Source: an uncultured Candidatus Saccharibacteria bacterium
GTDB taxonomy: Bacteria; Patescibacteriota; UBA1384; DTJR01
Length of the DNA stretch: 64,000 bases
NCBI GenBank assembly: GCA_964487045.1
Contig: CAZAOT010000003.1
Coordinates: 72,983-136,982, forward strand
Reading direction: 5' to 3'
Shown here: piece after piece, positions 1-64,000 of the stretch
How positions within the stretch are numbered: position 1 is the stretch's first letter
Layout: each line of letters opens with the position of its first letter
Made by a program: the position numbers and the translations under genes
The notes under the pieces: generated by a model
The model's input: only the letters and a program-made list of their open reading frames with translations
Told to the model about the DNA's origin: nothing
Databases searched by the model: none

Positions 1-1010
1 ATTCAATTCCCCAAAAAATTTAAGCTCGTAAGGTATTTCAATCACAAAAGCGAGGAATAATTTTGTAAGTAAAATGAAAAAGATACCCCTGACAACCCCG
101 CGAAGCACTTTCTTGCGAATATTATCATTTCTTCTTGTTATCTCAGAGCGGACAAGAGCATTAAATCCATCTTTAGAGTTTAAGTTGTGCTCAAAATTGC
201 TAGTTCCGCGATGAATCGACTCGTAGATTATATTAAAAGCAGGCGAGGTCTTCTTGATATATTTATTAATCGGGGACTTCTTGTTGTAAATGATTTGCTT
301 TTCTACTTGCTCAAAATAACTTGGAAAATTCACTATAAACTCTTGACCTTCATTTTTCGGAACTTTCGGCCAAGACTTATAGTATCTAGAGAGGAGTTTA
401 TAGCGAAGCTGTTCCCAATCTTCTTTTACAATTACTTTTCTAATAGATATTTCGATTTGTATATCAACCAAATCCTCGGGCAATTCTTCGGAAAGATTAA
501 TATTTTGCGAATATATCTGCTTGCAGAAGGTCATATATTCATCTCTCTCGTCTGAATTGGAGAGCAGCTCTTCGATTTCGCAAGCAGCGAAGCTAACAAA
601 AAGGTCGGTAGAGGCTGTTTTAGAAAGATTGAGTTTGGCGTTTTCTCTAAAATAAGTATATTTGCGCAAGATACTGTCGATTTCTTCTGCTAAAGAGATC
701 GGTATAGTTTCGTTTTCGAAATATTTTGCCCAGACTAGCTCCTTGAGAAGAGCCAAGCCATTGCCTTGAGCGCCTAGATAGGTGCGTCTTTTGAGAATTC
801 GCTTTATCGCGTTTTTCAAAAATAAGTGCTCGTCTTGATATTCAATAGCATTTCGAAGTTTTTCGTAGTAAAAGGCCGCTTGGCCGACTGATTCATTTAC
901 TTTAATCTTTGCTTCTTGAGAGTCTTTATACTTAAGTGTCTTTTTTCCCTTGATGGCAGCTATAGTTTTTTGTAGATGGGCGTTCACCCCGTTAGAGAAA
1001 ATATTATTCA
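1..1010 (-). CDS. Hypothetical protein, 3'-truncated by the window edge (start ATG at 1010, reads off position 1); C-terminal TM helix; the plus-strand ORF 187..555 is its antisense shadow
   Basis: Open minus-strand frame with no stops from 1010 to 1; it begins MNNIFSNGVNAHLQK...; low GC matches the backbone. Confidence 0.5.
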
Positions 1011-1204
1011 TAAGTTTTTTTGATTTATTTATTTTGTATTATATTTGCTGACTTCTCTAACGGGGTTCATTGTTCTATTATTCGCCCCGTTAGAGATTGC
1101 GCAATCATTTTTCCTAACCTTTTGCTATCTTTATAAGATAGGCTTTATAATATGACTATTGGTTTGGTTTTTACGAAAGCTATGCTTTCTATCTCTAACG
1201 GGGT
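985..1204. repeat. Four copies of the 12-mer TCTCTAACGGGG / CCCCGTTAGAGA in the divergent intergenic region, at 987-998(rc), 1056-1067, 1085-1096(rc) and 1192-1203; the middle pair forms a 12-bp inverted repeat with a 17-nt spacer
   Basis: Direct reading; motif 1 overlaps codons 4-8 of the minus gene, and motif 4 lies just upstream of the ATG at 1211. Confidence 0.7.
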
Positions 1205-1210
1205 TAAATT

Positions 1211-1747
1211 ATGCTTATTCTATTAATTATTTTAGATTTATTTTGGTCGGGGGCAGCTTGGGTATATGACATGAGCAAACTCATAACACTCTCGCCCTTA
1301 ATTTGGCCGTTTGTGGCAGTCTGCCCGGTCTTTCCGCTTCTACTAGCCCTTGTTCTCCTGCAATTGTATCGCAAAAAATCCCCAAATCAATTTTTACTAG
1401 CTTTTGCGGCAGTTGGGAGTGTCATTTATGGATTGATAGCAATCCTGTTTTATCCAGTTGCAATGATATATCAAGGATTTTCTTGGAATGGTCTTGGGCA
1501 AATATTTTGGGTACTGGTTTATGGCGTGCAAGGAGCTTGGCTGATAAAAAAATACAAAATTAAAAAATTGCCTCTGTACACCTCTACTATTTTTTTTGGA
1601 GTGCAGATAATAGTGATAGATCTCTGGCAGAAAAGCTTTGGTTATTTCGATTTTTCAAATATTCCCTTTTTGATCTTAATTCTTGTAGTAATCTTAAGTT
1701 TTCTATTTTTTTCTATACTCCTTGATGTTTTAATGAGAAAGTGCTAA
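1211..1747 (+). CDS. Polytopic membrane protein, function unknown
   Basis: 178 aa, several hydrophobic helices, backbone composition. Confidence 0.5.
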   Translation: MLILLIILDLFWSGAAWVYDMSKLITLSPLIWPFVAVCPVFPLLLALVLLQLYRKKSPNQFLLAFAAVGSVIYGLIAILFYPVAMIYQGFSWNGLGQIFWVLVYGVQGAWLIKKYKIKKLPLYTSTIFFGVQIIVIDLWQKSFGYFDFSNIPFLILILVVILSFLFFSILLDVLMRKC

Positions 1748-1787
1748 AATTCCCACAGCGATATTATTCTGATTGCGGAGGCCTACT

Positions 1788-2111
1788 ATGTCCGACCTTT
1801 CTGCTGTCGCTAGTCGTGTTGTTGGGGGTGTTCTTCTGACTCGGACTCCAGGCAATATCTTGCGCTGGGGGGCATTCCGGGTCGTAAATGCTACGACCAA
1901 CCCGGTTGGGTCGTTGCAGTTGGAGATTGAAGCAGTAGAGCCCCCTTTCAAGCAGTTTGAAGGGCGCTCGGTGGCGAAGGGGGTTTACGGCATGGGGCGG
2001 ATGTTCCGAAACCGAGGCAATCCGCCCAAGTATGACGGGAAGATAATTCGGCTGGAGGATCCTCTGCTGATCGCTGGCTATGATCCGGCGCCGATGATCT
2101 TTCTGATCTAG
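1788..2111 (+). CDS. Hypothetical protein on GC-rich foreign-composition cassette a (ATG at 1788 after RBS GCGGAGG; the track start at 1773 is TTG)
   Basis: Abrupt GC jump at ~1750; promoter-like TTGATG-N17-TAAAAT at 1725-1753; strong hairpin terminator follows. Confidence 0.45.
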   Translation: MSDLSAVASRVVGGVLLTRTPGNILRWGAFRVVNATTNPVGSLQLEIEAVEPPFKQFEGRSVAKGVYGMGRMFRNRGNPPKYDGKIIRLEDPLLIAGYDPAPMIFLI

Positions 2112-2132
2112 GGCAGCACCCGCTGACCTACA

Positions 2133-2170
2133 AAGGGGCATCCGCACTCACGTGTGGATGCCCCTTTCTC
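2133..2170. terminator. GC-rich hairpin (AAAGGGGCATCCGCAC..GTGTGGATGCCCCTTT), probably a bidirectional intrinsic terminator for 1788..2111(+) and 2186..2509(-)
   Basis: 15-bp near-perfect stem, 4-nt loop, T-run on the plus side. Confidence 0.6.
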
Positions 2171-2185
2171 TTTATCTTCTAGTAT

Positions 2186-2509
2186 TTACTTCTTTGCGGC
2201 TTTTTTGACTTTGTCGTAGCCTTCTTCTAGCTCTGCCTGAATCTCTTTAGCTTGTTTAATGGTAATTTTCTTACCTTTTTCGTATGTTCCTACTACTTTC
2301 TTGACCGCGTCCTTGTAAGTGTCCTTGGTAAAATCTCCAGCTTTTTCAAGCTCAGCAGCGATTTTATCTTTCATTTCCTCTAGATAGTTAGCGATATCAG
2401 CTCGAGTCTCTTTGCCCGACTTTGGAGCAAACAAAATACCGGCGACTGCTCCGGCCAATGCGCCAACTGCTAGTCCTACTCCTACACCCTTCATCGTTTT
2501 CTTGTCCAT
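2186..2509 (-). CDS. YtxH-family protein (N-terminal TM helix, APKSGKETR motif, C-terminal KE-rich coiled region)
   Basis: Motif FAPKSGKETRADI is characteristic of the YtxH/DUF948-type general stress family. Confidence 0.6.
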   Translation of the reverse strand: MDKKTMKGVGVGLAVGALAGAVAGILFAPKSGKETRADIANYLEEMKDKIAAELEKAGDFTKDTYKDAVKKVVGTYEKGKKITIKQAKEIQAELEEGYDKVKKAAKK

Positions 2510-2583
2510 CGTTTCCTTTCGTTAATTGATTTGATTATAGCACAATAGTCAAAGGCCGCCTCGTTTATGAAAACTCGGCGGCC

Positions 2584-3657
2584 CTAGGATTTGCCCCAAT
2601 CGAGATCGGGGTCTTCGAGGTCGAATGATCGTCCGCGGATGAATGGATAGATGCGGGTGATCGAGAGGTTGAGGTGCTCAATGGTTTCACGGCTGAGGAT
2701 TGGCTTGGGCTTGTTGCGAAGTGCCCCGAACAACCGATGGACTTCATAGTCATTCATCTGCAGCAGCAGAAGCGTTGGATTGGCGTCTTGGAAATGCTCA
2801 GAAGACGAGATGAACTCATAACAGCGTTCAAGCTCGCTGGCAAACGGCTTGCGATTAGCGTTGAGCGGTACGTAACAGTTAGCGTACATCCAATCGCGTA
2901 GTCGCCAGAATTCCTTGGCTTCGTCGCTCTTAGAGAAACTGATCCGACCTACCGATGCCGATTCCCTTACCAGGGCATTTGCGAAGTTGAGCAGCCTCTC
3001 TTCCTTGGTTCGTCCGAAGCACATCGCTTGATGGTCGGCCTCTTCGAAGCCTGCTCCGATCCGCAAACCATCCTCGATGTCAGAGAACATGTAGATTTTG
3101 TCTACGATGTTCACCAGGCGAAACTCCTGAGGAAGCCATATGTACTTCTGCCGAGAAGTGCCTGAGTGGTGGTAGATTCCAAGCAGAGTTTCATAGGCCA
3201 GGTCGAGACCTTTGCCCGAGTGTTCAATTCTCTGTAGGTTCAGGCAGGCGATAATGCGGTGGTCGATCGTCAAACCACACAGCTTCGAGATTGTCTCCTC
3301 TCCAAAATGACCGAAGGGTGCGTGGCCGGTGTCATGCCCTAGCCCAACCGCTTCTGTCAAGTACTCATTTAGCTTGAGGAACCAGGCTATGAGCTTAGCG
3401 AGACTTGCAACCTCCATGATGTGAAGCAGTCGATCATTACTGGTCGATTCTTCTCTTCCGATGAAGACTTGGGTCGTTCCATGCTTGCGAAACAGGGACT
3501 CGCTATTGCCGACCCAGTAAGCATCCTCAATGAAGCCTCGCTTACCGGTTGGTCTCCTTCGCCCTCCCTCTTTCTTTGGTCGTCGTCCGCGACTCATCTC
3601 TTCTTGGAACCGTAGGTGCGCCAAGCACCCACGATATCTCTTGTCGAGGTTTAACAC
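2584..3657 (-). CDS. HD-domain phosphohydrolase, dGTP triphosphohydrolase-like (GTG start at 3657 after AAGGAGG); GC-rich cassette b
   Basis: Motif LGHDTGHAPFGHFGEE preceded by HIMEVASLAKLIA (dGTPase-like HD signature); promoter-like TTGAAT-N17-TACAAT upstream (minus) at ~3675-3705; GGCCGCC hairpin downstream at ~2530-2575. Confidence 0.6.
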   Translation of the reverse strand: MLNLDKRYRGCLAHLRFQEEMSRGRRPKKEGGRRRPTGKRGFIEDAYWVGNSESLFRKHGTTQVFIGREESTSNDRLLHIMEVASLAKLIAWFLKLNEYLTEAVGLGHDTGHAPFGHFGEETISKLCGLTIDHRIIACLNLQRIEHSGKGLDLAYETLLGIYHHSGTSRQKYIWLPQEFRLVNIVDKIYMFSDIEDGLRIGAGFEEADHQAMCFGRTKEERLLNFANALVRESASVGRISFSKSDEAKEFWRLRDWMYANCYVPLNANRKPFASELERCYEFISSSEHFQDANPTLLLLQMNDYEVHRLFGALRNKPKPILSRETIEHLNLSITRIYPFIRGRSFDLEDPDLDWGKS

Positions 3658-3728
3658 TAGGACGCACCTCCTTATCGTGGGCTGCCTAGGATTGTAGAGA
3701 ACTTATATTCTTAATTCAAGACCAAGTA

Positions 3729-4154
3729 TTATGAAGCGTCTTCTTTCGTTTCAACGTATCTGCCAAGATCATCACGATCTTCAGCCTTGGCGCCCTTTGG
3801 CAATAGTTTTACTGAAATTTTAAATTTTCGAGTCGAGCCGTCTTGATCGGTGATCATGTCAGTTTTCTTTTCATTATAAAAATCCATCAACTCGACCGAG
3901 AGAATATCTCTTAGGGTCTTTATCTCATCCAGGTTTTCCCTAATGTCTTCGGCGAGCTTGGCATTTCCTTCTTGATTAAAAATTGCATCTCTGACTTCTT
4001 TGCGTTTTTTTGCAGCCGATTTTGCCTCCTCGGCAATTTGAGTGTAGGAGGCATCATTTTCAAGGGCGGAGCGAAGTAGCTCTTTAGCTTTTTTATTTTC
4101 TTCTTCTAGTTTTTCAATAATTCCGATTCTTTCTTTGATGACCGATAAATCCAT
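3729..4154 (-). CDS. Hypothetical KE-rich protein (likely start MDLSV at 4154, RBS GGAGG 5 nt upstream)
   Basis: ORF; the internal ATG has a good SD; the upstream part of the track ORF overlaps a GC-rich palindrome. Confidence 0.4.
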   Translation of the reverse strand: MDLSVIKERIGIIEKLEEENKKAKELLRSALENDASYTQIAEEAKSAAKKRKEVRDAIFNQEGNAKLAEDIRENLDEIKTLRDILSVELMDFYNEKKTDMITDQDGSTRKFKISVKLLPKGAKAEDRDDLGRYVETKEDAS

Positions 4155-4175
4155 AATTGCCTCCGCTCCTTGTCC

Positions 4176-4197
4176 AGCCCTTCGCGAAGGGCTGGAC
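4176..4197. promoter_or_regulatory. Perfect 22-bp GC-rich palindrome CCAGCCCTTCGCGAAGGGCTGG, 20 nt upstream of the 4154 start; candidate operator
   Basis: Direct reading; no flanking T-run, so not a canonical terminator. Confidence 0.4.
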
Positions 4198-4326
4198 CGG
4201 AAGTCCACCTGGAGCGAAATCTATTTGCAGATTTCTTAAATTAAGAATACTGCAAGAGATTATGCGAAGGTGGACACGCTTATTTTTTACCTTAAGATTG
4301 TAACACTATTTTCTTTACGCCAAAAA

Positions 4327-4932
4327 TTATTTTTCTTTTTCTGGCTTTTCGTGTTCCTGATAGTCGATTGGTCTTGAAAGGTCGATTTCTTTCTTGTCTT
4401 CTTCGATCAACTTAATTACTTTTTCAATTAATTTTTTGGGATCATCGTCATAGACAATTTTGGGGTTTGGCCGACCGCATTCCTGAACTATCTCATTGAT
4501 TTCTTCGGCAATTCCCCCGGTACCAGTGAGGATTCCAATCGGTTTATGATCTTCAAAAGCAATCGTAAATTCGTTTAGAGTTCCGATTCTTCCACAGACC
4601 GTTATAACCGCATCAGCTGATCTGATCAGAAGAAGGTTTCTTCCTGAATAGCCAAAGCCGGTGTAAATAATGATATCGAACTCTTCAGTCGGTAATTTAT
4701 ATTTTTTAACATGTTCAAGCTCACTTGAAGCAGGTGAGATCCCGATCGAAAAACCTTCCTTAAGCGACTTACATCCCTTGGCAGCCCAGAGCGGTGCTCC
4801 AATTGTAGCTCCAGTTACCAGCACTCCTTCTTGACGAACGATCTCGCGACCTAGTTCTGTAGTCATCTCTTCAGCTTCCGGCGAGCAAGTTCCGGTTACT
4901 GCTGAACCTGATACACAAATTTTATACTTCAT
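4327..4932 (-). CDS. TIGR00725/LOG-like (SLOG) Rossmann-fold nucleotide-binding protein
   Basis: GxGxxG-like N-terminus, motifs GYSGRNLLLIRSADAVITVCGRIGTLNE typical of the LOG/DprA-related family. Confidence 0.45.
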   Translation of the reverse strand: MKYKICVSGSAVTGTCSPEAEEMTTELGREIVRQEGVLVTGATIGAPLWAAKGCKSLKEGFSIGISPASSELEHVKKYKLPTEEFDIIIYTGFGYSGRNLLLIRSADAVITVCGRIGTLNEFTIAFEDHKPIGILTGTGGIAEEINEIVQECGRPNPKIVYDDDPKKLIEKVIKLIEEDKKEIDLSRPIDYQEHEKPEKEK

Positions 4933-6298
4933 TGTTCTCCTTTGATTCGCCCGAAAATTCGATCGATTCAGAATTCTTGGGGATATCTATTTCAATATTC
5001 ATCGTTTCTTTAATTTTGGCCATTAAAGCCTCTTTAGCTTCAGGCTCGCCGTGAACTAGAACGATTTTCTTAACATTTTTAATCTGCGAGACCCACTCGA
5101 CAAGTTTTGGTTGGTCAGCATGCGCGGAGTATGATTGTATCGGGATGATTTTTGCTTTGGAGAAAATTTCACTGCCTCTTATTTTAACTTCCTTATCTCC
5201 GTCAAGCAATCTTCGCCCAAGAGTGCCTTTTACCTGATAACCGACGATCAAAAGCGTTGTATTTTCCTTTGGCAAAAATGCTTTTTCGTGCCATTGAATT
5301 CTACCGCCATTCGACATTCCTGAGCCAGCAATGATGATTTTGGTCGATTCGTCCTTATCTAACTTCATTGAATCTTCGCTTTCTTCAATCATCTTTAGAC
5401 CTTTAAACTCGAAGAAGTCGTCGCCTGATTTTAAAAGGGCCGTAGCTTCGGCATTATAATACTGAGGATATTTAGCGTAAACTTCAGTCGCCTTAATCGC
5501 CAGCGGACTATCAAGATAAACAGGTATAAATGGAATGCTTCCGCCTTCAACTAGGCCGTTTAGTTCATATAGGATCTCTTGAGTTCTTTCCATTGCAAAT
5601 GATGGCATTAGAATAGTTCCATTTTCGCTAATCGAGTCTTTGATAATCTTCGTGAGCTGCTCTTTACGTTTTTCCATCGGTTCATGTTCTCGATCGCCAT
5701 AGGTCGATTCCATAATTACTAAGTCTGCTGATTCAATAAATTCAGTTTTCTTAAGCAGGGGAACTGGAGGATTGCCGAGATCACCCGAAAAAATAATTGT
5801 TTTTCCTTCTGCCTGGATTTTGACAATTGCTGATCCAAGAATATGACCCGCATCATAAAATTCGACTTCCACGCCTTCAATAGGTGAGAATTTCTCGTGA
5901 TAATTTTTTTCTTCAATTAAGGCAACTGTTTTAGCGACATCATCTAGATCATATAATGGTTGTTTATTAACGTACTCGGCTTCATTTTCCATTAAGTGGC
6001 ATGAGTCTTCGAGGAAAATTTTGGCAAATTCTTGAGTTGGCCCAGTAGCATAAATTTTTCCGCCAAATCCCATTTTTACCAGGTGTGGTGTTCGACCAAT
6101 GTGGTCAATGTGAGAGTGGGTCATGATCATCGCACCGACGTCTGCTGGGTTATAGGGGAACTCCTGCCAGTTTAAGACTGTTTCATCGTCCCCACCTTGA
6201 AACAGACCGCAGTCGATAATCAGTTTGCCAGCGCTAGTTTCAAGTAGATAATTTGATCCTGTCACACCTTCGGTAGCTCCACAGAATGTAATTTTCAT
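4922..6298 (-). CDS. Metallo-beta-lactamase fold beta-CASP family hydrolase, likely RNA-metabolising (RNase J/CPSF-like)
   Basis: THSHIDHIG (HxHxDH) motif, beta-CASP-type C-terminal region, 458 aa. Confidence 0.6.
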   Translation of the reverse strand: MKITFCGATEGVTGSNYLLETSAGKLIIDCGLFQGGDDETVLNWQEFPYNPADVGAMIMTHSHIDHIGRTPHLVKMGFGGKIYATGPTQEFAKIFLEDSCHLMENEAEYVNKQPLYDLDDVAKTVALIEEKNYHEKFSPIEGVEVEFYDAGHILGSAIVKIQAEGKTIIFSGDLGNPPVPLLKKTEFIESADLVIMESTYGDREHEPMEKRKEQLTKIIKDSISENGTILMPSFAMERTQEILYELNGLVEGGSIPFIPVYLDSPLAIKATEVYAKYPQYYNAEATALLKSGDDFFEFKGLKMIEESEDSMKLDKDESTKIIIAGSGMSNGGRIQWHEKAFLPKENTTLLIVGYQVKGTLGRRLLDGDKEVKIRGSEIFSKAKIIPIQSYSAHADQPKLVEWVSQIKNVKKIVLVHGEPEAKEALMAKIKETMNIEIDIPKNSESIEFSGESKENNEV

Positions 6299-6990
6299 TC
6301 GTTGCTCCCTGCTTTATCTTTTTCTTCTTCCGTCTCAATCCCTATGATCTTGAGCGCCGAGCTTGTTCCAATTCGAGTGGCGCCTGCTTCAATCATACCC
6401 TTAGCCTCTTCGAATGTATGGATTCCGCCCGATGCTTTGACCTTTACCTCGTCCCCCACAGAAGCACGCATCGTCTTAATATCATCGATGGTCGATGGTC
6501 TTGGGCCGTAGCCAGTCGATGATTTCACAAATGCTGCTCCTGCTTTCTCGGCTCTCTTGCATGCTTCGGTTAGCTCTTCTTCTGTTAGAAAGCCAACTTC
6601 CATAATAACTTTGAGGCCAATTGGCTGAATCGCTGTTGCGATTTCCCTGATTTCTTCTTCGATAAAATCAAATTTCTTCTCTTTAATTGCTCCAATGTTA
6701 ACAACCATATCAATCTCGGTTGCGCCATCTTCTACAGCGAGCTTGGCTTCGGCTACTTTAATTTCGGTTTTTGAAATACCAAATGGAAAGCCAATTACAC
6801 TAATTACTTCAATATCGGCTCCTTCGAGATATTCTTTTGCGGCTGCTACGCGGTAGGTAGTGACGCAAACACTATGAAAACCATATTCCTTAGCTTCAGA
6901 GCAAAGCTTTTTGATGTCTTCATTTGTAGCATCTGCTTTGACACAAGTGTGGTCAATATAAGAAACGATATTTTCTTTTGTAATATTCAT
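6295..6990 (-). CDS. deoC: Deoxyribose-phosphate aldolase
   Basis: N-terminal YIDHT..KADAT and the KxSTGY region typical of DeoC; 231 aa. Confidence 0.8.
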   Translation of the reverse strand: MNITKENIVSYIDHTCVKADATNEDIKKLCSEAKEYGFHSVCVTTYRVAAAKEYLEGADIEVISVIGFPFGISKTEIKVAEAKLAVEDGATEIDMVVNIGAIKEKKFDFIEEEIREIATAIQPIGLKVIMEVGFLTEEELTEACKRAEKAGAAFVKSSTGYGPRPSTIDDIKTMRASVGDEVKVKASGGIHTFEEAKGMIEAGATRIGTSSALKIIGIETEEEKDKAGSNE

Positions 6991-7130
6991 TAAATCTCCT
7001 CAAGTTTAGGTCCTTCGATTCCTGCCCCTCTACCTGACGCACTGCAATAACAGGACGGAGTCAGTTTTGCAGTAAGGAATGGTGTGGGGTGGTCAATATA
7101 TTTTCTAATTGATTGTTGATCTAGTTCCAT
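6988..7130 (-). CDS. Orphan leader ORF of 46 aa: displaced deoC-like N-terminus (MELDQQSIRKYIDH) fused in frame to the repeat-encoded peptide PTPFLTAKLTPSCYCSASGRGAG...; its stop overlaps the deoC ATG (TAATG)
   Basis: Strong SD AAGGAGGG 3 nt before the ATG at 7130; frame read directly. Confidence 0.45.
7022..7089. repeat. Copy B (reverse orientation) of a ~68-bp structured repeat, about 89% identical to 13989..14056
   Basis: The reverse complement reads CCCCACACCATTCCTTACTGCAAAACTGACTCCGTCCTGTTATTGCAGTGCGTCAGGTAGAGGGGCAGG; flanked by the 12-bp direct repeat TATATTGACCAC at 7089-7100 and 6949-6960 (minus sense). Confidence 0.8.
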
Positions 7131-7245
7131 TTTCCCTCCTTATAACGATACAAATGCATTATAACATAATAACTTAAGTGTAAATGAAAAGAGAAAGGGC
7201 CGCCGTGTCGAATGACATGGCGGCCCTGGTTGTGCAGTGAGAGCT

Positions 7246-7968
7246 CTAGCTTGGTAGCTGAAGCGGAGTTAGATACTCAGCAGCTCTGGGAGTCGCCTTG
7301 ATGTCAGCTTTGTATCCATAGGTTCTCGCTGTCTCCAGATCCCAAGCGTAACTACCAGCGGGCTGAGTGGGCCTTGCGATGATTCGCGGGTCAAACCCTA
7401 TCTCATTTCCGGTCGTTGCCCAGTCGATATATGGGTTGATGTCAACTTCATACCGGAAAGGATCGGTCCGATCGCCGGCAGCAAGTGTAGCCAGCTCATC
7501 TAGACGATCGTCTGGCCAGTAAACCTTGCTTGTTGTCTGGCGGTTTTCGATCTCGACCCATTCATCGCCAACTGAGATGACTTCCGCTTCGTCGAAATGG
7601 ACAAATGCCTCTTGCGGAATCTCAATCTCCGGAAACATCAACTCCTCGGGACAGAGCTGTTCGAAGAAGGTCGTGCCAAGTAGCGTTATGCTGTCATCCC
7701 CACGTGGGATGACAAAGTAGGGCTGGTTTTCGTATGCGCCCCACTTCTGGCCAGGCCAGAGATAGCCAAGCGCCCAATCACCGTCTTTTTGCTGATAGAC
7801 GAGCCATGCCGCGCCGCTTCGAACTTCCCACGCTACTGAGCAAAAGTTGTGAAAAGCTGGTTCGGCTGGCCGCTCCGGTGATATCCTTAGCAGGAAAGAG
7901 CAGCACATGTCGGCTTTGTACATGAACGAGTCGATGATCCTTGGCCTAAACTGAAGCCGGTTTGGCAT
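7246..7968 (-). CDS. Hypothetical protein on GC-rich cassette c (ATG at 7968 after AAGGAGG-N5)
   Basis: GC-rich ORF; promoter-like TTGACT-N17-TACTAT upstream (minus) at ~8020-8050; hairpin AGGGCCGCC..GGCGGCCCT plus T-run downstream at ~7195-7240. Confidence 0.45.
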   Translation of the reverse strand: MPNRLQFRPRIIDSFMYKADMCCSFLLRISPERPAEPAFHNFCSVAWEVRSGAAWLVYQQKDGDWALGYLWPGQKWGAYENQPYFVIPRGDDSITLLGTTFFEQLCPEELMFPEIEIPQEAFVHFDEAEVISVGDEWVEIENRQTTSKVYWPDDRLDELATLAAGDRTDPFRYEVDINPYIDWATTGNEIGFDPRIIARPTQPAGSYAWDLETARTYGYKADIKATPRAAEYLTPLQLPS

Positions 7969-8059
7969 GTCTGCCTCCTTTTGTTCTTTCAAATGCTACA
8001 GGGTTGCATAAAGCTTGCCACTTTGCAGATAGTAAACGGGTCTTCTTATCTAGTCAAGA

Positions 8060-8581
8060 TTATTTATAAATATAGATCTTCGGAGAAGTATTCTTTTTTA
8101 ATGGTTTGCGCCCTGTGAAATTAAAGGTTAGGGACACAACGGAAGCATTTCGCTTTAAATTTTTAAAAATAATAGGTTCAATCTTAGCTAAGAGTTTTTC
8201 AAGTAGATAGACATAAATCAAATCAGCTTTGTTTATTAGGTTTTCGTATTTTAATATATTGCCGTAATAAATTTTAATATTTTTGGTTTGATGGTGAAGC
8301 GCAACATTTAATTTGGCGAGTATGAAATAGAAAGGGGAGATTTCGATGCCGATACCTTTTGCTCCAAACTCTTTGGCAGCAATAATCAAGCTTCGCGCAT
8401 TGCCACAGCCGAGATCGATGACCACTTGTCCAGATTTTAAGTAGGCCATCTCAAAAGCCTTTTTAATAATTTTTTCTTTAGCGTAAACCGTCGGTGCACC
8501 TGAAAAGGCGGAGATTAACAGAGAAATTTGCCAAATAAGTGCGATCAAAGCTAGAGTGATAAATAATATAGAAATAGTCAT
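8060..8581 (-). CDS. Class I SAM-dependent methyltransferase with an N-terminal TM helix
   Basis: Motif VIDLGCGNARSLIIAA (SAM-binding motif I); backbone composition. Confidence 0.55.
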   Translation of the reverse strand: MTISILFITLALIALIWQISLLISAFSGAPTVYAKEKIIKKAFEMAYLKSGQVVIDLGCGNARSLIIAAKEFGAKGIGIEISPFYFILAKLNVALHHQTKNIKIYYGNILKYENLINKADLIYVYLLEKLLAKIEPIIFKNLKRNASVVSLTFNFTGRKPLKKNTSPKIYIYK

Positions 8582-8678
8582 ATTTATCTAAGATTAACAT
8601 TTTGTTTCATAAATAAAAAAGAAAGCCCGGGCGCTCCACTGGGGAGGGCTCGGGCTTGATGAGGCGTGGTAGCGGGTG

Positions 8679-8939
8679 CTACCGGAGGTTTCGGCGCTGA
8701 TCCGCGGTGGGGTTCTTGCCCACGTTTGAGTTGCCGACCGTCCGCTTTCGCACGATCCAGTCGGCAAGGAGCACGAAGGCGCTGATCGTGGCAGTGATGG
8801 CAGTCATGTAGAGCGTCGGCTTGCTCTTAAACATGATGCCAAAAGCGATGAAAAGCGGGGTAGTGGGGAAGAGGAAGAATTTGAACAATCTCCTCTTTCC
8901 CTTGGTGAGAAAAGACTTCGGCTTGAGTGACTTCATCAT
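8679..8939 (-). CDS. Small 2-TM membrane protein on GC-rich cassette d1
   Basis: 86 aa, two hydrophobic segments; a terminator hairpin follows on the minus strand at ~8600-8640. Confidence 0.4.
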   Translation of the reverse strand: MMKSLKPKSFLTKGKRRLFKFFLFPTTPLFIAFGIMFKSKPTLYMTAITATISAFVLLADWIVRKRTVGNSNVGKNPTADQRRNLR

Positions 8940-8953
8940 AGTCCTCCCTGTTT

Positions 8954-9523
8954 CTAGCCCTTGCAGTCAGGGCATACGATCGTGATTTGGTTTCCTACGC
9001 CGGACCCTGTGTCCGGAATGAAGGGATCTCCACAGCGGAAGCAGTATCTGGGTTCACCTGCAACCAGCTTCTTGTCTGCATCCGAGCAGACCTTGCACTT
9101 GCGGGGATTCCAGAGGTTGCGTCTGCTTGGGGTATAAGCACCGCAATGTGGGCAGTAGAAGTGTGTCATTAGGCGTTGCCCAGTGCTCTTGGCGACAGGC
9201 GGGATCCAGCGCTTGATCGTGAAGCGCTGCTCCAAACCAGGGTGCAACTCTACCGTAGCGCCGTGGCCGCTGGTAGCTCGGACAGCAAAGCCGTTTTCCA
9301 GAAAGAGGTTCGCTATCTGCGCGAGTTCGCCCAGAGGTTCCTGGTTGAGGGCAGTTGCCAACTCAACATAGCATAGTTCTTCTGGAATGCTAGCGGCAGG
9401 CTGGTTGATTTCGACAGCGATACGAGCTTGCTGCTCCTCGGGTAGATTTGCCAATAAGGCAGTAATCCGCCCCTTGAGCGCGTCTGCTTCTTGGCTTGTA
9501 CTGGTGACTCGGGCGCGGATCAT
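8954..9523 (-). CDS. Zinc-ribbon protein with four CxxC pairs (CPHC..CKVC..CFRC..CPDC), GC-rich cassette d1
   Basis: Cys motifs read from the translation; a perfect TTGACA-N17-TATAAT promoter sits upstream (minus) at ~9555-9585. Confidence 0.45.
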   Translation of the reverse strand: MIRARVTSTSQEADALKGRITALLANLPEEQQARIAVEINQPAASIPEELCYVELATALNQEPLGELAQIANLFLENGFAVRATSGHGATVELHPGLEQRFTIKRWIPPVAKSTGQRLMTHFYCPHCGAYTPSRRNLWNPRKCKVCSDADKKLVAGEPRYCFRCGDPFIPDTGSGVGNQITIVCPDCKG

Positions 9524-9611
9524 GGTTGCTCCCTATCCTTTTTGGTATGTAAAGGTTCGAACGAACGTTTGATTATATTTGAATTACGTCCGAATGTCAA
9601 TAATTAAGTAC

Positions 9612-9633
9612 AAGGGACGCCGGAGGGGCGTCC
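9612..9633 (-). terminator. Hairpin AGGGACGCC-GGAG-GGCGTCCCT just downstream of the 9638 stop (minus), followed by T-rich sequence
   Basis: Perfect 9-bp stem. Confidence 0.45.
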
Positions 9634-9637
9634 CTGA

Positions 9638-9919
9638 TCAGAGCCAGCAGTCGTGGCGAGTGATGATATTTCCGTCATCGCCAATACTGCCAACTTTGCA
9701 TGTTCTTCCGAGACGGCGAAAGCCTCTCATTGCAGGAGCAAATGCGGCTGCACCTAACAATATATAGAAGCTGGTACCAGATATGCCCGAGATGGTAGCG
9801 AAAAGCCAGAACATCTTGGGGTAGCAGATCGCTACAGTCGTTGAAGTGTACGCAACCCCTTTGAGAAGGGGAGCGAGAACGATCGGTCGTGAAACTAATG
9901 ACAGAATTCGACTGATCAT
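9638..9919 (-). CDS. Small hydrophobic protein on GC-rich cassette d2
   Basis: ORF with RBS GGAAGGAG and promoter-like TTGAAA-N17-TAATTT upstream; its own terminator. Confidence 0.35.
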   Translation of the reverse strand: MISRILSLVSRPIVLAPLLKGVAYTSTTVAICYPKMFWLFATISGISGTSFYILLGAAAFAPAMRGFRRLGRTCKVGSIGDDGNIITRHDCWL

Positions 9920-10023
9920 GCGCTTCTCCTTCCGAGGGATATGGTTAAATTATCCTAAAACAAGTTTGTTTTCAACCTGATAGATTGATTTTTTGTCTCA
10001 TTTGGGCTATAATAATAAGTGCC

Positions 10024-10041
10024 TGCCTGCCGGTAGGCAGG
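10024..10041. promoter_or_regulatory. 18-mer TGCCTGCCGGTAGGCAGG (16-bp palindrome, 6-bp arms) at the +1 region of the tRNA-Lys promoter (TTGATT-N17-TATAAT at ~9990-10018)
   Basis: The identical 18-mer occurs inverted at 12387-12404. Confidence 0.5.
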
Positions 10042-10074
10042 GCTTTCCGCCTGTTCTTTTCTGTTATAAAGTTT

Positions 10075-10149
10075 GGGCCTGTAGCTCAGTGGTAGAGCAG
10101 TTGCCTTTTAAGCAACGTGTCGTGGGTTCGATACCCACCAGGCCCTCCA
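10075..10149 (+). tRNA. tRNA-Lys (anticodon UUU at 10107-10109), CCA encoded
   Basis: Cloverleaf folded by hand: acceptor GGGCCUG/CAGGCCC, D-arm GCUC/GAGC, anticodon stem GUUGC/GCAAC with loop CUUUUAA, T-arm GUGGG-UUCGAUA-CCCAC. Confidence 0.85.
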
Positions 10150-10161
10150 ATGAAAAAAAAT

Positions 10162-10188
10162 ATCCACCCGTGCGGTGGATGTTTTTGT
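10162..10188 (+). terminator. Intrinsic terminator after the tRNA (ATCCACC-CGTG-CGGTGGAT followed by GTTTTTGTT)
   Basis: Hairpin plus T-run. Confidence 0.6.
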
Positions 10189-10341
10189 TATTTGGAGTCA
10201 CTTAAGAGCGCGAAAGGCGTAGGCCGAGCTAAGGTCGAGAAAAAAAATCAGCAAAAATTGTCCAACATCTTGATTTTTTGAAAAATAAGTGAATAATGTA
10301 TTATTAATTTGGAATACGTACATTGAAAGAGGTAGGTAGCG

Positions 10342-10761
10342 ATGAGTAAGCGCATCCTGGTGGTTGATGATGAGCGCCACATCGTCCGTCTGGTTAAGCT
10401 CAACCTGGAACGCGCCGGCGGCTATGACGTCCTGACAGCGTACGACGGGATCGAGGCTCTGGGCAAAGTCAAGACCGAGAGCCCCGATATGGTGGTGCTC
10501 GACATCATGATGCCCCGGATGGACGGTTACGAAGTACTGCGTAACTTGCAAGCAGATCCCAGCTGCCAGAACATACCCGTGATCATGCTGACCGGCAAGG
10601 ACCAGGACGCCGACTTCTTCAAGGCCTGGGCCAGTGGGTTGAGGGCATATATGACAAAGCCCTTTGATCCCCAAGAATTGCTGACATTCATCCAACGGAT
10701 CTTCGAGGCCGATCAAATCGGGTATGGGGATGATACAGATGATTCGTGCTTTGAAGTGTAA
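10342..10761 (+). CDS. Stand-alone response-regulator receiver (CheY-like) domain protein, GC-rich cassette e
   Basis: VVDDE...D...DIMMP..DG...LTGK receiver signature; 139 aa; no output domain; no kinase in the window. Confidence 0.7.
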   Translation: MSKRILVVDDERHIVRLVKLNLERAGGYDVLTAYDGIEALGKVKTESPDMVVLDIMMPRMDGYEVLRNLQADPSCQNIPVIMLTGKDQDADFFKAWASGLRAYMTKPFDPQELLTFIQRIFEADQIGYGDDTDDSCFEV

Positions 10762-10787
10762 TGTAGCTTGCCCCTCTCGATTCCCAT

Positions 10788-10826
10788 GCCCGCATCTGCT
10801 CCGGAGGCTTTGCGGGCATTCTTTTT
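10788..10826 (+). terminator. Intrinsic terminator GCCCGCA..TGCGGGC followed by ATTCTTTTTCT
   Basis: Hairpin plus T-run directly after the receiver gene. Confidence 0.6.
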
Positions 10827-11003
10827 CTAAATAGTTAACACCCATTTTATAAAGTCCAAACACAAATTTTTCAAAATTAGTTCAATCTGAGCCACAGGTG
10901 AAATTTCGCGTTCCACCCGCGAAATCCCCAGAAATAAAATTGCCCCGTTAGGGGCTATTTTAATTATTTAGAGATGTTTCCAGTCGTGTGATATATTAGT
11001 CCT

Positions 11004-11453
11004 ATGGTCAAATCTCATCCAAAAGTAGGTGTTGGCATTATCGTCATCAAGAAAGAAAATGGCAAAGATTTTGTAATGCTCCATCAGCGCAAAGGAAGAA
11101 ATGGGCTAGGCAAGGACTATTGGGGCAGTGGTGGAGGACACCTGGAATTGGGTGAATCGCTGGAGGCCGGTGCGCTTCGGGAGCTCAAAGAGGAAGCAGG
11201 AGGCAAACTGAAGGTAAAAAATGTGAGATTCTTAGGTGTGATTAACTTTACCGAAATGAATCCAAAACACTATGTCGATGTCAGTTTTGTAGCCGATTGG
11301 GTGTCCGGGGAACCAATTAACAATGCTCCCGAGGAAACAACCGACTGGAAGTGGTTTGCGCTGGATGAGCTACCAAGCCCGCTCTTTCCGCCAGTAGAGC
11401 ATTATCTGGAAGCGCTCGAGACAGGGCAAAGTTTTTTTGATTCGTCGTTTTAG
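11004..11453 (+). CDS. NUDIX hydrolase
   Basis: Nudix box GGGHLELGESLEAGALRELKEEAG. Confidence 0.7.
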   Translation: MVKSHPKVGVGIIVIKKENGKDFVMLHQRKGRNGLGKDYWGSGGGHLELGESLEAGALRELKEEAGGKLKVKNVRFLGVINFTEMNPKHYVDVSFVADWVSGEPINNAPEETTDWKWFALDELPSPLFPPVEHYLEALETGQSFFDSSF

Positions 11454-11466
11454 TTAAAGGTGCAAC

Positions 11467-12216
11467 ATGAAAATGCTTGAGTCAATTACAATCCGTCTAC
11501 CTCGAAAAGATCGAGATTTTGAGAATAAATTTCTTAACTTTTTGGGTCAATTTGGAATAAAAAAGGGCGATAAAATCACTTTTCAGCGTTCCAGTGATAA
11601 ATATCTTCCAAGAACTGCCTTTGAATTTAGCGATTGCCAGACTGCTGAAGCGATATTTTGTAGTTCGACAGAGCATAAGGTTAAGATTGCCAATACTACC
11701 GGTCAGGAGAAAAAGAGCCCTCTTGCATATACTCCAATCAAGCTAGGAGAATTTTTAGAACGCGTGAAGAATCTGAATTTTGAATTTGTGGATCATATTG
11801 GTTTTGACATTTTTTGGCCTAGGGGTGCTCATCCGGCAATTCAACAAGCCAGAGAGGTTTTATCCAAGGAGTGTTTGTATTATCTTTATCCAACAGGAGA
11901 AGACTGGGATTTTATTATTCCCGCCACTCCAGAAGAGATTGTTTCAAAAGCGTTAGATTACAAAGCCATTCGCAGGCCAAAATTCGAAATAGTCTCGCTC
12001 GACTATACTTCAACCCCGATTATCCAATTTGATATATCGGTTAAAGAAAATTTTGATCAAATTAAAGGTTTATTTCCTGAAGGTTATCCGGATAATTATT
12101 TGAAAAATGTTTGGGTTTATATAGAGAACCCCTACGAATTATTTATTTGTGTGGTAATTGGTCATCGCAACAAAGGCGACTGGTACCGATTTCTTAAAAA
12201 AGGACTAATCAAGTAG
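11467..12216 (+). CDS. Hypothetical protein
   Basis: 249-aa ORF, backbone composition, no recognisable motif. Confidence 0.4.
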   Translation: MKMLESITIRLPRKDRDFENKFLNFLGQFGIKKGDKITFQRSSDKYLPRTAFEFSDCQTAEAIFCSSTEHKVKIANTTGQEKKSPLAYTPIKLGEFLERVKNLNFEFVDHIGFDIFWPRGAHPAIQQAREVLSKECLYYLYPTGEDWDFIIPATPEEIVSKALDYKAIRRPKFEIVSLDYTSTPIIQFDISVKENFDQIKGLFPEGYPDNYLKNVWVYIENPYELFICVVIGHRNKGDWYRFLKKGLIK

Positions 12217-12386
12217 GACGACTCTGTTTTAAAAGTGAAGATTACGGAACTTTTTTTATAATAATTAGGATTGACTTTTTTGTAATAAACACAAGAATTG
12301 GGATATCATTAAGTTATTAGTAATAATAAAATATCCCAGTCACATTTCACCCTCTCGCAATATTCTTAATCTAAGAAATTTGCGAA

Positions 12387-12404
12387 CCTGCCTACCGGCA
12401 GGCA
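12387..12404. promoter_or_regulatory. Inverted copy of the 18-mer (CCTGCCTACCGGCAGGCA) upstream of the 12478 gene
   Basis: Reverse complement identical to 10024-10041. Confidence 0.5.
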
Positions 12405-12477
12405 AGTAGGGATCAAAGTGACGGGACTTCCGGAATTGCTTCCTGCCTTGGAGCGCAATTCTCGGAGCGGAGGAAAT

Positions 12478-12975
12478 ATGGCAAAGCCAACTAAATACGC
12501 AACTCTAATCTGTTTTGTGCTCATGATAGTCGCTGCGATATGCGCCTATATTGGTTATCGCAATCAATCAGCGATTGTTATTGTCCTAGGTCTATTGCCA
12601 ACGGTTATTTATGAAGTCTATCGAACAGAAGGCGAATCAACCCGTGCTTCAAGTTGGCTGATGTTGTTTGTGCTGGTAGCCGAAGCAATCTTAATTTTGT
12701 TTAAGATCAATTTTGATCTCGGGCAATATCTTGGACAATCTGATGCAATAATTGGTGGATCAGTAGTGCCACTTGGCGATATAAAGATTTTGGCTCCAGC
12801 AATTATGGCTCTACTCTCAGTAATTTTATTTACCCGAACAGCCGGAATATATACAAAGTGGTTATCGGTGATAATTTTTGCAGTATCTTTCGTGCTTATT
12901 TATGTTATTTCTCCCGAAGGGTTTTCGGGACTTATAAAATCTGCCATTAATCAGGTTATTTATTGGGGATTCTAA
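12478..12975 (+). CDS. Polytopic membrane protein (likely start MAKPTKY)
   Basis: Hydrophobic helices; the upstream 60 nt of the track ORF is GC-rich leader. Confidence 0.45.
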   Translation: MAKPTKYATLICFVLMIVAAICAYIGYRNQSAIVIVLGLLPTVIYEVYRTEGESTRASSWLMLFVLVAEAILILFKINFDLGQYLGQSDAIIGGSVVPLGDIKILAPAIMALLSVILFTRTAGIYTKWLSVIIFAVSFVLIYVISPEGFSGLIKSAINQVIYWGF

Positions 12976-13773
12976 TTATCTTACAGCGAAATAGTAACCC
13001 TTGTAGGAAAAATAATTGCCTCGAGGGCTTTGGGCCGGCTTGGATAGGTCTAGTTTTCCGTAAATTTTAAATTTATTGGCAATGGCAAAATGATATTCGG
13101 TAAGTGAATCAACCGCTGAACCATTTTCAATGAAAGTTCCTCCAGTTAGGCCGAATAAAAACAATGCTTTGATTCCACTCTCAATGCAGATGTTGTCAGT
13201 GCTGATAAATTTATAGTCTTCGTCTAATAACATTTTATAAGTCTTTGAGTCAGTCTTTTGCGGGCCAAGTTTGCCGGGTCTGTCCCAGTAGGTAATTAAT
13301 TTTGTTGCATCTTCAACCTGCATTTTTATTTCTGGAGATTTTCCGAGATACTCAATTTTATCTTCAACAATTTTTATTCCATATTTGATCGCCGGATAAT
13401 AACAGAAAGTGTAAATAGGTTTTTTCTTGTCGTGGATAGTGACAACGACTGAAAACATTTTCTTTCCTTCGGCATACAACTTAGTTCCATCTATTGGGTC
13501 TAGAGTCAAAACATATTTAGACGTTTTTGCAAATAAATGGGCGCTTGGAGTTTCTTCCTCGCCAATAAGCTCACACTCCTTTAGATCGCTTTGAATTAGG
13601 CGACTGAGAATGAACTCCTGCACCGCAAGATCGGCGGAGGTAACTATATCAACTTCGCTAAAACCGGTATTATGTTTCTGATTGGAAGTAAAACTGCTAC
13701 GCATCTTTAATGCTAATTCTCCTGCCTTGATAAAGTCTTGTTCAAATTTTTGAACTTCTTCTATTATATTCAT
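12976..13773 (-). CDS. Inositol monophosphatase / FIG-family phosphatase
   Basis: DPIDGT motif and upstream TSADLAVQ metal-binding region. Confidence 0.6.
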   Translation of the reverse strand: MNIIEEVQKFEQDFIKAGELALKMRSSFTSNQKHNTGFSEVDIVTSADLAVQEFILSRLIQSDLKECELIGEEETPSAHLFAKTSKYVLTLDPIDGTKLYAEGKKMFSVVVTIHDKKKPIYTFCYYPAIKYGIKIVEDKIEYLGKSPEIKMQVEDATKLITYWDRPGKLGPQKTDSKTYKMLLDEDYKFISTDNICIESGIKALFLFGLTGGTFIENGSAVDSLTEYHFAIANKFKIYGKLDLSKPAQSPRGNYFSYKGYYFAVR

Positions 13774-13816
13774 AAGCCAATCATATCTAATCTAGATTGA
13801 GAGTAAAGATTGAAGA

Positions 13817-13845
13817 TTGACTAATCGGCGAAAATAGTGTATATT
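13817..13845 (+). promoter_or_regulatory. Sigma70-like promoter TTGACT-N17-TATATT driving the orphan leader ORF / typA
   Basis: Hexamers and 17-bp spacing read directly. Confidence 0.45.
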
Positions 13846-13953
13846 CTATTGGTTGTAAACAGCCAAAGAAGGCTTTTTGATCTATTTCGCATAGCGAAGA
13901 GATCAACCCTTCCATAGCTCTTTGAGCGAAGGAGGGTATTCTTTTTAAAAATT

Positions 13954-14070
13954 ATGATTCGAAACGTTGCGATTATTGCTCATGTAGACCCCACACCGCT
14001 CCTTACTGCAAAACGGATTCCATCCTGTTATTGCAGTGCGTCAGGTCGAGGGGCGAGAGATGACAAATAA
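13954..14070 (+). CDS. Orphan leader ORF of 38 aa: displaced typA-like N-terminus (MIRNVAIIAHVD) fused in frame to the repeat-encoded peptide PTPLLTAKRIPSCYCSASGRGARDDK
   Basis: SD AAGGAGGG upstream; codons differ from the real typA N-terminus only at synonymous positions (6 of 6 differences). Confidence 0.45.
   Translation: MIRNVAIIAHVDPTPLLTAKRIPSCYCSASGRGARDDK
13989..14056. repeat. Copy A of the ~68-bp structured repeat: CCCCACACCGCTCCTTACTGCAAAACGGATTCCATCCTGTTATTGCAGTGCGTCAGGTCGAGGGGCGAG
   Basis: Flanked by the 13-bp direct repeat GCTCATGTAGACC at 13978-13990 and 14118-14130. Confidence 0.8.
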
Positions 14071-14081
14071 AATTTTGCCAA

Positions 14082-15902
14082 ATGGATATGAATAAAATTA
14101 GAAATGTAGCTATCATAGCTCATGTAGACCACGGAAAGACCACGCTTGTCGATGGTCTATTAAAGCAGTCCCATACTTTTCGTGACAACCAAGCCGAGAT
14201 GAATCAGACGCTCATTATGGACTCAAACGATCAGGAGAGAGAGCGCGGAATTACAATTTTGGCTAAAAATACCGCAGTAAATTACAAAGATACTAAAATT
14301 AATATTATTGATACTCCTGGCCACGCCGATTTCGGTGGGGAGGTGGAGCGAACGCTCAATATGGCAGATGGCGCGATCCTTGTAGTTGATGCTCAAGAAG
14401 GACCAATGCCTCAAACAAAGTTTGTTTTGAAAAAAGCGCTTGATTTAGGGCTAAAGATTATTGTAGTAATAAACAAAATTGATAAGAAAAATGCGCAAGT
14501 TGAAAGTGTTATAGAAAGAACTTCAGATCTATTTCTTGATTTAGCTTCTGATGAGTCACAGCTCGAATTTCCAATTTTGTTTTCAATTGCCAAGCAAGGT
14601 AAGGCTTGGAGCGAAATGCCACAGAATTTTGAAGAAGACGGTGATCTTTCGAAAATTTTTGAAGCAATTTTGCAGTATATTCCTGCGCCAAAAGTCGAAG
14701 AGGGTCCATTTCAGATGCTTGTATCGGCCTTGGATTGGGATAGCTATCAGGGAAAATACGCAATCGGAAAAATTTCAAGAGGAAAAGCGATGGCTGGTCT
14801 TCAGGTGAGTTTGGTAAATGAAGATGGCGTAAAAGAAAATACTCGAATTGATAAGATTTTTGTTAGCAGCGGTTTGGTCAAACAAGAAGTTAAGGAAGCC
14901 GTGTGTGGCGACATTGTTTCAATTACCGGAATTAAGAACGCTGGAATTGGCGAAACAATCGCTGATCAGACGAGTCCCGAGGCTCTGCCGGGCATAAGTA
15001 TAGAAGAGCCGACCCTTTCGATGGCAATTTCAGCCAATACTTCGCCATTTGCTGGCAAGGAAGGTAAGTTTGTTACTGGCCGACAAATTTTAGACAGAAT
15101 TAAAAAAGAACTAGAGACAAACGTTTCGCTAAAATTTAAACAGGGCGAGGAAGGCGAATATATTCTCTCTGGCCGAGGCGAACTTCACTTGTCCGTCTTT
15201 ATTGAAACTCTTCGTAGAGAAGGTTTTGAGCTTCAAGTTGGTAAGCCACAGGTTATTATCAAAGAGATTGATGGCATTAAGAGCGAACCACTTGAAGAAT
15301 TAACGGTTGATGTCGAAGATCAGTATGTAAATAACGTGATCGCCGAGGTTATAAGACGAAAAGGTGTTTTGCATCATCAGAACCCACTTCTTGATGGCAC
15401 GACCAGGCTTATTTTTGAAATTACAACGCGTGGAATGCTCGGTCTTAGAAGCCAACTAATGACTCTTTCGCGCGGAACAGCTGTCGCTAACTCGATATTT
15501 TTAAGATTTGAAAAAGTTATGAGCGAAATTCCAAGACTTCGAAACGGAGTTTTGATCGCTTCTGAAGATGGCAAGGCTGTAACTTATGGGCTTGATATAG
15601 CTCAGGGCCGAGGAATCACATTTATCGAGCCACAACAGCAAGTCTATAAAGGTATGATTATCGGGCTTAATTCAAAAGAGTCTGATATCGAAATCAATGT
15701 AGCCAAAGAGAAGCATTTGACCAATATTCGAGCTGCTTCTTCTGATATGACCACGGTTTTGACCCCAGCAACAATTTTGTCACTTGAACAATGTATTGAC
15801 TTTTTGGAAGATGACGAGCTTCTTGAGGTTACTCCAACGTCACTTCGACTTCGAAAGAAGATACTCGATCCAACGCAGCGAAATAGAGCTAGAATTCGCT
15901 AA
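14082..15902 (+). CDS. typA: Translational GTPase TypA/BipA (the true start may be ATG 14088, MNKIRNV...)
   Basis: AIIAHVDHGKTTLVD G1 motif, DTPGHADF, NKID; 606 aa. Confidence 0.85.
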   Translation: MDMNKIRNVAIIAHVDHGKTTLVDGLLKQSHTFRDNQAEMNQTLIMDSNDQERERGITILAKNTAVNYKDTKINIIDTPGHADFGGEVERTLNMADGAILVVDAQEGPMPQTKFVLKKALDLGLKIIVVINKIDKKNAQVESVIERTSDLFLDLASDESQLEFPILFSIAKQGKAWSEMPQNFEEDGDLSKIFEAILQYIPAPKVEEGPFQMLVSALDWDSYQGKYAIGKISRGKAMAGLQVSLVNEDGVKENTRIDKIFVSSGLVKQEVKEAVCGDIVSITGIKNAGIGETIADQTSPEALPGISIEEPTLSMAISANTSPFAGKEGKFVTGRQILDRIKKELETNVSLKFKQGEEGEYILSGRGELHLSVFIETLRREGFELQVGKPQVIIKEIDGIKSEPLEELTVDVEDQYVNNVIAEVIRRKGVLHHQNPLLDGTTRLIFEITTRGMLGLRSQLMTLSRGTAVANSIFLRFEKVMSEIPRLRNGVLIASEDGKAVTYGLDIAQGRGITFIEPQQQVYKGMIIGLNSKESDIEINVAKEKHLTNIRAASSDMTTVLTPATILSLEQCIDFLEDDELLEVTPTSLRLRKKILDPTQRNRARIR

Positions 15903-15917
15903 AACGCACTATCTCGA

Positions 15918-15946
15918 TTGACCTTTTTTGAAAAAATAGGTATAAT
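15918..15946 (+). promoter_or_regulatory. Consensus-like promoter TTGACC-N17-TATAAT for GC-rich cassette f
   Basis: Read directly. Confidence 0.5.
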
Positions 15947-15988
15947 TTTCTATTGCTCTTTAACAAACAGGGAAAACGAAAGGAAGAC

Positions 15989-16219
15989 ATGCCGACGTCA
16001 ATCGAGACTAAGGCGAGGAATATCGATAGACACTTGCCGGAGATGATGTGCTTGGCGCACTCGTCCGGCTTGCCTTCGATCATCCTTCCGTTTGGCACTT
16101 TTGACCAGCCAACTCAGGAGAAGCTGCGTGACCTAGTGGCCGAGTACGCCAAAGGCAAGGGCCACAAGACGCGCAAGTTCTTGCATCAGACGCGCCTCTA
16201 TCTCGAGGTGAGTATCTAA
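15989..16219 (+). CDS. Small hypothetical protein, cassette f gene 1 (start MPTSIETK)
   Basis: RBS AAGGAAG; GC-rich. Confidence 0.4.
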   Translation: MPTSIETKARNIDRHLPEMMCLAHSSGLPSIILPFGTFDQPTQEKLRDLVAEYAKGKGHKTRKFLHQTRLYLEVSI

Positions 16220-16226
16220 GGAGGGC

Positions 16227-16448
16227 ATGATGCCCAGGATAACCAGAACTGATTCGGCCGGCAATGCTTTGGAGATCGACGGCGCCAAGGTCGTCGCCGG
16301 GCCTTACGGCTCTCGGGCTGAGGTTGTTGTTGCGCACGCAGAGGTTGGGATGGAGTTGGCTTGTCGTTCGGGACGAATTTCAAGCGGGGTCTTTATTGAG
16401 CTCAATGGAAAGCACTATGCTGTCGAGGTCGCGACACAATTGATGTAA
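16227..16448 (+). CDS. Small hypothetical protein, cassette f gene 2
   Basis: 73-aa ORF tightly spaced within the operon. Confidence 0.4.
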   Translation: MMPRITRTDSAGNALEIDGAKVVAGPYGSRAEVVVAHAEVGMELACRSGRISSGVFIELNGKHYAVEVATQLM

Positions 16449-16473
16449 GTTGGCCAAAATAGGGAGGCAGATT

Positions 16474-17739
16474 GTGGACAAAGAAGCGATCCAAGGCGCC
16501 CGCAGGGCGCTTCTGCTCAAGAAGCTTGAAGTAGCATCAACGACCAAGGAATGCACCCTTGCGTTCCAGGGTCTCAAGCTCTACAGAGATGACCTTTCGA
16601 TTGTCGCCACTCGTAAGAGAGCGATTGAGCTCGCAGCTTCGGCAGGCGACATGGATGAGGTTCGTCGCTTTCCGTATGATGTGGGTATCTTCTCTCTGGG
16701 AGATCAGGCTTCCGAGTTCTTTCGTAAGGCCATGCTGCTTTGCAGGCCTGAAGAAGTATACGACTTCACAGGCAACTTCGGCTATTACGCCGATGAAGTT
16801 GTTAGCTTCCTTGTCGAGGGGCTTACCGATCCGCTCAAGCTGACTCGACTAGCGATGCGACTCGGAGCGGAGGGTCTGCTTGAGCGCGGACAGGAAGTGA
16901 TCGCTCGGGCTGCTGAACTGGCTGCAAGCTGGGAAGTGTGCGGTTATGTCGGGACGATACACTATGCGCCGCTTCCGACAGGGTTTCTGACCATGGCCGT
17001 CCTTCTCGCTGAGGGGCAGAAGGGTTACGATGCTCCTCTCGAAGTTTGTGGGTGGATGAAGGCTTCGCTCAACGACCCGCTCGAATTCAGACAAGCAGCG
17101 GCTGTTGCCGAGCTGCTTGATGCGCCAAACAAGCGTATCAGGCGGGTAGCCGGAGAGCGGATCAGGCAGGCTTACCAGGAGAAACTGAGCGGCCAAGATG
17201 GCGACTTCTATATCCAAAGCGCCTGGAACGTCGTTTGCGATGCCCGCGATGCGCTTCCGGAACTGGCTGCAGAGCTGACCGCTGATCTCGTGGTGCGTCT
17301 GACAGATGCGGTACCAGCCTGTCAGGACTTTTCGGAGGCAAAGTCGCATCTTGAAGTCGCTTCCGCAATGGAGGACTTCGGGATCGATGGAGTCTACTGG
17401 CCGGCAGCCATGCGTGCGATGGAGCTGGCAGAGGGCTGTGATGATATCCTGGCGTTGGTGCGCCTTGGCATTCATGTCCAGGAGCTCACCGAGGCTGTCC
17501 TGGTAATGGCTGCAACCGAAGATGATATCATTGCAGTCATACAGCGCAACCCGAACTTCTCTGGTGAGTGGACGTTGCCTCTTTGCGAGCGGATCTTCGA
17601 CTATCGGCGCCAGAGGGCGCAGACGATCGAGGACTTCATGATTCTGCATCACCTGACCAAGGACCCGGTCAAACTGGCCGAGGTCGAGGATCGCATCCAG
17701 GAGCTCATCGCTCCATACCATACCGAGCCTGAGGAGTAA
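16474..17739 (+). CDS. Hypothetical alpha-helical 421-aa protein, cassette f gene 3 (likely GTG start after AGGGAGG)
   Basis: Long GC-rich ORF; the antisense ORF 16849..17754 is judged spurious. Confidence 0.45.
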   Translation: MDKEAIQGARRALLLKKLEVASTTKECTLAFQGLKLYRDDLSIVATRKRAIELAASAGDMDEVRRFPYDVGIFSLGDQASEFFRKAMLLCRPEEVYDFTGNFGYYADEVVSFLVEGLTDPLKLTRLAMRLGAEGLLERGQEVIARAAELAASWEVCGYVGTIHYAPLPTGFLTMAVLLAEGQKGYDAPLEVCGWMKASLNDPLEFRQAAAVAELLDAPNKRIRRVAGERIRQAYQEKLSGQDGDFYIQSAWNVVCDARDALPELAAELTADLVVRLTDAVPACQDFSEAKSHLEVASAMEDFGIDGVYWPAAMRAMELAEGCDDILALVRLGIHVQELTEAVLVMAATEDDIIAVIQRNPNFSGEWTLPLCERIFDYRRQRAQTIEDFMILHHLTKDPVKLAEVEDRIQELIAPYHTEPEE

Positions 17740-17765
17740 CTTCCCCTGGTTCATGGCTCTACAAC

Positions 17766-17800
17766 GGCTCCCGGCCTAGTGCTTGGGAGCCGTTTTCTTT
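17766..17800 (+). terminator. Intrinsic terminator GGCTCCC..GGGAGCC followed by GTTTTCTTT
   Basis: Hairpin plus T-run. Confidence 0.6.
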
Positions 17801-17852
17801 ACCCTATTACCTTGACAAATGATTCTGATCAGCTAGAATCATACTCGTCTAT

Positions 17853-18962
17853 ATGGATAATATTCTCGAGCCTCCCAGTACGCATAGGCGAGGCCTAAAA
17901 ATAAATAGAATACGACAAAGCGCTCCAAGCGCTTTTGCCGGTTTTGGATTAAAAATCCTCAATAATTTGGAAAACTTGCGTCTATCGATCAGGAAACTGA
18001 TCTTTTTTATTAGGGGTCATATTATTTCGTTTAAAGAATTTGCTAAATTGCACGGTGTTAACCGCTCGCTTGCTTATAAATTTGCGATTGTAGCGGCCAT
18101 TGCACTTCTTCCAGTTCTCTCTAAAGTCACAGCTGAAGATCAGGCTTATGAAGATGTAATTCACTATAGTCAGACAATTGACCCGGTTGAGTCTGCTCGA
18201 TTCGCAGTTTATTTTTCCGGCTATACTCCTGGGCTTTATATTGATGCCGACCAAGTTGCCCTAAATGCAGTTACTAATAACGAGTCATATACTCTGGAGC
18301 AGCAGTTAGCGGTGAATCAAGGTAAGGATTACGCGGTTGAGGGTCGTCAGGAACCGACATATGTTCTAAAATCAGGCGAAACGATTGCTGACGTTGCTTC
18401 TAAGTTTGACTTACATGTCGGAACTCTAGTTGATGCCAACGGACTTGATCCGGTGAATTTGAAGAATGTGAGACCAGGTACAACCTTGATGATTCCTTCA
18501 TCGGATACCAATACTTCAAATGACTGGCTGATTGCAATCAACAAAGATGAAGCTGAGAAGAAGCAAAAAGCGGCTGAGGAAGCAGCCAAAAAGAAAGCGG
18601 AACAGGCCAAGAAGGTAGCTTCAGCGAGCAACAATGTAACAGCTACTGGAACGGTTGCCGGAGCAACGACAAGAAGGCAGGTCAGTTCTGAAGTGACCGT
18701 TATCGGAACTTCTTATTCACAGTGTGTTCCTTGGGCGAGAGAAAATTCCGGAATTGCAATTCAAGGATATGCGGGCAATATTTCTGCTACTCAATCAGAG
18801 CCGAGGGTTGGGGGAGTAGCTCTTGATCGATTTTATGGCCATGCCTCGGTGGTAGTAGAGGTTGGCTCTGATTATATAGTTGTACATGAAGCCAACTGGA
18901 TCCATGGCAAGATTACCAAAAGAAAAGTTTCTAAAGATGCTATCCGCGGATACGTGTATTAG
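17853..18962 (+). CDS. Peptidoglycan hydrolase with LysM and C-terminal CHAP domains (signal anchor)
   Basis: LysM-like YVLKSGETIADVASKF..GL; CHAP-like C..PWAREN...GHASVVVEV..H; promoter TTGACA-N17-TAGAAT at ~17812-17840. Confidence 0.55.
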   Translation: MDNILEPPSTHRRGLKINRIRQSAPSAFAGFGLKILNNLENLRLSIRKLIFFIRGHIISFKEFAKLHGVNRSLAYKFAIVAAIALLPVLSKVTAEDQAYEDVIHYSQTIDPVESARFAVYFSGYTPGLYIDADQVALNAVTNNESYTLEQQLAVNQGKDYAVEGRQEPTYVLKSGETIADVASKFDLHVGTLVDANGLDPVNLKNVRPGTTLMIPSSDTNTSNDWLIAINKDEAEKKQKAAEEAAKKKAEQAKKVASASNNVTATGTVAGATTRRQVSSEVTVIGTSYSQCVPWARENSGIAIQGYAGNISATQSEPRVGGVALDRFYGHASVVVEVGSDYIVVHEANWIHGKITKRKVSKDAIRGYVY

Positions 18963-19009
18963 TAAGTTTTCAGTAAAAATTAAGAAATTACCTGGTATAA
19001 TCAAGCTCG

Positions 19010-20209
19010 ATGAAAAAAATTGCTTTAAGTTTACTTGCGATATTTGTATTATTTTCTTTTGTTGCAATTAAGCCAGTTCTAGCCGAGGATAGCCAAAATA
19101 CGATAAAGATCTATGAATTTTGGAGTAAATATTGTCCTCACTGCAAGGCCGAAAATGAATTTTTAACTAAGATTTCTAAGGAGAGAGGGGACTTTGAAGT
19201 AATTTCTTATGAAGTTACCTCAGATCAAGGTAGCGCAGCTTTATTTAAAAAATTCTCCGATGCGTGTGGTAACAAGGGCTATGGTGTCCCAGCGCTCTAT
19301 ATTGGAGATCGATCGGTAATAGGATTTGAGAGTGCCGAAACAACGGGTAAGGAGATCGTTACGGTGCTTGATTCATTTAAAGGCAAAGATTATCCAGATC
19401 CACTGAAAATTGTCGAGAGTGGGGGAGGCTTCAAGTCGGGGAGTGAGCTCTGCAGCAAAGAATCTATTGAGACAAAAAGAAAAATTCCGCTACTTGGCGA
19501 GGTGGATTTAGCTAAATTTTCTGCACCGGCTTTAGCGGTGGTTCTTGGAACGGTCGATGGATTTAACCCATGCGCAATGTGGGCGCTAGTGGCTCTGCTT
19601 ACTCTGCTCGTCTCGCTTGGTAGCCGAAAAAGGTTATTACTGGTCGGAGGTACTTTCCTAATCACCTCTTGGCTGATCACCTTCTTCTTCTTGTCGGCCT
19701 TTATGAATGCATTTACATTTGTAAAATTTGATTTAGCGATGAGGATTGTGATTGGGGTTGTAGCGATCTATACCTCATATCAATTATTTAAAAGTTATCA
19801 GAAAGAAACCGAAGAGTGTAAAGTTAATTCAGGCAAGGGAAGAATTTATAAACAGATAGAAAAGCTCTCTAGCTCCAAGGTGATCCCCTTCTTGATCTTT
19901 GGTGCGATCGCTCTTGCGCTGATGGTCAATGTCGTAGAATTTATGTGCTCGATCAATCTTCCGGTTGTTTTCACTAAAGTTCTCTCAATGGTGAATGTTA
20001 GTCCTCTGGGACGATATCTGTATATCGCTCTGTACGACGTTTTTTATATGCTCGACGATATCATCGTATTCTTGATCGCTCTTTTCTCGATGAAGGCTTT
20101 TACTGGATTTAATCAAAAATACACCCGTTTTACGAAATTAGTGGGTGCTATCGTGATGTTTATTTTGGCTGTGATGTTACTGTTCTTTCCGAGGCTATTG
20201 GCGTTTTAG
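19010..20209 (+). CDS. Thioredoxin-like (CPHC) domain fused to a CcdA/DsbD-type transmembrane thiol-disulfide transporter domain
   Basis: Signal peptide, WSKYCPHCKAE, then membrane domain with the DGFNPCAMW motif. Confidence 0.6.
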   Translation: MKKIALSLLAIFVLFSFVAIKPVLAEDSQNTIKIYEFWSKYCPHCKAENEFLTKISKERGDFEVISYEVTSDQGSAALFKKFSDACGNKGYGVPALYIGDRSVIGFESAETTGKEIVTVLDSFKGKDYPDPLKIVESGGGFKSGSELCSKESIETKRKIPLLGEVDLAKFSAPALAVVLGTVDGFNPCAMWALVALLTLLVSLGSRKRLLLVGGTFLITSWLITFFFLSAFMNAFTFVKFDLAMRIVIGVVAIYTSYQLFKSYQKETEECKVNSGKGRIYKQIEKLSSSKVIPFLIFGAIALALMVNVVEFMCSINLPVVFTKVLSMVNVSPLGRYLYIALYDVFYMLDDIIVFLIALFSMKAFTGFNQKYTRFTKLVGAIVMFILAVMLLFFPRLLAF

Positions 20210-20390
20210 TACTATCTTAAAAATTTTTATTTATTATTTTCAATTTTTAATTGATTGGCCCATTTAGCTATTGAAATATTTAAAATAAGTCAATAACTCA
20301 ATCAATAACAAATATAAAATATTAAATCTTAAATAAAGAGAAGCGCATGATGTGCTTCTCTTCTTCCCGAAGTTGTTATCGTTCTAACAT

Positions 20391-20419
20391 TGACTTGTCT
20401 GCTGATTTTGTCTAATATC
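20391..20419 (+). promoter_or_regulatory. Consensus-like promoter TTGACT-N17-TAATAT for GC-rich cassette g
   Basis: Read directly. Confidence 0.45.
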
Positions 20420-20476
20420 TGCTTATCGGAGGCTTTGATCCTTCGGTATTTCTTCAAATCGGCAGGAGGGAGCGTC

Positions 20477-20851
20477 ATGCCGAGGGATTCGATTCTCTAC
20501 GAAAAAGCCAGGGCGAGGTGGGAGTATGCTTCACATCTTCCATCTCGCAGTACAGTCAGGCAGTATTCGCTCAAGTGTTTCGCATTAGTATACCCGGTCG
20601 AAGTTTTGCGGGAATACTGGCGTGTAGACGCGTTGTCGCGCCAGAGTCTAATGGTATCGTCTCACAGCTTTGCCCCTTCTCCCGCTGAACTTGCAGCCAT
20701 GGCAGAAGGGCGTGACCGTAATGAACGGCGCGCAAATCAAGCCAGGGCGAGACTCGAAAGGATGGCGACGGAGCACGGGGTGGACCTAGATGCGATGGCT
20801 GATGATATCGCATTCGTTTGGCACAACTGGAGTCTGCTTGAGCTCGAGTAG
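20477..20851 (+). CDS. Hypothetical protein on GC-rich cassette g (start MPRDS after GGAGGG)
   Basis: GC-rich ORF; terminator AAGGCGA..TCGCCTT plus T-run at 20868-20900. Confidence 0.4.
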   Translation: MPRDSILYEKARARWEYASHLPSRSTVRQYSLKCFALVYPVEVLREYWRVDALSRQSLMVSSHSFAPSPAELAAMAEGRDRNERRANQARARLERMATEHGVDLDAMADDIAFVWHNWSLLELE

Positions 20852-20918
20852 CTCAAACCAGTTGCGTCTCAAGGCGAGCGCTATGCGTTCGCCTTCATTT
20901 TTAGTAGATGATAAAAAG

Positions 20919-21476
20919 TTATATTCTTCTTCTGGAGCTTAGAATAACAATTACGATAATCGGTGCGAGGAGCCAAAGGGTATAATAATCTTTTAGGAAA
21001 TGAACGAAGTGAGTTTGGGAGATAATTTGTGCTTGTGAGGCATCTGGCATGTATTTAAAGATTGTGGCAGAGATTAAAATGCCAGTAATGACTGAATAGA
21101 AGAAGGTCTCGAGCGGTGCCATTAAGGAGTGATCTCTTCCTACTGAGATATCAGCTTTAGAGGCTACCAAGGATACTACGAGCAGAAATAATACTATTTT
21201 GATTGTTGCTGGCGATGCGTCAGAAGTGATCCAGGTATTAGCAACGGTGAGCTTGCCTTCAAAAAACTGCTTGATCGGGTCCGCCCATACCGAAACGATC
21301 ACCATTCCCATATAACAGGCTAGAAGAGCGGACATAATCTTGTCCCGCTGCATCATAAAACCATATAAAACGGTGATAGCAACAAATATACCTAAAAACA
21401 AATCCCAAGTTGGTACGGTTGACGCTACTTGAATATTCCCCTCCGCTCCGTGAATTGCGCTCTTCGTCGGAAGCAA
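20919..21476 (-). CDS. Polytopic membrane protein
   Basis: Hydrophobic helices. Confidence 0.45.
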   Translation of the reverse strand: MLPTKSAIHGAEGNIQVASTVPTWDLFLGIFVAITVLYGFMMQRDKIMSALLACYMGMVIVSVWADPIKQFFEGKLTVANTWITSDASPATIKIVLFLLVVSLVASKADISVGRDHSLMAPLETFFYSVITGILISATIFKYMPDASQAQIISQTHFVHFLKDYYTLWLLAPIIVIVILSSRRRI

Positions 21477-21620
21477 TTCCGGAAGCCCCGCATCAATTCA
21501 CGAAGCGAAACACGAATGAATAATTCGAGTGGAGCATTCGAGAATTCGGTGCTGGGGCATTTCATTATTTTCCCTAACAAAAACATTATACCAAATTCTT
21601 ATATAACTTTTACAATAGTG

Positions 21621-23942
21621 CTATTTAGATTCAATAAATATTGGTGATTGAGTGATGTTTATTGATTTTGAATTGGCTTCTTTTATGTTGCCTAGCTTGT
21701 CGGTTATTGTAACTAGTCCGCTTAAAACGCTGGATAGATCGATATCTGTAGAACAAGTTCGATCTTCATATCTCCATGCTTTGTTGATCTCGTTGTGAGC
21801 ATCGCTGTCTGTTGGGTTTTTAACATTCCAATACGGTTCACACCAAGCAGAGTATTTTTTCTTACCATCGTTGTCGGTAATTTTTATGATAAATAACGGG
21901 TTAACTTCCTCGTGGTTATTTGCAGGTTTCTGGATAAATTCAATTTTTGAAGCATATTTTATATTATTAGCTAAGATCCTATATGCATCAAATGATAACT
22001 TTTTCTGATAACCGTTATTTTGAATCGAATATATACCTTTTAGGAGGTGGTGGCATAATGAATTCTGATTGTTGATTTCGTAATATCCTTCGGAATTTGT
22101 TTGAGATGGGCACGTTCTTTCTTGTATTGTGTCAGCAGAACTATTGCGATATCCATTCCATGATAATCCGCTTATCCCAAGCGATGAAATTGTTAAAAAT
22201 CTTTTAATTAGATCATCTGATTGAAAATTTTGCGAAAATGTCATCGAAAAACCAGTTGCTACACCATTATTATCATCGATATATTTACTATCGCTTGGAG
22301 ACCCGATTTCTGTAGCGAATATTGGCTTATTGCAATTATTTCTTCCTGAGCAAAGGGTGTCGTAAATTTCCATATTTTTCTGCGTTCTATCCCAATATTG
22401 TGTATAGCCCATGAATCTATTTGGATGAAGGTTGATATGAAATTCATGAGCATCGACAAAGTTATTGTATGAATTTTGTTTTAATACTTCGAAATATGAA
22501 AGGTTATTCATACTAGTCTTGTCCGGGTTCATAAATCCGGCGCTTACCACCCGACAGTCACTGCACATTTTTTTGACAACTGAGCGCAGGCCCTGGCTGA
22601 GATCATAAGCTACTCCTTCATAAATGACTTGCTCTCCCTCCAGGCTAGCTAGTATATTTCCTTGAGTATCTTTGTATGAGCCTGTAGTGATAAGCGAAAG
22701 TGCTTCTGCCGGTATGCCAAAGGCGCTGTCGGAATTAAAGTTGCCATCGGGTTCGTTCCATATTTGCCAATACTTGATGCTATCTTTATATAAATTAAGT
22801 CTAGGTAAAACCATTCCCTTAAAATAATGCTCTCTTACTAATGCCTCTAACTTATTCCAGTCGGCGTTTGCTGGTCGAGTGTTGATATTCCCGTTTGGAG
22901 AATACCCACTATATAGCCTAATATCTTGCCTAACCTTGTCGTAATGTGTATATTTTTGTCCTGAACTGTCCAGAATATCGCTACCCCTATCGGTTTGAAT
23001 TGTAATTCGAGGGAGGAAGTTTCCCATCAAAATCCGTCCATCTCGTTTAAAATTTTGGGCGGCAGCTAGGTCATTATTTCTTTCTGATCTTTTTTCGTCA
23101 AAGTTGATATATCTTAAAAAATTTACTTGTAGCTCTGAAATGTCGCTAGTGAAATTTGTTCCTTGGGTGTCAGTATTGAGTACGGGGGAAGGGTTGAACC
23201 CAATTAAATATTTACGATTTAAGTATGATTCAGATGCATCTGATATTTCTGTTATTTTTACATTTGGCGTAAAGAAATAAACCCAAACATTAGATGCGCT
23301 AGTCAGTCTCTGAGCGTTATATTCGTTTGCAATTGTAATCTTTTTAAAAACAATTGACTTATTTTCGCTAACTGCGCTGTAAATATTTGAAGAAATTGCT
23401 TTTTGATCAATAAGGGCATCTGCTGAGAAGATATTTCCACTGGATAATTTAAAGCTGGTTTTTTTAAGGAAATCCTGTTTTGTTTCTGGCTTAGAGGGAG
23501 AAACTATATGCCAACCAGGTCGATAGTTACTCTGAATATTAGATAGAGTTGTTTTATTTATCTTTGGAAAAGTCCGACCAGAATTTTTATTATATGTTAG
23601 ATATGAGAGTTTAGGATTTAGGCCAATATCTGAGATACAGGGCATCTCCTGAACTACGGCATAACCCTGGCAGTTATTTGATAGATAAGTCCACCCGGTG
23701 TTGTTAGTATTTGGATCGTTGTAAGTGTATATTAAAACGCCTGAATCAAGAACCTCTCTTTGCGTAATAGAATTTAGATCCTGCCCGTTTATCACGCTCC
23801 ACCCAGGTGGAATAGATACAGAGTTGGAGTCTGAATCAGCAAAGATATTGTTTTTTAACAAGAAATGAATCCCGATTAAAAGAATTAGGACGACAGAAGC
23901 CAATAAAACCGATTTCCTAAAAATTTTCTTTTTAACTATCAC
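21621..23942 (-). CDS. Large secreted/anchored protein, putative clan GH-A glycoside hydrolase
   Basis: N-terminal signal anchor; YWQIWNEPD (NEP acid/base-type motif); 773 aa. Confidence 0.4.
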   Translation of the reverse strand: MIVKKKIFRKSVLLASVVLILLIGIHFLLKNNIFADSDSNSVSIPPGWSVINGQDLNSITQREVLDSGVLIYTYNDPNTNNTGWTYLSNNCQGYAVVQEMPCISDIGLNPKLSYLTYNKNSGRTFPKINKTTLSNIQSNYRPGWHIVSPSKPETKQDFLKKTSFKLSSGNIFSADALIDQKAISSNIYSAVSENKSIVFKKITIANEYNAQRLTSASNVWVYFFTPNVKITEISDASESYLNRKYLIGFNPSPVLNTDTQGTNFTSDISELQVNFLRYINFDEKRSERNNDLAAAQNFKRDGRILMGNFLPRITIQTDRGSDILDSSGQKYTHYDKVRQDIRLYSGYSPNGNINTRPANADWNKLEALVREHYFKGMVLPRLNLYKDSIKYWQIWNEPDGNFNSDSAFGIPAEALSLITTGSYKDTQGNILASLEGEQVIYEGVAYDLSQGLRSVVKKMCSDCRVVSAGFMNPDKTSMNNLSYFEVLKQNSYNNFVDAHEFHINLHPNRFMGYTQYWDRTQKNMEIYDTLCSGRNNCNKPIFATEIGSPSDSKYIDDNNGVATGFSMTFSQNFQSDDLIKRFLTISSLGISGLSWNGYRNSSADTIQERTCPSQTNSEGYYEINNQNSLCHHLLKGIYSIQNNGYQKKLSFDAYRILANNIKYASKIEFIQKPANNHEEVNPLFIIKITDNDGKKKYSAWCEPYWNVKNPTDSDAHNEINKAWRYEDRTCSTDIDLSSVLSGLVTITDKLGNIKEANSKSINITQSPIFIESK

Positions 23943-23966
23943 TTATCTAATAGTAACAGACTAGAT

Positions 23967-24599
23967 TTATCTCTGCCACCAAGATGATTTCTTTTGTTTA
24001 TCGAGATCTTTGAGCTTTTGCCATAAATCTTTTTGTTCTTTAGTAAGACGCTCTGGGAAACGGATTCTAATAATTATAATTAAATCACCTTTCTGACCAT
24101 TTCTGGTTGCTCGTCCTTTTTCTTTGATTCGGTATTGTGTTCCGTCTTGAGTCCCAGGATGTATCTGGAGGGTGATTTTCTCGTCCCCTACTTGAAGGTC
24201 GAATTCATCTCCAAGTACAGCTTGGGCAGGAGAGATTTCAACTTCTGCTTGTACGGTAGCGAAAGCATTTGAAAAAAAGTCTCCGAAAATGTCGCCTAAG
24301 CCACCCATATTGCCAAAATTGAATTCAAAACCTTCACCGCCAAAGTCATAACCACCAGATTGATAACCACTAAATCCGCCTTGGCCGCCGCTACCAGAGA
24401 AGCCACTTTGGCCAAAACGATCATATTGGGCTCTTTTTTGGGGATCGGAAAGAACCTGGTATGCTTCGTTAATTTTTTTAAATTCGGCCTCATCGCCTCC
24501 TTTATCCGGATGATGCTTCAAAGCAAGCTTTCGATAAGCTTTTTTTATCTCGTCTGCGGAGGCGTTTTTGTCTATGCCGAGTAGTTTGTAGTAATCCAT
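23967..24599 (-). CDS. J-domain co-chaperone (short DnaJ/CbpA-like, no zinc-finger domain)
   Basis: [13 protein letters not shown]-domain, G/F-rich linker, 210 aa. Confidence 0.7.
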
Positions 24600-24708
24600 T
24601 TTTATATTATTTTTGGGTGTTAAAATTAATTAATCCGCATCTGCGGATAACCTACTGCCAAAGCTAATTTTACCTATTTAGGAGCGGGATGTAAAGAGGG
24701 CTTTACTT

Positions 24709-25512
24709 TTAGAACATATCTTCTTGACGGGTAGGGGTCTCGCTTAGCAACGCCTGAGCAGTTGAAGTTGCAGTGGCCTGAGCATTGGCCGCTACTGATC
24801 CAGAAACTGATGGCTGAGTGTTTAGAATCTCATTAGCAGCGGTATTTCCGGCATTATCGATAACATTTATGCTCCAGCCAGTATCCATAGGATAAAGCTT
24901 AGTCTGAGCAATTATTCCAGGATCGATGAGTTTAAATTTCTCAGTCTGAGTAAATTGCTCATAAGCTGCTGAGAATAGATTTAAGCTACCCGTTTGGTTT
25001 GTCTGACACTTAAGATCGGATGCAATGTCACGTCTAGCGATAAAACTTCTAGTTTTTTTAACCGAACCATAGGAATTAAGTTCAACTAACCAATAATAAT
25101 CCTTAGAAAAATCGTCGTTATAGAATAGGAAACCCTGAATATTCTGGCTTGTTAATTGTGCGCCGTAGAATGTAATAATCGTTCCACAATATTTTGCTCC
25201 ACCCTTTAAAGCTCTCTGCGCGTCTTCTAGGGCTAATTGATAATTTGTCTTGTAAGTATCGTCAATTTGAGTCTTCTCTTCGACAAAACTATCAATTTGC
25301 TGATAGCTTTTAGGCTGACTAGAATTCTGATTGCTTGCATTAGAAACGGAGGAGCTTGTCGCCGTTGCCGCCAGGCTGCCGGCTGCAGCAGGCAGAGCTT
25401 CAGAAGCAATATTAGAACTATTAACCTTGGACGTCGTATCTGATTTTTTAGTGCAGGCGCTCAAAGAAAGCGATATCACTACTACAGCAAAAACAAACAC
25501 AAATTTTTTCAT
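24709..25512 (-). CDS. Lipoprotein (lipobox LSACT), function unknown
   Basis: Signal peptide plus Cys; S/T/N-rich. Confidence 0.45.
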   Translation of the reverse strand: MKKFVFVFAVVVISLSLSACTKKSDTTSKVNSSNIASEALPAAAGSLAATATSSSVSNASNQNSSQPKSYQQIDSFVEEKTQIDDTYKTNYQLALEDAQRALKGGAKYCGTIITFYGAQLTSQNIQGFLFYNDDFSKDYYWLVELNSYGSVKKTRSFIARRDIASDLKCQTNQTGSLNLFSAAYEQFTQTEKFKLIDPGIIAQTKLYPMDTGWSINVIDNAGNTAANEILNTQPSVSGSVAANAQATATSTAQALLSETPTRQEDMF

Positions 25513-25540
25513 TATTTATATTCTACCAAAAGACCCCGGA

Positions 25541-25606
25541 ACCTGCACACGGCCTGGAAGCGGCTACAACCAGCTCGATAATGCAGGATTCCGGGGTCTT
25601 TCTTTT
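25541..25606. terminator. Long GC-rich nested hairpin (AGACCCCGGAA..TTCCGGGGTCT with inner CCTGCA..TGCAGG) plus T-runs on both strands; terminator after dnaK
   Basis: Read directly. Confidence 0.45.
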
Positions 25607-25613
25607 AAAGAAC

Positions 25614-27512
25614 TTACTTTTCTTCTTTGGTTTCCTCAGTCTTTTCTTCTGCTTTGTCAGATTTTTCCTCTGACTCTTCAGCCTTCTCCTCTGCTTTTTC
25701 TTCAGGAGCAGCGGCTGAGTAAAGCTCTTGCCCAACCTTCTGGATAGTTTCAGAAAGTGCATCTGTTGCCGACTTGATCTTGTCGGACTCTTCGCCCTTC
25801 AAAGCTTCTTTAACTGCTTCAACTTTCTCTTCAACTTCCTTCTTGGTTTCGGCTTTGACTTTATCGCCAGCGTCTTTTAGGGCTTTTTCACTAGAATAGA
25901 CAAGTGTCTCGGCAGTATTTCTAGTTTCTATCTCTTCCCTTTTCTTTTTATCTTCCTCGGCGTGGGTTTCAGCATCTTTGCGCATTTTTTCTACTTCTTC
26001 TTCTGAGAGACCACTTGAAGCGGTAATGGTAATTTTTTGTTCTTTTCCGGTTGCCTTATCCTTGGCCTTAACGTTTAGGATTCCATTTGCGTCTATATCG
26101 AAGCTGACCTCAATTTGTGGTACACCACGAGGTGCTGGGGGAATGCCATCGAGAGTGAATCTTCCTAGAGTCCTATTGTCAGCAGCCATCTCTCTTTCAC
26201 CTTGAAGGACATGGATTTCTACTTGTGGTTGATTGTCAGCTGCAGTAGAAAAGACCTGGCTTTTCGATGTTGGGATGGTTGTATTTCTCTCAATAAGCTT
26301 AGTCATAACTGATCCTAGAGTCTCAATTCCAAGCGATAGAGGAGTGACATCTAGTAGGAGGATATCTTTAACTTCTCCTGCTAAGACTCCACCCTGAATG
26401 GCAGCACCGAGGGCAACTGCTTCGTCTGGGTCAACGCCCTTAGATGGTTCTTTGCCGAATATTTCCTTAACCTTGTCTTGAACTGCTGGCATTCTAGTCA
26501 TACCTCCGACCAAGATTACCTCATCGATATCCTTGGCTTCGACACCGGCATCTTTCATTGCTTTCTGGCAAGGTTTGGTGGTTTTTTCAATGAGGTCGCC
26601 AACTAGAGAAAGAAGCTTGGCTCTATTGATAGTCATGACCAAATGTTTTGGTCCAGAAGCGTCAGCGGTGATAAATGGAAGGTTTATTTCGGCTTCTTGC
26701 TTGCTTGAAAGCTCAATCTTGGCTTTTTCGGCTGCTTCTCTGATTCTTTGAAGTGATGCGGCATCAGCTGTTAGGTCGACACCTTGATCTTTTTTGAACT
26801 CATCAACAATGAAGTCCATAATCTTTTGGTCAAAGTCATCTCCTCCTAAGTGAGTGTCTCCGTTAGTTGCTTTGACTTCTAGGACATCGCCGCCAACTTC
26901 TAGAATAGTGATATCGAAAGTTCCGCCTCCAAGGTCGAAGACAGCTACTTTACCTTCTTGTTTCTTATCAAGTCCATATGCAAGAGCTGCAGCAGTTGGT
27001 TCGTTTATAATTCTCTTTACATCAAAACCAGCAATTTTACCTGCATCTTTGGTAGCTTGACGCTGAGAGTCATTGAAATAGGCCGGTACGGTGATAACTG
27101 CTTCTGTTACCGCCTCACCCAAGTAGTCCTCTGCGTCCTTTTTAATTTTTTGCAAAATAAAGGCTGAGACCTCCTGAGGTGAATAGTCCTTACCAGCAAT
27201 TTTTACTTCAACCGAATTGTTCTTGCCTTCTACGATTTCATAAGGCATTAATTTTTTGTCTCTTGTCACCTCTTCGTCGTCAAAACGTCGTCCGATCAAA
27301 CGCTTGACCGAAGACACGGTGTTTTTTGGGTTGGTAACTGCTTGGCGCTTAGCTAGTTGGCCAACCAGTCTTTCTCCCGACTTAGTTTCCGCGACCATAG
27401 AAGGAACCAGCTTCCCGCCTTCTGCTGATGGCATGAGCTTGGGCTTTCCGCCTTCGATAACAGCGGCAGCCGAGTTGGTCGTTCCGAGGTCGATTCCGAT
27501 TATTTTACCCAT
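25614..27512 (-). CDS. dnaK: Chaperone DnaK (Hsp70); start at [14 protein letters not shown]
   Basis: Canonical Hsp70 motifs throughout. Confidence 0.9.
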
Positions 27513-27639
27513 ATTGCTTCCTTTCTTCGCTTTAGGATTAGGTTTGCGCTGCTTATGCAACCCACCTATAAATTTTTATTAACTAAAATAATTGTAAAGT
27601 AGACTTTACATTTTGTCAAGAGTCAGTTACTTAATAGGT

Positions 27640-28551
27640 TTAAATTCTTTCGAGTTCAATTGAACTAGCACCAGCTTTGATGGTAAGTTCAATTTTTTTA
27701 CTAGATGAGTCAAAATTGTCAGAAGTATAATCGTCACCCGACTTCTTTAGTCCAACTTCAGTGAAATTATTAGAGCTGGCACCAGATTTTGAGTTTACTT
27801 TAAGCCCAGAGGACTTTGGCACTTTGATTTTAAGAGAGCTTGCTCCAATATCAAACTGACCAGAAAGCTTATCTAGCTTATCGCCAAGCCTAATATTGTA
27901 TGAAGATACTCCGCTTTTTACGATCAGATTTTCCAGATTTACTTCTTGAAGTTCAAGATTTCCGTCGACCGCTCCAGTGTTTAGCTCGAGGGAGGTTCGC
28001 AATGACTTATTAAGGCTTAGTTGCCAATCATTTTTAATTCGATTAAAGAAGCTAATTCTATTTGATGAAGTGCTAAGCTCAATATTTTCTTCGCCATCAC
28101 TAATACTTCGATTAACGTCAACAGGAAAATTTCCATCGATAGTTCCACTGATCAGTTGATCGGAATCTCCATCAATGTTTAATTTTGCCGCTCCTGTTTT
28201 GATGGTTACCTTGGCGCTTTTGGACTGATCGGAGGCACTTTCATCAATATATTGGGTAGCTGAAGCTTGGTTGTAAGTAGATGAATTCTTATCAAAGGAG
28301 TAATTGCCGGAAGTAATGACCCAAGCAAGTCCAGCGATAATCATAATTACTACAACAATATTTAAGATGATTTGACCAATAGTTGAGAGGGATTTAGAGA
28401 TTATTGAGAGTCCGGCAACAATTAAGATAAGTGGCCAAAGCTTCCAGATACTAGCCCAAATTGTTGGACTCAAAACGCCATAATTTATAAGCAGGAAGAT
28501 CAGTCCTATGAAGATGACTATTAGGCCCCAAATTAATTTGCCTATGTTCAT
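27640..28551 (-). CDS. Membrane-anchored DUF4097/LiaG-like beta-rich protein
   Basis: Two N-terminal TM helices, then repetitive beta-strand-like S/G/N-rich segments; partner of PspC. Confidence 0.4.
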   Translation of the reverse strand: MNIGKLIWGLIVIFIGLIFLLINYGVLSPTIWASIWKLWPLILIVAGLSIISKSLSTIGQIILNIVVVIMIIAGLAWVITSGNYSFDKNSSTYNQASATQYIDESASDQSKSAKVTIKTGAAKLNIDGDSDQLISGTIDGNFPVDVNRSISDGEENIELSTSSNRISFFNRIKNDWQLSLNKSLRTSLELNTGAVDGNLELQEVNLENLIVKSGVSSYNIRLGDKLDKLSGQFDIGASSLKIKVPKSSGLKVNSKSGASSNNFTEVGLKKSGDDYTSDNFDSSSKKIELTIKAGASSIELERI

Positions 28552-29015
28552 TTCTTCTCCTTTTTTGATTTTTCTTCTATTTTTTTATTAGGTGACTTTG
28601 ACAAGATTGCGATTCCTACGGCGATGATAATTAGAGGCCAGAGTTTATCAAACCCCACGTGCCAGAAAGGAAAGAATTCTTGAAGAAGAAACGAAACACC
28701 AAGCAAGATGATAATTAATCCGCCCACTAGCCTAAAATTGTTTGTTCCCGAAGCTTCTTTGAGCTCGGAAGCCATTTTGTCGGCACCTGATTTAATATTT
28801 TCACCGACTTCTTTGGATCTTTTTTCTCCTTTTTCAGGAATTAGGATCCACATAACTAGGTAGACGACGACTCCGCTAGCACCAAATACGGCAAGCAAAA
28901 TAAAAATTAATCTAAATACTATCGGGTCGATCTCAAAATATTCACCAAGTCCGCCACAAACACCTCCAATTACTCGGTCAGTGCTTGATCGATAAAGTTT
29001 TTTATCTTCCTGCAT
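28548..29015 (-). CDS. PspC-domain membrane protein
   Basis: RSSTDRVIGGVCGGLGEYFEIDPIVFRLIFIL signature. Confidence 0.65.
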   Translation of the reverse strand: MQEDKKLYRSSTDRVIGGVCGGLGEYFEIDPIVFRLIFILLAVFGASGVVVYLVMWILIPEKGEKRSKEVGENIKSGADKMASELKEASGTNNFRLVGGLIIILLGVSFLLQEFFPFWHVGFDKLWPLIIIAVGIAILSKSPNKKIEEKSKKEKK

Positions 29016-29023
29016 ATTGTTCC

Positions 29024-29485
29024 TTATTTTTTGCCCGAGGATGTTATCACCTGGGCTGCTCTTATAATTTTATCGCCAATTTTATAGCCTGGCTTTTGAA
29101 TTCTTACAATTGATTCTTCTGGTAAATCAGATGGTTCGACAGCAATTGCCTCGTGGTTATTTGGGTCAAAGGCAGAGCCAATCTCGGGTGCTATCTTTAC
29201 AATATTCTGGTCCGATAGAGTCGTTTCAATTTGACCCACTATGATATCGACACCTTTAACCCACCCGTTTTCTTTGAGCTCTTCAGGGGTATGGTGGGTC
29301 ATCAAGGTCAGATTGTCGAGAAGTGGAATAATCTGCGAAAGCAAATCGATCTTGGCTTGGTCGGTCCAGTTTTTTTTATCAGACTCGGTTCTTTTTTTGT
29401 AATTTTCAAAATCAGCAGAGACTCTTAAGTAAAGCTTCTGAAAATCATCTTGTTTAATATCTTGAGATTTTTTTGTTTTTTCCAT
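29024..29485 (-). CDS. grpE: Nucleotide exchange factor GrpE
   Basis: ADFENYKKR motif, size, position upstream of dnaK. Confidence 0.75.
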   Translation of the reverse strand: MEKTKKSQDIKQDDFQKLYLRVSADFENYKKRTESDKKNWTDQAKIDLLSQIIPLLDNLTLMTHHTPEELKENGWVKGVDIIVGQIETTLSDQNIVKIAPEIGSAFDPNNHEAIAVEPSDLPEESIVRIQKPGYKIGDKIIRAAQVITSSGKK

Positions 29486-29540
29486 GCTTATTACCTCGAC
29501 AGAAATACTAGCATATTAACAAAAAAAAGAAAGTTTCGAA

Positions 29541-30113
29541 CTAGAGAATTTGAAGATCGCCAGGAGTTACAATTGTGCCAGTTTGAGTAGTATCAGCCGC
29601 AGGTGTTTGTGTGGTAGTAGGCGATTCATATACAATAGATTCTTCTGCAACAGGTGTAGTGTAGCTGTCAGCACTGTTACCTGGTTCTGTAGAAGGTTCG
29701 CCCAAGTTGAGTTCGAATTCGGCGGTTTCATTTACTTGATCGTTTATAAAATTAACTTCGACAGGAGAGCCAGAAAGTTCATTGTTGGCCGAATAAAGAG
29801 TTACCCTATACTGCCCTTGAGGAATTTTTCTGATATACCACTCTACTGTGTTTAGTCCAGCTGTTTCGAAGGTAAAACTACGATTTTTAAAATAATAATT
29901 AGCTCCTCCATTTACAGGAGTAAATCTAATCGCGAAGGGGATGCTTCTGGCGTCTGGAACGGTGACGTTTAGTCCGACATGAGCGGTAGCGTAGCCGGGT
30001 AAGATAGTATCTGCTTGAATTTTTGACTGATAGGCAAAATAGCCCAAGGCTAGCACTCCGATCGCAAGTAAGCCGGCAATTGAAAGATTAGATATTTTCT
30101 TAATATTTTTCAT
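29541..30113 (-). CDS. Secreted hypothetical protein
   Basis: Signal peptide. Confidence 0.4.
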   Translation of the reverse strand: MKNIKKISNLSIAGLLAIGVLALGYFAYQSKIQADTILPGYATAHVGLNVTVPDARSIPFAIRFTPVNGGANYYFKNRSFTFETAGLNTVEWYIRKIPQGQYRVTLYSANNELSGSPVEVNFINDQVNETAEFELNLGEPSTEPGNSADSYTTPVAEESIVYESPTTTQTPAADTTQTGTIVTPGDLQIL

Positions 30114-30137
30114 AAATACTGCTTATAATTATAGTAA

Positions 30138-31556
30138 ATGAAAAAAGGTTTAGCGTCAAAGCTTAATCTATTGGCGCACCCTACTTATTTGTTGATCTTT
30201 TTGACTCTAGGGTTGATTGTCAGTGTAAATTTACCCTTATGGCTAATTTATTTATCTTTTTACCTCACTTTTATTGGCATTTTGTTGGTTCTATTTAAAA
30301 TTAAAAGTGGTGCTTGTTTAGTTTTTCTTGGTTTTGGAATTTTGATCGGAAGCTATCATTTATATAGTGTCGATCATCCCCTTCCAAGCGGTTGTGATGA
30401 TGCGAAAGTTCTTTCAAGGGCAAAGAAATTTAAGACAGGGTTTGTATATAAAATCAAGGGTTCTAAAGAAGTTCTTCTCTACAGCCAAAGCGATGATTTC
30501 AAGATCGCTGATAAAGTGCGAGTATGTTTTGGTAAGCCACTTTTACTCGAGGCAAGGGATCGCAGATATCTTCTATCTCAACTACATAGCCAAAACCTGA
30601 TGGATGCAAGTGAAATAAAGTTACTTGAGCCGGGCAAGGGGGTGAAGAATTATTTAGAACTTCTTAGCGATAAATTTGCAGGCGATGCTGCAAAACTTTT
30701 CTCGGGAGATCAGGGCACTTTAGCTTATGGTGTGATTTTTGGCGGCGGTGATTTTTCAAAAGAGCTCAAGAATGACTTTAAGCGAAGTGGCACAACTCAC
30801 ATCGTTGCAGTCTCGGGTTACAACGTATCGATTATCACTGCTTGGATGTTTGATTTTCTGCGCCAAATAAGTAAGAATTTTTCGGGAATATTTTCTGTCT
30901 TGGCGCTAGTGGGGTTTTATTTTATTACTGGCGGATCGGCTTCGGTTCTTCGCGCTTCGGTCATGGGAGTGATTATTCTTCTTACTAAATTTATAGGTCG
31001 CAAGGTTTCGCCTCTTCATTTATTAATGCTAGCGGCGAGTTTGATTTTAGCTTTTAATCCTTTTGCTCTTTATGATTGGGGATTTCAACTTTCCTTCTTG
31101 GCAACAGCCGGATTATTTTTTCTTGCACCTGCGATTGAAAGCTTGCTCTCTAGAGTAAAATTCAATAAAAGTTTAATTAAGACTTTTAGCGAAACGATCG
31201 GTGCACAAATTTTTGTCCTGCCGATACTTGTGGCAAATTTTGGTTCATTTTCTATCATCTCGCCACTTACTAATCTTTTGATCCTGCCCCTTATTCCCCT
31301 TTTAATGAGCTTAGTCTTTATTTCACTTATAGGTTTTACCCTCTATCATCCGCTGGGAATATTTTTATCTGGAATAACAAAAATATTATTAGCTTATGTA
31401 ATTTGGATCGTAAAATTAAGTTCACTGCTGCCGTTTGCGAGTCTTAATTATAAACTTGATCCCTTGATCGCTATTCCTTTTGGATATGGCATAATCATAC
31501 TATTAACTTATTACTTAAGAAGAAGATATCTTGTTAAATCAAAACAAAATATTTGA
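30138..31556 (+). CDS. comEC: ComEC/Rec2 DNA-uptake channel, membrane (DUF4131 plus competence) part
   Basis: Polytopic; GTTHIVAVSGYNVSIITAW competence-domain region. Confidence 0.65.
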   Translation: MKKGLASKLNLLAHPTYLLIFLTLGLIVSVNLPLWLIYLSFYLTFIGILLVLFKIKSGACLVFLGFGILIGSYHLYSVDHPLPSGCDDAKVLSRAKKFKTGFVYKIKGSKEVLLYSQSDDFKIADKVRVCFGKPLLLEARDRRYLLSQLHSQNLMDASEIKLLEPGKGVKNYLELLSDKFAGDAAKLFSGDQGTLAYGVIFGGGDFSKELKNDFKRSGTTHIVAVSGYNVSIITAWMFDFLRQISKNFSGIFSVLALVGFYFITGGSASVLRASVMGVIILLTKFIGRKVSPLHLLMLAASLILAFNPFALYDWGFQLSFLATAGLFFLAPAIESLLSRVKFNKSLIKTFSETIGAQIFVLPILVANFGSFSIISPLTNLLILPLIPLLMSLVFISLIGFTLYHPLGIFLSGITKILLAYVIWIVKLSSLLPFASLNYKLDPLIAIPFGYGIIILLTYYLRRRYLVKSKQNI

Positions 31557-32394
31557 CTACCTGCTGCTAGCAGTTGTTTTAGTTGGTCTTTTTCTGTATT
31601 CGACAATATATCAAAATGCTCAAGCCAACATTGACCCTGCCTCAGCCAAAATTAGTTTTTTGGATGTCGGCCAAGCGGATTGCGCATTAGTTAATTTGCC
31701 AAATAATAAGCAAATTCTGATCGATGCAGGCAAATCGTCAGACGTTGTCTCGAAAATAAGATCGAGGATGCCGGCCTTTGATTCGGAGATAGAAGCGGTT
31801 TTCTTGAGTCATCCAGATAGTGACCATGTTGGAGGGTTTGTCTCGGTTCTTAATTCTTACAAAGTCGACAAAGTTTATCTGAACACCGATCAATCTGACT
31901 CTAAGACTTTTGACGCGATTTTAGCTGAAATGGATAAGCAAAAAATTTCTCACGAAGTGATCGGCTCTGGACGAGACGTGTATATAGAAGATCTGCGAAT
32001 CAAAACGCTTTGGCCTTCGGAAAATAGTGGTTCCTTAAGTGAAAATAATCGCTCCTTGGTGCTAAAGCTAATGATCAAATCGGGAGTCGCTCTTTTTACG
32101 GGAGATCTCGAGATAGAAGGGCAGAATAAATTAATGAGTGAATATAAGGAAGAAGATCTTTTGGCAGATTTGTATAAAGTTCCACATCACGGAGCCTCTG
32201 GAGCGTGGAATGAAAGCTTTGCCCAGAAGGTTAAACCCAAAAATGCTGTGATTTCGGTAGGTAATAATTCATATGGTCATCCTGGGCAAAGTACAATTAC
32301 GGGACTTGAGAAGATAGGAAGTAAGGTTTATCGCACAGATCAGCTAGGTACGATTGATTTTGTCCTAAGTGAAGCGGGATTTGTGTCAAAATAA
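31531..32394 (+). CDS. ComEC-type metallo-beta-lactamase domain protein with its own N-terminal anchor (separate ORF, overlaps the previous one by 26 nt)
   Basis: ISFLDVGQADC..HPDSDHVGG MBL motifs as in the ComEC C-terminal domain. Confidence 0.6.
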   Translation: MLNQNKIFDYLLLAVVLVGLFLYSTIYQNAQANIDPASAKISFLDVGQADCALVNLPNNKQILIDAGKSSDVVSKIRSRMPAFDSEIEAVFLSHPDSDHVGGFVSVLNSYKVDKVYLNTDQSDSKTFDAILAEMDKQKISHEVIGSGRDVYIEDLRIKTLWPSENSGSLSENNRSLVLKLMIKSGVALFTGDLEIEGQNKLMSEYKEEDLLADLYKVPHHGASGAWNESFAQKVKPKNAVISVGNNSYGHPGQSTITGLEKIGSKVYRTDQLGTIDFVLSEAGFVSK

Positions 32395-32404
32395 TACTTA
32401 AAAA

Positions 32405-32440
32405 AGAGGAAAGCCCCCCGCCATGCGGCAGGGGGCCTTG
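32405..32440 (-). terminator. Terminator for cassette h on the minus strand (GGCCCCCTGCCGCATGGCGGGGGGC followed by TTTCCTCTTTTTT)
   Basis: Read on the reverse complement. Confidence 0.55.
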
Positions 32441-32461
32441 TTTCCCGGTGCGATGAAAGTC

Positions 32462-32908
32462 TCACCAGCGTCCCCCCGGGTAGGGGTTGTTGGCGCGCTC
32501 GAAGTTCCGCTGAGCGCGCTCCAGGTCTCGGTAGCCGCTCGACAGGTAGCCGAGCCGCCGCCGCTCCGCTTCGATGGCGGAGATTTGGTTGTTGTACCCA
32601 CCCTGAGGCAGGTACCCGCCTTGGTAGCTGTAGCCACCCTGGGCGACGTAGCCGTTGCCGCAGCCATAGTTGCGCTGCTGGCAACCGCAGATAGTGCCGA
32701 TCGGCCTGATTTGGAAGCAGGCCGAACAGCGGACGAGCTGCGCCTGCGGGGCGAAGTAACCGCCACCGCAGGTGGGCATCGGCATCGGGCGATAGCCCGG
32801 GCCGCACCCACCACCGCTGCCACCGACCGAGAGGATCACGGTGATCCTGGGGCCGGCGCTCGCCGTCGAAACGGCGGCGATTACGACGAGAACGATTGGC
32901 ATCGTCCT
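32462..32908 (-). CDS. Small secreted Gly/Cys/Tyr-rich protein (signal MRTMPIVLVVIAAVSTASA), GC-rich cassette h
   Basis: Chosen among overlapping frames in GC-rich DNA by signal peptide, downstream terminator, and CGCQQ/GGY repeats. Confidence 0.4.
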   Translation of the reverse strand, partial: RTMPIVLVVIAAVSTASAGPRITVILSVGGSGGGCGPGYRPMPMPTCGGGYFAPQAQLVRCSACFQIRPIGTICGCQQRNYGCGNGYVAQGGYSYQGGYLPQGGYNNQISAIEAERRRLGYLSSGYRDLERAQRNFERANNPYPGGRW

Positions 32909-32988
32909 CATTTTGGACACCTCTTTCAAAGGTGCTGGAATTGACTGATTCGGGTAACTATACCACAATTACCCGAGAAAGTCAAGGT

Positions 32989-33348
32989 TCAGACCCTCAG
33001 CATCGCTCCCACGCTCAGCTCCATCTGAGTCTCGAGCCTATCAAGTGAGCAATATGCCCTCTGGATCGAAACCTCCCGAAGATCTCTCGGCTTTGCCAGG
33101 GAGATGACGTGTATCTCGCCGAGTTCATGCTCCTCAAGTGTATCAACAGCAGTTGTGTGACCTTCATTGCAGATAATCAGGTAAGGTCCTTCGCACTTGA
33201 GAGCGAAGATCTCCCGAATATCTCTTCCGTGGAATTCGTGAAGCAGGTATGTCAGCTCGAGGCGTTCAAGTACCGCCTTTACTTTTGAGCCGATCATCCG
33301 CTGATCCTCGACTGCCACGGCCGATACAACACAGATTTGCCTTTTCAA
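32989..33348 (-). CDS. Hypothetical protein, cassette h (TTG start at 33348 after AAGGAGG, or ATG at 33297)
   Basis: GC-rich ORF. Confidence 0.35.
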   Translation of the reverse strand: MKRQICVVSAVAVEDQRMIGSKVKAVLERLELTYLLHEFHGRDIREIFALKCEGPYLIICNEGHTTAVDTLEEHELGEIHVISLAKPRDLREVSIQRAYCSLDRLETQMELSVGAMLRV

Positions 33349-33425
33349 ACCCTTCGCCTCCTTTGCGAAAGATGTGGTTCTAAGATATAATCTAGTCCGA
33401 AATTAAGGAAAAGCAAGAGGTTTAT

Positions 33426-34139
33426 ATGTCGGGACATTCTAAATGGGCTTCAATCAAACACCAAAAGGCAGCCACTGATAAAAAACGAAGCAATGTTTTT
33501 ACAAAACTTGCCAATAACATTTCGGTTGCCGCCAGGGGTGGTGGCGATCCAGCAATGAACTATTCATTAAGGTTAGCTATCGAGAAGGCCAAAGGGGCTA
33601 ATATGCCCAAGGACAATATCGAGAGGGCAATCAAGAGAGGTACCGGTGAACTCGGTGGGGCTTCTATCAGTGAAGACTTATTTGAAATTTATGGCCCAGC
33701 GCAAACAGCAATCTTGGTTGAAACAATTACTGATAATAAAAATAGAACTTCGGCCGAAATAAAAGCAGTCATCAATAAAATGGGTGGTAAGCTAGCTAGT
33801 GCAAATGCAGTCTCATATATGTTTGATCGAAAGGGTGAAATAAAAGTAAGCATTGATGGTCAAGGTGAGGAAGATTTAGAGCTAAAAATTATTGAATCAG
33901 GCGCTGAAGATTATCAGCTCATCGATGACGGGTATTTGATCTATTGCAAACCAAACGAACTCAAGCAGGTTGCGGATATTCTGCTTGATCAAGGACTAAA
34001 AGTTGAATCATCAGAGTTGGTTTGGTTACCCAAAGAAACTATTTCTGTTCCAGAAGAAGATTCGGCTAAAGTAATTAGGTTGCTTGAGGCACTGGATGAT
34101 CTCGACGATGTTGCAAATGTAAGCTCGAATTTAGGTTAA
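33426..34139 (+). CDS. yebC: YebC/PmpR-family transcriptional regulator
   Basis: MSGHSKWASIKH N-terminus; promoter TTGCGA-N17-TATAAT at ~33363-33391. Confidence 0.8.
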   Translation: MSGHSKWASIKHQKAATDKKRSNVFTKLANNISVAARGGGDPAMNYSLRLAIEKAKGANMPKDNIERAIKRGTGELGGASISEDLFEIYGPAQTAILVETITDNKNRTSAEIKAVINKMGGKLASANAVSYMFDRKGEIKVSIDGQGEEDLELKIIESGAEDYQLIDDGYLIYCKPNELKQVADILLDQGLKVESSELVWLPKETISVPEEDSAKVIRLLEALDDLDDVANVSSNLG

Positions 34140-34141
34140 TA

Positions 34142-34618
34142 ATGAAAATTATTGGTATTGATCCGGGTACGGGTCGGCTTGGCTGGGCGGTTGTAGAAAA
34201 AAATAATTCTAAAATTGAACTTTTAGATTGCAGTCTTGTCGAAACTAAAGCAAACACTCCGCTTGCAGATCGGCTGGAAAAAATTTATTTAGTTTTAAAC
34301 GAAGTTATCAAGAAATTCAAACCAGAAGAAATGGCTATCGAAGAACTATTCTTTGTTAAAAATGTAAAAACCGGTATATCTGTGGCACATGCCCGAGGGG
34401 TGGCGATGCTTGTGGCGCGTCTAGCCAAGATGGAAATTTTTGAATACAAACCAAATGAAATAAAACTCGGTATTTGTGGATACGGGCATGCCGACAAGAA
34501 ACAGATGTCAAAGATGGTTGAACTTCATATTAGAGGATGTAAGATAGAACAAGACGACACTGCCGATGCTGTTGCAATTGCTCTTTACCATTTGCAGTGC
34601 CAAAGATATAAAAAATAA
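34142..34618 (+). CDS. ruvC: Holliday-junction resolvase RuvC
   Basis: IIGIDPGTGRLGWAV and C-terminal DTADAVAIAL. Confidence 0.8.
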   Translation: MKIIGIDPGTGRLGWAVVEKNNSKIELLDCSLVETKANTPLADRLEKIYLVLNEVIKKFKPEEMAIEELFFVKNVKTGISVAHARGVAMLVARLAKMEIFEYKPNEIKLGICGYGHADKKQMSKMVELHIRGCKIEQDDTADAVAIALYHLQCQRYKK

Positions 34619-34626
34619 GGAGGGGT

Positions 34627-35628
34627 ATGCCTCAGCTTAGACAAAATATCATTACTGGTGAATGGGTCGTTTTTGCTCCAGAGCGAGCTAAAAGACCGAC
34701 TGACTATGTTTCTATAAACAAGGAGAGGAAGCAGAAGAAAGAAGATTGCCCGTTTTGTATTGATTCAAAAAATAGTGAATACTCAAAGCAAAAAAAAGAG
34801 TTTGAGACAGATAATACCTATGTAATCACTAATAAATATCCTGTGTTTATTGAACAGCCTGAAGAGAAATCGGCTAAACTTTTCAGACTCGAGGATGAAT
34901 TCTACAAAATGAAAATTGCTCTTGGCGGTCATGATGTTGTGGTAGTTAAGAACCATGACGTTGATCTATGTGATTTTTCCAAGGATACTTTCGCCGATTT
35001 GCTTAGCACCTTTAAACACAGGGCTGAATATTTTAAGAAAAATGAGAACATTGAGTATGTAATGCCGATCTACAACCATGGCCCGGCTGCTGCTGCTTCA
35101 ATAGAGCATCCACACGCTCAAATTGTCGCTTCAGCAGTTGTACCGAACCAAGTTTTAAGGGAAATCCAGTATACTCAAAAGCATTTTGACGAACATAGCA
35201 AATGCGCATTTTGCGAGCTAGTCGCACACGAAATTGAGCAAAATACCCGGGTAGTGGTAGAAAATGAAGATTTCATCGCTTTTAACTTCTATGCTGCACG
35301 ATTCCCATTTGAGACTTGGATTTTACCGAAAAATCATCAGTGTAAATATGAAGACATAACTAAAGAGCAAATATCTTCTCTCGCCTCCTTATGCAAGGAT
35401 TTATTTGGCAAGATGGGTGTGGTACTAAATGATCCAGATCTTAACTTCTTTATTCACTCCGGTCCTCTTAAAGAAGAGAGTTTGAAATCATATCATTGGC
35501 ATATTGAGATTACTCCTCGACTTTCGACTTATGGTGGGTATGAGCTTGGCTCGGGAATGGTTATCGACATCATAACTCCAGAGCAATCAGCCGAGTTTTT
35601 ACGTCAGGGTAAGATAGAGAAAAACTGA
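34627..35628 (+). CDS. galT: Galactose-1-phosphate uridylyltransferase family (GalT, HIT-like)
   Basis: GEWVVFAPERAKRP, CPFC, HPHAQIV motifs. Confidence 0.65.
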   Translation: MPQLRQNIITGEWVVFAPERAKRPTDYVSINKERKQKKEDCPFCIDSKNSEYSKQKKEFETDNTYVITNKYPVFIEQPEEKSAKLFRLEDEFYKMKIALGGHDVVVVKNHDVDLCDFSKDTFADLLSTFKHRAEYFKKNENIEYVMPIYNHGPAAAASIEHPHAQIVASAVVPNQVLREIQYTQKHFDEHSKCAFCELVAHEIEQNTRVVVENEDFIAFNFYAARFPFETWILPKNHQCKYEDITKEQISSLASLCKDLFGKMGVVLNDPDLNFFIHSGPLKEESLKSYHWHIEITPRLSTYGGYELGSGMVIDIITPEQSAEFLRQGKIEKN

Positions 35629-35730
35629 ACTATTAAAACCTTGAATTTTTATTCTAGTTAGGGTATATTAACAATCAATCAGGTTAAAGTATCAATTAAG
35701 AGACCTTCAGGTTGATTGTTGGGGTGTAAA

Positions 35731-36993
35731 ATGAAAGTGATGATTCTTCTTAAATTTCCTCTATATGGAGGCGGAAGCGGAACGTACACTAGGAAGCTCG
35801 CTGAGCTTCTGGCTAAAGAGAAGGGGTATCAAGTTGCGGTTGTTTCTCCTGATACTAGAACTATAAAAGGTTGCAAGCACTATCAGATTAAACCTGCTTT
35901 CAAAGCGGTATTCGAGGCTCACCCCGAGATGAAGCGAGCCAAAAAATATTCTCGGCTTTCTGGCAGTGAATTTTCGAGACAATATTCGGCCTACTTACGT
36001 GACATTACTAATGCGGTTGCTGATTTTAAACCAGATGTTATTCATGTTAATCACGCTTCATTTTTAACATGGATAGCTTCATTTATTCGCTCAATGTTTG
36101 GAATAGCGTTTGTAACCACTATACATGGGACTGGTGTGTATAATGCAACTATCGATCAAAGATATAGGCTCTTAACAAAACAAGCTCTTGAGAGATCTGA
36201 AAGCTTGATTGCTGTTTCTCCTCATACCAAAAAATGGTTCTTAAAAGTTTTTGGTAAGAGCTTGATCAAAAAAACAAGAATAGTTCCAAATAGTATTGTT
36301 TTGGATGAGTATATTAAGAAACCATCAGTCGTTAAAATTGAGAAAGAATATAATCTAAAGGGTAAAAAAGTGGTTCTCTTTGCGGGAAGGTTGACCTGGG
36401 AAAAAGGTGTCGAATACTTAATTCGAGCAGCAAAGACAATTAAAGGAAATGTTTATATAGTTGGTGGTGGACCCCATGAGAAAGCCCTGAAGAATCTAGT
36501 AAAGCTAACTGGTGTTAAGAACGTTCATTTTCTTGGGTATATCGGCAAAGACAAGTCAGATGTTTTAAAAGCTCTCTTCTATCGTGCCAATGTTTTAGTA
36601 TTACCTTCAGTGGTAGATGAATCTACTGGTTTGGTTTTGCTTGAGGCAATGGCTTGTAAAACACCCGTAGTTGCATCGGACAAAGGTGGAATTCCTATAG
36701 TTATCAAAAATGGACATAATGGTTTTTTGGTCAGAGCTAGAAGCTCAAAGGCAATATCTCAAGCCGTGAATAATATCCTAACCGATGACATACTGGAGCA
36801 GCGGTTAGGTGAAAATGCTCGCATCACTATCGAAAACAAATTTAGATGGAAGGTTATCTTGCCTCAATTTACTGCGATATACGAAAAAGCTGCTGATGTT
36901 ACACACAAACTACAGAATCAGAAATATAGAGCACTATTCGATAAAGAAGATATTATAAGAGAAAAGGAAGAATTGCAGAAGAAAATTGTTTAG
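35731..36993 (+). CDS. Glycosyltransferase family 4
   Basis: EAMACKTPVVASDKGGIPIVI..GFL C-terminal GT4 signature. Confidence 0.7.
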   Translation: MKVMILLKFPLYGGGSGTYTRKLAELLAKEKGYQVAVVSPDTRTIKGCKHYQIKPAFKAVFEAHPEMKRAKKYSRLSGSEFSRQYSAYLRDITNAVADFKPDVIHVNHASFLTWIASFIRSMFGIAFVTTIHGTGVYNATIDQRYRLLTKQALERSESLIAVSPHTKKWFLKVFGKSLIKKTRIVPNSIVLDEYIKKPSVVKIEKEYNLKGKKVVLFAGRLTWEKGVEYLIRAAKTIKGNVYIVGGGPHEKALKNLVKLTGVKNVHFLGYIGKDKSDVLKALFYRANVLVLPSVVDESTGLVLLEAMACKTPVVASDKGGIPIVIKNGHNGFLVRARSSKAISQAVNNILTDDILEQRLGENARITIENKFRWKVILPQFTAIYEKAADVTHKLQNQKYRALFDKEDIIREKEELQKKIV

Positions 36994-37006
36994 GATATAG
37001 TTTTGA

Positions 37007-37681
37007 TTGATGAATAAATCACTCAAGCTTAATGGTATCGAAGATATTAATCTACTGGCGGTTTTGGGGCATTCGAATAAGTCGGCAAAAATTGACGATC
37101 CGATGACTTTTGATGCGAGAGTAAGGTGCCGCGCGGCTGGAGTTTTGTATAAAGAAAAGAAGGTTAAGCAAATTGCACTCCTTGGCGGGGGTAACGATAA
37201 GGTTATGAAAGTGGCCGAAGGAGAAAGAATGCGCAATTATCTTAAGGATTCTTTCGACATTCCCGATGATTTGATGACAACCGAAAGTGAAGGCGTTAAC
37301 ACCATTACGGATATTGTTTCAATCCTTTTGAATATAAAAAAAGAGAAGATCGATCCAGAAAAAGTTGTATTTGTAACCTCTGACTACAATTCAGTTAGGG
37401 TCAAAATGGTGCTCGAAATATTAGGCGCTGCTAAGATGGCCGTATTTTCCTCTGAGAGAATATTGCTCGAGTCAGGAGATTATTATTCTCATCAAGCCGG
37501 GGAATATATGGAAAGTAAAGAATATCAAAAACGTCTTTTATATGAATCATACTGGATTGCCAAGACTGTCTTTGATGCAAAATACACCGAACAGGCCAGG
37601 GAAATTCTTGAAATTAAAAAAAATCCGTTAGAACTATACAAAGATTTGCCACGACGAGAGATGGATAACATTGATACTTAG
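37007..37681 (+). CDS. DUF218 (YdcF/ElyC-like) domain protein
   Basis: LLGGGNDKV and FVTSDYNSVRVKMVLE-type motifs. Confidence 0.4.
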   Translation: MMNKSLKLNGIEDINLLAVLGHSNKSAKIDDPMTFDARVRCRAAGVLYKEKKVKQIALLGGGNDKVMKVAEGERMRNYLKDSFDIPDDLMTTESEGVNTITDIVSILLNIKKEKIDPEKVVFVTSDYNSVRVKMVLEILGAAKMAVFSSERILLESGDYYSHQAGEYMESKEYQKRLLYESYWIAKTVFDAKYTEQAREILEIKKNPLELYKDLPRREMDNIDT

Positions 37682-37689
37682 GAGGAATC

Positions 37690-39642
37690 TTGAACAAAGA
37701 ATATGAGGGTATTTCTCCTGAAATTGAAGAAGATGAAAGACGGGAGAGCCAAGCAGATGCACTCATTGTGTTTGGATTTGGAATTAAAGATCCAAACTGG
37801 ATGCAGAAACGCAAAGAAGCTGAAGAAGCCGGTGTTGATCCTGAAACAATTTCAGATCAGTCGGAGGGTTGGATGCTTTCTCTGGGCGCAAAAATGCGAG
37901 TGCAAGCAGCGGCAGAATTATATTTAAAGGGTGCGACTCGAGAAGTTATTTTTACAGGTGGAGCTACTAGAACTAAAGATGGTTTGCAGCAAACGGAAGC
38001 CCAGGTTATGGAAGATTATTTTCTGCATATCCTTCGAAAGCGAAAATTTGAACAATTAAAGGGCGATAGAGTGCAGCTTTCCGAAACGGAAAGACGTGAT
38101 ATTGATGTTGTCTCTACTGCTTATATTCAGGAAGCTAAAACCCATATTATTAAAGAGGATAAAGCCAGCAATACAATCGAAAATTTTTCCAGAACACTTG
38201 CGATGTTTGATAATAATCCTAATAAATATAAAAAAATCGCACTTCTTTCCAGTAAATTTCATATTGACCGGATTGGACAGCTTTCAGAACAATTTTTATT
38301 ACCTGCTGATGAAGAGTATGGTGCCGAAGAGGTAATGGCAGAATCGAGAAAAGGAAAGAGGCATGAAGCTTTATATACTGATGTGTTAAATGATTATCTC
38401 GAATCCGAGGAATATTATAATTTTACTCTGCGAGAGAACCAATGGAGGGGAGGTTTGAGGAAGGTACCTGAATATTTTCTTCCTCAAACTATTTTTGTAG
38501 ATATAGATCGATTTCGAGAAATACTTAGAAGCATGGCATTGCAGGATGAAGTATATGCAAATAAACTTTCTGAGCTTGGTATAAATCCGGATTCTCTAGA
38601 TGATCTTAGCGAAGAGCAGTTAAATGATATCAAGAATAAGATAGAGTCTATTGAAAGAATCCTACCTCCGCAGAGTTGGGCCGAAGTTAATCCCGAGCAA
38701 ATATTTGCTACACCGCCAGCTAGGTTTGAAAAGAGATCCGAGTATACTGATCCTCTTGAAAGAGCAAGGCATTTAGAAACATTGATTTTTAGTGATGTAG
38801 ATGGCACTTTGCGCGGCGAGGGAGCAAATGATCGCCTGGTAGGTGAATACATTAGGCTCGCCGAACGTTGTTCGGGTGAAATAATTTTAACTTCTAGTCG
38901 CTCGAGAGGAGATCTGGAGACGCTTAAGGATCTATACAGGATGAATGAACTTGCCCCGGTTATTTTTGAAAATGGCGCCGGTGTAGCTTTCGATAATAGG
39001 CTAGTTGATATTGGCATGCTAAAACAAATTGCATCTGAAGAGGGTTTTTCTCATGTTAATTTTGTATCAAGCGCAAATACGACAATAGTGGAATTTTCAC
39101 CGAGTCGGCAGAGTTTGAGGCCTGTTTTTGACGAAGTCGCTAAGGAGACGGGGTTGAAATATCATTATGTATTGGATTTACCTGCTCAGGATATAGCTGA
39201 GCTATATAATATCAGTCTCGAGCAAGCTGAGGATATTAAACAGCAAGTTCCTCGCGAGGAAAAATTATTCATGGAAAATATCGTTTTCGAGGAGTCTGCT
39301 TCGGAAGATGAGATCCAGGAATTTGCGCTAAAAGCAAAAGATAGAGGTCTTCACCTAACCAGGGCAAGGATAACTTGGCATTTGATGAGTTCTAATGTCA
39401 ATAAAGGCGAGGCAGTTAGATTTGTACAAAAGGTTTATAAGCATTTGAGTCAAAATTATCGCTTATCGGTAGCGGTTGGAGATGCTCCTAATGATTTTGA
39501 AATGTTTAAACAATGTGATGAGGCGTATTATGTCGGTGATGATAAGTACGTGGTAGAGGGGAGCCATGAGACAGAAAAGAAGAGGTCTGAAGGTGTAATA
39601 GAGTTAATTAGAAATAAATTTCTTAATATGAGGGAACAATGA
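37690..39642 (+). CDS. Fusion protein: N-terminal DUF218-like domain plus C-terminal HAD-IIB-type phosphatase domain
   Basis: ALIVFGFG..IFTGGATR; HAD motif I IFSDVDGTL and C-terminal GDAPND. Confidence 0.45.
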   Translation: MNKEYEGISPEIEEDERRESQADALIVFGFGIKDPNWMQKRKEAEEAGVDPETISDQSEGWMLSLGAKMRVQAAAELYLKGATREVIFTGGATRTKDGLQQTEAQVMEDYFLHILRKRKFEQLKGDRVQLSETERRDIDVVSTAYIQEAKTHIIKEDKASNTIENFSRTLAMFDNNPNKYKKIALLSSKFHIDRIGQLSEQFLLPADEEYGAEEVMAESRKGKRHEALYTDVLNDYLESEEYYNFTLRENQWRGGLRKVPEYFLPQTIFVDIDRFREILRSMALQDEVYANKLSELGINPDSLDDLSEEQLNDIKNKIESIERILPPQSWAEVNPEQIFATPPARFEKRSEYTDPLERARHLETLIFSDVDGTLRGEGANDRLVGEYIRLAERCSGEIILTSSRSRGDLETLKDLYRMNELAPVIFENGAGVAFDNRLVDIGMLKQIASEEGFSHVNFVSSANTTIVEFSPSRQSLRPVFDEVAKETGLKYHYVLDLPAQDIAELYNISLEQAEDIKQQVPREEKLFMENIVFEESASEDEIQEFALKAKDRGLHLTRARITWHLMSSNVNKGEAVRFVQKVYKHLSQNYRLSVAVGDAPNDFEMFKQCDEAYYVGDDKYVVEGSHETEKKRSEGVIELIRNKFLNMREQ

Positions 39643-40727
39643 AGATATTGATGGTAGCACCACTTCGTCGACCAATTGACCCAGATATAACTGCCTCGAG
39701 GCCGAGAGTTATATTGGATTTAATTGAGGGTCTGATAAAAGAGGGTCATGAGGTTTCAGTTCTTGGAACAGGCGACTCCGAAATTCCAAATGCTAAGTTG
39801 ATTCCATTAATTGATAAAGCGATTAATTTTATGCCCGCTTTTGAAAATCCTTTTTATGCAGAAACAGGCTTTTTGGTCAGATGTGCAAAAAAACTTGAGG
39901 AATTATCTGGTGAGTTCGATATTATCCACAATCATCAATTTCCGGAATTTATTAATTTATTAATTGAAGACAAATTAAAATGTCCAATGATAACAACGGT
40001 ACATGCTCAGATGACTCCGGAGATGGATGAAGCACTTGCCTGTTTTCCGGATTCTAATCTTGTAGCAATATCCGAATCTGCAAGTAGCTTGGCTAAAAAA
40101 GCGAAAATGTTAAAAGTCGTTTATAACGGAGTTGACACCAATCTTTATTCTTTTACTGAAGATAAAGAGGACTATCTACTTTGGATTGGAAGGCTTGCAA
40201 AATCAAAGGATGACAATGGTGAGTTTATTGATCCAAAAGGTGTTAAGTGGGCAATAAAATTGGCTGAGGCGACAGGTAGTCGACTAAAATTAGGCGGAAA
40301 TGTAGAAGATCAAGATTTCTATGATCAGGAAGTTAAGCCTCATCTGAACGATAAAATTGAATGGATCGGACCGATTTCCGCAGAGCAACCGCTATCAAAA
40401 GCTGAAGTAGCAGGCCTGATGCAAAAAGCTAAAGCATTTCTAATGACGATAAATTGGGAAGAGCCATTTGGATTAGTTATGGCAGAGTCGATGAGTTGTG
40501 GAACTCCTATTATTGCATTTAGGCGCGGGTCAGTACCTGAGATTATTGAAGATAGGAAAACGGGATTTATTGTGGAGCCTGAAAAAGGAGTTGATGGTCT
40601 AGTCGAAGCTTATGAAAAGATCAAGCAAATAAATCCAACTGATTGCAGAGATCTAGTGCTTAATAAATTCTCAATTCAAAAAATGGTTGAAAATTACGAG
40701 AAGGCATATATTGAACTTGTAAAATAA
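39639..40727 (+). CDS. Glycosyltransferase family 4
   Basis: EPFGLVMAESMSCGTPIIAFRRGSVPEII. Confidence 0.65.
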   Translation: MKILMVAPLRRPIDPDITASRPRVILDLIEGLIKEGHEVSVLGTGDSEIPNAKLIPLIDKAINFMPAFENPFYAETGFLVRCAKKLEELSGEFDIIHNHQFPEFINLLIEDKLKCPMITTVHAQMTPEMDEALACFPDSNLVAISESASSLAKKAKMLKVVYNGVDTNLYSFTEDKEDYLLWIGRLAKSKDDNGEFIDPKGVKWAIKLAEATGSRLKLGGNVEDQDFYDQEVKPHLNDKIEWIGPISAEQPLSKAEVAGLMQKAKAFLMTINWEEPFGLVMAESMSCGTPIIAFRRGSVPEIIEDRKTGFIVEPEKGVDGLVEAYEKIKQINPTDCRDLVLNKFSIQKMVENYEKAYIELVK

Positions 40728-40736
40728 AGAAAAAAT

Positions 40737-41807
40737 ATGAAAAAACCAAAAATAGTTTATTATACGACACCGTATGGATACGGGCATGTTGTAAGAGCGA
40801 ACGCAATTATACAGGCGATTGGAGGTCGTGCTGACGTACATTTGATAGCGGCGATTGATATTATTTTTGATCTAGCTAAAAATATTCATTTTCATAAAAT
40901 TGATGAAATTCCTGGCTCGGTAAGGTTTGATTGTCCAATATATTATGAAGATAAAGAGGGGAAAACTCCAAGTACAAGTTCGGGAAAGCATATTGAAGAA
41001 TTTCGAACTCATACGCGAAAATTCGTTGATCTTCTTTGTGATATTAATCCCGATCTAGTCATTATTGATGTAACTCCGGAATTTGCGATTTTTGCGAAGA
41101 TATTGGGTTTTGAAAGCGCCCAGGTTTTAATCACCGGCAAAAGAGATGATTTACGAAATAAAGTGTCTTTGTGCAGCGTTGATCATGTGATAGTTCCATA
41201 CCCGGAAAATTTTGTTGATTTGTCTTACTTACCTGCTGAAGCTCGAAAAAATATATTTTATAGTGGCGCTTTCTCTAGGTTTGATGGCAAGCGAATTATT
41301 TCAAAAGATGATGCAAAAAAGAAACTTGGAATTCCAAGTGATAAGAAATTAGTTGTTTGTGCTTTTGGCCGAGGCGATTTAGGGGGCAAGGTAGTCAAAA
41401 AGGTTGAAGAAATCGCAAAATCTAAAGAATTTGCCGACTGCCAGTTTAAAATATTCGGCAATATTCCGAACGTTGATGAATATCTTAATGCAGCTGATTT
41501 TGCGATTTCAGGTGCTGGAGATAATACAGTGATGGAAAATTGTTATTATCGGGTTCCGATGATAATGATTCCGCTTAAAAGGCGTTATGATGAGCAGGTT
41601 CTCAAAGCTGAAGCGCTAGAGAAAATAGGAGCGGGAAAAATTATTTTAGAGGATGAAATAGATAGCAAGTTACAAGATGAATTACGTCGACTGATATCAG
41701 ACGAGGGGTATCGTGAAGAAGCTGCCAAAGCTGAAGGAAAGTTTGTTGACGGCCATGGAGCTGAGAGACTTGCTGATGAAATAATACGGTGGACTAAGCT
41801 TAGCTAA
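40737..41807 (+). CDS. GT28/GT1-type (MurG-like fold) glycosyltransferase
   Basis: C-terminal ADFAISGAGDNTVMEN..P.I.IP motif. Confidence 0.5.
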   Translation: MKKPKIVYYTTPYGYGHVVRANAIIQAIGGRADVHLIAAIDIIFDLAKNIHFHKIDEIPGSVRFDCPIYYEDKEGKTPSTSSGKHIEEFRTHTRKFVDLLCDINPDLVIIDVTPEFAIFAKILGFESAQVLITGKRDDLRNKVSLCSVDHVIVPYPENFVDLSYLPAEARKNIFYSGAFSRFDGKRIISKDDAKKKLGIPSDKKLVVCAFGRGDLGGKVVKKVEEIAKSKEFADCQFKIFGNIPNVDEYLNAADFAISGAGDNTVMENCYYRVPMIMIPLKRRYDEQVLKAEALEKIGAGKIILEDEIDSKLQDELRRLISDEGYREEAAKAEGKFVDGHGAERLADEIIRWTKLS

Positions 41808-41901
41808 TAGTTGACTCTTGATTCAATTTGATGTATAGTAATTGCCTCGGTTAAAGTATATGATATTATCATAAATAGTTATTTTAACCTTCGGAGGAAG
41901 T

Positions 41902-42996
41902 ATGAATTATGCCGTTATAATGGCTGGTGGATCTGGTACAAGACTTTGGCCCATGAGCCGAAAACAGAAGCCTAAACAGCTTCATAATTTAGTTTCTGAT
42001 AAAACCCTTATTCAAGAAACATATAATAGATTGCTTAAGGCGTTACCCGAGGAAAATATCTATGTTTCTACGACTAGTTCATATGTAGATGAGATTAGAA
42101 AGCAGCTTCCTAAAATTCCGCGAGAAAATTTTATTATTGAGCCTTCTTCTCGCAATACTGGACCAGCGCTCGCCTATTTGGCAAAAGTTATTGCGATGAA
42201 GGACCCGGAGGCTATTATTGCCACTATTGCTTCTGATCATATAGTTAAAAATATTGATGTTTTCGCCAATACTGTCAAAACGGCTTTTGAAGCAGCTAAA
42301 AAATTTCCTGATCATTTGATTGCGGTTGGGATTAATCCTACTAAACCAGATACCGGACTGGGTTATATCAAAATGGGCTCGATGAAGGTAGAGATTAACG
42401 ATGAGAAGGTTTTTGAAGTCGATACGTTTGTAGAAAAACCAGATCACAAAACAGCGGAAAAGTATTTACAGAGCTGGGAATATTTATGGAATGGTGCTTA
42501 TTATTTCTTCTCGGCCAAATCGATGCTCGGATGGATAAAGAAGTATCGTCCAGAGATGCTCAAGACAATCGAAGAGATCGGCGAGCTTATAGCGCAGGGT
42601 GCTAATGGTACTACGCAAACTAAGATTAAGTCCCTTTATGAGTCACTCGAAAATGAACAATTCGAGAACGCAATTATCGAGCAGGAAGATTTCACTAAAG
42701 TCTTAGTTATTCCTGCAGATCTTGGCTGGTCCGATATTGGCAACTGGGGAACTCTTCACGATGTATTAACTGAAACATATGGAAGTGAGATGATTTCGAG
42801 GGGTTATCATATAGATGTTGATTCGAAAGGTTGCTTGATTTATGGTGGTGAAAAAATGGTTGCTACCCTTGGACTAGAGAATATTATTGTTATTGATACT
42901 CCTGATGTAATGCTGATTGCAGACAAGAGAAGGGCTCAGGACGTTAAAAAGTTACTAGAAAAACTTAAAGACGAAGGTAAGCACTTATATTTGTAA
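41902..42996 (+). CDS. Mannose-1-phosphate guanylyltransferase-type sugar nucleotidyltransferase
   Basis: AVIMAGGSGTRLWP N-terminus. Confidence 0.65.
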   Translation: MNYAVIMAGGSGTRLWPMSRKQKPKQLHNLVSDKTLIQETYNRLLKALPEENIYVSTTSSYVDEIRKQLPKIPRENFIIEPSSRNTGPALAYLAKVIAMKDPEAIIATIASDHIVKNIDVFANTVKTAFEAAKKFPDHLIAVGINPTKPDTGLGYIKMGSMKVEINDEKVFEVDTFVEKPDHKTAEKYLQSWEYLWNGAYYFFSAKSMLGWIKKYRPEMLKTIEEIGELIAQGANGTTQTKIKSLYESLENEQFENAIIEQEDFTKVLVIPADLGWSDIGNWGTLHDVLTETYGSEMISRGYHIDVDSKGCLIYGGEKMVATLGLENIIVIDTPDVMLIADKRRAQDVKKLLEKLKDEGKHLYL

Positions 42997-42997
42997 G

Positions 42998-43864
42998 ATG
43001 AAGATTCTTGTTCACCGAGTCCCGCTATGCGTAAAAAATGACAAGTTAGTTGAAAGCGGTGAATTGAACTCTCCAGAGTTTGATTTTAAGGGTCATTTTG
43101 CGAAAGAGACGATTGTCACTCTTGGTAGGTTTATGGTTTGCTACAAAGCCAAACCTTGGATGATTAATGATCTCATGATTATCGATGGTGACAAGGAGTA
43201 TGTAAAAAGTCCATCCGAGCTTGATGAGGAAGACTCAAATATTTTGAATTCTATTATTAATATTGCTATTGCGGAATTATCTAGTAATTCACAGATTAGC
43301 AAGATCGTCGTCGGAGCCAATATTAATCCCCTTCCTGAGAAAGAAGATCATGAATCGATCTGGCGTCTTCATGTGCATGTTTGTGGTTTGACAAAGGGTG
43401 AAGTCGAAAAAATGGAGATTTTAGACGAAGAAACAAATATTTATGAAGATGAAATAATCGAGCAATTTAAAAAAGAAATCGCCCAGCTCGATGGTTTTGA
43501 AGAATATGCCTATGGGGCAAGAAAAGATTTGGAAAATATAAAAGATGGTAATTTTATGGATGAAATTAAGTACATAGATATCAAGGTTAAAGAAATACTT
43601 TCTAAATTTGTAAGTAAATTTTCAGTAATTTCTTATTCTTTTTCTATAATAATAGAAGACGACCGGGCAAGTATGTACGTTTCCCCTAAGTCCAGAGATG
43701 GACGAGGGGTGCTTGAAGCAGTTGGAATTATACTTGATCGAGAAGAAAATCTTGAAATTGATAAAGATTTTATTGATGGAAGGAATAAATTTTTGAAAAG
43801 AGTGCAGGACAAACTAATTCAAATAGATGGCGCCAAAATTGGAAAGCTAAAATTGGAGGAATAA
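42998..43864 (+). CDS. Hypothetical protein (possible HIT-like HVHV motif)
   Basis: ORF only. Confidence 0.35.
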   Translation: MKILVHRVPLCVKNDKLVESGELNSPEFDFKGHFAKETIVTLGRFMVCYKAKPWMINDLMIIDGDKEYVKSPSELDEEDSNILNSIINIAIAELSSNSQISKIVVGANINPLPEKEDHESIWRLHVHVCGLTKGEVEKMEILDEETNIYEDEIIEQFKKEIAQLDGFEEYAYGARKDLENIKDGNFMDEIKYIDIKVKEILSKFVSKFSVISYSFSIIIEDDRASMYVSPKSRDGRGVLEAVGIILDREENLEIDKDFIDGRNKFLKRVQDKLIQIDGAKIGKLKLEE

Positions 43865-45756
43865 TGAAAAGCAGTGAAAATCTTATAAATATTGTTAAGA
43901 AACTTGGCCGAAGAGGAGAAGAAGTAATTCCAGTTGGCGAGGATCTTACTGACGTTTTTGGTAGGAGACTGAAATTCGAAGGGCAGGCAATTGATCTTGA
44001 GAAGAACCAGTTGAACAAGGCGGCGCAAGATTTGCTCAAAGAGCTTCAAACTGAGGGCTCGGAGATAGAGAAAGTTCTTAGAGGACAAGTAATGTGGTAT
44101 GACGTTCGGTCTTCGGTTTGGAAAGAGCATCCTGAACTTTCTGCTCTTATGGCACTTGCCTACGCTAAAGTCTTGATTGAAAGAACTGGAAAAACTACTG
44201 GTCATACGCTTAATATCGCGGTTGATTGTTACAAGAAGCATTATGAGTCAATGTCGGTGTTTGCGGATACAATTATTAGAACTGGAATCGTACGAGATGG
44301 TGGTGGCGTGATTTATTGGGGCGTTCAAAATGGAGGGTCTATTAGAAATGTTGCTCAGGCAGAGCGAGCATTTACTGGTGAAAATGGAAACTGGATTTTT
44401 GGAACAATGAGTCATAGAGCCGAGGATTATGTCGGTGCTAAATTTGGAATGCAGGGCAAGGTTTTTTGCGGTCCTGATCTAATGAATGATTTATATGGAA
44501 AAATAATTTCTGGAGACTTTCCTGAATTAATTGAGATAGCATCTCCTGAAGAATATGCTGTTACGGTTGGTGATTTAACTGCAAATAATATTGATATTGT
44601 TGAGGACTTGGTCAGAGCTAGAACTGGTACGAAAAAGCCGAAAGAAGAAATTCTTGCTGGTATGAAGGTTGGTATGAATATGTGCGGTAGCCCAGTTGGC
44701 AAAAACCTACTTGATATTCTCAAGGCGTTTGGAGCGGATGTAGTAGCTATGAATGATGTTTTGAATGAGAATTATTCAACTGCTAATATTGTTGACCCAA
44801 ATGAACATGAATCTGAAGCGATGGAGGATATGAAAGAAAAAGCTAAAGAAAATGGAAGAATCTATCTAGCGCTTGACCCAGACGGAGATAGGGGGACTGT
44901 GATTGCGCTTGATTCAAATGGTAAGCCAGAGTCGTTGACAGGTACTGAGCTACTTCTTCTGGCGACTGAGAATCTTGCTACTTATAATCCAAATAAACTA
45001 CAGGCGGACGTTATCTACGACATGAGAACTGGTATTTCAATCTCTATGCTCCAAGAAGCACTCACTAAAGCTGGATTTCCGATAAAGACTCTCGCGGCCG
45101 AACCTGGATATCCATTCTTTATGGAAATGATGGGAAATAACGAAGGGGCAGTTATAGCTGTTGAGAATACTAGCCATCAATTTCTTACGCCGATGACCAA
45201 TCCAATCTGGGGTGCACCAAAATATTATCCTGGGGTTCAAGGTGGAGACGATGGTGCAATCTTCTTGGTTTATATTCTCTCGCTTTGTCATGAAAAGTGG
45301 GAAGGAAGAAATCCGATTGAACAACTTGAGTTCTTGAGAGAGAAGTATAAAATGCCGAAAACTTTGATCCGGGAGTTCAAACCGACAGTGGATAAAAAAG
45401 ATGCTATGAGAAAATATGATCTTGCTGAGGCGATGTGCAACATTGTAAATGATGAGATCGATGGTAGTAAATATCAGATCGATACTATGAATAGTGGAGT
45501 AAGGTTAACCGATCATAGCAAGCAAGCGATGGTTCTTATCAGATACTCTAACACCGGTCCATCGTTTACCGCTTCAGGAGAAGCGGTGAGCAAGGAGGAT
45601 AGTGATTTCATGTTCTCTTTAGGTGGGGCGATTATGGCCAAAGCTGTCGCAAAAGTAAAAAAAGAAAAAGGTGACTTTGAATTTGACTTTGCTAACTATA
45701 GCGAATTCGGTAATATCGATGAAGCTAAGTACAATAAAATAATTAGCGAGGTATAA
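43864..45756 (+). CDS. Divergent alpha-D-phosphohexomutase-like protein
   Basis: GTMSHR (phosphoserine loop-like), LDPDGDRG metal loop, IRYSNTGPS phosphate-binding-like motif. Confidence 0.45.
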   Translation: MKSSENLINIVKKLGRRGEEVIPVGEDLTDVFGRRLKFEGQAIDLEKNQLNKAAQDLLKELQTEGSEIEKVLRGQVMWYDVRSSVWKEHPELSALMALAYAKVLIERTGKTTGHTLNIAVDCYKKHYESMSVFADTIIRTGIVRDGGGVIYWGVQNGGSIRNVAQAERAFTGENGNWIFGTMSHRAEDYVGAKFGMQGKVFCGPDLMNDLYGKIISGDFPELIEIASPEEYAVTVGDLTANNIDIVEDLVRARTGTKKPKEEILAGMKVGMNMCGSPVGKNLLDILKAFGADVVAMNDVLNENYSTANIVDPNEHESEAMEDMKEKAKENGRIYLALDPDGDRGTVIALDSNGKPESLTGTELLLLATENLATYNPNKLQADVIYDMRTGISISMLQEALTKAGFPIKTLAAEPGYPFFMEMMGNNEGAVIAVENTSHQFLTPMTNPIWGAPKYYPGVQGGDDGAIFLVYILSLCHEKWEGRNPIEQLEFLREKYKMPKTLIREFKPTVDKKDAMRKYDLAEAMCNIVNDEIDGSKYQIDTMNSGVRLTDHSKQAMVLIRYSNTGPSFTASGEAVSKEDSDFMFSLGGAIMAKAVAKVKKEKGDFEFDFANYSEFGNIDEAKYNKIISEV

Positions 45757-45758
45757 CT

Positions 45759-46394
45759 GTGGGTAAGACGAAAGTATTTATAGATCTTGACGATACGTTG
45801 ATTGACACCGCTCAGATCAAGCATGATATTTTTGGCAAAATCGCTCTTATGGGTGTGCCTATGGCAGAAATAGCGTCAAGCTACAGCGAAGCGCGCAAAC
45901 AATTCGGCGCTGACTATCTTAAGCCTTTTGCTGAGTCATTTCAGGAATTTGGGATTGATGGCGAGATTTTGTACAATGGTCTGCAGCAAATGATTCTGCA
46001 ACATATGGATAAATATTTACTAGAAGATCGTCTTGTGTGGCTAGATCGGTTTCAGAGTGATCAATATGAAATGTACTTGCTCACTCACGGTAACCCTGAT
46101 ATTCAGGAGAGAAAGGTTCAGGGCCTTCATTTAGAAAATCTCTTTGAAGATAGAGTGATTTATGTGCAAGACAATAAGGCCGACTACATAAAGAAACTTC
46201 TAGGGCCTGGTGAGAAATTTATTTTGGTTGATGATAAAAAGGAAGTACTGGATGAAATTATCAATGAATACCCAGAACAAGCCGAAGTTTGGGAAGCAAC
46301 CAAAAGCGTAGACGATCAAGGCGAAATTACATACAATGATCCAGAAGGGTATTATAGTCCGCTTGATATTGCCCGAGAAGGAAAAAATTATTAA
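45759..46394 (+). CDS. HAD-superfamily hydrolase
   Basis: VFIDLDDTLIDT motif I. Confidence 0.55.
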   Translation: MGKTKVFIDLDDTLIDTAQIKHDIFGKIALMGVPMAEIASSYSEARKQFGADYLKPFAESFQEFGIDGEILYNGLQQMILQHMDKYLLEDRLVWLDRFQSDQYEMYLLTHGNPDIQERKVQGLHLENLFEDRVIYVQDNKADYIKKLLGPGEKFILVDDKKEVLDEIINEYPEQAEVWEATKSVDDQGEITYNDPEGYYSPLDIAREGKNY

Positions 46395-46406
46395 TAAGGA
46401 GTCTTT

Positions 46407-47330
46407 ATGGCAAAAATTTTAGTTACCGGTGGAGCTGGCTTTATTGGTTCGAACTTTTCCAATCTAATGAGTCAAAAAGGGCATGAAGTTGTTGCTTTTG
46501 ATAACCTTTCTCTTGGAAAAAAGGACAATCTTTCCGAAAAAGTAAAATTTGTTGAAGGTGACGTTAATAAAGAAGAAGATCTGCTTAGTGCTGGAGAAGA
46601 TTTTGATTATATTATTCATTTAGCTGCTTCCTCCTCTGCTCCAATGTTCGCCGAAAATATGTACTGGGCTTATCAGAATAATGTTTCGGGTCATGTCAGG
46701 GTCATGCAATATGCGAAAAAAATTGGTGTTAAGAAAATGTTGTTTGCCTCTACTTCTTCAATTTACGGCAACAATCCGACACCACTTACCGAAGACCAAG
46801 AAGTGATTCCTCCGAACCATTATTCGGTGACAAAGTTTGCTCAAGAAGGTGCTTCCCGTGTTTTTTCTAAAGCGGAGGGCTTAGAGATAATTGCTTTCAG
46901 ATTTATGTCGATTTACGGGTTAAACGAAGGTCACAAAACATATTTCGCTAATCTAGTTTCGCAATTTATTTGGTCAATGGCTAAAGACGAAGAGCCGGTT
47001 CTGTATGGTGATGGTACGCAGGAGAGGGATTTTACTAACGTAAAAGACGTTTGCCAGGGTATTGAAAAGGCGATGGAAACAGAAAAAAAATACGGATTTA
47101 CAATCTTCAATATCGGTACGCACAAGGCGATTAATCTATTGGAATTAGTTGAAATGATCAATAAGGCGCTTGGCAAAAATATTAAGCCGAAACTTATCCC
47201 GAATCCAGTTAAGGAAGGTTATGTGAAAAGCCAACTTGCCAGTATTGATAAGATATCAAGTGAACTTGGGTATGAACCGACGGTAGAACTCGAGGACGGA
47301 ATTAAAGAAATTGTTGATAACCTAAAGTAA
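46407..47330 (+). CDS. NAD-dependent nucleotide-sugar epimerase/dehydratase (GalE-like)
   Basis: ILVTGGAGFIGSN; YxxxK region. Confidence 0.7.
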   Translation: MAKILVTGGAGFIGSNFSNLMSQKGHEVVAFDNLSLGKKDNLSEKVKFVEGDVNKEEDLLSAGEDFDYIIHLAASSSAPMFAENMYWAYQNNVSGHVRVMQYAKKIGVKKMLFASTSSIYGNNPTPLTEDQEVIPPNHYSVTKFAQEGASRVFSKAEGLEIIAFRFMSIYGLNEGHKTYFANLVSQFIWSMAKDEEPVLYGDGTQERDFTNVKDVCQGIEKAMETEKKYGFTIFNIGTHKAINLLELVEMINKALGKNIKPKLIPNPVKEGYVKSQLASIDKISSELGYEPTVELEDGIKEIVDNLK

Positions 47331-47387
47331 ACTTGTTTCGCACTAATAATTAGGTTAGAATTTAACTGAACAATAACAGGAGGGTTT

Positions 47388-48710
47388 TTGCGTAAAGGCA
47401 AAACAAGAGTTCTCTTTCTAGCTTTGGTTGGGGTTGTTGTTTTAGTAAGTCTTTTTGCAATTTTTAGGAAGCAGATCTTTGCTGACACCATCACGATGCC
47501 AAGCTGGATTGATAGCGCCACGGTAACTAAATATAATACCTGGACTGCAGGCCAGAAACTTTCTTTTGACAGATGTGCGTCGAATGGTGTTAATACTAAA
47601 TCCACCCTTACTCCTCAGGAGATCAATCAGTTCGGTTCGAGTTCGGTAGCTTTTAATATTAGACCAATCGTAAATGTATCTTCGAGTAGTCCTTACTGGC
47701 CATGGTATCAGAGTAGCTATAGGTTAATTGTCACACCTCTAAAATACGATCTTCAAGCCGATGGATCACGAACTCTGAAAATGAGGCTAACGCTTGGTAA
47801 TCCTGGCACTAGTCCTGTGATTGTTGCTAATCCAGAAGCTCGCTATTATTTCTGGTCTTTTAGCAACTCAGTTCCAAAAGTTGGCAATGTAATATTTACA
47901 AGGGGAGTTGATTATACCTATACATTGTTGCCTGGCGAATATGTGAGTCAAGATACGCTTGAACTCAGCGGAGTAAAGGATCCGGCTTACTGGGGAATCG
48001 AGTTCTCGAATATGAAATATACCTTATCTGGAACGACGCCAAATTTTGAGCAGCCAATTTGGGATCCAGTGGCGCAAAAAACTGATGCTACGCTTAGTTG
48101 TATAATCAATCCTCTTCCCTTAGCAGGGTTGGTTCCAGGCTCAATTCCGTCAGTAACTCCTTCGACAGAAGTTCCTGGTAGTAGAGCGGTTACCTTTAGA
48201 AGAGGATTTTCGACTTTTGGTAATAGTGGAATGACGAACGGCACAATGTTTAAAGACGCTGGATTATTTCTCTATGCTTTTGATGGACCAACTAATTCTT
48301 GGAAAATTTATCCTGGGGGACCGGAGATAAATACTGATTTAAAAAAAGGCTATTACGTTTATAATCCTAGTGCTGAGAAAACTATTAGGTTCGGTTTCGG
48401 TAATCCTACAGTGACTACTTTTGAGCTCACCAAGGGTTGGAATATGCTTTGGACTGCGATGGACAAAAGATTAAGCGATTTAAATTTATTTTATAACGGT
48501 CAGACTTTGTCCGCTCAAGATATGATTAATCTAAGGACGATTAGCAATAACATATTTATCATTCAGGATGATACTGCCACTACGGCTTGTACCTACTTTA
48601 AACTTCTGTCTAATACCGATACTCAAGCGACATGCTCTGGTGGATCTGCAGGACTCGGAAGTTCTAGCAAGATTCCAGGTGGTAAAGCATTCTGGATTTA
48701 TGTCAATTAA
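47388..48710 (+). CDS. Anchored/secreted protein, paralog 1 of a tandem pair, unknown family
   Basis: N-terminal TM; conserved PSWIDSAT..KSTLT N-module and LTKGWNML..C..YFKLL..C..KAFW C-module shared with 48787..50217. Confidence 0.5.
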   Translation: MRKGKTRVLFLALVGVVVLVSLFAIFRKQIFADTITMPSWIDSATVTKYNTWTAGQKLSFDRCASNGVNTKSTLTPQEINQFGSSSVAFNIRPIVNVSSSSPYWPWYQSSYRLIVTPLKYDLQADGSRTLKMRLTLGNPGTSPVIVANPEARYYFWSFSNSVPKVGNVIFTRGVDYTYTLLPGEYVSQDTLELSGVKDPAYWGIEFSNMKYTLSGTTPNFEQPIWDPVAQKTDATLSCIINPLPLAGLVPGSIPSVTPSTEVPGSRAVTFRRGFSTFGNSGMTNGTMFKDAGLFLYAFDGPTNSWKIYPGGPEINTDLKKGYYVYNPSAEKTIRFGFGNPTVTTFELTKGWNMLWTAMDKRLSDLNLFYNGQTLSAQDMINLRTISNNIFIIQDDTATTACTYFKLLSNTDTQATCSGGSAGLGSSSKIPGGKAFWIYVN

Positions 48711-48786
48711 TTTTTTTAAATTGTTTTTGATTGTTAAAAAAGTAAAATTGTAATAGTAGTTTGATTACTTATCATTAGGAGGATGT

Positions 48787-50217
48787 GTGAAGACAAAAAA
48801 TAACCAAAAGCTTAAATTAATAGTATTTTTGGTGCTAGTTATTGGTCTTGCAGCACTTGCAGGTTTCTATATATATAAAAGGACGGTATCTGCTGATACT
48901 ACTCTTCCTTCTTGGATAGATTCGGCTACAGCTACTAAATATAATAGCGTTTGGTCGACTGCTCAGAAACAGCAGTTTCTTGGTTGTATGTCGAATGGTT
49001 ATACTACCAAAAGCACTTTGACTGCCGCCGAACAGTCGCAGTTTGGTGCAAATTCGGTAGTATTTGAGGGTCAGGCAGCTCCTCCAAATGACCCTGCTTA
49101 TCAGATACCATTCTATCAAAGTAAATATCGAATAGTTGTAACTCCCCAAATGTATACAACTAATAATGGATCTACGAGTGCTAAATTTAAATTTAATGTT
49201 TCTAATCCTACTTCAAGCACCTACCCAATGAGAAAGACTTCGATCAGGTTAAGCTTTTGGCATGTCGAGCAATTCGACTATTATGTCGATGGAGTCACTC
49301 CGCATTATTGGGCTGCCGATCAGGTATTATATTTCCCGAATCAGGACAATCAATCATCGCTTGCGCCTGGCCAACAGATGACAATTGAATCAAACGTCTT
49401 AAATATGACTAATGAAAGTTTTTATACCGTTAGCTTTGCTACAGAGATGTATGGTGTTAATACCTCAACCGGGGCAATTACATGGACCGGAGGGGGAACG
49501 GCAAGCTCGGTAAATTGTATAGTAAACCCAATTCCTATTGCATCGCTTAGGACTATGGCTTTTGCCTCTGTCACGCCGACTCAAACTACAACAAGCACCG
49601 CCACTTCCACGGTGACAGCAAGTGCAACTAGGACGGTTGCGCCTCCAACTGTAACGCCAACTCCTTCGGTCACATCAACTACCGCGGGACCGGGAGACTC
49701 TACTTATAATTTTCCTCGTGGTTTTAGTGTATTTGGAGCTACAGCTAATTTCCCATCAAGTCGGTTTGCTGATAATGGGTTATATGTCTACAAGTTTGAT
49801 GGTGTCTCGAACAGCTGGGTATATTGGCCGGGTATGACTCAATTTAATTTAGAAACAGGCAAGGGTTATTATGCCTATGCTGCTTCAGCGAAGTCCGCAA
49901 GCCTTCCTCTAGCCGCTGTTCCTACGGGTACGTATTCGCTGACAAAGGGTTGGAATATGCTTTATAACATTGGGGATAAATCGCTTAGTTCATTGCAGCT
50001 TAGCTATAACGGGGTAACCAAGTCAGCCCAGGAGATGATAAATAGTGGCACGATCCATTCAAGAGTTTTTATTATTGATAACGATCAAGCTACTCAGGCT
50101 TGCAGCTACTTTAAGCTACTTGGGTCAACTAACTCTGTTGCTAATTGTAGCTCAAACACTTTAGCGGTAACGGCTACTTTAAATTCCGCCAAGGCCTTCT
50201 GGGTTTACGTATTCTGA
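48787..50217 (+). CDS. Anchored/secreted protein, paralog 2, with a Thr/Ser/Pro-rich insert (TPTQTTTSTATSTVTASATRTVAPPTVTPTPSVTSTT)
   Basis: As above. Confidence 0.5.
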   Translation: MKTKNNQKLKLIVFLVLVIGLAALAGFYIYKRTVSADTTLPSWIDSATATKYNSVWSTAQKQQFLGCMSNGYTTKSTLTAAEQSQFGANSVVFEGQAAPPNDPAYQIPFYQSKYRIVVTPQMYTTNNGSTSAKFKFNVSNPTSSTYPMRKTSIRLSFWHVEQFDYYVDGVTPHYWAADQVLYFPNQDNQSSLAPGQQMTIESNVLNMTNESFYTVSFATEMYGVNTSTGAITWTGGGTASSVNCIVNPIPIASLRTMAFASVTPTQTTTSTATSTVTASATRTVAPPTVTPTPSVTSTTAGPGDSTYNFPRGFSVFGATANFPSSRFADNGLYVYKFDGVSNSWVYWPGMTQFNLETGKGYYAYAASAKSASLPLAAVPTGTYSLTKGWNMLYNIGDKSLSSLQLSYNGVTKSAQEMINSGTIHSRVFIIDNDQATQACSYFKLLGSTNSVANCSSNTLAVTATLNSAKAFWVYVF

Positions 50218-50259
50218 TCTATAGGTTGATAATTGTCAGTTTTGAGCTAAAATCTTTTC

Positions 50260-52026
50260 GTGGCTAAGAAAAAGAAGAAAACTACAAGGCAGCGCTCACC
50301 CTTATTGACACCAAGGGTTCGGCTATTGGTTATCTATGCGGTAATTGGTGTAATTTTTTTATCTTTAGCTGTCTGGCTAACCTGGCCTCTTAGTAAGTTC
50401 ATTAATTCTGCTATCATCTCCCAACCCGACTTTACTGACGGACCGTTTTTTATTTGGAATCTGTGGTGGGTGAAAAAAGCGATTTTGAATCTATCAAATC
50501 CATTCTTTAGTGATTTTGTATATTTTCCCTCGCGATCTAATCTTGCTCTTCATACCCTTACATTTACTTCAGGGATAATCTATTTGCCACTTAGTCTTTT
50601 TTTCAGGCCTCTTACTTCGTTGAATATAATTCAGCTCTTGTCTTTTATAGCGAGTGGGCTAGGGATTGTTTTATTTTCGAGTTATCTAACTAAACCAAAA
50701 TCAATATTGGAATATTTAAGCCTAGTGCCAGGGGCCATTATTTTCGCTTTCTCCCCTTTCGTTTTTTCTCACCTTCTGGCGGGACACTATAACTTAAGTA
50801 TGATTTGGCCGATTCCATTTGTCGCATATTTCTTGATAAGGACACTAGATGAGAAAAAATATACGCCGGCAATAGGCTTAGGGATATTTGCTTCAGCTCT
50901 CGCCTATCTTGACTTGCAACTGATATTCTTTGCTGGCATTGTATGTCTGCCGATTTTTTTCTCACACATGATTTTTAAGTGGAGAGAATTTTTTACCAAG
51001 CAATCGGTGCTCAGTTTGGCTCTAGCTGTTTTAGTTTTTGCAATTATTTTTGCTCTTCCATATGGATATCTGATGAGCGAATTCTGGGGGACGAAAGATG
51101 CATTTTCTACATATAATAATGGCGATATAAAGATTTTATTTGGTTTTAATCCACTAAATCCACTATTTAAATATCAAAATTACAAACTTCTTCTTTCATT
51201 GATTGGATCATATCGCGAAAACACAATTTCAATCGGTTTTACTGGTCTATTTGTAACTTTAGGAGGGTTTGCGTTGTTTGCGCGGCAACATTGGAAACAG
51301 AAATTTATTTATTTTTTCGTTCTTATCGTTGGAATAGCTTTATCGCTTGGCCCCAACCTTCAATATAACAATCATGTTTATGAGCATATTAGATTGCCCT
51401 ATTATTATCTTCAAAATCTACCATTCTTTAATCTAGGTTTAGTGCCGAGCCGATTTATTTTAATCGCTTATTTTGCTCTAGCTGTGCTTGTGAGTTTGAG
51501 CATGTTCTCTGTCGTAAGATTTTTTCAAAACAAAAAATTGTTTATTCCGGCCATCTGCTTACTTGTGATTGTTCCAATGTTTATTTTAGTCGAAAATTAT
51601 TCTGGCAAAATGATGATTGATCCACTTTATGATATCAAGCAGGTTCAAGAAATTGCACGAGAGGAAGGCGATTTTACTATCTTGCCTTATGAAGCCGGTC
51701 AAAGAGACGCGTATATTCAGGTTCTGCATCAAAAGAAAGTAGTGACGGGATTCTTGGGTAGGAGGATACATGATTATTATATGTCCAAGTATGGTAGCGT
51801 TTATCCAATAAACAAATTTTCTAGAGGACTCGCAGATGAGCTTAATCAATCTGACACTAAGCAATCAGTTGTTTCGGTATTCAGCGAATACAAGATAAGG
51901 TATATAGTTATTGAGAAAAATTTTAAGGATGATCAAGAGCTTGCGAAATTGAGGAGCTATTTAAAAAATATTCAGGCAGATTTGACTTATGAATCTAGCC
52001 AAGTGATGATTTACAAGGTTAATTAA
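50260..52026 (+). CDS. Large polytopic membrane protein with C-terminal soluble domain, possibly GT-C-fold glycosyltransferase-like
   Basis: More than 10 predicted TM helices by eye; no firm motif. Confidence 0.3.
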   Translation: MAKKKKKTTRQRSPLLTPRVRLLVIYAVIGVIFLSLAVWLTWPLSKFINSAIISQPDFTDGPFFIWNLWWVKKAILNLSNPFFSDFVYFPSRSNLALHTLTFTSGIIYLPLSLFFRPLTSLNIIQLLSFIASGLGIVLFSSYLTKPKSILEYLSLVPGAIIFAFSPFVFSHLLAGHYNLSMIWPIPFVAYFLIRTLDEKKYTPAIGLGIFASALAYLDLQLIFFAGIVCLPIFFSHMIFKWREFFTKQSVLSLALAVLVFAIIFALPYGYLMSEFWGTKDAFSTYNNGDIKILFGFNPLNPLFKYQNYKLLLSLIGSYRENTISIGFTGLFVTLGGFALFARQHWKQKFIYFFVLIVGIALSLGPNLQYNNHVYEHIRLPYYYLQNLPFFNLGLVPSRFILIAYFALAVLVSLSMFSVVRFFQNKKLFIPAICLLVIVPMFILVENYSGKMMIDPLYDIKQVQEIAREEGDFTILPYEAGQRDAYIQVLHQKKVVTGFLGRRIHDYYMSKYGSVYPINKFSRGLADELNQSDTKQSVVSVFSEYKIRYIVIEKNFKDDQELAKLRSYLKNIQADLTYESSQVMIYKVN

Positions 52027-52064
52027 AATTTGTAAATTGTAAATTAAGAGAATATATTGAATCA

Positions 52065-52928
52065 ATGAGCCATAAGTATTTGATTGGAGCTAGTTTAGGA
52101 TACTCTGGAATTGAAGCGATCACTTCCGATCAAAATTTTAATATACTGGAAAAGAAGTCCAATCCTTTCCCGGGCAAGTTAGGCAAGGATACAATAGTCG
52201 CAAAATTATCTAAAACCATTACTTCGCTTGCTGAATATCACAACTCTTTTGCGGTAGGGATAAGTTTGCCTGCGGTTTTCGATCAAAGTAATAAAAAAAT
52301 CATTTCTTCTCAAATCGAAGGACTTGAAGGTGTGGATATTTATAGTCTGCTCTCGCGAAAAATTGATAAGCCAATTTTTTTCTTCCGAAGAAACTTCTCG
52401 ATTATGCTTTCTGAGCAAGCTTTTGGCGCGGCTAAAGATCTTAAAAACGCAGTATTGGTTGAAATTGGTAGAGATATCTCATGCGCGCTTCTCATCGGCG
52501 GGAAGATCTACAAAGGATCAAATAACGCCGCTGGACTAATTGACGAAACAATAGTCGATATTACTAGGGAAAAGAGGAATGAAGGAGGGACATTCTCAAG
52601 TTTAATTTCCGGTGAGGGTATTGAATCATTAACCGGAAAATCTGTGTATGAAATTCTAAAAGATTCCAAGGACTCAAACTTAGTTAGCAAACAGATAATC
52701 AGAGACCTCAAAGAAACATTACTTACTGGTTTTATTAATGCTAAGCTTTTGCTGGACCCCGAAGCTTTTATAGTAAGTGGGGAAATATTACAAAATTACG
52801 CTTTATTTGAAGCCGCTTTTAAAGACCTTGGAGTAGAGGTAAAAAAAGGAGAAATTGGCTCATCGGCCCCGGCACTTGGTGGGGCAATTGCCCTGTATAA
52901 TAAAGTAAATAAGAAGGACGTTAAATGA
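52065..52928 (+). CDS. ROK/sugar-kinase-like protein (weak)
   Basis: Gly-rich N-terminus and an ALLIGGKIYKGSNNAAG region reminiscent of ROK. Confidence 0.35.
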   Translation: MSHKYLIGASLGYSGIEAITSDQNFNILEKKSNPFPGKLGKDTIVAKLSKTITSLAEYHNSFAVGISLPAVFDQSNKKIISSQIEGLEGVDIYSLLSRKIDKPIFFFRRNFSIMLSEQAFGAAKDLKNAVLVEIGRDISCALLIGGKIYKGSNNAAGLIDETIVDITREKRNEGGTFSSLISGEGIESLTGKSVYEILKDSKDSNLVSKQIIRDLKETLLTGFINAKLLLDPEAFIVSGEILQNYALFEAAFKDLGVEVKKGEIGSSAPALGGAIALYNKVNKKDVK

Positions 52929-53485
52929 TTGGATACGTTAAAGGAAAGATCATAGCTAAAAGCAGCAACTCATTAATACTAGAGAACCAGGGATTGGGTT
53001 ATAAAATAAACACTGGCAATTTTCCCAAGGGCGAGATCGGTCAAGAGGCGGAATTTTATTGTTATCACTATGTCAGAGAAGACATAAATGATTTATTCGG
53101 TTTTCAAAATTATGAATCGCTCGAATTCTTTGAGCTTTTACTAAGTGTTTCAGGAGTTGGGCCAAAGGTTGCACAAACGATACTTAATAATTTATCTAAA
53201 CAGAAAATAATTCAGGCAATCGATACTAATGATCTGAATTTATTTAAAAGTATTCCCGGAATTGGCACTAAAGTAGCCGCTAAAATCATAGTCGAACTCA
53301 AAAGTAAGCTTAGTAAGAATGATATAGATCTCAATTCGATTGAAAATGACGAGACGGTTGATGCTCTTTTGGCTCTTGGACTTAAAAAAGCAGAAATTCT
53401 TCCCGCTCTTAAAAATATACCACCAGATATGGATAGCGTTCAGGAAAAAGTTAAATTCGTTCTCAAGAATGTCTCCAAATCCTGA
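52925..53485 (+). CDS. ruvA: Holliday-junction branch-migration protein RuvA
   Basis: MIGYVKGKI start, HhH motifs GVGPKVAQ / IPGIGTKVAAKII. Confidence 0.8.
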   Translation: MIGYVKGKIIAKSSNSLILENQGLGYKINTGNFPKGEIGQEAEFYCYHYVREDINDLFGFQNYESLEFFELLLSVSGVGPKVAQTILNNLSKQKIIQAIDTNDLNLFKSIPGIGTKVAAKIIVELKSKLSKNDIDLNSIENDETVDALLALGLKKAEILPALKNIPPDMDSVQEKVKFVLKNVSKS

Positions 53486-55463
53486 AATAGAGTTAAAAAA
53501 TATTTCTGGAATTGGACCTAAGTATCAACTAGCCTTAAATAAACTCGGTATTTTTAGCGTGCATGATTTGATCTATTTTTTGCCAAAAAGAATAATTGAT
53601 CTTACGAATATAACCCCAATTGATAAAGTTAAATCTTTAGTTGACAAAGAAGTGGTGATCGAGGCTAGGGTTAGAAGTGTTAACGTCGTTAGAACTAAAA
53701 TTAAAAAGATGTGGGTTGTCGAAGCGATTCTGGAAGATGAATCCTCGGCGATCCAGGCGATTTGGTTTAATCAGCCATATCTTTTTAAATTCCTCAAGCA
53801 AAATAAAGACTTAAAGATCTATAAAGCAACTGTTAATCTCTCTAGCAAGAAAATATTTTTAAATAATCCGGAAATTTATCCTAAAAAAGGTCTCTATCCA
53901 ATATATAGACAGACTAAGAATTTATCTTCCAGGATTATTAGCAGAATAATCAATAAAATTTTAATCGAAAGTCTTTTGAAAAAAGATCTCTTGCCAGCAC
54001 CTGTTCGCAAAAAAAATAATTTGCCAATATTGTTTGATGCTGCGAAACTCGTACACTTTCCTGGCAGTATTGCTGATTATAAATTAGGAAAATATCGTTT
54101 TTTGTTTGAAGAATTATTTCTGTTTATGTTAGTTAATCTAAAAATTAAGACAGAATTTGATAGCCAAAAGTCCCCAGTAATTAAAAGCTCTGGAGAGCTA
54201 AAAAAACTTTCTGAAAAACTTCCATTTAAACTTACTCAAGATCAAAATGAAACACTAGCAGATATTCTGGAAGATTTTAAGAAGAAACGTCCAATGAATA
54301 GAATAATTCAGGGAGATGTGGGCTCTGGGAAAACGGTGGTTGCGTTTTTGGCGGCGCTAGAGGCTGTATTGTCTGGTTTTCAAGTTGCGGTTCTGGCTCC
54401 TACTGAAATATTGGCGATGCAACACTTTGAAACGTTTCAATCTTTGGCTACAGGTCTTAATTTCAAAATTAATCTAAGTCTAGTTACATCCAAAACAAAA
54501 AAGATAGCCAGTAATGAAAATATAATTATAGGTACTCACTCGCTTTTTAATTATAAATTCAAAAATCTTGGTCTAATCATTATTGACGAACAGCAGCGAT
54601 TTGGGGTCGAGCAGCGTTCCCTATTGCTCGAGTCACATGGTTATATGCCACATTATTTAAGTTTGTCCGCTACGCCAATTCCAAGAACACTTGCCCACGT
54701 AGTTTTTGCTAATTGTGATTTGTCGGTAATTAAGGAAAAACCTAAGGGCCGCCAGAAAGTAGATAGTTTCTTGATTCCGGAAAACAAGAGGCAATCAGCG
54801 TACGAATTTGTAGATAAATTGTTAGCAAGGGGCCAACAAGCTTTTGTTATCTGTCCTTTAATTGTCGCTGACGGTCTATACGACGATAAGAAATCTGTGG
54901 AGTCAGAGATGCGTAATATTAAGAAGTCTATTCTCGGAAAAAGAAGGATCGCTTCGCTGCACGGCAAGATGAAAATAAAAGACAAGGAAAAAGTTATCCT
55001 AGACTTTAGACGAGGAGAAATAGATATATTGGTTTCCACGAGTGTAGTTGAGGTTGGAGTAGATATTCCAAAGGCTACTGCAATGATAATCGAAGATGCT
55101 CAAATGTTTGGACTTTCTCAACTCCATCAATTTAGAGGGAGGGTGGGTAGGTCGGATTTGAAGTCATATTGTTTTTTATTTGCAAAAATTGAAAATGAAA
55201 TTACCAAAAAACGCTTAAAAGCTTTTATCCAAAATGATGATGGATTCGAGCTATCAAGCTATGATTTAAAGCTAAGGGGTCCTGGATCAATGTTTGATAT
55301 AAGTCAATCAGGATTTTCAAATATTAATCCTTTATGGTTTGAGAATTCTAAATTACTTGATGAGTGCTCTAGGTCAGCCAAGGAAGTTTTAGATGAACTT
55401 GATAAATATCCTAATCTTAAAGAAGAAATTAATTCTAAAATATCAGTTACGCATCTTGACTAA
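53469..55463 (+). CDS. recG: ATP-dependent DNA helicase RecG (start at MSPNPE; the track ORF extends upstream in another register)
   Basis: GDVGSGKT, DEQQRFGV, wedge/HhH N-terminus, 665 aa. Confidence 0.8.
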   Translation: MSPNPEIELKNISGIGPKYQLALNKLGIFSVHDLIYFLPKRIIDLTNITPIDKVKSLVDKEVVIEARVRSVNVVRTKIKKMWVVEAILEDESSAIQAIWFNQPYLFKFLKQNKDLKIYKATVNLSSKKIFLNNPEIYPKKGLYPIYRQTKNLSSRIISRIINKILIESLLKKDLLPAPVRKKNNLPILFDAAKLVHFPGSIADYKLGKYRFLFEELFLFMLVNLKIKTEFDSQKSPVIKSSGELKKLSEKLPFKLTQDQNETLADILEDFKKKRPMNRIIQGDVGSGKTVVAFLAALEAVLSGFQVAVLAPTEILAMQHFETFQSLATGLNFKINLSLVTSKTKKIASNENIIIGTHSLFNYKFKNLGLIIIDEQQRFGVEQRSLLLESHGYMPHYLSLSATPIPRTLAHVVFANCDLSVIKEKPKGRQKVDSFLIPENKRQSAYEFVDKLLARGQQAFVICPLIVADGLYDDKKSVESEMRNIKKSILGKRRIASLHGKMKIKDKEKVILDFRRGEIDILVSTSVVEVGVDIPKATAMIIEDAQMFGLSQLHQFRGRVGRSDLKSYCFLFAKIENEITKKRLKAFIQNDDGFELSSYDLKLRGPGSMFDISQSGFSNINPLWFENSKLLDECSRSAKEVLDELDKYPNLKEEINSKISVTHLD

Positions 55464-55501
55464 CTTGAAACTAAGTAAGATTAGGCACATAATTTTAATA
55501 A

Positions 55502-55996
55502 ATGAGGTCTTCAAAAAAAGTAGGATCTGAGTTATCGAGAGTAAAACTTTATCTTTTAATTTTTCTTGGTCTAGCCATTATGTTTGGTAGTGGAATATTA
55601 TTTTGGCAGATTCAGAAACAGAACTCAGCTTCTTCGAATACCGAGAATTTAGCGTTAAAAAATCAAATAGATGATCTAAATAAAAGGATCGACGAGTTAA
55701 ATAAAACCATTTTAGAAGCAAAAAATGCTTCACCGATAGTGGAGACTCGCTCTTACACAAAATCTTCTGGTCAGGTAGCTGGCGAACAATCGAGTAGGGT
55801 TAATGGAAAAATAAATATAAATTCTGCCAGTAGCTCTGAGCTTGACTCCCTGCCTGGAATAGGCGCTTCTTATGCTGCGCGAATTATCGAATATCGTGAA
55901 TCAAATGGCGGATTTAAGTCAATTGATGAGATAAAAAATATTAAAGGTATCGGGGATAAGACTTTTGATAAATTAAAAGATCTAATTAGCGTTTGA
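55502..55996 (+). CDS. comEA: ComEA-like DNA receptor (TM plus tandem helix-hairpin-helix)
   Basis: ININSASSSELDSLPGIGASYAARIIEYRESNGGFKSIDEIKNIKGIG. Confidence 0.7.
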   Translation: MRSSKKVGSELSRVKLYLLIFLGLAIMFGSGILFWQIQKQNSASSNTENLALKNQIDDLNKRIDELNKTILEAKNASPIVETRSYTKSSGQVAGEQSSRVNGKININSASSSELDSLPGIGASYAARIIEYRESNGGFKSIDEIKNIKGIGDKTFDKLKDLISV

Positions 55997-56109
55997 TAGT
56001 GCCTTGGGGCTATAGCTAGAATGCCTTCTTTGATTTATAATGTGATAGTGATAAGTAAGGAGGGAAAATTAGAAATAATTTTCTAGTTATTGTATTAGGT
56101 CTATCTTTT

Positions 56110-59100
56110 GTGGCATTTACTTCTTGTATTTCTGTTTCTCAAGCCGCAGCCGATGAAGATATAACAATTTCTTCAAATACTACCTGGGTTGCTGGGACAT
56201 ATACTTATAGAGATATCACTGTCACCAACAATGCAACATTAACTCTAGGTGGAACTTATACAACCGATACCAACGGTACGGGTGTAATTATTAATGCTAG
56301 GAGCGTTACTGTAAATTCAGGCTCTACAATCTCCGCTACCGGTCAGGGTTATGCTGCTAATGCTGGAATTGGTAAGGGAACGAATGTTAGTGCTTATGGC
56401 GGCGGCGGCAGCCACGCTAACAATGGTGGAAATCATGCTATTGGCTCTGGTGGTGGTACTACTTTATACGGCTCAACAACTGCTCCGACAACACTCGGCT
56501 CTGGCGGCGGAAATGGAGGAGCAGGTGGAGGGGCGATTCAGCTTAATTTATCTGGAAATTTATCTCTTGCTGGGAATATATACGCAAAAGGAAATAATGG
56601 TGGCACTAATACTGGTTCAGGTGCTGGCGGTTCAATTTATATAAGCGCTGTCGATTTATCTGGCGCTGGAAATATTAGTGTTAATGGGGGTAGCTCAGGA
56701 TCAGGTGGCGGCGGCGGTAGCGGCGGAAGAATTATGATTTATCACACAGGAACAAATTCTTTAACTGATGGTAACATTACAGCCGCTGGCGGAACTGGTT
56801 ACGCATCTGGCGGAGTTGGTTCTAAGCTGATCTATAACAAGACAACTAAAGACGTAACAATTGCTTCTGATATTACAATCGATTCGACAATGGGAATTGA
56901 TGAAAATGGAGACCCATCAACAGACGGAATATTTCACTTTAATGATTTAACTATTAATAATAATGCAAACCTATATTCAAAAGCTTATTACACTACTGAC
57001 ACAAACGGAACAGGTATTGAGCTAAGTTTGACTGGCGACTTGAATGTTGCCTCTGGGGCAAAAATTAATGGTATCGGTAAGGGTTATGCCTATCAGGCAG
57101 GGGACGGAAAGCCTACTGGAGTAAGCAATACTTATGGCGGAGGTGGAGCTCACGGGGGTAATGGTGGACGTGGCGATCCTGCTGGAAGCGGCGGAACAAA
57201 ATACGATTCAACCCTTTTTCCTGTAAAACCTGGGAGTGGAGGTTACACTACTCGTGGAGGTGCAGGAGGAAGTGCAGTTAAGATCACGGCAAGTGCGATA
57301 ACGGTAGATGGCTCGATCGACCAATCTGGCGCGGTTGTTGTGGCGAATGCTTCAAATAACGGTGGTGGTGGTGCTGGTGGATCGGTATATGTTGTTGCTG
57401 ACTCGCTTTCTGGTGCTGGTACGATCAAAGCTGATGGGACAAATGGTTATGGATATAGTGGCGGTGGCGGTGGAGGAAGGATTGCGATTTATGCTGACAC
57501 TTCCGGATTTAATACTAACAATATAACTGCAGCCAAGGGTATCAAGGGTGGATCTGGTCTTTCTGCTGATGGAGATGTCGGGACTATCTTTTTATACGAT
57601 ACTGCATCCGGAAATGTTTCAGCTTCAAGCGATGTAACTTTTAATGCGGATCAAGGTGTGAGTCGTGATGGTTCAGCTAGAACTGACGGAGTTTTTTATT
57701 TTAATAATTTGACTGTTACGAATAATGCTACTGTGACAATTGGTGGTTACTATACCGATGACACTAATGGTCGCGGAGTAACTATAAATCTCGATGGAAG
57801 CTTAACGATAGATTCTGGATCAACTGTAACAGCAAGCGGACAGGGATACACGGCTGGAGCTGGTCCGGGCAAGGGTTCGGGAGGTTCTTCTACTTCTGGA
57901 TCAGGTGGTAGCTATGGAGGTGTCGGCGGCCAGTCGTACAACAACAACTTAGCCCCAGCGGTTTACGGTACCACCGAAGCTAATTTTCCTTATAAACTTG
58001 GTTCAAGTGGCGGCGCTGGTGATCAGGTCACGGGCCCTGCAGGCGGAGGGGCGGTGACATTCCGTGTTCTGGGAAATATTGTAAATAACGGAACTATTTC
58101 TGCTGACGGCTCAGTTGCTAAGGCCAGTCCAATTCCGGGTTGGTACACTGGGGGTGGATCTGGAGGAAGCGTCTTTCTTGTTTGTAACACCCTATCTGGC
58201 AGTGGAACGATAACCGCTAAAGGTGGCAATGGTGCAGGAACTGATTATGGATCTGGTGGCGGTGGAGGAGGAAGAATATCAGTTGTTTATTCAACTAGTC
58301 AAAATATCGCACTAGGAAACTTCTCAGCATCAGGCGGCACTGGCGGTGGCGGAGTATCTAACCGAAATGGAGCAGAAGGATCTGTTAACATTACGCAGAA
58401 AGTGTTGCCTGCCGCTGAATTTACTTTAAAAAATCCTAATAATGATTCAACCCAATTCACTAACACAGAGAACGTAGAAATTGTGCCGACTGATGAGACT
58501 GTCGAAAAATATAAGGAAGCCGCGTCAGTAAATGAATTAGTCCCTGCGTTTTACGCCGACGGTTGGGCAAATATCACGGATGGTAAGGATGTTGGAGCTT
58601 CAGAGGGGGCAAAAACTGTTAGAGCATGGTTTAAAGATTCAAATGAATTAATCTCGAGCTCTGTGGGAAGCGCTACAATTACGCTTGATAAAACTCAACC
58701 AGATATTACGATCTCAAATAATAATCAGTCAGTTTCAAATGCTTCAACTACAGTTCAGCTTGATTTATCCGATAATACTTCCGGAATAGATTACCTATTG
58801 ATCAATGGTCAAAGAGTTGAGGTTAGTGCTCTATCCATTGTTTCCAGGGTTCAACCCTCAAGTATAAAAGCCTATGCTGATAATATTACTTACGAGGCAA
58901 CCGTCTCTCTTGCTGAAGGAGAAAATTCAATTCCAATTGTTGTATATGATAAAGCTGGCAATTCTACTCAAACTACATTTATCGCGACAAGGACGACCCC
59001 AGTTGTCCCTTCGCCTACGCCAACTCCAGTTAACTCCAGCTTGCCTTCTAGCTCGGCTACCTCGACAGCATCTTCATCCGGTGAATCTTCATCAAGCGTA

Positions 59101-59367
59101 ACTGCCAGTGGCTCATCTACAGATTCGTCTGAAACCACAGAAGCTGAAGCTGGTGAAGGACTTATGTCATCTTTAGCCGAAAACATACAATCAGCGACAG
59201 AAAAAATTGCTGATGCCCTCAACCCATTTTCAAATAAATCTAGCATTGATGAGTCTGAAAATTCTGGATTGGAAAAATCTCCTTATTCTTCTCTAAAAAT
59301 CATTATTCTCATCATTCTTATGTTAACTGTTATCTTTAGCTACTTTGTCTTGAAGAATAAAAAGTAG
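56110..59367 (+). CDS. 1085-aa Gly-rich surface protein: N-terminal signal, three ~210-aa beta-helix-like tandem repeats, S/T-rich stalk, C-terminal TM anchor
   Basis: Repeats start at ~res 15, 250 and 495 (…TNNATLTLGGTYTTDTNGTGV… pattern); C-terminus LKIIILIILMLTVIFSYFVLKNKK. Confidence 0.55.
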   Translation: MAFTSCISVSQAAADEDITISSNTTWVAGTYTYRDITVTNNATLTLGGTYTTDTNGTGVIINARSVTVNSGSTISATGQGYAANAGIGKGTNVSAYGGGGSHANNGGNHAIGSGGGTTLYGSTTAPTTLGSGGGNGGAGGGAIQLNLSGNLSLAGNIYAKGNNGGTNTGSGAGGSIYISAVDLSGAGNISVNGGSSGSGGGGGSGGRIMIYHTGTNSLTDGNITAAGGTGYASGGVGSKLIYNKTTKDVTIASDITIDSTMGIDENGDPSTDGIFHFNDLTINNNANLYSKAYYTTDTNGTGIELSLTGDLNVASGAKINGIGKGYAYQAGDGKPTGVSNTYGGGGAHGGNGGRGDPAGSGGTKYDSTLFPVKPGSGGYTTRGGAGGSAVKITASAITVDGSIDQSGAVVVANASNNGGGGAGGSVYVVADSLSGAGTIKADGTNGYGYSGGGGGGRIAIYADTSGFNTNNITAAKGIKGGSGLSADGDVGTIFLYDTASGNVSASSDVTFNADQGVSRDGSARTDGVFYFNNLTVTNNATVTIGGYYTDDTNGRGVTINLDGSLTIDSGSTVTASGQGYTAGAGPGKGSGGSSTSGSGGSYGGVGGQSYNNNLAPAVYGTTEANFPYKLGSSGGAGDQVTGPAGGGAVTFRVLGNIVNNGTISADGSVAKASPIPGWYTGGGSGGSVFLVCNTLSGSGTITAKGGNGAGTDYGSGGGGGGRISVVYSTSQNIALGNFSASGGTGGGGVSNRNGAEGSVNITQKVLPAAEFTLKNPNNDSTQFTNTENVEIVPTDETVEKYKEAASVNELVPAFYADGWANITDGKDVGASEGAKTVRAWFKDSNELISSSVGSATITLDKTQPDITISNNNQSVSNASTTVQLDLSDNTSGIDYLLINGQRVEVSALSIVSRVQPSSIKAYADNITYEATVSLAEGENSIPIVVYDKAGNSTQTTFIATRTTPVVPSPTPTPVNSSLPSSSATSTASSSGESSSSVTASGSSTDSSETTEAEAGEGLMSSLAENIQSATEKIADALNPFSNKSSIDESENSGLEKSPYSSLKIIILIILMLTVIFSYFVLKNKK

Positions 59368-59431
59368 TTTTTCTTATTTATTTTACGCAATAATCTGCTA
59401 AAATTATATTTCTAATTGTTTAGGAGAATAT

Positions 59432-60631
59432 ATGGAAATATTAAGAAACATGTGGCGAAGAAAATTCAGAACACTTTTGACGATTTTCGGGATTGTTATA
59501 GGAATTTTTGCTTTTACGGTGATGGGATCGATGGCGCTCAAGCTAAACAAAATGATAGATGGTGGAAAAAAATACGTAACCGGGCAGATTACCATTTCTC
59601 CTAAGGGTTCCGCTGGATATGGCGCTGCAACAGGAACACTGCCAATAGATACTATTAACAAAATTTCTCAAATAGATGGTGTGGATAAAATTGCTCCAAT
59701 GGCTTCCCTGTTGGTAGAAGAGCCAGACTTAGACAATCCGTCGATGAATTTTGGTGAGCCACCAACTATTTATGGTGAGGATCTTGAGTCTGGGTTTAAA
59801 AATCGCAACTGGGCGAATATGTCAATGAAATCTGGAAAGATGCTTGATAATAGTTCATCTGACAATGAGATTGCGATTGGGATAACTATCGCAACTGACA
59901 AAAAGCTTAATGTGGGTGATTCATATACAATCAGAGGCCGTGAATTTAAAGTAATCGGAATTGTGGATAAGACCATGACGGGTCCAGATAGTTATGTATT
60001 TATGAATATAACTCCTGCCAGGGAAATGCTGATTGAGTCAAGCCCATTTATGAAATCTCTTTACCAGGGCGGAAGGCTAAAGATGGAAGATGTTAACTCG
60101 ATGGCGGGTGTTTCTTGGAAGGACGGTTATGACTCCGAAAAGGTAGCCAATGACATAAAGGATCAGTTTGGTAAGGACGTAAGTGTTATGTCGCCGGTTA
60201 AAATGGGTGAAATGATAGATAAAGCATCTAGCACAATGAATGCAATTATACTTGGGTCAGCAATGCTGGCACTTATAGTTGGGCTTTTCTCGATCGTCAA
60301 CACGATGGTAATGAGTATTTCAGAAAGAACTAAGGAAATTGGTATCAAGAAAGCGATGGGTGCTTCACCTGCTTCGATTGCCTGGGAATATACGATGGAG
60401 GCCGGAGTTATAGGTTTAGTTGGAGGAGCGATCGGCATGGGCTTCGGAGTACTGGCTGCGACACTAGTTAATAATAAAATGGCTGAAAAAGGCGCAGAGA
60501 TATTTCTACTCGAGTCAAACTTTCTAATCGCTGTTGTAGCATTTTCGTTCGTGATAGGAATAATCGCAGGTGTGATTCCAGCAATAAGAGCTTCTCGGTT
60601 AAAGGTTGTAGAAGCAATTAGAGAACTCTAA
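59432..60631 (+). CDS. MacB/FtsX-type ABC transporter permease with large extracytoplasmic domain
   Basis: TM1, ~230-aa periplasmic segment, three C-terminal TMs, FtsX-like motifs. Confidence 0.65.
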   Translation: MEILRNMWRRKFRTLLTIFGIVIGIFAFTVMGSMALKLNKMIDGGKKYVTGQITISPKGSAGYGAATGTLPIDTINKISQIDGVDKIAPMASLLVEEPDLDNPSMNFGEPPTIYGEDLESGFKNRNWANMSMKSGKMLDNSSSDNEIAIGITIATDKKLNVGDSYTIRGREFKVIGIVDKTMTGPDSYVFMNITPAREMLIESSPFMKSLYQGGRLKMEDVNSMAGVSWKDGYDSEKVANDIKDQFGKDVSVMSPVKMGEMIDKASSTMNAIILGSAMLALIVGLFSIVNTMVMSISERTKEIGIKKAMGASPASIAWEYTMEAGVIGLVGGAIGMGFGVLAATLVNNKMAEKGAEIFLLESNFLIAVVAFSFVIGIIAGVIPAIRASRLKVVEAIREL

Positions 60632-60643
60632 ATAAGGAATATT

Positions 60644-61327
60644 ATGAATAAAATAATTGTTCAAGCAAAAAAGATTGAAAAGACCTACAAGATGTCTAAA
60701 AAGAATATCGTTAAGGCCCTTGATGGGGTTGACCTGGAAGTTTTAGAAGGAGATTTTTCGGCAATAATTGGTCCTTCTGGCTGTGGCAAGTCAACATTGA
60801 TGCATATCCTAGGACTCCTCGATCGACCCGACTCTGGTTCTCTGATTATCGACGGAGTTGATATGACTAAGCTACCAGAGAAAAAAGCTTATAAAATGAG
60901 AGCTAAAAAAATAGGATTTATTTTTCAAGGATTTAATCTTATCCCTACTCTGACAGCTCTTGAAAATGTTGTCTTGGCCGGAAGATATGGTGGTCTGAGA
61001 AAACGAGAAAGAACTAGCCGAGCCAAGGAGCTTTTAAAGATGCTGGGCTTAGAAGGTAGAATGAACCATAAGCCCAATGAGCTTTCAGGTGGGCAGCAAC
61101 AGAGAGTAGCTATTGCTAGGGCGCTTATGAATGACCCTGCTATTATTCTGGCTGATGAGCCTACAGGCGAACTTGATACCAAGACGTCGTTAGAGATTAT
61201 GGATATTCTAAAAAAATTAAATAAAGAAAAAAATAAGACATTCGTGATTGTTACTCACAATATGGAAGTAGCTGAATCTTGCAAAAAAATCATACGCTTG
61301 AGGGACGGCAAGAACGTCAGCAAATAA
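60644..61327 (+). CDS. ABC transporter ATP-binding protein (MacB/LolD-like)
   Basis: GPSGCGKST, LSGGQQQRVAIARAL, ILADEPTG. Confidence 0.8.
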   Translation: MNKIIVQAKKIEKTYKMSKKNIVKALDGVDLEVLEGDFSAIIGPSGCGKSTLMHILGLLDRPDSGSLIIDGVDMTKLPEKKAYKMRAKKIGFIFQGFNLIPTLTALENVVLAGRYGGLRKRERTSRAKELLKMLGLEGRMNHKPNELSGGQQQRVAIARALMNDPAIILADEPTGELDTKTSLEIMDILKKLNKEKNKTFVIVTHNMEVAESCKKIIRLRDGKNVSK

Positions 61328-61338
61328 GGAAGAATAAT

Positions 61339-61686
61339 ATGATCGACCTACATAGTGCGATCCTCTACTCAAAAGATATAAAAAAGATAGTAGATTTCTA
61401 TCAAAATAAACTAGGTCTAGAGTTAGAATATAACGAAAATGATTATTTCGTGTCATTTATTTTTCCATCAGGCGGAAGGTTGGGCATTAGGCAGGAAAAG
61501 GGCGAGCGAGAAAAGGCTGGACACCAAACGGTCTTTTTGAGAGTTGAAAATATCGATGATTACTATAAAAAGATATCCCAAAGTGGGGAATACAATATCT
61601 ATCGTAAATTAGAAAAACATTCTTGGGGCAAAGCTTTCGCAATCCTTGATCCAGATCATAACAAAGTCGAATTTATCGAAAAATGA
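61339..61686 (+). CDS. VOC/glyoxalase-family protein
   Basis: Size and N-terminal beta-alpha-beta pattern; weak. Confidence 0.4.
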   Translation: MIDLHSAILYSKDIKKIVDFYQNKLGLELEYNENDYFVSFIFPSGGRLGIRQEKGEREKAGHQTVFLRVENIDDYYKKISQSGEYNIYRKLEKHSWGKAFAILDPDHNKVEFIEK

Positions 61687-62501
61687 GAAAAATTTATAAT
61701 AAGCTCATTAGAGATAATATTCCTGAGATTATTGCATCAAATGGCTCTACCCCAAAAATCCACAAGCTCAAGAAGTCGGAGTTTATCAGTGCACTCAAAC
61801 TAAAGCTTAGAGAAGAAGTGGATGAGCTTTTAGAGGCTAAGGGTGCTAATGAGATTATGAATGAGCTTACTGATATTTCAGAGGTTCTTGATACTATCCT
61901 AAAACTTAACAACATTTCTAAAAATAAATTGTACGGCGAGCAAAAACGAAAGAATGCGAAGCGGGGTGCTTTTGGCAAGCGTTTATTTTTAGAGTATGTA
62001 GATGAAGAAGAGGATATAGAAATTATCGATGTTATTGATAAAAACGACGAAGTTATTAAGAGTGTGCCTACAAATGAAATATATAAAAATAAATTATCTC
62101 ATCGGATCGTGCATGTGTTGATTTTTGATGAAAAGGATAGGCTAGCCTGCCAGGTCAGGTCTAAAGATAAGAGTTTCTGCCCAGGATGTATTTCTACATC
62201 AGTTGGTGGACACGTCCAGTCAGGAGAGTTACCCGAAGACGCCGCAAAAAGAGAAATGAAAGAAGAAATTGGTAAGTCGGGGAAACTTGAATTTATGTTT
62301 TCCGAGTGGTTCGAAGGAAGGGGCATAAAAAAGCTTCTTTATGTTTTTAGATCGAAAGTGAAGCCGCCCTTCAAATTAAATCCTAGAGAGGTTGAGTCGA
62401 TGAAACATCTATCTTATGATGAGATAGGCAAATTTAAAAATACAAAGATTCACCCGGAATTAAAATTTATTATTAATTTTTTAAAAGATGCCAAAAGTTA
62501 G
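61683..62501 (+). CDS. Fusion of a MazG-like nucleotide pyrophosphohydrolase domain with a NUDIX domain
   Basis: N-terminal EEVDELLEA..E.TDISEVL; C-terminal Nudix box GGHVQSGELPEDAAKREMKEEIG. Confidence 0.5.
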   Translation: MRKIYNKLIRDNIPEIIASNGSTPKIHKLKKSEFISALKLKLREEVDELLEAKGANEIMNELTDISEVLDTILKLNNISKNKLYGEQKRKNAKRGAFGKRLFLEYVDEEEDIEIIDVIDKNDEVIKSVPTNEIYKNKLSHRIVHVLIFDEKDRLACQVRSKDKSFCPGCISTSVGGHVQSGELPEDAAKREMKEEIGKSGKLEFMFSEWFEGRGIKKLLYVFRSKVKPPFKLNPREVESMKHLSYDEIGKFKNTKIHPELKFIINFLKDAKS

Positions 62502-62910
62502 AATATGCTCAGCTTGTCTGCTTGGCGTGAATTGCCGATATAATGGTAAGTGCAAGCCTTGCGAAAAAGTGATTGGTCTGGCAAAAAAAGAAATCTTGAT
62601 TCCTGTCTGTCCGGAAATACTAGGAGGTCAACCAACTCCCAGGCCTAATGCTGAGATTAAGGACGGGAAAGATAAAGTGTTTGAGCCAGATGGAACTGAT
62701 GTAACTGAGTTTTTTGAAAAAGGAGCTGAGGAAGTTTTGAAGATAGCAAAGCTGTATAATCGCTGTGAAGCAATCTTAAAACAACGCAGCCCTTCGTGCG
62801 GATCGGGCCAATTGAAGCAGATGGATGGTTCGATAATTAAAGGAGATGGAATTACTACGAGACTGCTTAAAAAGAATGGGATAAAAGTAATTTCCGAGGA
62901 AGATTTATGA
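62488..62910 (+). CDS. DUF523-family protein
   Basis: RICSACLLGVNCRYNGK N-terminus. Confidence 0.45.
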   Translation: MPKVRICSACLLGVNCRYNGKCKPCEKVIGLAKKEILIPVCPEILGGQPTPRPNAEIKDGKDKVFEPDGTDVTEFFEKGAEEVLKIAKLYNRCEAILKQRSPSCGSGQLKQMDGSIIKGDGITTRLLKKNGIKVISEEDL

Positions 62911-63425
62911 AATTAATTTGCGAAATAACCAATAAGGAGGTTGGTGAGGTGAGTGAAGTTTCAAATAAACCTTGTCTTGATCGTCACGCGGCTAGGGCGA
63001 TACTTATAGATGAAGATAAGAAAGTTGCGATAATCGAAGCTAAAAATATTAAAATTCATAAAATTTTAGGCGGTGGAATAGAAGAGGGTGAGGACATTGA
63101 GCTAGCTTTAGAGCGTGAAATTATGGAAGAGTCAGGTTGTAAGGGCGAAGTTTTCGAAGAGGTGGGAACGATAATTGAGCATCGCACAAACAGAAACTTC
63201 AAACAAACCAATTATTGTTATCTTGCAAAATTAGTTGGTGAAAAAGGAACCCCGACATTCACCGATAAAGAAATTGAAGAAGGTTTTAAATTAGTTTGGA
63301 TTGATTTAGATGATGCCATTAAGCGTTTTGAGATGGATGATCCCGACCAGTATTCGGCTAAATTTCAGGGTTACCGCGACCGTATTTTTTTGCAGACAGC
63401 TAAGGAAATATTGGAAAAGCAATAA
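62907..63425 (+). CDS. NUDIX hydrolase
   Basis: GGGIEEGEDIELALEREIMEESG Nudix box. Confidence 0.6.
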   Translation: MKLICEITNKEVGEVSEVSNKPCLDRHAARAILIDEDKKVAIIEAKNIKIHKILGGGIEEGEDIELALEREIMEESGCKGEVFEEVGTIIEHRTNRNFKQTNYCYLAKLVGEKGTPTFTDKEIEEGFKLVWIDLDDAIKRFEMDDPDQYSAKFQGYRDRIFLQTAKEILEKQ

Positions 63426-64000
63426 TGAAGCTGATTATCGTTCGTCATGGTGAGACGCCGGATAATATAAATGATATTTCTCAAGGTCAAAGAGATACTA
63501 TTTTGACCGAAGAGGGGAGAAGACAGGCTGTAAAGCTTGGCGAAAGACTAAAAAATGAAAAAATTGATTTCATCTATTCGAGTGATCTTACTAGGACAAA
63601 ACAGACTCTTCAGGAAATTTTAAAATATCACGACTCCCCTGTTGTTTATGATCAGCTTCTTAGGGAGAGAGCAAATGGTCATTACGAAGGAGGGTCGCGA
63701 AAAATTTTTATTAAAGAAAGAGAAAATAGCGGAATGTCTAAACTCGAGTTTAAATCCCCTTCTGGTGAAAGTGTAAATGACATGCTTGAGAGGATAAAAA
63801 TATTTTGGCAGAGATTAGAAAAAGATCATAAGCAAGGAGAGTCGATACTTATCTGCTCGCATGCGCTTTGGATTAATACTTTTCTAGCTTTTATATTTGA
63901 TAAGGTTAGCGAAGAAGAGATTTTCAAACCCATTTCAAATTGTTCAGTTTCTATTGTAGAAGTATCGGGAAGTCCAAAATCGATTCTTTCTAATTGCGTA
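63425..64000 (+). CDS. Histidine phosphatase (phosphoglycerate-mutase family), 3'-truncated by the window end
   Basis: LIIVRHGET N-terminus. Confidence 0.6.
   Translation, partial: MKLIIVRHGETPDNINDISQGQRDTILTEEGRRQAVKLGERLKNEKIDFIYSSDLTRTKQTLQEILKYHDSPVVYDQLLRERANGHYEGGSRKIFIKERENSGMSKLEFKSPSGESVNDMLERIKIFWQRLEKDHKQGESILICSHALWINTFLAFIFDKVSEEEIFKPISNCSVSIVEVSGSPKSILSNCV

Follow-up and report, generated by a model that had tools for sequence, protein, structure and literature searches.

A Watson-Crick-paired hairpin between displaced and intact gene starts: a candidate end-replacement cassette in Patescibacteria

In the window, by which we mean the whole 64,000-nt stretch of DNA analysed here, from an uncultured, ultra-small Patescibacteria (CPR) bacterium, the housekeeping genes typA and deoC are each preceded by a displaced copy of their own first codons and by a hairpin element of ~70 nt, which we call E. 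E is a repeated, Watson-Crick-paired hairpin that is widespread in Patescibacteria, and at typA and deoC it is probably (we put this at roughly 55%) the core of a 140-bp non-autonomous, homing-like end-replacement cassette with a REP-like hairpin base. Related bacteria show the same design at many ends of genes and tRNAs, and this points to a miniature mobile cassette of an undescribed type that enters conserved ends while the gene is kept working.

The typA and deoC loci

Both genes have the same order of parts: the orphan first 12-14 codons, E, a short spacer, a new start codon and the intact gene. The features of the two loci are as follows.

13817-13845, plus strand: sigma-70-like promoter (TTGACT-17-TATATT, by sequence pattern) upstream of the typA orphan
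13954-14070, plus strand: typA orphan ORF, native-type start plus 12 codons MIRNVAIIAHVD (13954-13989), reading through E to a TAA stop at 14068-14070
13978-13990 (upstream) and 14118-14130 (downstream), plus strand: typA direct repeat GCTCATGTAGACC, copies 140 nt apart
13990-14056, plus strand: typA copy of E (covariance model R1, 70.7 bits, E-value 7e-21)
14057-14129, plus strand: typA spacer and replacement start (14082 or 14088) with codons NKIRNVAIIAHVD, a second, synonymously recoded copy of the gene start
14082-15902, plus strand: intact typA (translational GTPase TypA/BipA)
6990-7130, minus strand: deoC orphan ORF of 46 aa, ATG at 7130, 14 codons MELDQQSIRKYIDH (7130-7089), reading through E
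7089-7100 (upstream) and 6949-6960 (downstream), minus strand: deoC direct repeat TATATTGACCAC, copies 140 nt apart
7022-7089, minus strand: deoC copy of E (covariance model R1, 71.8 bits, E-value 3e-21)
6949-7021, minus strand: deoC spacer with SD GAGGAG, ATG at 6990 and replacement codons MNITKENIVSYIDH
6295-6990, minus strand: intact deoC (deoxyribose-phosphate aldolase)

The two copies of E are inverted and lie 6.9 kb apart. A first-pass annotation had described a two-copy element with a shared layout, and both the sequence and an alignment of the two loci show that it is real; the coordinates given for it had the right place and were off by only 1-2 nt, and the two similar copies share 87% identity across 71 aligned columns rather than the ~89% claimed. 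Its finer readings hold as well: the repeat spacing of 140 nt at both loci survives alignment, ATGAAT lies 99 nt downstream of the start of E at typA and deoC alike, the deoC orphan stop overlaps the deoC start in TAATG (6992-6988, minus strand), and orphan and real typA codons differ at six positions, every one synonymous. Within the window, neither half-pattern of E has sites beyond the typA and deoC copies, and 0 matches to a 19-mer of E are expected in shuffled sequence. Fold z-scores against shuffles are -3.0 (typA copy) and -2.1 (deoC copy) as RNA, and -3.5 and -2.1 for the two copies as DNA. An assembly artefact is ruled out: the deoC arrangement of the NCBI contig is found unchanged in two Logan assemblies that are independent and come from different sequencing runs.

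In each gene the cassette is placed a few codons past the start within a highly conserved motif, between AHVD and HGK in typA and between IDH and T in deoC. At typA, AAGGAGGG lies 17 nt upstream of the orphan ATG at 13954, and a promoter-like site was found only upstream of the orphan, with none between E and the real start, from which (14082 or 14088) the protein begins M(DM)NKIRNVAIIAHVDHGKTT. The typA orphan N-terminus is that of the closest TypA relatives, 33 of its 36 nt being identical to relative L148, and the orphan copy looks, from these matches, like the native one. At deoC, it is the real start that looks like the closest relatives, the orphan being similar to more distant ones, and both N-terminus types occur among related DeoC proteins. 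Third-codon positions are near saturation between the window and the relatives.

The check for empty sites was positive and supports the earlier view of an inserted unit: in the closest relatives, whose proteins are 88-90% identical, the genes are continuous and have no E, with uninterrupted typA in L148 and L149 and uninterrupted deoC in L152 and L150. As had also been claimed, the unit contains no recombinase gene, and it supplies a replacement gene start, the second codon copy lying 3' of E in both genes. Across 10 loci, orphan and functional codons differ by 52 synonymous and 9 non-synonymous changes. Because these differences are almost only synonymous, the orphan/functional pair is, judged by its codons, a pair of diverged functional alleles and not a fresh target-site duplication. 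Between a tRNA-Thr orphan and the real tRNA-Thr, the T-stem changes are compensatory. Among the loci found there is no young insertion with identical repeats, and thus no insertion event was caught in the act.

The E family and its displaced gene ends

Exact-pattern scans of genomes recovered 3 true E loci, those of metagenomes yielded at least 83 distinct copies, and the covariance model gave 94 matches at E-value < 1e-6 in 450 kb. The metagenome scans and the model put the number of copies in Patescibacteria from groundwater and sediment above 90, so the window copies are far from being the only two. Each window copy is more similar to a copy from another metagenome (L068; 94% and 91.5%) than to the other window copy, a hint of mobility. 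No Rfam family matches E.

The conserved structure proposed at first pass is strongly borne out in this wider family, where 19 of 21 pairs show both-sided changes and 90.9% of alignment cells are paired, versus 77% in shuffles and at most 45% with partners slid. In the typA copy, P1 is CCCCACACC / GGUCGAGGGG, the internal loop is GCUCCUU / GCGUCA, P2 is ACUGCAAAAC / GUUAUUGCAGU with one A bulged, and P3 is GGAU-UCC-AUCC. The bulged A and the loop sequences UCCUU / GCGUC are conserved across copies, and in diverged copies P2 has compensatory changes as well. Helix 2 has virtually no G-U pairs, though covariation is abundant. The compensatory change claimed for the inner hairpin of the window copies (GGAU/AUCC versus UGAC/GUCC) comes down to one compensatory pair (U-A to C-G) and one mismatch (U.C).

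Copies of E stand head to tail in tandem with a 70-nt period and also in REP/BIME-like inverted pairs, and such clusters reach 3-4 copies per kb. Other settings are after tRNAs, among DnaA boxes at an oriC and antisense between genes. Near start codons, 38 copies are co-oriented and 11 opposed, with a preferred position 16-35 nt upstream of the start and core-to-start distances clustering at 36-54 nt. In long-form leaders, a 5' AAGGAGGG pairs with a 3' CUUCCU, followed by a hairpin, SD GGAGG and AUG. This sense bias upstream of starts and these SD-related leaders would fit a host regulatory RNA too.

The earlier prediction was that other genes, too, would carry the element after codon ~12, flanked by repeats, and the layout of displaced gene end, E, spacer and intact gene was found at ~20 further loci. 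The targets in the family include the following.

Protein genes: typA, deoC, LepA, YebC (L117), PHP protein (L144)
TsaD, 4 loci: L048, L090, L128, L135
Epimerase: L053, L068, L116
Gene 3' end: RNase J (L110)
tRNA genes: tRNA-Val 5' (L114), tRNA-Thr 3' (L032, L106), tRNA-Leu 3' (L057)

Left and right flanks are similar at the nucleotide level at 13 of 75 loci, the cut-off being the 99th percentile of a cross-locus null, and in most of these 13 the left flank copy stops where P1 begins. Of 33 loci compared as protein, 7 exceed the same cut-off, with deoC (L001) just below it. The displaced fragment is on the 5' side of E at every such locus; E itself has a precise 5' boundary in all loci, and the 3' flank is variable. 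Homeologous gene-end duplications flank about a quarter of E copies, and about two-thirds of gene-proximal copies have no recognisable orphan. A fixed 12-13-bp repeat and 140-bp unit does not hold as a general rule, since beyond typA and deoC the repeat spacing is 106-152 nt and exact repeats are 1-15 nt, 15 nt being the longest at any locus. At L117 the units are in tandem (E-S-H-E-S-gene), a further hint of mobility, and the orphan has lost its ATG and is uncoupled.

Orphan ORFs enter E in two frames (PTPLLTAKR... and PHHSLLQNG...), and E is stop-free in both of these frames, which are the only ones used. The conserved element-encoded peptide of the first-pass annotation is therefore an artefact, given the use of two reading frames and the same architecture at tRNA genes; a protein search with the orphan peptide found only itself. 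The stop of 10 of the 11 translatable orphan ORFs falls at -14 to +8 nt from the real start, with overlaps of ATGA in five cases and TAATG in one. These positions point to putative termination-reinitiation coupling from orphan to real gene, and they lend partial support to the earlier suggestion of a leader or attenuator.

The proposed cassette and its alternatives

As an end-replacement cassette, E would abut the displaced native start with its 5' edge, and that start would become the orphan; the 3' part would bring a spacer and a start codon, together with the lost codons in a second version that stems from a diverged functional allele. The native promoter would transcribe across the orphan and E, and ribosomes on the orphan ORF would pass through the stop-free element, terminate at or beside the real start and could reinitiate, so that the gene would stay functional. 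Cassettes may pass between lineages as DNA, the host bacteria having competence genes (ComEC lies within the window), and may spread through recombination or the repair of breaks, in which the orphan would serve as the left homology arm and the gene body would be the right one. Such a homing-like process could be triggered by a trans-acting nuclease or an HUH-type enzyme with E or the conserved target as its recognition site. Among the immediate neighbours of E, which are housekeeping genes, we identified no mobilising enzyme; recombinase genes are not enriched near E, and the only recurring ORFs there are small GIY-YIG ones (6 of 126, mostly at tRNA-linked copies).

E might instead be a host cis-regulatory leader RNA of riboswitch or protein-binding type, with orphans acting as leader peptides or uORFs that open the structure and the gene-start likeness a by-product of leader acquisition. 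We regard this as a tentative possibility: it would accommodate the covarying structure with its conserved loops, the 38 versus 11 sense bias and clustering upstream of starts, the long-form leaders and the overlap of orphan stops with real starts. However, E matches no Rfam family, is absent from close relatives, precedes functionally mixed genes, and also occurs after tRNAs, at oriC DnaA boxes, antisense between genes and in tandem or inverted clusters. The near-absence of G-U in helix 2 is unusual for an RNA given such covariation, and the orphan architecture appears at tRNA ends and at an opposite-strand gene 3' end, where translation can play no part. An unlikely reading is that E, spacer and gene-end copy form a miniature site-specific integrative element, a ~115-150-nt, probably single-stranded circle moved in trans by a tyrosine/Xer/integron-like or HUH recombinase, with the identical block at the junction as crossover core and E as folded recombinase-binding arm. 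The layout resembles attL/attR, in that the identity block sits directly beside E in the orphan and, in the real copy, beside the gene body, the sequences diverging to its left (typA, deoC, L117, L068, L114, L032); the 5' boundary of E is precise, the targeted gene and tRNA ends include T-loop and D-loop positions classical for integrases, and the Watson-Crick-only hairpin with its bulged A recalls the folded ssDNA substrates attC, CTX attP and IS200/IS605 ends. Yet junction-adjacent identity is just 1-5 nt at L036, L090, L116 and L128, the targets are so diverse that there is no common core, recombinase genes are not enriched, and neither a circle junction nor a high-identity empty/filled pair was observed.

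Direct repeats bracketing E and spacer, tandems and inverted pairs would also be produced by ordinary MITE/REP-like transposition with a long, variable target-site duplication whose copies then drifted in situ, which we consider very improbable. The duplicates are never identical, the 52:9 ratio is incompatible with neutral orphan decay, the deoC copies differ in protein as natural DeoC variants do, the tRNA orphan has compensatory stem changes, and P1, which varies and covaries, provides no terminal inverted repeats of conserved sequence. We give almost no credence to the proposal that a foreign 7-kb deoC-typA segment was inverted or captured by recombination at the two inverted copies. GC is uneven in the interval, but this mosaicism spans the whole first 24 kb of the window; the orphans each match the gene beside them, nothing points to an inversion, the interval yielded no invertase or integrase domain, and its NUDIX gene keeps position and orientation relative to typA (L148, L149) and deoC (L150) in relatives without E.

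Comparison with known systems

Phage e14 or phage 21 (icd 3' end) and genomic islands (tRNA/tmRNA 3' ends) are integrative elements that carry a replacement gene end. The earlier analogy with e14 and icd is apt, since the E family targets 3' ends too (RNase J, tRNA-Thr and tRNA-Leu above). In both, the terminus is a few codons or nucleotides away from the insertion point, an element-borne diverged terminus restores the gene, the displaced native fragment is kept as an orphan beside the element, and tRNA T-loop/3'-end sites are used. Unlike those elements, the E insert is ~106-152 bp, has no integrase, consists essentially of one conserved hairpin, and targets many genes at 5' and 3' ends with a short, variable identity core.

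REP/BIME (REPIN) and IS200/IS605-derived palindrome-associated elements are mobilised by Y1 HUH transposases (RAYT/TnpA). To our knowledge, no homeologous gene-end duplications flank REPs, in contrast to about a quarter of E copies. Like them, E is a short and imperfect hairpin with Watson-Crick pairs only and with extrahelical bases, is present in many copies and in tandem/inverted doublets, and is intergenic, tRNA-proximal and likely transcribed. It also has a conserved single-stranded tag beside the stem, GCGUC, which contains the CGTC of GTAG/CGTC-tagged REPs (PMC3733652). E differs in being longer (~70 nt, with the outer covarying helix P1), in preferring sites just upstream of start codons and in that no RAYT/TnpA gene was found nearby.

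The T-even phages have intron-less homing cassettes, namely the seg/mob endonuclease genes and mobA with the 50-nt bypass cassette of gene 60. As there, a small insert lies in a highly conserved coding motif of an essential gene, the diverged flanks are consistent with co-conversion between alleles, a translational trick preserves gene function, and GIY-YIG genes occur near some copies. The E cassette, in contrast, holds no endonuclease and also targets tRNA genes, and rescue would be by a duplicate end and reinitiation, not by ribosome bypass as in gene 60, with no "take-off" stop codon. Like Rickettsia palindromic elements (RPEs), Correia and ERIC, E is a small palindromic repeat tolerated in or beside genes and co-transcribed with them. 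RPEs are translated in frame within the host protein, whereas E breaks and restarts the reading frame and the gene end is duplicated.

Two element copies and the family they belong to

Direct reading and alignment of the two loci confirmed two copies of a hairpin element of about 67–70 nt, which we call E, each with a duplicated gene start and a 140-nt repeat spacing, as described in the first-pass annotation:

13990-14056, plus strand: E, typA copy, in front of typA
7022-7089, minus strand: E, deoC copy, in front of deoC

Over 71 aligned columns the copies share 87% identity. Upstream of each lie AAGGAGGG, an ATG and then codons matching the start of the adjacent gene (12 for typA, 14 for deoC), and downstream come a non-conserved spacer, a start codon and the whole gene. 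We refer to the displaced gene end on the 5′ side of E as the orphan, to the end of the intact gene on the 3′ side as the real copy, and to E plus spacer plus replacement end as a cassette. The exact direct repeat is GCTCATGTAGACC at typA and TATATTGACCAC at deoC, and at each locus its two copies are spaced 140 nt. Both orphan ORFs continue across E; that of deoC terminates as TAATG, on top of the deoC start, and that of typA stops 11 nt upstream of the first possible typA start. The deoC layout is unchanged in two independent assemblies from other sequencing runs, and we therefore conclude that it is no assembly chimera, which had been raised as a concern. The fold of E is better than that of shuffled sequence, whether taken as RNA or DNA.

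A covariance model of E (R1) matches only these two copies in the 64-kb window; a weak match (15 bits, E-value about 0.08) at 20438-20490, within an ORF at 20390-20848, is probably due to chance. The model stems from a search for further copies. Three true loci came from an 18-mer scan of genomes, one per species: two are in one MAG and one is in a Candidatus Berkelbacteria MAG. Most matches of that scan were due to chance, for example at a conserved Sphingomonas locus. A looser two-block pattern gave at least 120 stretches in metagenome contigs, mostly from groundwater or sediment samples, which after filtering left at least 83 distinct copies of E. The model was built from 56 of these 83, and it matches 94 copies at an E-value below 1e-6 in 450 kb, including diverged copies beyond the reach of the selecting pattern. 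By its TypA and DeoC homologues, the source organism falls within Patescibacteria, near Berkelbacteria. A collection of phage records and viral contigs gave chance matches only and no E; Rfam 15 gave no gathering-score match in the window or in three other E-bearing sequences (L009, L024 and L025; L-numbers denote loci from metagenomes and genomes), matches at E-value <= 10 on the element and its long form being noise; and the open-access literature, searched by topic and by core sequence, held no description of E.

The outer helix, P1, is 7–9 bp long and highly variable in sequence (CCCCACACC/GGUGAGGGG, CCCCGCA/UGCGGGG, CCAAGU/ACUUGG and others). The internal loop that it encloses is asymmetric and conserved, reading (A)AYUCCUU on its 5′ strand and (A)GCGUCAU on its 3′ strand; next comes the inner hairpin, in which P2 has 10 bp with a bulged A and then a single unpaired U, and P3 has 4 bp and a UAC or UCC triloop. 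In the model-based alignment 19 of 21 pairs are changed on both sides, in support of the structure, and 90.9% of cells are paired, as against 77% in shuffles and at most 45% with partners slid; a hand alignment agrees on the covariation. Within helix 2, 12 of 14 pairs covary and only 1–2 G-U pairs occur among about 1300 cells (family alignment A7, 94 copies). Pairing restricted to Watson-Crick pairs is typical of DNA palindromes (REPs, IS200/IS605 ends, attC) and unusual for RNA. The near-absence of G-U pairs hints that a DNA hairpin, probably single-stranded, matters for E, or else a hairpin working on both strands and not purely RNA, and it is a hint at most because the seed and the model may disfavour G-U. 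A protein dedicated to binding or cleaving E is predicted from the strict Watson-Crick covariation and the conservation of the internal loop.

Displaced gene ends at other loci and the origin of the two copies

Sequence similarity between the 60 nt left of E and the stretch 20–220 nt to its right exceeds 99% of cross-locus controls in 13 of 75 loci, and in most of those 13 the left copy ends on the first base of P1. A protein-level test on the 33 loci with a co-oriented gene start at most 200 nt away found orphans in 7, with deoC (L001) falling slightly under the cut-off; shorter cases and those at contig ends were recognised by eye. The first-pass annotation had proposed looking for gene-start duplicates beside further copies, and these were found in the following genes:

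Displaced gene ends at loci other than typA and deoC
L036: LepA, breaking after MTQENIRNFCIVSHID, spacing 140
L048, L090, L128, L135: TsaD, breaking after ETSCD or ETSCDE-T
L053, L068, L116: NAD-dependent epimerases, VTGG... region
L117: YebC
L144: PHP-type protein
L110, opposite strand: RNase J C-terminus
L114: tRNA-Val, 5′ part
L032, L106, opposite strand: tRNA-Thr, 3′ part
L057, opposite strand: tRNA-Leu, 3′ part

In every case E has the displaced fragment directly at its 5′ edge and the intact gene past its 3′ side. Because this holds for the tRNA and opposite-strand cases as well, translation is not the cause of the duplication, and we conclude that the orphan architecture is general and operates at the DNA level. 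Insertion occurs at the motifs that are most conserved close to the ends of the genes, namely the GTPase G1 motif, TsaD ETSCDET, Rossmann GxGxxG, DeoC IDHT, YebC GHSKW and the tRNA D- and T-loops, all of which are established as conserved in their families. Conserved-motif sites of this kind are preferred by introns, inteins and homing endonucleases. Tandem units are seen in L117. In L135, at 387-574, a TsaD orphan sits between divergent copies of E (387-458, minus strand; 505-574, plus strand), both with their 5′ ends toward it. The duplicated target in L104 (reverse strand, about 20-240) resembles a tRNA 3′ end (TGG, acceptor and T-arm) in which ARAGORN found no tRNA; this may be a tRNA with an intron or of another unusual type.

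A conserved peptide encoded by the element had also been proposed. The orphan ORFs read into E in two different frames, and thus the supposed peptide is a mere reflection of nucleotide conservation; a protein search with the orphan peptide matched the query alone, with no conserved peptide family.

Relatives of the window provide empty sites, which the first-pass annotation had suggested seeking. The typA DNA of relatives (L148, L149) carries no E, nor do the closest deoC loci (L152, 88%; L150, 82%), and the closest TypA proteins (78–90% identity) start MIRNVAIIAHVDHGKTT, which is the orphan sequence fused directly to the remainder of the protein. The window itself has uninterrupted genes at sites that are occupied elsewhere: yebC (33426-34136), whose site carries an E cassette in L117, and an epimerase gene (46407-47327), whose site is occupied in L053, L068 and L116.

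Over 10 loci and 101 aligned codons, 52 codon differences between orphan and real copies are synonymous and 9 are non-synonymous, the latter sitting where natural orthologues vary; in L117, for example, the same serine is AGC in one copy and TCT in the other. Between the two tRNA-Thr copies one T-stem pair has changed in a compensatory way, both types of DeoC N-terminus (ITKENIVSY..., LDQQSIRKY...) are present among related DeoC proteins, and no exact repeat longer than 15 nt was found at any locus compared. These results exclude drift after a fresh target-site duplication, and the 52:9 ratio agrees with the earlier view that the two typA N-termini are diverged homologues and not a recent duplication. 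At each event, two alleles with separate histories under selection were brought together. Evidence on which copy is resident is conflicting: the typA orphan looks native (33/36 identical to a relative, versus 28/33 for the real copy), whereas at deoC it is the real start that looks native, being closer than the orphan to the closest relatives. Sliding identity to relatives failed to delimit a foreign tract because synonymous sites (third-codon positions) are near saturation between the window and its relatives.

Genomic setting and expression of E

The immediate neighbours of E are housekeeping genes, and within 250 nt of its 3′ side co-oriented gene starts outnumber opposed genes (38 vs 11), the co-oriented starts clustering 36–54 nt from the core of E. 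The single promoter-like site near typA, at 13817-13845, lies upstream of the orphan, and none was found between E and the real start at typA or deoC, so that transcripts should carry orphan, E and gene together. E is stop-free in two of three frames, and all 11–12 coding orphans use those two. Termination falls −14 to +8 nt from the real start in 10/11 of the orphans retaining a start codon, with ATGA overlaps in five and TAATG in one, and in no case do orphan and real gene share a frame; the orphan whose ATG is lost (L117, now ATA) is not coupled. Several spacers have no Shine-Dalgarno (window typA, L090). From these sequence features we infer termination-reinitiation coupling of orphan and real gene, in which the native ribosome-binding site would load ribosomes that melt the hairpin and restart on the restored gene.

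Two groups of copies have additional parts:

L009 2455-2710; L129; L063 5000-5160; L054; L056; L034; L024 6650-6810: long-form leaders
L029, L031, L033, L039, L043, L049, L064, L065, L086, L119, L127, L140: tRNA-linked subfamily

In long-form leaders 5′ AAGGAGGG can form a helix with CUUCCU right after E, a second hairpin contains a miniature of the E loop/stem junction (UUUCUGC-UUUC-GCAGAAGCG), and then comes UCAGGAGCGGAGG, with a GGAGG Shine-Dalgarno, before the AUG start of varied genes (S20, GAPDH, membrane proteins). The L009 unit closes with a terminator-like hairpin and a U-run; L009 1-330 holds a 16S 3′ end, and then come a 432-aa ORF and the long-form E. E also lies directly 3′ of tRNA genes, the tRNA CCA being the start of P1 in at least 13 loci. 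P1 of the tRNA-linked subfamily (CCAAGU/ACUUGG) opens with the tRNA's own CCA, and after the 69-nt unit its first 10–17 nt recur (CCAAGTAAAAT; CCAC[A/G]AAAAATTCCTTC). Often the loop region in inverted form (GGAAGTAATTTTAC), or a diverged E facing the other way, follows too. A tRNA-Trp / Thr(ggt) / Tyr / Thr(tgt) cluster with E downstream of tRNA-Thr(ggt) is common to L033, L032 and L106. The E there has opposite orientations and belongs to different subfamilies in L033 versus L032 and L106, so that separate insertion events at this locus are implied.

Head-to-tail arrays with a 70-nt period occur in L043, L118 and L094, and convergent or divergent pairs in L119, L113, L038, L074, L078 and L135. 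In L025 (2140-2360; Candidatus Berkelbacteria PEZV01000007) the rpmH-dnaA intergenic region, presumably oriC, has one copy of E amid its DnaA boxes (TTATCCACA); this region is also present in L067, L097 and L125. In L040 (reverse strand) E lies about 190 nt upstream of the 16S rRNA 5′ end.

The most frequent Pfam family among the 126 neighbour ORFs listed is GIY-YIG (6/126), in small ORFs of 80–100 aa that are mostly beside tRNA-linked E (L033, L113, L119, L127, L133). This weak signal was all that the scan of neighbours yielded by way of a mobilising enzyme, and GIY-YIG is the one candidate nuclease that recurs; the ORFs may encode nucleases that mobilise or home, or they may just be selfish genes associated with tRNAs. 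The window encodes ComEC (competence) and RuvC. The 7 kb between its two copies of E had been taken for a possible inversion or an island of foreign composition, and neither idea held up: a NUDIX gene is syntenic with typA and deoC in relatives without E, and the strong GC mosaic of positions 1-24000 (0.34–0.59 in 600-nt windows) runs well past the interval. In the middle of that interval, at 10075-10186, a tRNA-Lys(ttt) gene is followed by a 13-bp bidirectional terminator-like hairpin.

Interpretation and comparison with known systems

E is most likely a hairpin repeat of Patescibacteria that resembles REPs and, at gene ends, forms part of an end-replacement cassette. The insertion, family, structure, recurrent layout, diverged-allele origin of the duplicate and sequence features of coupling are observed. 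Cassettes would pass between lineages in the form of DNA and be integrated through recombination or break repair, with the orphan and the gene body as the two homology arms, and repeated invasion would give tandem units as in L117. In the founding step the precise 5′ end of E would become joined to a conserved site, with 0–4 nt of microhomology and a weak context of NA before the junction and CC after it. More tentatively, with a probability of about 0.3, we propose that E cassettes are a new class of enzyme-poor "homing alleles", in which a hairpin repeat of about 70 nt, a short spacer and a spare gene terminus invade the most conserved end motifs of essential genes and of tRNAs in CPR bacteria with natural competence. 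The orphan left behind would be a homology arm for the next transfer, and termination-reinitiation through the hairpin would keep the gene expressed.

The placement of E and the coupling would equally be expected of a purely regulatory RNA, which we consider unlikely since it leaves unexplained the tRNA, 3′-end and antisense cases, the clusters of E, the lack of G-U pairs and the absence of E in close relatives. Still less probable is a mini-integrative circle served in trans by a recombinase or HUH enzyme; the identity blocks beside the junctions fit it well, but there is no common core, and no such enzyme was found among the neighbour families listed.

If the homing-allele reading is true, selfish DNA would have a third way of residing inside conserved genes besides splicing (introns, inteins) and ribosome bypass, by supplying a spare gene end and restarting translation, and Patescibacteria, a vast radiation about which little is understood, would have their first defined family of repeats or mobile elements. 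It would also account for some of the puzzling short "ORFs" and mis-called starts before housekeeping genes in Patescibacteria genomes, and the covariance model of E is a practical handle on recombination and gene flow between CPR lineages.

Among known systems, E resembles REPs and REPINs as a short, imperfect palindrome in high copy (94 in 450 kb) with tandem and inverted doublets. Of the unpaired REP tags GTAG and CGTC, the former is absent from E, and a conserved GCGUC after the 3′ strand of P2 may correspond to the latter; no RAYT (Y1_Tnp) was among the best 25 families listed for the 126 immediate neighbours and 68 window ORFs. Unlike the PATEs of IS200/IS605, E does not have a fixed tetra- or pentanucleotide insertion context, its junctions, as read by eye, being only weakly biased (NA before and CC after, with GA before the junction in about 8/18), and whereas PATEs insert without duplication, many copies of E are flanked by homeologous duplications. 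It differs from MITEs in having no conserved terminal inverted repeats, P1 being variable and covarying, and no fixed-length target-site duplication, the flanking repeats varying in length and spacing with identity never above 15 nt. Integrative elements that bring a replacement end are similar in that the insert lies between the displaced native end and a diverged end carried by the element; here, however, the insert is 106–152 bp without an integrase ORF, although an enzyme might act in trans, and junction identity ranges from 1 to 13 nt with no identical core. Structure and sense bias recall riboswitches and leaders; the gene set is incoherent, and there are tRNA, oriC, antisense and clustered copies.

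Ribosome bypass (T4 gene 60, byp), for which the window does have matching repeats, was rejected: no stop follows the "take-off" site, the gap has its own start codon, the repeats are non-identical elsewhere, and tRNA genes have the same layout. Mutagenesis of the DGR type was rejected as orphan/real differences are not adenine-specific; a group I/II intron remnant, an integron attC, a CRISPR repeat, fragments of SRP, tmRNA or RNase P RNA, and an assembly chimera were also considered and rejected. E is like homing-endonuclease cassettes in being inserted at conserved motifs, and no homing endonuclease was found when the 10 ORFs running from deoC to the neighbour of typA were scanned with Pfam, or among the best 25 families listed for the 68 window ORFs. 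The combination of an enzyme-free insert of about 110–150 bp with conserved motifs, both kinds of gene end and tRNAs appears to be undescribed, and there is a substantial chance that the mechanism will prove new, while each ingredient has precedents in end-replacing integrative elements, REP and PATE hairpins, and homing cassettes that preserve gene function through a translational trick.

Follow-up and report, generated by a model that had tools for sequence, protein, structure and literature searches.

In the 64-kb window, which is the whole stretch of DNA analysed, positions 34627–52026 hold a run of + strand genes separated by intergenic gaps of at most ~95 bp or by small overlaps. Every open reading frame named in the preliminary description was recovered on this strand, from the GalT-like gene to the GalE-like epimerase gene and on through two secreted paralogs to a membrane protein, and the family assignments of the genes at 34627–47330 are backed by Pfam and NCBIfam profile matches (Table 1). 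One gene had been missed, a 288-aa ORF between the ManC and mutase genes, and a ROK kinase gene directly 3' of the GT-C gene is also part of the conserved block. The co-directional block runs from yebC-ruvC to ruvA-recG and includes overlapping genes with unrelated functions; since it extends into the overlapping ruvA and recG, adjacency is weak functional evidence here, and common descent, not function, may account for the synteny.

Table 1. Genes and features of the locus, in window positions
Feature	Position	Strand	Basis
GalT-like hexose-1-phosphate uridylyltransferase, HIT superfamily	34627..35628	+	PF01087/PF02744
GT4 glycosyltransferase a (GT4a)	35716..36993	+	Glycos_transf_1 8.9e-41
DUF218 protein, cytoplasmic	37007..37681	+	PF02698 5.6e-11
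DUF218 + HAD-IIB sugar-phosphate phosphatase fusion, MPGP/S6PP-like	37690..39642	+	PF02698 + PF08282
GT4 glycosyltransferase b (GT4b)	39639..40727	+	PDB match, glucosylsucrose synthase TeGSS
GT-B glycosyltransferase, GT28 C-terminal/GT1-like	40737..41807	+	PF04101 2.9e-16
Mannose-1-phosphate guanylyltransferase (ManC)	41902..42996	+	NTP_transferase + ManC beta-helix, TIGR01479 2.2e-84
288-aa ORF, no family match	42998..43864	+	ORF call
Divergent alpha-D-phosphohexomutase (PMM/PGM), N-terminal extension	43864..45756	+	PGM_PMM_II 3e-11 (sole Pfam match)
Small HAD hydrolase	45759..46394	+	PF00702 28.3 bits, cutoff 26.4
Extended SDR nucleotide-sugar epimerase/dehydratase, GalE-like	46407..47330	+	PF01370 1.5e-49
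Secreted paralog A, 440 aa	47388..48710	+	Signal peptide, ~210-aa N-module, short S/T/P linker, CTD
CTD of paralog A, ~176 aa	48183..48707	+	CTD HMM 1e-82
Secreted paralog B, 476 aa	48787..50217	+	Architecture of paralog A, longer linker
Thr/Ser/Pro-rich linker, paralog B aa 255-303	49549..49695	+	Composition
CTD of paralog B	49699..50214	+	CTD HMM 2.4e-80
GT-C fold membrane glycosyltransferase, 588 aa, uncharacterised DUF6311-related family	50260..52026	+	Fold similarity
Asp60 codon, motif DFTDGPFF-WNLWW, candidate catalytic acid	50437..50439	+	Conservation + topology
ROK-family sugar kinase, without DNA-binding domain	52065..52928	+	PF00480 4.6e-21

The GalT-like protein passes TIGR00209 (128 bits; cutoff 102), carries an HPHAQ motif at aa 161, and is kept in L003–L006, the related loci that extend that far upstream; ManC is likewise kept wherever a related locus reaches far enough. 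All four phosphohexomutase signature loops (TMSH181, DPDGDR338, ENTSH434, RYSNTGP560) are present in the divergent mutase, which is replaced by a canonical 467-aa PMM in L003 and L006; the latter locus has extra genes for GH130 and mannose-6-phosphate isomerase. The SDR protein scores under the GalE and heptose-epimerase cutoffs and is GalE-like at the level of family. For the 288-aa protein no Pfam, NCBIfam or PDB match was found; its 'LHVHVCG' at aa 125 might be akin to a HIT motif, and L009 and L010 have homologues of greater length.

Among the soluble glycosyltransferases, GT4a lies under all NCBIfam equivalog cutoffs, its closest solved structures being the T. elongatus sucrose-phosphate synthase (TeSPS, 6kih; 8e-28) and BshA (1.8e-26). 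Along its entire length GT4b matches TeGSS (7fg9/8x3q, 6e-47) and also the BH4 glucosyltransferase (2e-24), while the GT28-type protein reaches 71 bits with murG TIGR01133 (cutoff 250) and is closest among solved structures to GT1 enzymes of the YjiC/OleD type. Judged by these relatives, the three GT-Bs most resemble enzymes with soluble small-molecule acceptors, and their genes adjoin that of the sugar-phosphate phosphatase. The phosphatase fusion falls below the cutoff of the MPGP family TIGR01486 (1.1e-24) and matches PDB 1xvi, a putative mannosyl-3-phosphoglycerate phosphatase (8e-9); an S6PP-type phosphatase occupies the equivalent position in L005. No hydrophobic segment was seen on inspection of the separate DUF218 protein. 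The two GT4 relationships and the adjoining S6PP/MPGP-type HAD-IIB phosphatase recall the cyanobacterial sucrose/glucosylsucrose pathway of SPS Tll1590, SPP and the glucosylsucrose synthase TeGSS (PMC9909042); however, BshA is just as close to GT4a, no score comes near its equivalog cutoff, and the sucrose-contact residues Trp10 and Tyr18 of TeGSS are replaced in GT4b. A soluble glycoside would be a more probable product of this set than a lipid-linked oligosaccharide. The claim that the run holds everything needed to assemble an oligosaccharide did not stand: among those ORFs of the 64-kb window that were scanned with Pfam or read by eye, neither a priming phosphoglycosyl transferase nor a GT2 polyprenyl-phosphate-sugar synthase nor a flippase was found.

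As had been proposed, the two secreted proteins are genuine paralogs (BLASTP E 3e-74, 36% identity over the full length, far beyond chance). Their supposed layout of conserved terminal modules around a variable middle holds for the C-terminal domain (46% identity) and the first part of the N-module (52%), the second part of which is at 23%. The Thr/Ser/Pro tract ascribed to one paralog is real in B, where S+T+P account for 68% of the 40 aa before the C-terminal domain against 27% of the remainder, and no DNA tandem repeat was found in this linker; but both paralogs have a Ser/Thr/Pro linker, that of B being 33 residues longer. Secretion by way of a cleavable signal peptide is more likely for both than the anchoring described, given a K/R-rich start, a hydrophobic segment after it and the recurrent 'x-A-D-T/S' motif, which is common to four secreted-protein candidates in the window. 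S/T/P tracts are also found in the secreted protein at 29541–30113 and, by eye, in the C-terminal part of the secreted product of 56110–59367.

The paralog family is defined by a previously undescribed C-terminal domain (CTD) of ~176 aa, which has no Pfam or PDB relative and no sequence or fold match to known carbohydrate- or wall-binding modules. Two Cys, three Trp and a G-W-N triplet are invariant in an alignment of 25 sequences, and the three Trp remain invariant in one of 62. The domain lies at the extreme C-terminus behind diverse passengers, including GH123_N, beta-helix, CBM_4_9 and GH141, and is immediately preceded by a stretch of at least 60% S/T/P in 54 of 85 family members. CBM2-type cellulase tails and WxL or SLH anchor domains share this layout of a passenger, a PT linker and a C-terminal binding or anchoring module; common to both are diverse, sometimes carbohydrate-active passengers, an S/T/P linker and an aromatic-rich, disulfide-bonded C-terminal domain.

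The 588-aa membrane protein is clearly a GT-C fold glycosyltransferase, which bears out the earlier suggestion. A transporter identity was rejected on the basis of this fold. Its N-terminus is K/R-rich and cytoplasmic, its hydrophobic segments include at least nine strong ones, and its C-terminal part is a soluble domain of 143 aa. Asp60, invariant in 49 homologues down to ~20% identity, falls in a loop (aa 41–120) after the N-terminus and first TM helix, which the topology places outside the cytoplasm. The HMM search suggested for this gene gave no PMT, PMT_2 or STT3 match; weak PMT_2 matches appear in only 6 of the 49 homologues, all distant. DUF6311 (PF19830) or DUF2079 (PF09852) domains are carried by the next-nearest relatives (E 1e-37 to 1e-16, 22–28% identity over ~90% of the length), with which Asp60 and other conserved positions are shared, whereas the window protein and 21 close CPR relatives stay under threshold for every Pfam model. 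No mention of DUF6311 was found in the literature searched. The fold similarity does not separate GT-Cs with protein acceptors (OST, PMT, DPY19) from those with glycan or lipid acceptors (AftD, AftA, ArnT). With STT3/AglB/PglB (GT66) the protein shares a TM core followed by a C-terminal extracytoplasmic domain, and one homologue is named STT3 by NCBI; it differs in lacking the WWDYG motif, absent also from all 49 homologues, and sequence-level similarity to any solved GT-C, and genes for assembling or flipping a lipid-linked oligosaccharide are not nearby in the window. Sequence identity to AftD, a mycobacterial arabinofuranosyltransferase, and ArnT, the lipid A Ara4N transferase, is ~8–11%; the locus has no arabinan or lipid A pathway context, and the protein is much smaller than AftD and without its CBM domains.

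Across 11 related loci, as far as each of them reaches, the position of the GT-C gene is constant, between the ManC/mutase/epimerase genes and ROK-ruvA-recG. ROK is directly 3' of it in all loci that are long enough, with overlapping genes in L006, L008 and L009, and the linkage of ManC, the GT-C gene and ROK holds down to 34% GT-C identity, although the glycosyltransferases of the module vary. Just 5' of the GT-C gene is a slot with 0 to 5 secreted-protein genes. CTD-family genes fill it in the window, L003/L004, L007, L014 and the ERZ1426829 contig, the last assigned by the match in length of its 674-aa and 999-aa genes to the CTD proteins P0124 and P0142. L010 instead holds an unrelated secreted protein with the Thr/Pro tract 'TPTPTPTITATSTNTRTATNTATRTATPTITP', a second, independent Thr/Pro-rich secreted protein adjoining the GT-C gene, and L008 has an ORF-less GC-rich patch. 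The slot is empty in L005, L006, L009 and L011, where the GT-C and sugar genes persist without paralogs; the paralog family, for its part, occurs without a glycosyltransferase neighbour downstream of alaS in L015 and probably L020. The expected co-occurrence of the family with these glycosyltransferases is seen in the slot of several relatives and broken at the alaS locus, which is one half of the outcome that the preliminary description named as counting against its reading. The proposal of a glycosylation locus retains the GT-C fold, the paralogs' linkers, the recurrence of the family in the slot and the L010 protein in its favour, but the evidence does not support calling the system dedicated.

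We regard the block as a probable composite of three parts, passed down between ruvC and ruvA within a CPR lineage that is Berkelbacteria-like and has a tiny genome. The first part, a module for hexose activation in the cytoplasm (ROK kinase, phosphohexomutase, ManC, GalT and SDR epimerase), would supply GDP-mannose and UDP-hexoses. The GT-C enzyme, whose N-terminus is cytoplasmic and whose first outside loop bears Asp60, with the C-terminal domain likewise on the outside, would take a sugar from a polyprenyl-phosphate-linked donor and pass it to an extracytoplasmic acceptor, as all characterised GT-Cs do. The variable slot is the third part, filled here by two proteins predicted to combine a signal peptide, a beta-sandwich passenger, a Ser/Thr/Pro linker and the disulfide-bonded, Trp-rich CTD. 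The gene content, the paralogy, the GT-C fold with its conserved Asp and topology, the synteny with its variable slot, and the domain family are established, whereas the donor, the acceptor and any functional link among the three parts are inferred. We give a probability of about 40% to the reading that the enzyme glycosylates, probably mannosylates, the linkers of secreted proteins in general, by O-glycosylation of Ser/Thr. The sugar would probably be mannose because ManC, the mutase and ROK are the constant neighbours of the GT-C gene, and the tracts in other secreted proteins of the window fit a general rather than a dedicated enzyme.

Such linker glycosylation would resemble that of actinobacterial Pmt (GT39; e.g., M. 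tuberculosis Rv1002c, with Ppm1 and ManB/ManC), with which the locus shares linked GDP-mannose supply genes (ManC, mutase) and, as its candidate substrates, secreted proteins whose linkers are rich in Thr/Pro. CPR bacteria are expected to have a single-membrane, monoderm-type envelope. Unlike Pmt, the window protein has DFTDG in place of the DE motif in loop 1 and a C-terminal soluble domain different from that of PMTs, and no Ppm1-type GT2 is found in the window. The lack there of a GT2 polyprenyl-phosphate-mannose synthase, a phosphoglycosyl transferase and a flippase counts against linker glycosylation, as do the four relatives with no adjacent secreted protein, the missing WWDYG motif and PMT/STT3 matches, the extension of the co-directional block into ruvA/recG, and a fold that leaves the acceptor class undivided.

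It is possible, if on balance unlikely, that the GT-C enzyme instead decorates or elongates an envelope glycolipid or a lipomannan- or teichoic-acid-like wall glycopolymer, as ArnT, AftD, PimE and YfhO do, with the CTD as a lectin-like anchor binding that polymer, which would explain why CTD genes collect beside glycan genes. Glycans or lipids are the acceptors of most bacterial GT-C families that have been characterised, and a domain with invariant Trp and conserved Tyr, placed after a PT-type linker behind diverse passengers, has a classic binding or anchoring layout; yet the CTD matches none of the known binding modules, and its genes are also found at the alaS locus. In E. coli, the DUF218 proteins ElyC and SanA are connected with undecaprenyl-linked envelope synthesis, whereas those of the window are cytoplasmic, and lipid-carrier genes are absent from the window, although a Bac_transf and WecG cluster lies a few kb away in L005.

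Less probable still is that the parts have no functional link and that a compact genome has simply kept an ancestral gene order, with the sugar genes serving carbohydrate metabolism in the cytoplasm (a solute like sucrose, glucosylsucrose or mannosylglycerate, or a storage oligosaccharide), the GT-C being an unrelated housekeeping envelope enzyme and the slot a permissive insertion site. The unrelated yebC-ruvC and ruvA-recG genes, the soluble acceptors of the closest GT-B relatives, the adjacent phosphatase, the GH130 and isomerase genes of L006, the S6PP of L005, the empty or ORF-less slots and DUF6311 outgroup contexts without a conserved partner would all agree with it; but the slot was filled independently at least twice by secreted proteins with Thr/Pro tracts, and the ManC–GT-C–ROK linkage outlasts changes in the module's glycosyltransferases. 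The original model, in which GT4, GT4 and GT28 build a lipid-linked oligosaccharide that the GT-C, acting like an OST, transfers en bloc to both paralogs in a glycosylation system dedicated to an S-layer or adhesin, superficially parallels Campylobacter pgl (GT4 enzymes, epimerase, GT-C) and is very improbable given the absent priming enzyme, flippase and WWDYG motif, the small-molecule character of the GT-Bs, and the separate occurrence of cluster and paralogs.

Taken with general linker glycosylation, the adjacent paralogs would be substrates of the GT-C enzyme, neither exclusive nor required, and the block may glycosylate surface proteins of this lineage.

The glycan genes stand in an unbroken co-directional array that leads from yebC and ruvC through the glycan block to a ROK gene, ruvA and recG. 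Pfam and NCBIfam searches agreed with the gene calls of the preliminary description, to which a 288-aa ORF that had been overlooked is added. Its product matched no family or structure in any library searched; it contains LHVHVCG, a lookalike of the HIT-type His motif, and longer homologues (~420-470 aa) occupy the same position in two related loci (L009 and L010). A role as a novel nucleotide-sugar enzyme is possible.

Features of the window and of related loci, with coordinates, strand and supporting remarks
Feature	Locus	Coordinates	Strand	Remarks
Co-directional array	window	33426-55463	+	
GalT-like HIT enzyme	window		+	passes TIGR00209 cutoff; HPHAQ at aa 161
GT4 (GT4a)	window	35716-36993	+	Pfam/NCBIfam
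DUF218 protein	window		+	Pfam/NCBIfam
DUF218 + HAD-IIB phosphatase fusion	window	37690-39642	+	mannosyl-3-phosphoglycerate / sucrose-6-phosphate phosphatase type
DUF218 pair	window	37007-39642	+	two consecutive genes
Second GT4 (GT4b)	window	39639-40727	+	Pfam/NCBIfam
GT-B with GT28 C-terminal domain (third GT)	window	40737-41807	+	Pfam/NCBIfam
ManC	window		+	Pfam/NCBIfam
288-aa ORF	window	42998-43864	+	between ManC and phosphohexomutase
Divergent phosphohexomutase	window		+	630 aa; four of four signature loops kept
Small HAD	window		+	Pfam/NCBIfam
Extended SDR epimerase/dehydratase	window		+	Pfam/NCBIfam
Paralog A	window	47388-48710	+	signal-peptide end motif
Paralog B	window	48787-50217	+	signal-peptide end motif
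GT-C membrane enzyme	window	50260-52026	+	588 aa
Gly-rich repeat protein	window	56110-59367	+	1085 aa
Secreted protein	window	21621-23942	-	773 aa; signal-peptide end motif
Predicted secreted protein	window	29541-30113	-	signal-peptide end motif
Predicted secreted proteins	L015	714-1409, 3290-5374, 5375-6166		signal-peptide end motif
Predicted secreted protein	L010	7747-9957		signal-peptide end motif
P0128	L020	1446-3854		802-aa CTD protein
Counterparts of P0128	L015	3290-6166		two adjacent genes
GC-rich islands	window	1701-2250, 2401-3800, 7201-8050, 8551-9900, 10301-10850, 15951-17950, 20401-20950, 32251-33350		
GC-rich patch	L008	560-1450		
tRNA-Lys	window	10075-10149		

The closest relatives of GT4a are the T. 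elongatus sucrose-phosphate synthase and BshA, and GT4b aligns full-length with glucosylsucrose synthase (6e-47; PMC9909042), with Arg and Thr in place of the sucrose-contact residues Trp10 and Tyr18 of TeGSS. The third glycosyltransferase resembles YjiC/OleD-type GT1 enzymes, and the best solved relative of the HAD domain is a putative mannosyl-3-phosphoglycerate phosphatase. Scores stayed below equivalog level for both sucr_P_syn_N (45 bits vs cutoff 576) and the mannosyl-3-phosphoglycerate phosphatase family (87 vs 164.75), and sucrose or glucosylsucrose synthesis (SPS-SPP-GSS) is supported neither by the equivalog scores nor by the TeGSS acceptor residues. Among the ORFs of the 64-kb window scanned against Pfam or read by eye, none encodes a priming phosphoglycosyl transferase, a GT2 polyprenyl-phosphate-sugar synthase or a flippase. 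Together with the relatives of the transferases and the HAD protein, this makes a soluble glycoside of the cytoplasm a more probable output of the module than a lipid-linked oligosaccharide, with no specific product indicated. The two DUF218 proteins of the cluster, one of them fused to the HAD-IIB phosphatase, are cytoplasmic, whereas the characterised DUF218 proteins ElyC and SanA are envelope membrane proteins tied to undecaprenyl-linked precursor metabolism.

The membrane protein encoded downstream has no Pfam match at E up to 1 and no NCBIfam match. Its 190 homologues include 21 close ones (34-59% identity) from uncultured bacteria, and distant ones carry the domains PF19830 (DUF6311), PF09852 or PF10131. 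The predicted polytopic helical core superimposes on solved GT-C enzymes, and assignment of the model to this fold is solid; MFS and VMAT transporters appeared only at Foldseek E >0.01 (TM ~0.12), so that the transporter reading, which would have overturned the preliminary description, was rejected. Within the motif DFTDGPFF-WNLWW, Asp60 is invariant in 49 of 49 aligned sequences. The N-terminus (9 K/R in 21 aa) is predicted to be cytoplasmic. This end, the 80-residue loop after TM1 (aa 41-120) and short K/R-rich alternate loops together indicate that the 143-aa C-terminal domain is extracellular, as is Asp60, which falls in the first loop outside the membrane. Asp60 is a clear candidate for the catalytic acid, judged from conservation, and the original guess of a GT-C-like protein is borne out by the fold, this residue and the outward-facing topology.

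Known glycosylation systems fit this enzyme poorly. The HMM search proposed earlier (PMT, YfhO, AglB/PglB, DUF2079) gave no match for the window protein. The oligosaccharyltransferases STT3, AglB and PglB (GT66) differ in the WWD[YWF]G motif, which is absent from the window enzyme and from 49 of 49 homologues, in the STT3 profile, matched by a single homologue of the 49 (E 1e-3), and in linked priming and flippase genes. The PMT (GT39) profiles likewise miss the window enzyme and find only weak PMT_2 similarity in six of 49 distant homologues (best 2e-5). For the polyprenol-phosphate-mannose synthase, a Ppm1-type GT2, the analysis covered the 64-kb window of a 232.8-kb contig, and the gene is absent from that part. 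In three-component Gtr or CsbB-YfhO glycosylation a GT2 and a GtrA-like flippase are encoded with the GT-C gene, unlike here: neither a GT2 (GtrB/CsbB) nor a GtrA-like flippase occurs in the window or in 11 related loci, and one of 49 homologues matches the YfhO profile weakly. Nor is a GT2 or flippase partner conserved around the DUF6311 genes of outgroups (Roseiflexus-like, Vicinamibacteria and one other). No solved structure is matched at sequence level, a profile search against the PDB returning spurious GPCR matches only. Because WWDYG is missing, distant relatives show only stray weak PMT_2, YfhO, STT3 or AftD matches, and no solved structure is matched, the enzyme is, by sequence, outside every characterised GT-C family; it represents a new sequence-orphan family within a well-known kind of enzyme.

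Eleven related loci were recovered (GT-C identity 34-59%), one labelled Berkelbacteria and one Saccharibacteria; narrower alignments yielded three loci for the GT-C enzyme in the genome collection and five for the paralogs' C-terminal domain (CTD) in metagenomes. All loci that reach far enough share the order ManC, mutase, (epimerase), slot, GT-C, ROK, ruvA, recG, the slot being the position directly upstream of the GT-C gene. Further upstream the GT-B enzymes and phosphatases differ from locus to locus, with S6PP in L005 and GH130 and mannose-6-phosphate isomerase in L006. The slot holds two CTD-family genes in the window, one in L003/L004/L013, at least one in L007, and three in L014, where they follow GalE and the contig ends. 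Four large genes and a 62-aa ORF fill it in an ERZ1426829 contig, and in L010 the occupant is an unrelated secreted protein of beta-helix/Big_9 type that bears a long Thr/Pro tract; the slot is empty in L005, L006, L009 and L011. The CTD family also lies downstream of alaS in L015, with no GT gene nearby, and as two tandem genes in L020, which appears to be the same locus, its downstream gene being that of L015 by eye and its contig stopping short of alaS. Since slot occupancy varies and the family also occurs at the alaS locus, the GT-C gene belongs stably to the block and the paralogs are its mobile cargo.

In L008 the slot is filled by a GC-rich patch without an ORF. Similar islands in the window have a GC of 0.50-0.56 vs ~0.38-0.41 in their surroundings; each contains one ORF of odd composition or ORFs overlapping on both strands, and no sequence similarity was found among them. 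They may stem from horizontal transfer, assembly chimeras or unknown elements. Scanning the window for Rfam families and tRNAs gave tRNA-Lys only, and promoter and terminator counts lay near shuffled expectation and were uninformative.

The two cargo proteins of the window are true paralogs (E 3e-74, 36% identity), most alike in the first part of the N-module (52%) and in the CTD (46%) and least in the second part of the N-module (23%). A 33-residue Thr/Ser/Pro insertion enlarges the linker of paralog B, and the Thr-rich tract has no tandem DNA repeats. Both match the CTD HMM (1e-82 for A, 2.4e-80 for B), and the profile retrieved 101 proteins at E <=1e-3 among 1.84 billion cluster representatives; a third, word-indexed homologue search with it returned one protein only. 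Common to the 101 is a domain of ~176 aa that either stops 0-3 aa short of the C-terminus or precedes a tail of ~14-40 aa, mostly Cys-terminated. A 25-sequence alignment shows no variation at two Cys, three Trp and a G-W-N triplet, and the three Trp stay invariant in an alignment of 62 sequences; the domain, which is also marked by an F-W-V-Y-V motif, lies at the extreme C-terminus of both paralogs. Passengers are diverse, comprising the window N-module (single or duplicated), GH123_N, beta-helix, CBM_4_9 and GH141, and an S/T/P window of >=60% directly precedes the domain in 54 of 85 members. Sequence comparison makes a solid case for the CTD as a new C-terminal domain family.

The CTD protein P0128 of L020 corresponds to two adjacent genes in L015, one for a passenger of 694 aa and the other for a protein of 263 aa with signal peptide, linker and CTD, a pattern that suggests splitting or fusion of genes. 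Because the counterpart is divided in this way, the CTD may be able to function on its own polypeptide. The lineage's predicted secreted proteins share the motif x-(F/S/Q)-A-D-(T/S/D/V) directly after the hydrophobic stretch of the signal peptide, suggesting a lineage-typical signal-peptidase site. One carrier, the 773-aa secreted protein, has no Pfam match and is unrelated to the paralogs, kinship with the CTD being ruled out (BLASTP E 0.11). The Gly-rich repeat protein downstream is probably beta-helical, with a stalk rich in Ser/Thr and a TM anchor at its C-terminus, and is a candidate surface protein and possible glycosylation substrate. L010 has a counterpart of 1091 aa at the same position, its start near-identical by eye.

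At the level of the whole locus, we infer that the GT-C enzyme would take a sugar from a polyprenyl-phosphate-linked donor, with mannose as the best guess because ManC, the mutase and ROK are its constant neighbours, and would glycosylate Ser/Thr-rich linkers of secreted proteins in general; we give this reading a probability of about 40%. The main rival, itself rather unlikely, has the enzyme modify a surface glycolipid or glycopolymer to which the CTD would bind as a lectin-like anchor. Pure inherited synteny is more doubtful again; adjacency alone is weak evidence for shared function, because the array continues into ruvA and recG with overlapping genes. The preliminary description's dedicated glycoprotein locus is only partly supported: it keeps its GT-C enzyme and its paralogs with S/T/P linkers, and CTD genes do fill the slot of several relatives, but the paralogs are missing beside the GT-C gene in four loci and occur at the alaS locus without a GT. 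A bolder form of the glycosylation reading, a long shot in our judgement, is lineage-specific surface-glycoprotein display, in which the new GT-C family would read the CTD as a targeting tag and O-glycosylate the adjoining Ser/Thr/Pro linker, and the slot would allow cassettes for variable surface proteins (0 to 5 genes, differing passengers) to be exchanged, proteins that might serve host-cell attachment. Least credible is dedicated, oligosaccharyltransferase-like en-bloc transfer as first proposed, against which stand the lack of WWDYG in 49 homologues and of a priming transferase or flippase in the window.

The lifestyle generally assumed for CPR (Patescibacteria) bacteria is attachment to host cells, and to our knowledge almost nothing is known of the modification or anchoring of their surface proteins. 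In the literature searched, no paper deals with DUF6311, nor with GT-C enzymes or protein glycosylation in CPR lineages. The locus offers a confidently modelled GT-C enzyme of a sequence-orphan family, with Asp60 as catalytic candidate, and a new CTD family of ~100 clusters, a tag on secreted proteins whose passengers are diverse and in part carbohydrate-active. Glycosylation of CTD proteins by the enzyme would make this the first system of protein glycosylation to be described for the CPR radiation; a surface glycopolymer built by the enzyme and bound by the CTD would instead represent a new surface-anchoring mechanism.

What the first reader, a model, noticed from the sequence alone, without database searches (positions are those of the whole stretch)
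56110..61327. Giant Gly-rich beta-helix repeat surface protein with C-terminal anchor next to a MacB/FtsX ABC pair
The 1085-aa protein has a signal peptide and three ~210-aa tandem repeats rich in G/T/N with the periodic motifs NNATLT.GG.YTTDTNGTGV and GQGY.A.AG.GKG, consistent with a parallel beta-helix. These are followed by an Ig-like region, an S/T-rich stalk and a single C-terminal TM helix, so it is tail-anchored. It is immediately followed by a MacB-type permease with a large periplasmic domain and its ATPase. By established knowledge, MacB-type pumps export or extract envelope proteins and toxins. Inference. The pair may handle this adhesin-like protein or a pilus-like structure.
Basis: partly seen in the sequence, partly recalled or inferred. 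Interest (0 to 1): 0.5.

Follow-up and report, generated by a model that had tools for sequence, protein, structure and literature searches.

The report
Beta-helix surface protein beside unrelated ABC pump
This is a membrane-anchored, rod-like surface protein, probably an adhesin, of a Berkelbacteria-type ultrasmall bacterium; the ABC transporter next to it is a separately conserved pump that is a neighbour only in this genome, so the proposed partnership is not supported.

The parts
55993..56022 (+). sigma-70-like promoter match (TTGATA-18-TAGAAT, 10/12) upstream of the big gene
   Evidence: a consensus match only
56057..56064 (+). Shine-Dalgarno AAGGAGGG preceding the proposed ATT start
   Evidence: same layout in L005
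56068..59367 (+). Corrected CDS of the surface protein ('BIG'), 1099 aa with an ATT start.
56068..56151 (+). Signal peptide MRNNFLVIVLGLSFVAFTSCISVSQAAA with an SPase I-type AxA site conserved across homologues
   Evidence: (helix 2-20)
56155..56853 (+). Gly-rich beta-helix module 1 (aa 30-262)
56854..57612 (+). Gly-rich beta-helix module 2 (aa 263-515). Modelled alone: pLDDT 86.5, pTM 0.89.
57613..58404 (+). Gly-rich beta-helix module 3 (aa 516-779)
58405..58701 (+). Family-specific beta-sandwich (Ig/fn3-like) domain 1, with the conserved motifs LKNPNNxSTxYTNT and KTVRAW(L/F)KD
58702..58992 (+). Ig-like domain 2, with weak sub-threshold hits to Glucodextran_B, Big_13, Cadherin-like and DUF7743
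58993..59289 (+). Disordered S/T/E/P-rich stalk (pLDDT below 50)
59290..59364 (+). C-terminal transmembrane helix plus cytoplasmic KNKK tail; no LPXTG motif
59368..59431 (+). Permease leader. It is homologous to the ComEA-permease spacer of L018 (50/64 matches). It contains a promoter-like site at 59382-59410 and a GGAG Shine-Dalgarno. No terminator-like site was found in this spacer.
59432..60631 (+). MacB-type (type VII ABC) permease, 399 aa: TM1, a roughly 225-aa extracytoplasmic domain, then 3 C-terminal TM helices. Not part of the surface-protein system.
60644..61327 (+). Cognate ABC ATPase, 227 aa (LolD/MacB-NBD-like)

Best explanation
The 56068-59367 gene encodes a surface protein of a Berkelbacteria-like (Patescibacteria/CPR) bacterium. 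It is exported by Sec, processed by signal peptidase I and anchored as a type I membrane protein. Three homologous ~250-aa right-handed beta-helix modules, each with a conserved Gly-rich excursion, form a rigid distal rod. Two Ig-like domains and a ~100-residue S/T/E-rich stalk, possibly glycosylated, carry the rod away from the membrane. A C-terminal TM helix with a KNKK stop-transfer tail holds it in the membrane. Its most likely role is adhesion to a host cell or another surface, by analogy with the adhesins that share its fold. The permease and ATPase downstream form an independent, widely conserved MacB-type ABC system with its own leader. That system is most likely an extracytoplasmic detoxification or efflux (mechanotransmission) pump. 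Its adjacency to the surface protein is an accident of two cassettes occupying the same syntenic slot after comEA.

Shown: the repeats, the predicted fold, the topology elements, the homologue distribution and the non-conservation of adjacency. Inferred: the adhesive function, glycosylation, the pump's substrate class and the separate transcription of the two units.
For: - Repeats: pairwise E 1e-11 to 1e-23; the three-module architecture is conserved in 27 full-length homologues.
- C-terminal region: Foldseek matches fn3, cadherin, SiiE and SraP tandem beta-sandwiches.
- Signal peptide and TM helix.
- Independence of the pump:
  - 2 of 16 contexts are adjacent.
  - L005 has BIG without the pump and L018 has the pump without BIG, both in the same ROK-RuvA-RecG-ComEA synteny.
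  - The permease leader is conserved (score 26 against shuffles at 4.2 +/- 3.6).
  - More than 120 permease clusters are at least 61% identical, against about 33 BIG-family clusters.
  - L017 and L020 show response regulator, histidine kinase, a MacB-like pair, then the orthologous pair.
- Established knowledge: known MacB substrates run from about 0.5 kDa macrolides to about 10 kDa proteins and are handled from the extracytoplasmic side (PMC5985334).
- Epibiotic Saccharibacteria need multiple protein adhesins for growth on their hosts (PMC10633639).
Against: - Two independent adjacencies plus one case at 4.8 kb among 16 contexts is somewhat more than a naive chance expectation. A loose association between MacB-like pairs and large surface-protein genes therefore cannot be excluded.
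- No terminator was detected between the big gene and the permease, so read-through co-transcription in this genome is possible.
- The structure is a prediction from a 28-sequence alignment.
Confidence: 0.7

Rival explanations
1. One reading: the MacB-type ABC pair is a dedicated partner of the big protein. It would extract, release, assemble or mechanically regulate the protein or a pilus-like fibre built from it, in the way LolCDE handles lipoproteins or FtsEX handles hydrolase activators.
For: The genes are immediately adjacent and on the same strand in the window, with a 64-nt spacer and no terminator-like site in it. A different MacB-like pair lies immediately upstream of the homologue P0011 (L001, L002, L007), and another lies 4.8 kb from P0007. 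Type VII ABC systems are known to act on extracytoplasmic proteins (PMC5985334).
Against: Adjacency is absent in 13 of 16 contexts, and in one more the nearest pair is 4.8 kb away. The adjacent pair in L001 is only 25% (permease) and 44% (ATPase) identical to the window's pair, whereas the big proteins are 59% identical. L005 and L018 show each gene without the other at the same syntenic site. The permease leader is conserved independently of the upstream gene. Orthologues of the pair are far more widespread than the big protein. The big protein has a conserved SPase I site and no conserved lipobox.
Confidence: 0.07
2. The beta-helix modules are enzymatic, for example a polysaccharide lyase, hydrolase or depolymerase displayed on the surface. 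The protein would then digest host or environmental glycans rather than adhere.
Against: The top structural matches are all non-enzymatic adhesin or secretion domains. No Pfam or NCBIfam enzyme family matches, even at E <= 10. The invariant columns are almost all Gly plus a few structural Y, P, L, S and R residues, with no conserved acidic or basic constellation. The module is reiterated 5-12 times in giant proteins, which is typical of structural repeats.
Confidence: 0.1
3. The protein is a structural envelope-coat component, S-layer-like or a spacer fibril, with no specific ligand.
For: It has a membrane anchor, a long stalk and rigid repeats. It lies next to a large glycosyltransferase and sugar-nucleotide cluster and other secreted proteins.
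Against: The family is patchy. It is absent from the syntenic relative L018 at this site, was found in only 3 GTDB species representatives, and is present as two paralogues in some genomes. This pattern is more typical of accessory adhesins than of a core coat protein.
Confidence: 0.13

Closest known systems
TpsA two-partner-secretion adhesins (HMW1, EtpA, FHA, HxuA) and autotransporter passenger domains (IcsA, pertactin, Ag43, TibA)
   Different: There is no TPS secretion domain and no C-terminal beta-barrel; the organism is a CPR bacterium. Anchoring is by a C-terminal TM helix after Sec export. Only about 145 of 253 module residues superpose. A conserved ~65-residue Gly-rich excursion has no counterpart. 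Sequence identity is 16-23% with no sequence-level match.
Tapirins of Caldicellulosiruptor and Awp adhesins of Candida glabrata
   Different: These have a single beta-helix domain rather than three tandem modules. The anchoring differs (secreted or pilus-associated for tapirins; GPI and cell wall for Awp). No sequence similarity was detected.
Giant multi-module 'beta strand repeat-containing' or Ig-domain proteins of Planctomycetota, Verrucomicrobiota and Bdellovibrio; the N-terminal domain of myxobacterial AgmC (NCBIfam NF047640)
   Same: They carry the same ~250-aa Gly-rich module by sequence. Seven of 15 modules hit positions 206-406 of AgmC_N.
   Different: Those proteins carry 5-12 modules in 1,500-7,000 aa and have other accessory domains. 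The window protein is a minimal 3-module, TM-anchored form. The AgmC_N score (26-28 bits) is far below the 275-bit cutoff.
MacB / type VII ABC transporters (MacB, S. pneumoniae Spr0694-0695, YtrF, YknYZ, HrtAB, LolCDE, FtsEX), for the neighbouring pair
   Same: MacB_PCD and FtsX domains, four TM segments and a separate LolD-like ATPase. The closest solved sequences are MacB, the permease chain of PDB entry 5xu1, YtrF and LolF.
   Different: The pair scores below the curated cutoffs of every named equivalog (MacB, LolC/E, FtsX). No membrane-fusion adaptor gene is adjacent. The substrate is unknown.

Membership tests
Right-handed parallel beta-helix surface adhesins (fold class) | Beta-helical solenoid fold of the repeat region | tested here: met
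Type V secretion (TpsA / autotransporter) | N-terminal TPS domain recognised by a TpsB partner, or a C-terminal beta-barrel translocator | tested here: not met
   The C-terminus is a single TM helix plus KNKK. No ESPR, TPS or autotransporter family was hit in Pfam or NCBIfam.
Sortase-anchored LPXTG surface proteins | LPXTG-like motif immediately before the C-terminal hydrophobic segment and basic tail | tested here: not met
   The sequence before the TM helix is ...ENSGLEKSPYSSLK. No motif is conserved across all 28 homologues, although a subset carries GGCLLGNCP.
Bacterial lipoproteins (possible Lol/MacB-type substrates) | Conserved lipobox [LVI][ASTVI][GAS]C at the end of the signal peptide | tested here: not met
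   The window has AFTSC, but the Cys and its context are not conserved. The conserved feature is an AxA|A(D/E) SPase I site.
AgmC N-terminal domain (NCBIfam NF047640) | Score at or above the curated cutoff (275 bits) over the 412-position model | tested here: not met
   25.9-27.8 bits, covering only model positions 206-406. This indicates partial module homology, not membership.
MacB-type (type VII) ABC transporter superfamily (neighbouring pair) | MacB_PCD extracytoplasmic domain between TM1 and TM2, a C-terminal FtsX domain, four TM helices and a cognate ABC ATPase | tested here: met
   PF12704 70 bits (cutoff 27), PF02687 71.6 bits (cutoff 25.5), PF00005 122 bits; four hydrophobic segments; PDB sequence hits to MacB and YtrF.
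LolCDE / FtsEX / MacB equivalogs (neighbouring pair) | Score at or above the NCBIfam equivalog cutoffs | tested here: not met
   lolCE 56.6 bits against 362; FtsX_Gpos 55.9 against 225; MacB 78 against 966; LolD 240.9 against 307.75; FtsE 198.8 against 264.85.
   2 of 16 contexts are adjacent, with non-orthologous pairs. L005 and L018 each show one gene without the other at the same site. All four orthologous-pump contexts lack the big protein.

The most novel reading that the evidence does not exclude
The ~250-aa Gly-rich beta-helix module, with its conserved GxGY...GPGKG...YGGxGG...LGSGGG excursion and GGGGGGR-I rungs, may define a very large domain family that is essentially uncurated. It matches at least 14,000 50%-identity clusters, has no Pfam model, and is touched only by the C-terminal half of NCBIfam AgmC_N. 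Under this reading the minimal three-module, membrane-anchored Berkelbacteria form is a host-attachment adhesin of these presumed episymbionts. The recurrent but non-orthologous proximity of MacB-like pairs to such surface-protein genes would then reflect a loose envelope-maintenance link.
Probability: 0.25. Interest if true: 0.45.

Novelty: new member of a known kind. Interest (0 to 1): 0.22.

Why it matters
Patescibacteria are thought to live attached to host cells, and cultivated Saccharibacteria need several protein adhesins for growth (PMC10633639). Nothing comparable is known for Berkelbacteria. This family gives a concrete, structurally well-predicted candidate for a surface attachment protein. 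It also points to a widespread repeat module that domain databases do not yet describe. The practical lessons are more modest. The gene is annotated with a truncated start, because an ATT start codon hides its signal peptide. The neighbouring ABC pump should not be annotated as its exporter.

Tried and rejected
- Pfam and NCBIfam scans of the whole protein and of each module, down to E = 10: no family covers the Gly-rich modules. Only weak AgmC_N, Glucodextran_B and Big_13 hits appeared.
- Profile search of PDB sequences: only spurious low-complexity hits to the stalk, plus a weak Ig-like hit.
- afdb50 fold search: the library was not available.
- GTDB genome scan: only 3 loci. Metagenome scan: 7 loci. 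Both were limited by the pattern-based pre-filter.
- Lipoprotein reading (AFTSC lipobox, a Lol-like substrate): rejected because the lipobox is not conserved.
- Sortase/LPXTG anchoring: rejected because there is no motif.
- Target-site duplication or repeats flanking the big gene as a mobile cassette: the two spacers are not similar to each other, so there is no evidence for this.
- Literature searches for AgmC and for Berkelbacteria surface proteins returned nothing relevant.
- The listing of cluster members gave no accession or organism name for the exact protein.
Full report
**Observation**

ORF listing shows a 1085-aa ORF at 56110-59367 (+), followed on the same strand by a 399-aa ORF (59432-60631) and a 227-aa ORF (60644-61327). 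The large protein is 18% Gly, 12.6% Ser, 10.8% Thr and 8% Asn. The three segments match each other at 41-42% identity with BLASTP E-values of 2.5e-23, 9e-19 and 2.6e-11. The repeats are therefore real, but each is 233-264 aa long rather than about 210.

**Start codon**

The GTG at 56110 is the first canonical start after the stop at 56056-58. It yields an N-terminus (MAFTSCISVSQAAA...) that is only the second half of a signal peptide. The in-frame upstream codons read G G K I R N N F L V I V L G L S F. An ATT at 56068 lies 4 nt after a GGAGG. In an alignment with 27 full-length homologues, every complete homologue has an M-(K/R)-hydrophobic-AxA signal peptide aligned to this extension. A 66-67%-identical relative (L005) has the same GGAGG-ATT arrangement, and its called gene is likewise truncated. 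I therefore place the start at 56068, giving 1099 aa. With a cleavable signal peptide and a C-terminal TM helix the protein is a type I membrane protein, not 'tail-anchored'.

**Architecture and fold**

An AlphaFold2 model built on the 28-sequence alignment has mean pLDDT 84 and pTM 0.72. It shows:
- a signal-peptide helix at residues 2-20;
- short-strand solenoid rungs through residues 30-779;
- two beta-sandwiches at about 780-975;
- a disordered region at 979-1075;
- a helix at 1075-1097.

The stalk is 29% Ser, 11% Thr and 10% Glu. The last 25 residues are a hydrophobic helix plus KNKK. No LPXTG motif is present. The lipobox-like AFTSC in the window protein is not conserved, whereas an AxA|A(D/E) SPase I site is conserved.

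**Family**

The word-indexed search found the identical protein on a 232.8-kb NCBI contig. It also found about 33 full-length relatives of 1,020-1,180 aa. The few that carry names are labelled Candidatus Berkelbacteria or 'WS2'. More distant hits are to 1,100-1,900-aa proteins of Planctomycetota, Verrucomicrobiota and Bdellovibrio.

No Pfam family matches the modules, even at E <= 10, and no PDB sequence matches them. The only curated model touching them is NCBIfam AgmC_N, at 26-28 bits against a cutoff of 275. It is hit by 7 of 15 modules over model positions 206-406.

A profile of the module was searched against 1.84 billion cluster representatives. It finds 14,089 proteins at E <= 1e-3 and 4,063 at E <= 1e-30. 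The best-scoring ones carry mostly 5-12 copies in proteins of 1,500-7,000 aa. The window protein is thus a small, three-module, membrane-anchored member of a very large but uncurated repeat family.

**The neighbouring ABC pair**

The permease has MacB_PCD and FtsX domains above the Pfam thresholds and four hydrophobic segments. Its closest solved sequences are MacB, the permease chain of PDB entry 5xu1, YtrF and LolF. The ATPase is LolD/MacB-NBD-like. Both score below every NCBIfam equivalog cutoff. The pair is therefore a generic type VII ABC system.

**Test of the proposed coupling**

I examined 16 distinct genomic contexts of big-protein homologues.
- Immediate adjacency to an ABC pair occurs only in the window and in the P0011 lineage (L001, L002, L007). 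There the order is ATPase-permease-BIG. That permease is only 25% identical to the window's and the ATPase 44%, while the big proteins are 59% identical, so it is a paralogous pair.
- In L003/L010 a pair (26% identical) lies 4.8 kb away.
- No ABC ATPase lies within the available flanks, which are up to 10 kb, in L004/L009, L005, L006, L008, L011-L016, L021, L022, or around either of the two paralogues on L023.

Two syntenic relatives are the most telling.
- L005 reads ROK-RuvA-RecG-ComEA-BIG-(CAP)-NUDIX-DUF523, with no pump.
- L018 reads ROK-RuvA-RecG-ComEA-permease-ATPase-...-glyoxalase-NUDIX, with no BIG. Its identities to the window are 52-85%, including permease 78% and ATPase 85%.

The 64-nt BIG-permease spacer of the window is homologous to the ComEA-permease spacer of L018. 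It has 50/64 matches and an alignment score of 26, against 4.2 +/- 3.6 for shuffles. It contains a promoter-like match. The permease therefore keeps its own leader regardless of the upstream gene.

Permease orthologues are abundant: more than 120 clusters are at least 61% identical. In L017 and L020 they sit in tandem with a second MacB-like pair, downstream of a response regulator and a histidine kinase. That layout is reminiscent of Gram-positive detoxification modules described in PMC5985334. The same review notes that MacB substrates range from about 0.5 to about 10 kDa and are taken from the extracytoplasmic side. That does not fit a 113-kDa membrane-anchored protein that already has Sec signals.

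**Interpretation**

The best-supported reading is an accessory adhesin-like fibril anchored in the cytoplasmic membrane of a Berkelbacteria-type CPR bacterium. The ABC pump is adjacent by coincidence, because two independently gained or lost cassettes share the slot after comEA.

Adhesion itself is an inference from fold similarity and from the lifestyle of cultivated Patescibacteria (PMC10633639). An enzymatic or purely structural role cannot be excluded.

One caveat remains. Two immediate adjacencies among 16 contexts, involving non-orthologous MacB-like pairs, is somewhat more than a naive chance expectation. A loose clustering of envelope genes therefore remains possible, but it is not evidence of a dedicated partnership.

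**Novelty and score**

Beta-helical, Ig-stalked, membrane-anchored surface proteins are a well-known kind, and this is a new, uncharacterised member. Two points are mildly interesting: the module is widespread yet absent from Pfam, and an ATT start hides the signal peptide from gene callers. Interest 0.22.

Noticed in passing
window 56056-56110; L005 7950-8000: The big gene appears to start at a non-canonical ATT codon 4 nt after GGAGG, and the same layout occurs in a 66-67%-identical relative. Public gene calls (P0001 at 1085 aa; P0004 starting MVCSF) cut the signal peptide in half.
   Followed up: partly
window 59368-59431 vs L018 6929-7000: The permease's 5' leader is conserved (50/64 nt) whether the upstream gene is the big protein or comEA. 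This implies a discrete insertion or deletion of the 3.3-kb big gene exactly between the comEA stop and this leader. No flanking repeats were seen.
   Followed up: partly
alignment A1, about columns 1270-1285 (homologues P0003, P0010, P0014, P0016, P0022, P0025, P0027, P0028): Eight of 28 family members carry a conserved GGC(L/M)LGNCP motif immediately before the C-terminal TM helix. This could be a lineage-specific sorting or processing signal or a disulfide loop. The window protein lacks it.
   Followed up: no
window 47388-52026: Two paralogous secreted proteins (440 and 476 aa, 36% identical) are followed by a 588-aa protein with about 12 TM segments; the 476-aa one has an S/T/P-rich linker. 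None has a Pfam or NCBIfam hit. In syntenic relatives the membrane protein is conserved upstream of ROK-RuvA-RecG-ComEA in both L005 and L018, and the 476-aa secreted protein has a match in L018. The membrane protein might be a GT-C-like glycosyltransferase acting on S/T-rich surface proteins; this is speculative.
   Followed up: partly
window 35716-47330: A cluster of GT4 and GT28-like glycosyltransferases, DUF218 proteins, mannose-1-phosphate guanylyltransferase, a PGM/PMM-like protein, HAD hydrolases and an NAD-dependent epimerase. This is a cell-envelope glycan locus upstream of the surface-protein genes.
   Followed up: no
window 16450-17739 (+), overlapping 16849-17754 (-): A 429-aa ORF lies in a 55% GC island within a genome of about 38-40% GC. 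It has no Pfam hit and a long antisense ORF. It may be a horizontally acquired gene.
   Followed up: no
L023 1-1081 and 10001-13321; also the contig pair P0003/P0027: Some relatives carry two diverged paralogues of the big protein on one contig. On L023 (P0010 and P0025) they lie about 9 kb apart on opposite strands, with a heliorhodopsin gene between them.
   Followed up: partly
L017 3096-8886; L020 1362-9072: Orthologues of the window's ABC pair lie in tandem with a second MacB-like pair (447-453-aa permease), downstream of a response regulator and a histidine kinase. This suggests a regulated detoxification module in Patescibacteria.
   Followed up: partly
L021 8001-11249: In one lineage the big-protein gene sits between the secY-adk-map genes and the infA-rpsM-rpsK-rpsD-rpoA genes, that is, inside the conserved ribosomal-protein gene region. 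This underlines how mobile the gene's location is.
   Followed up: no
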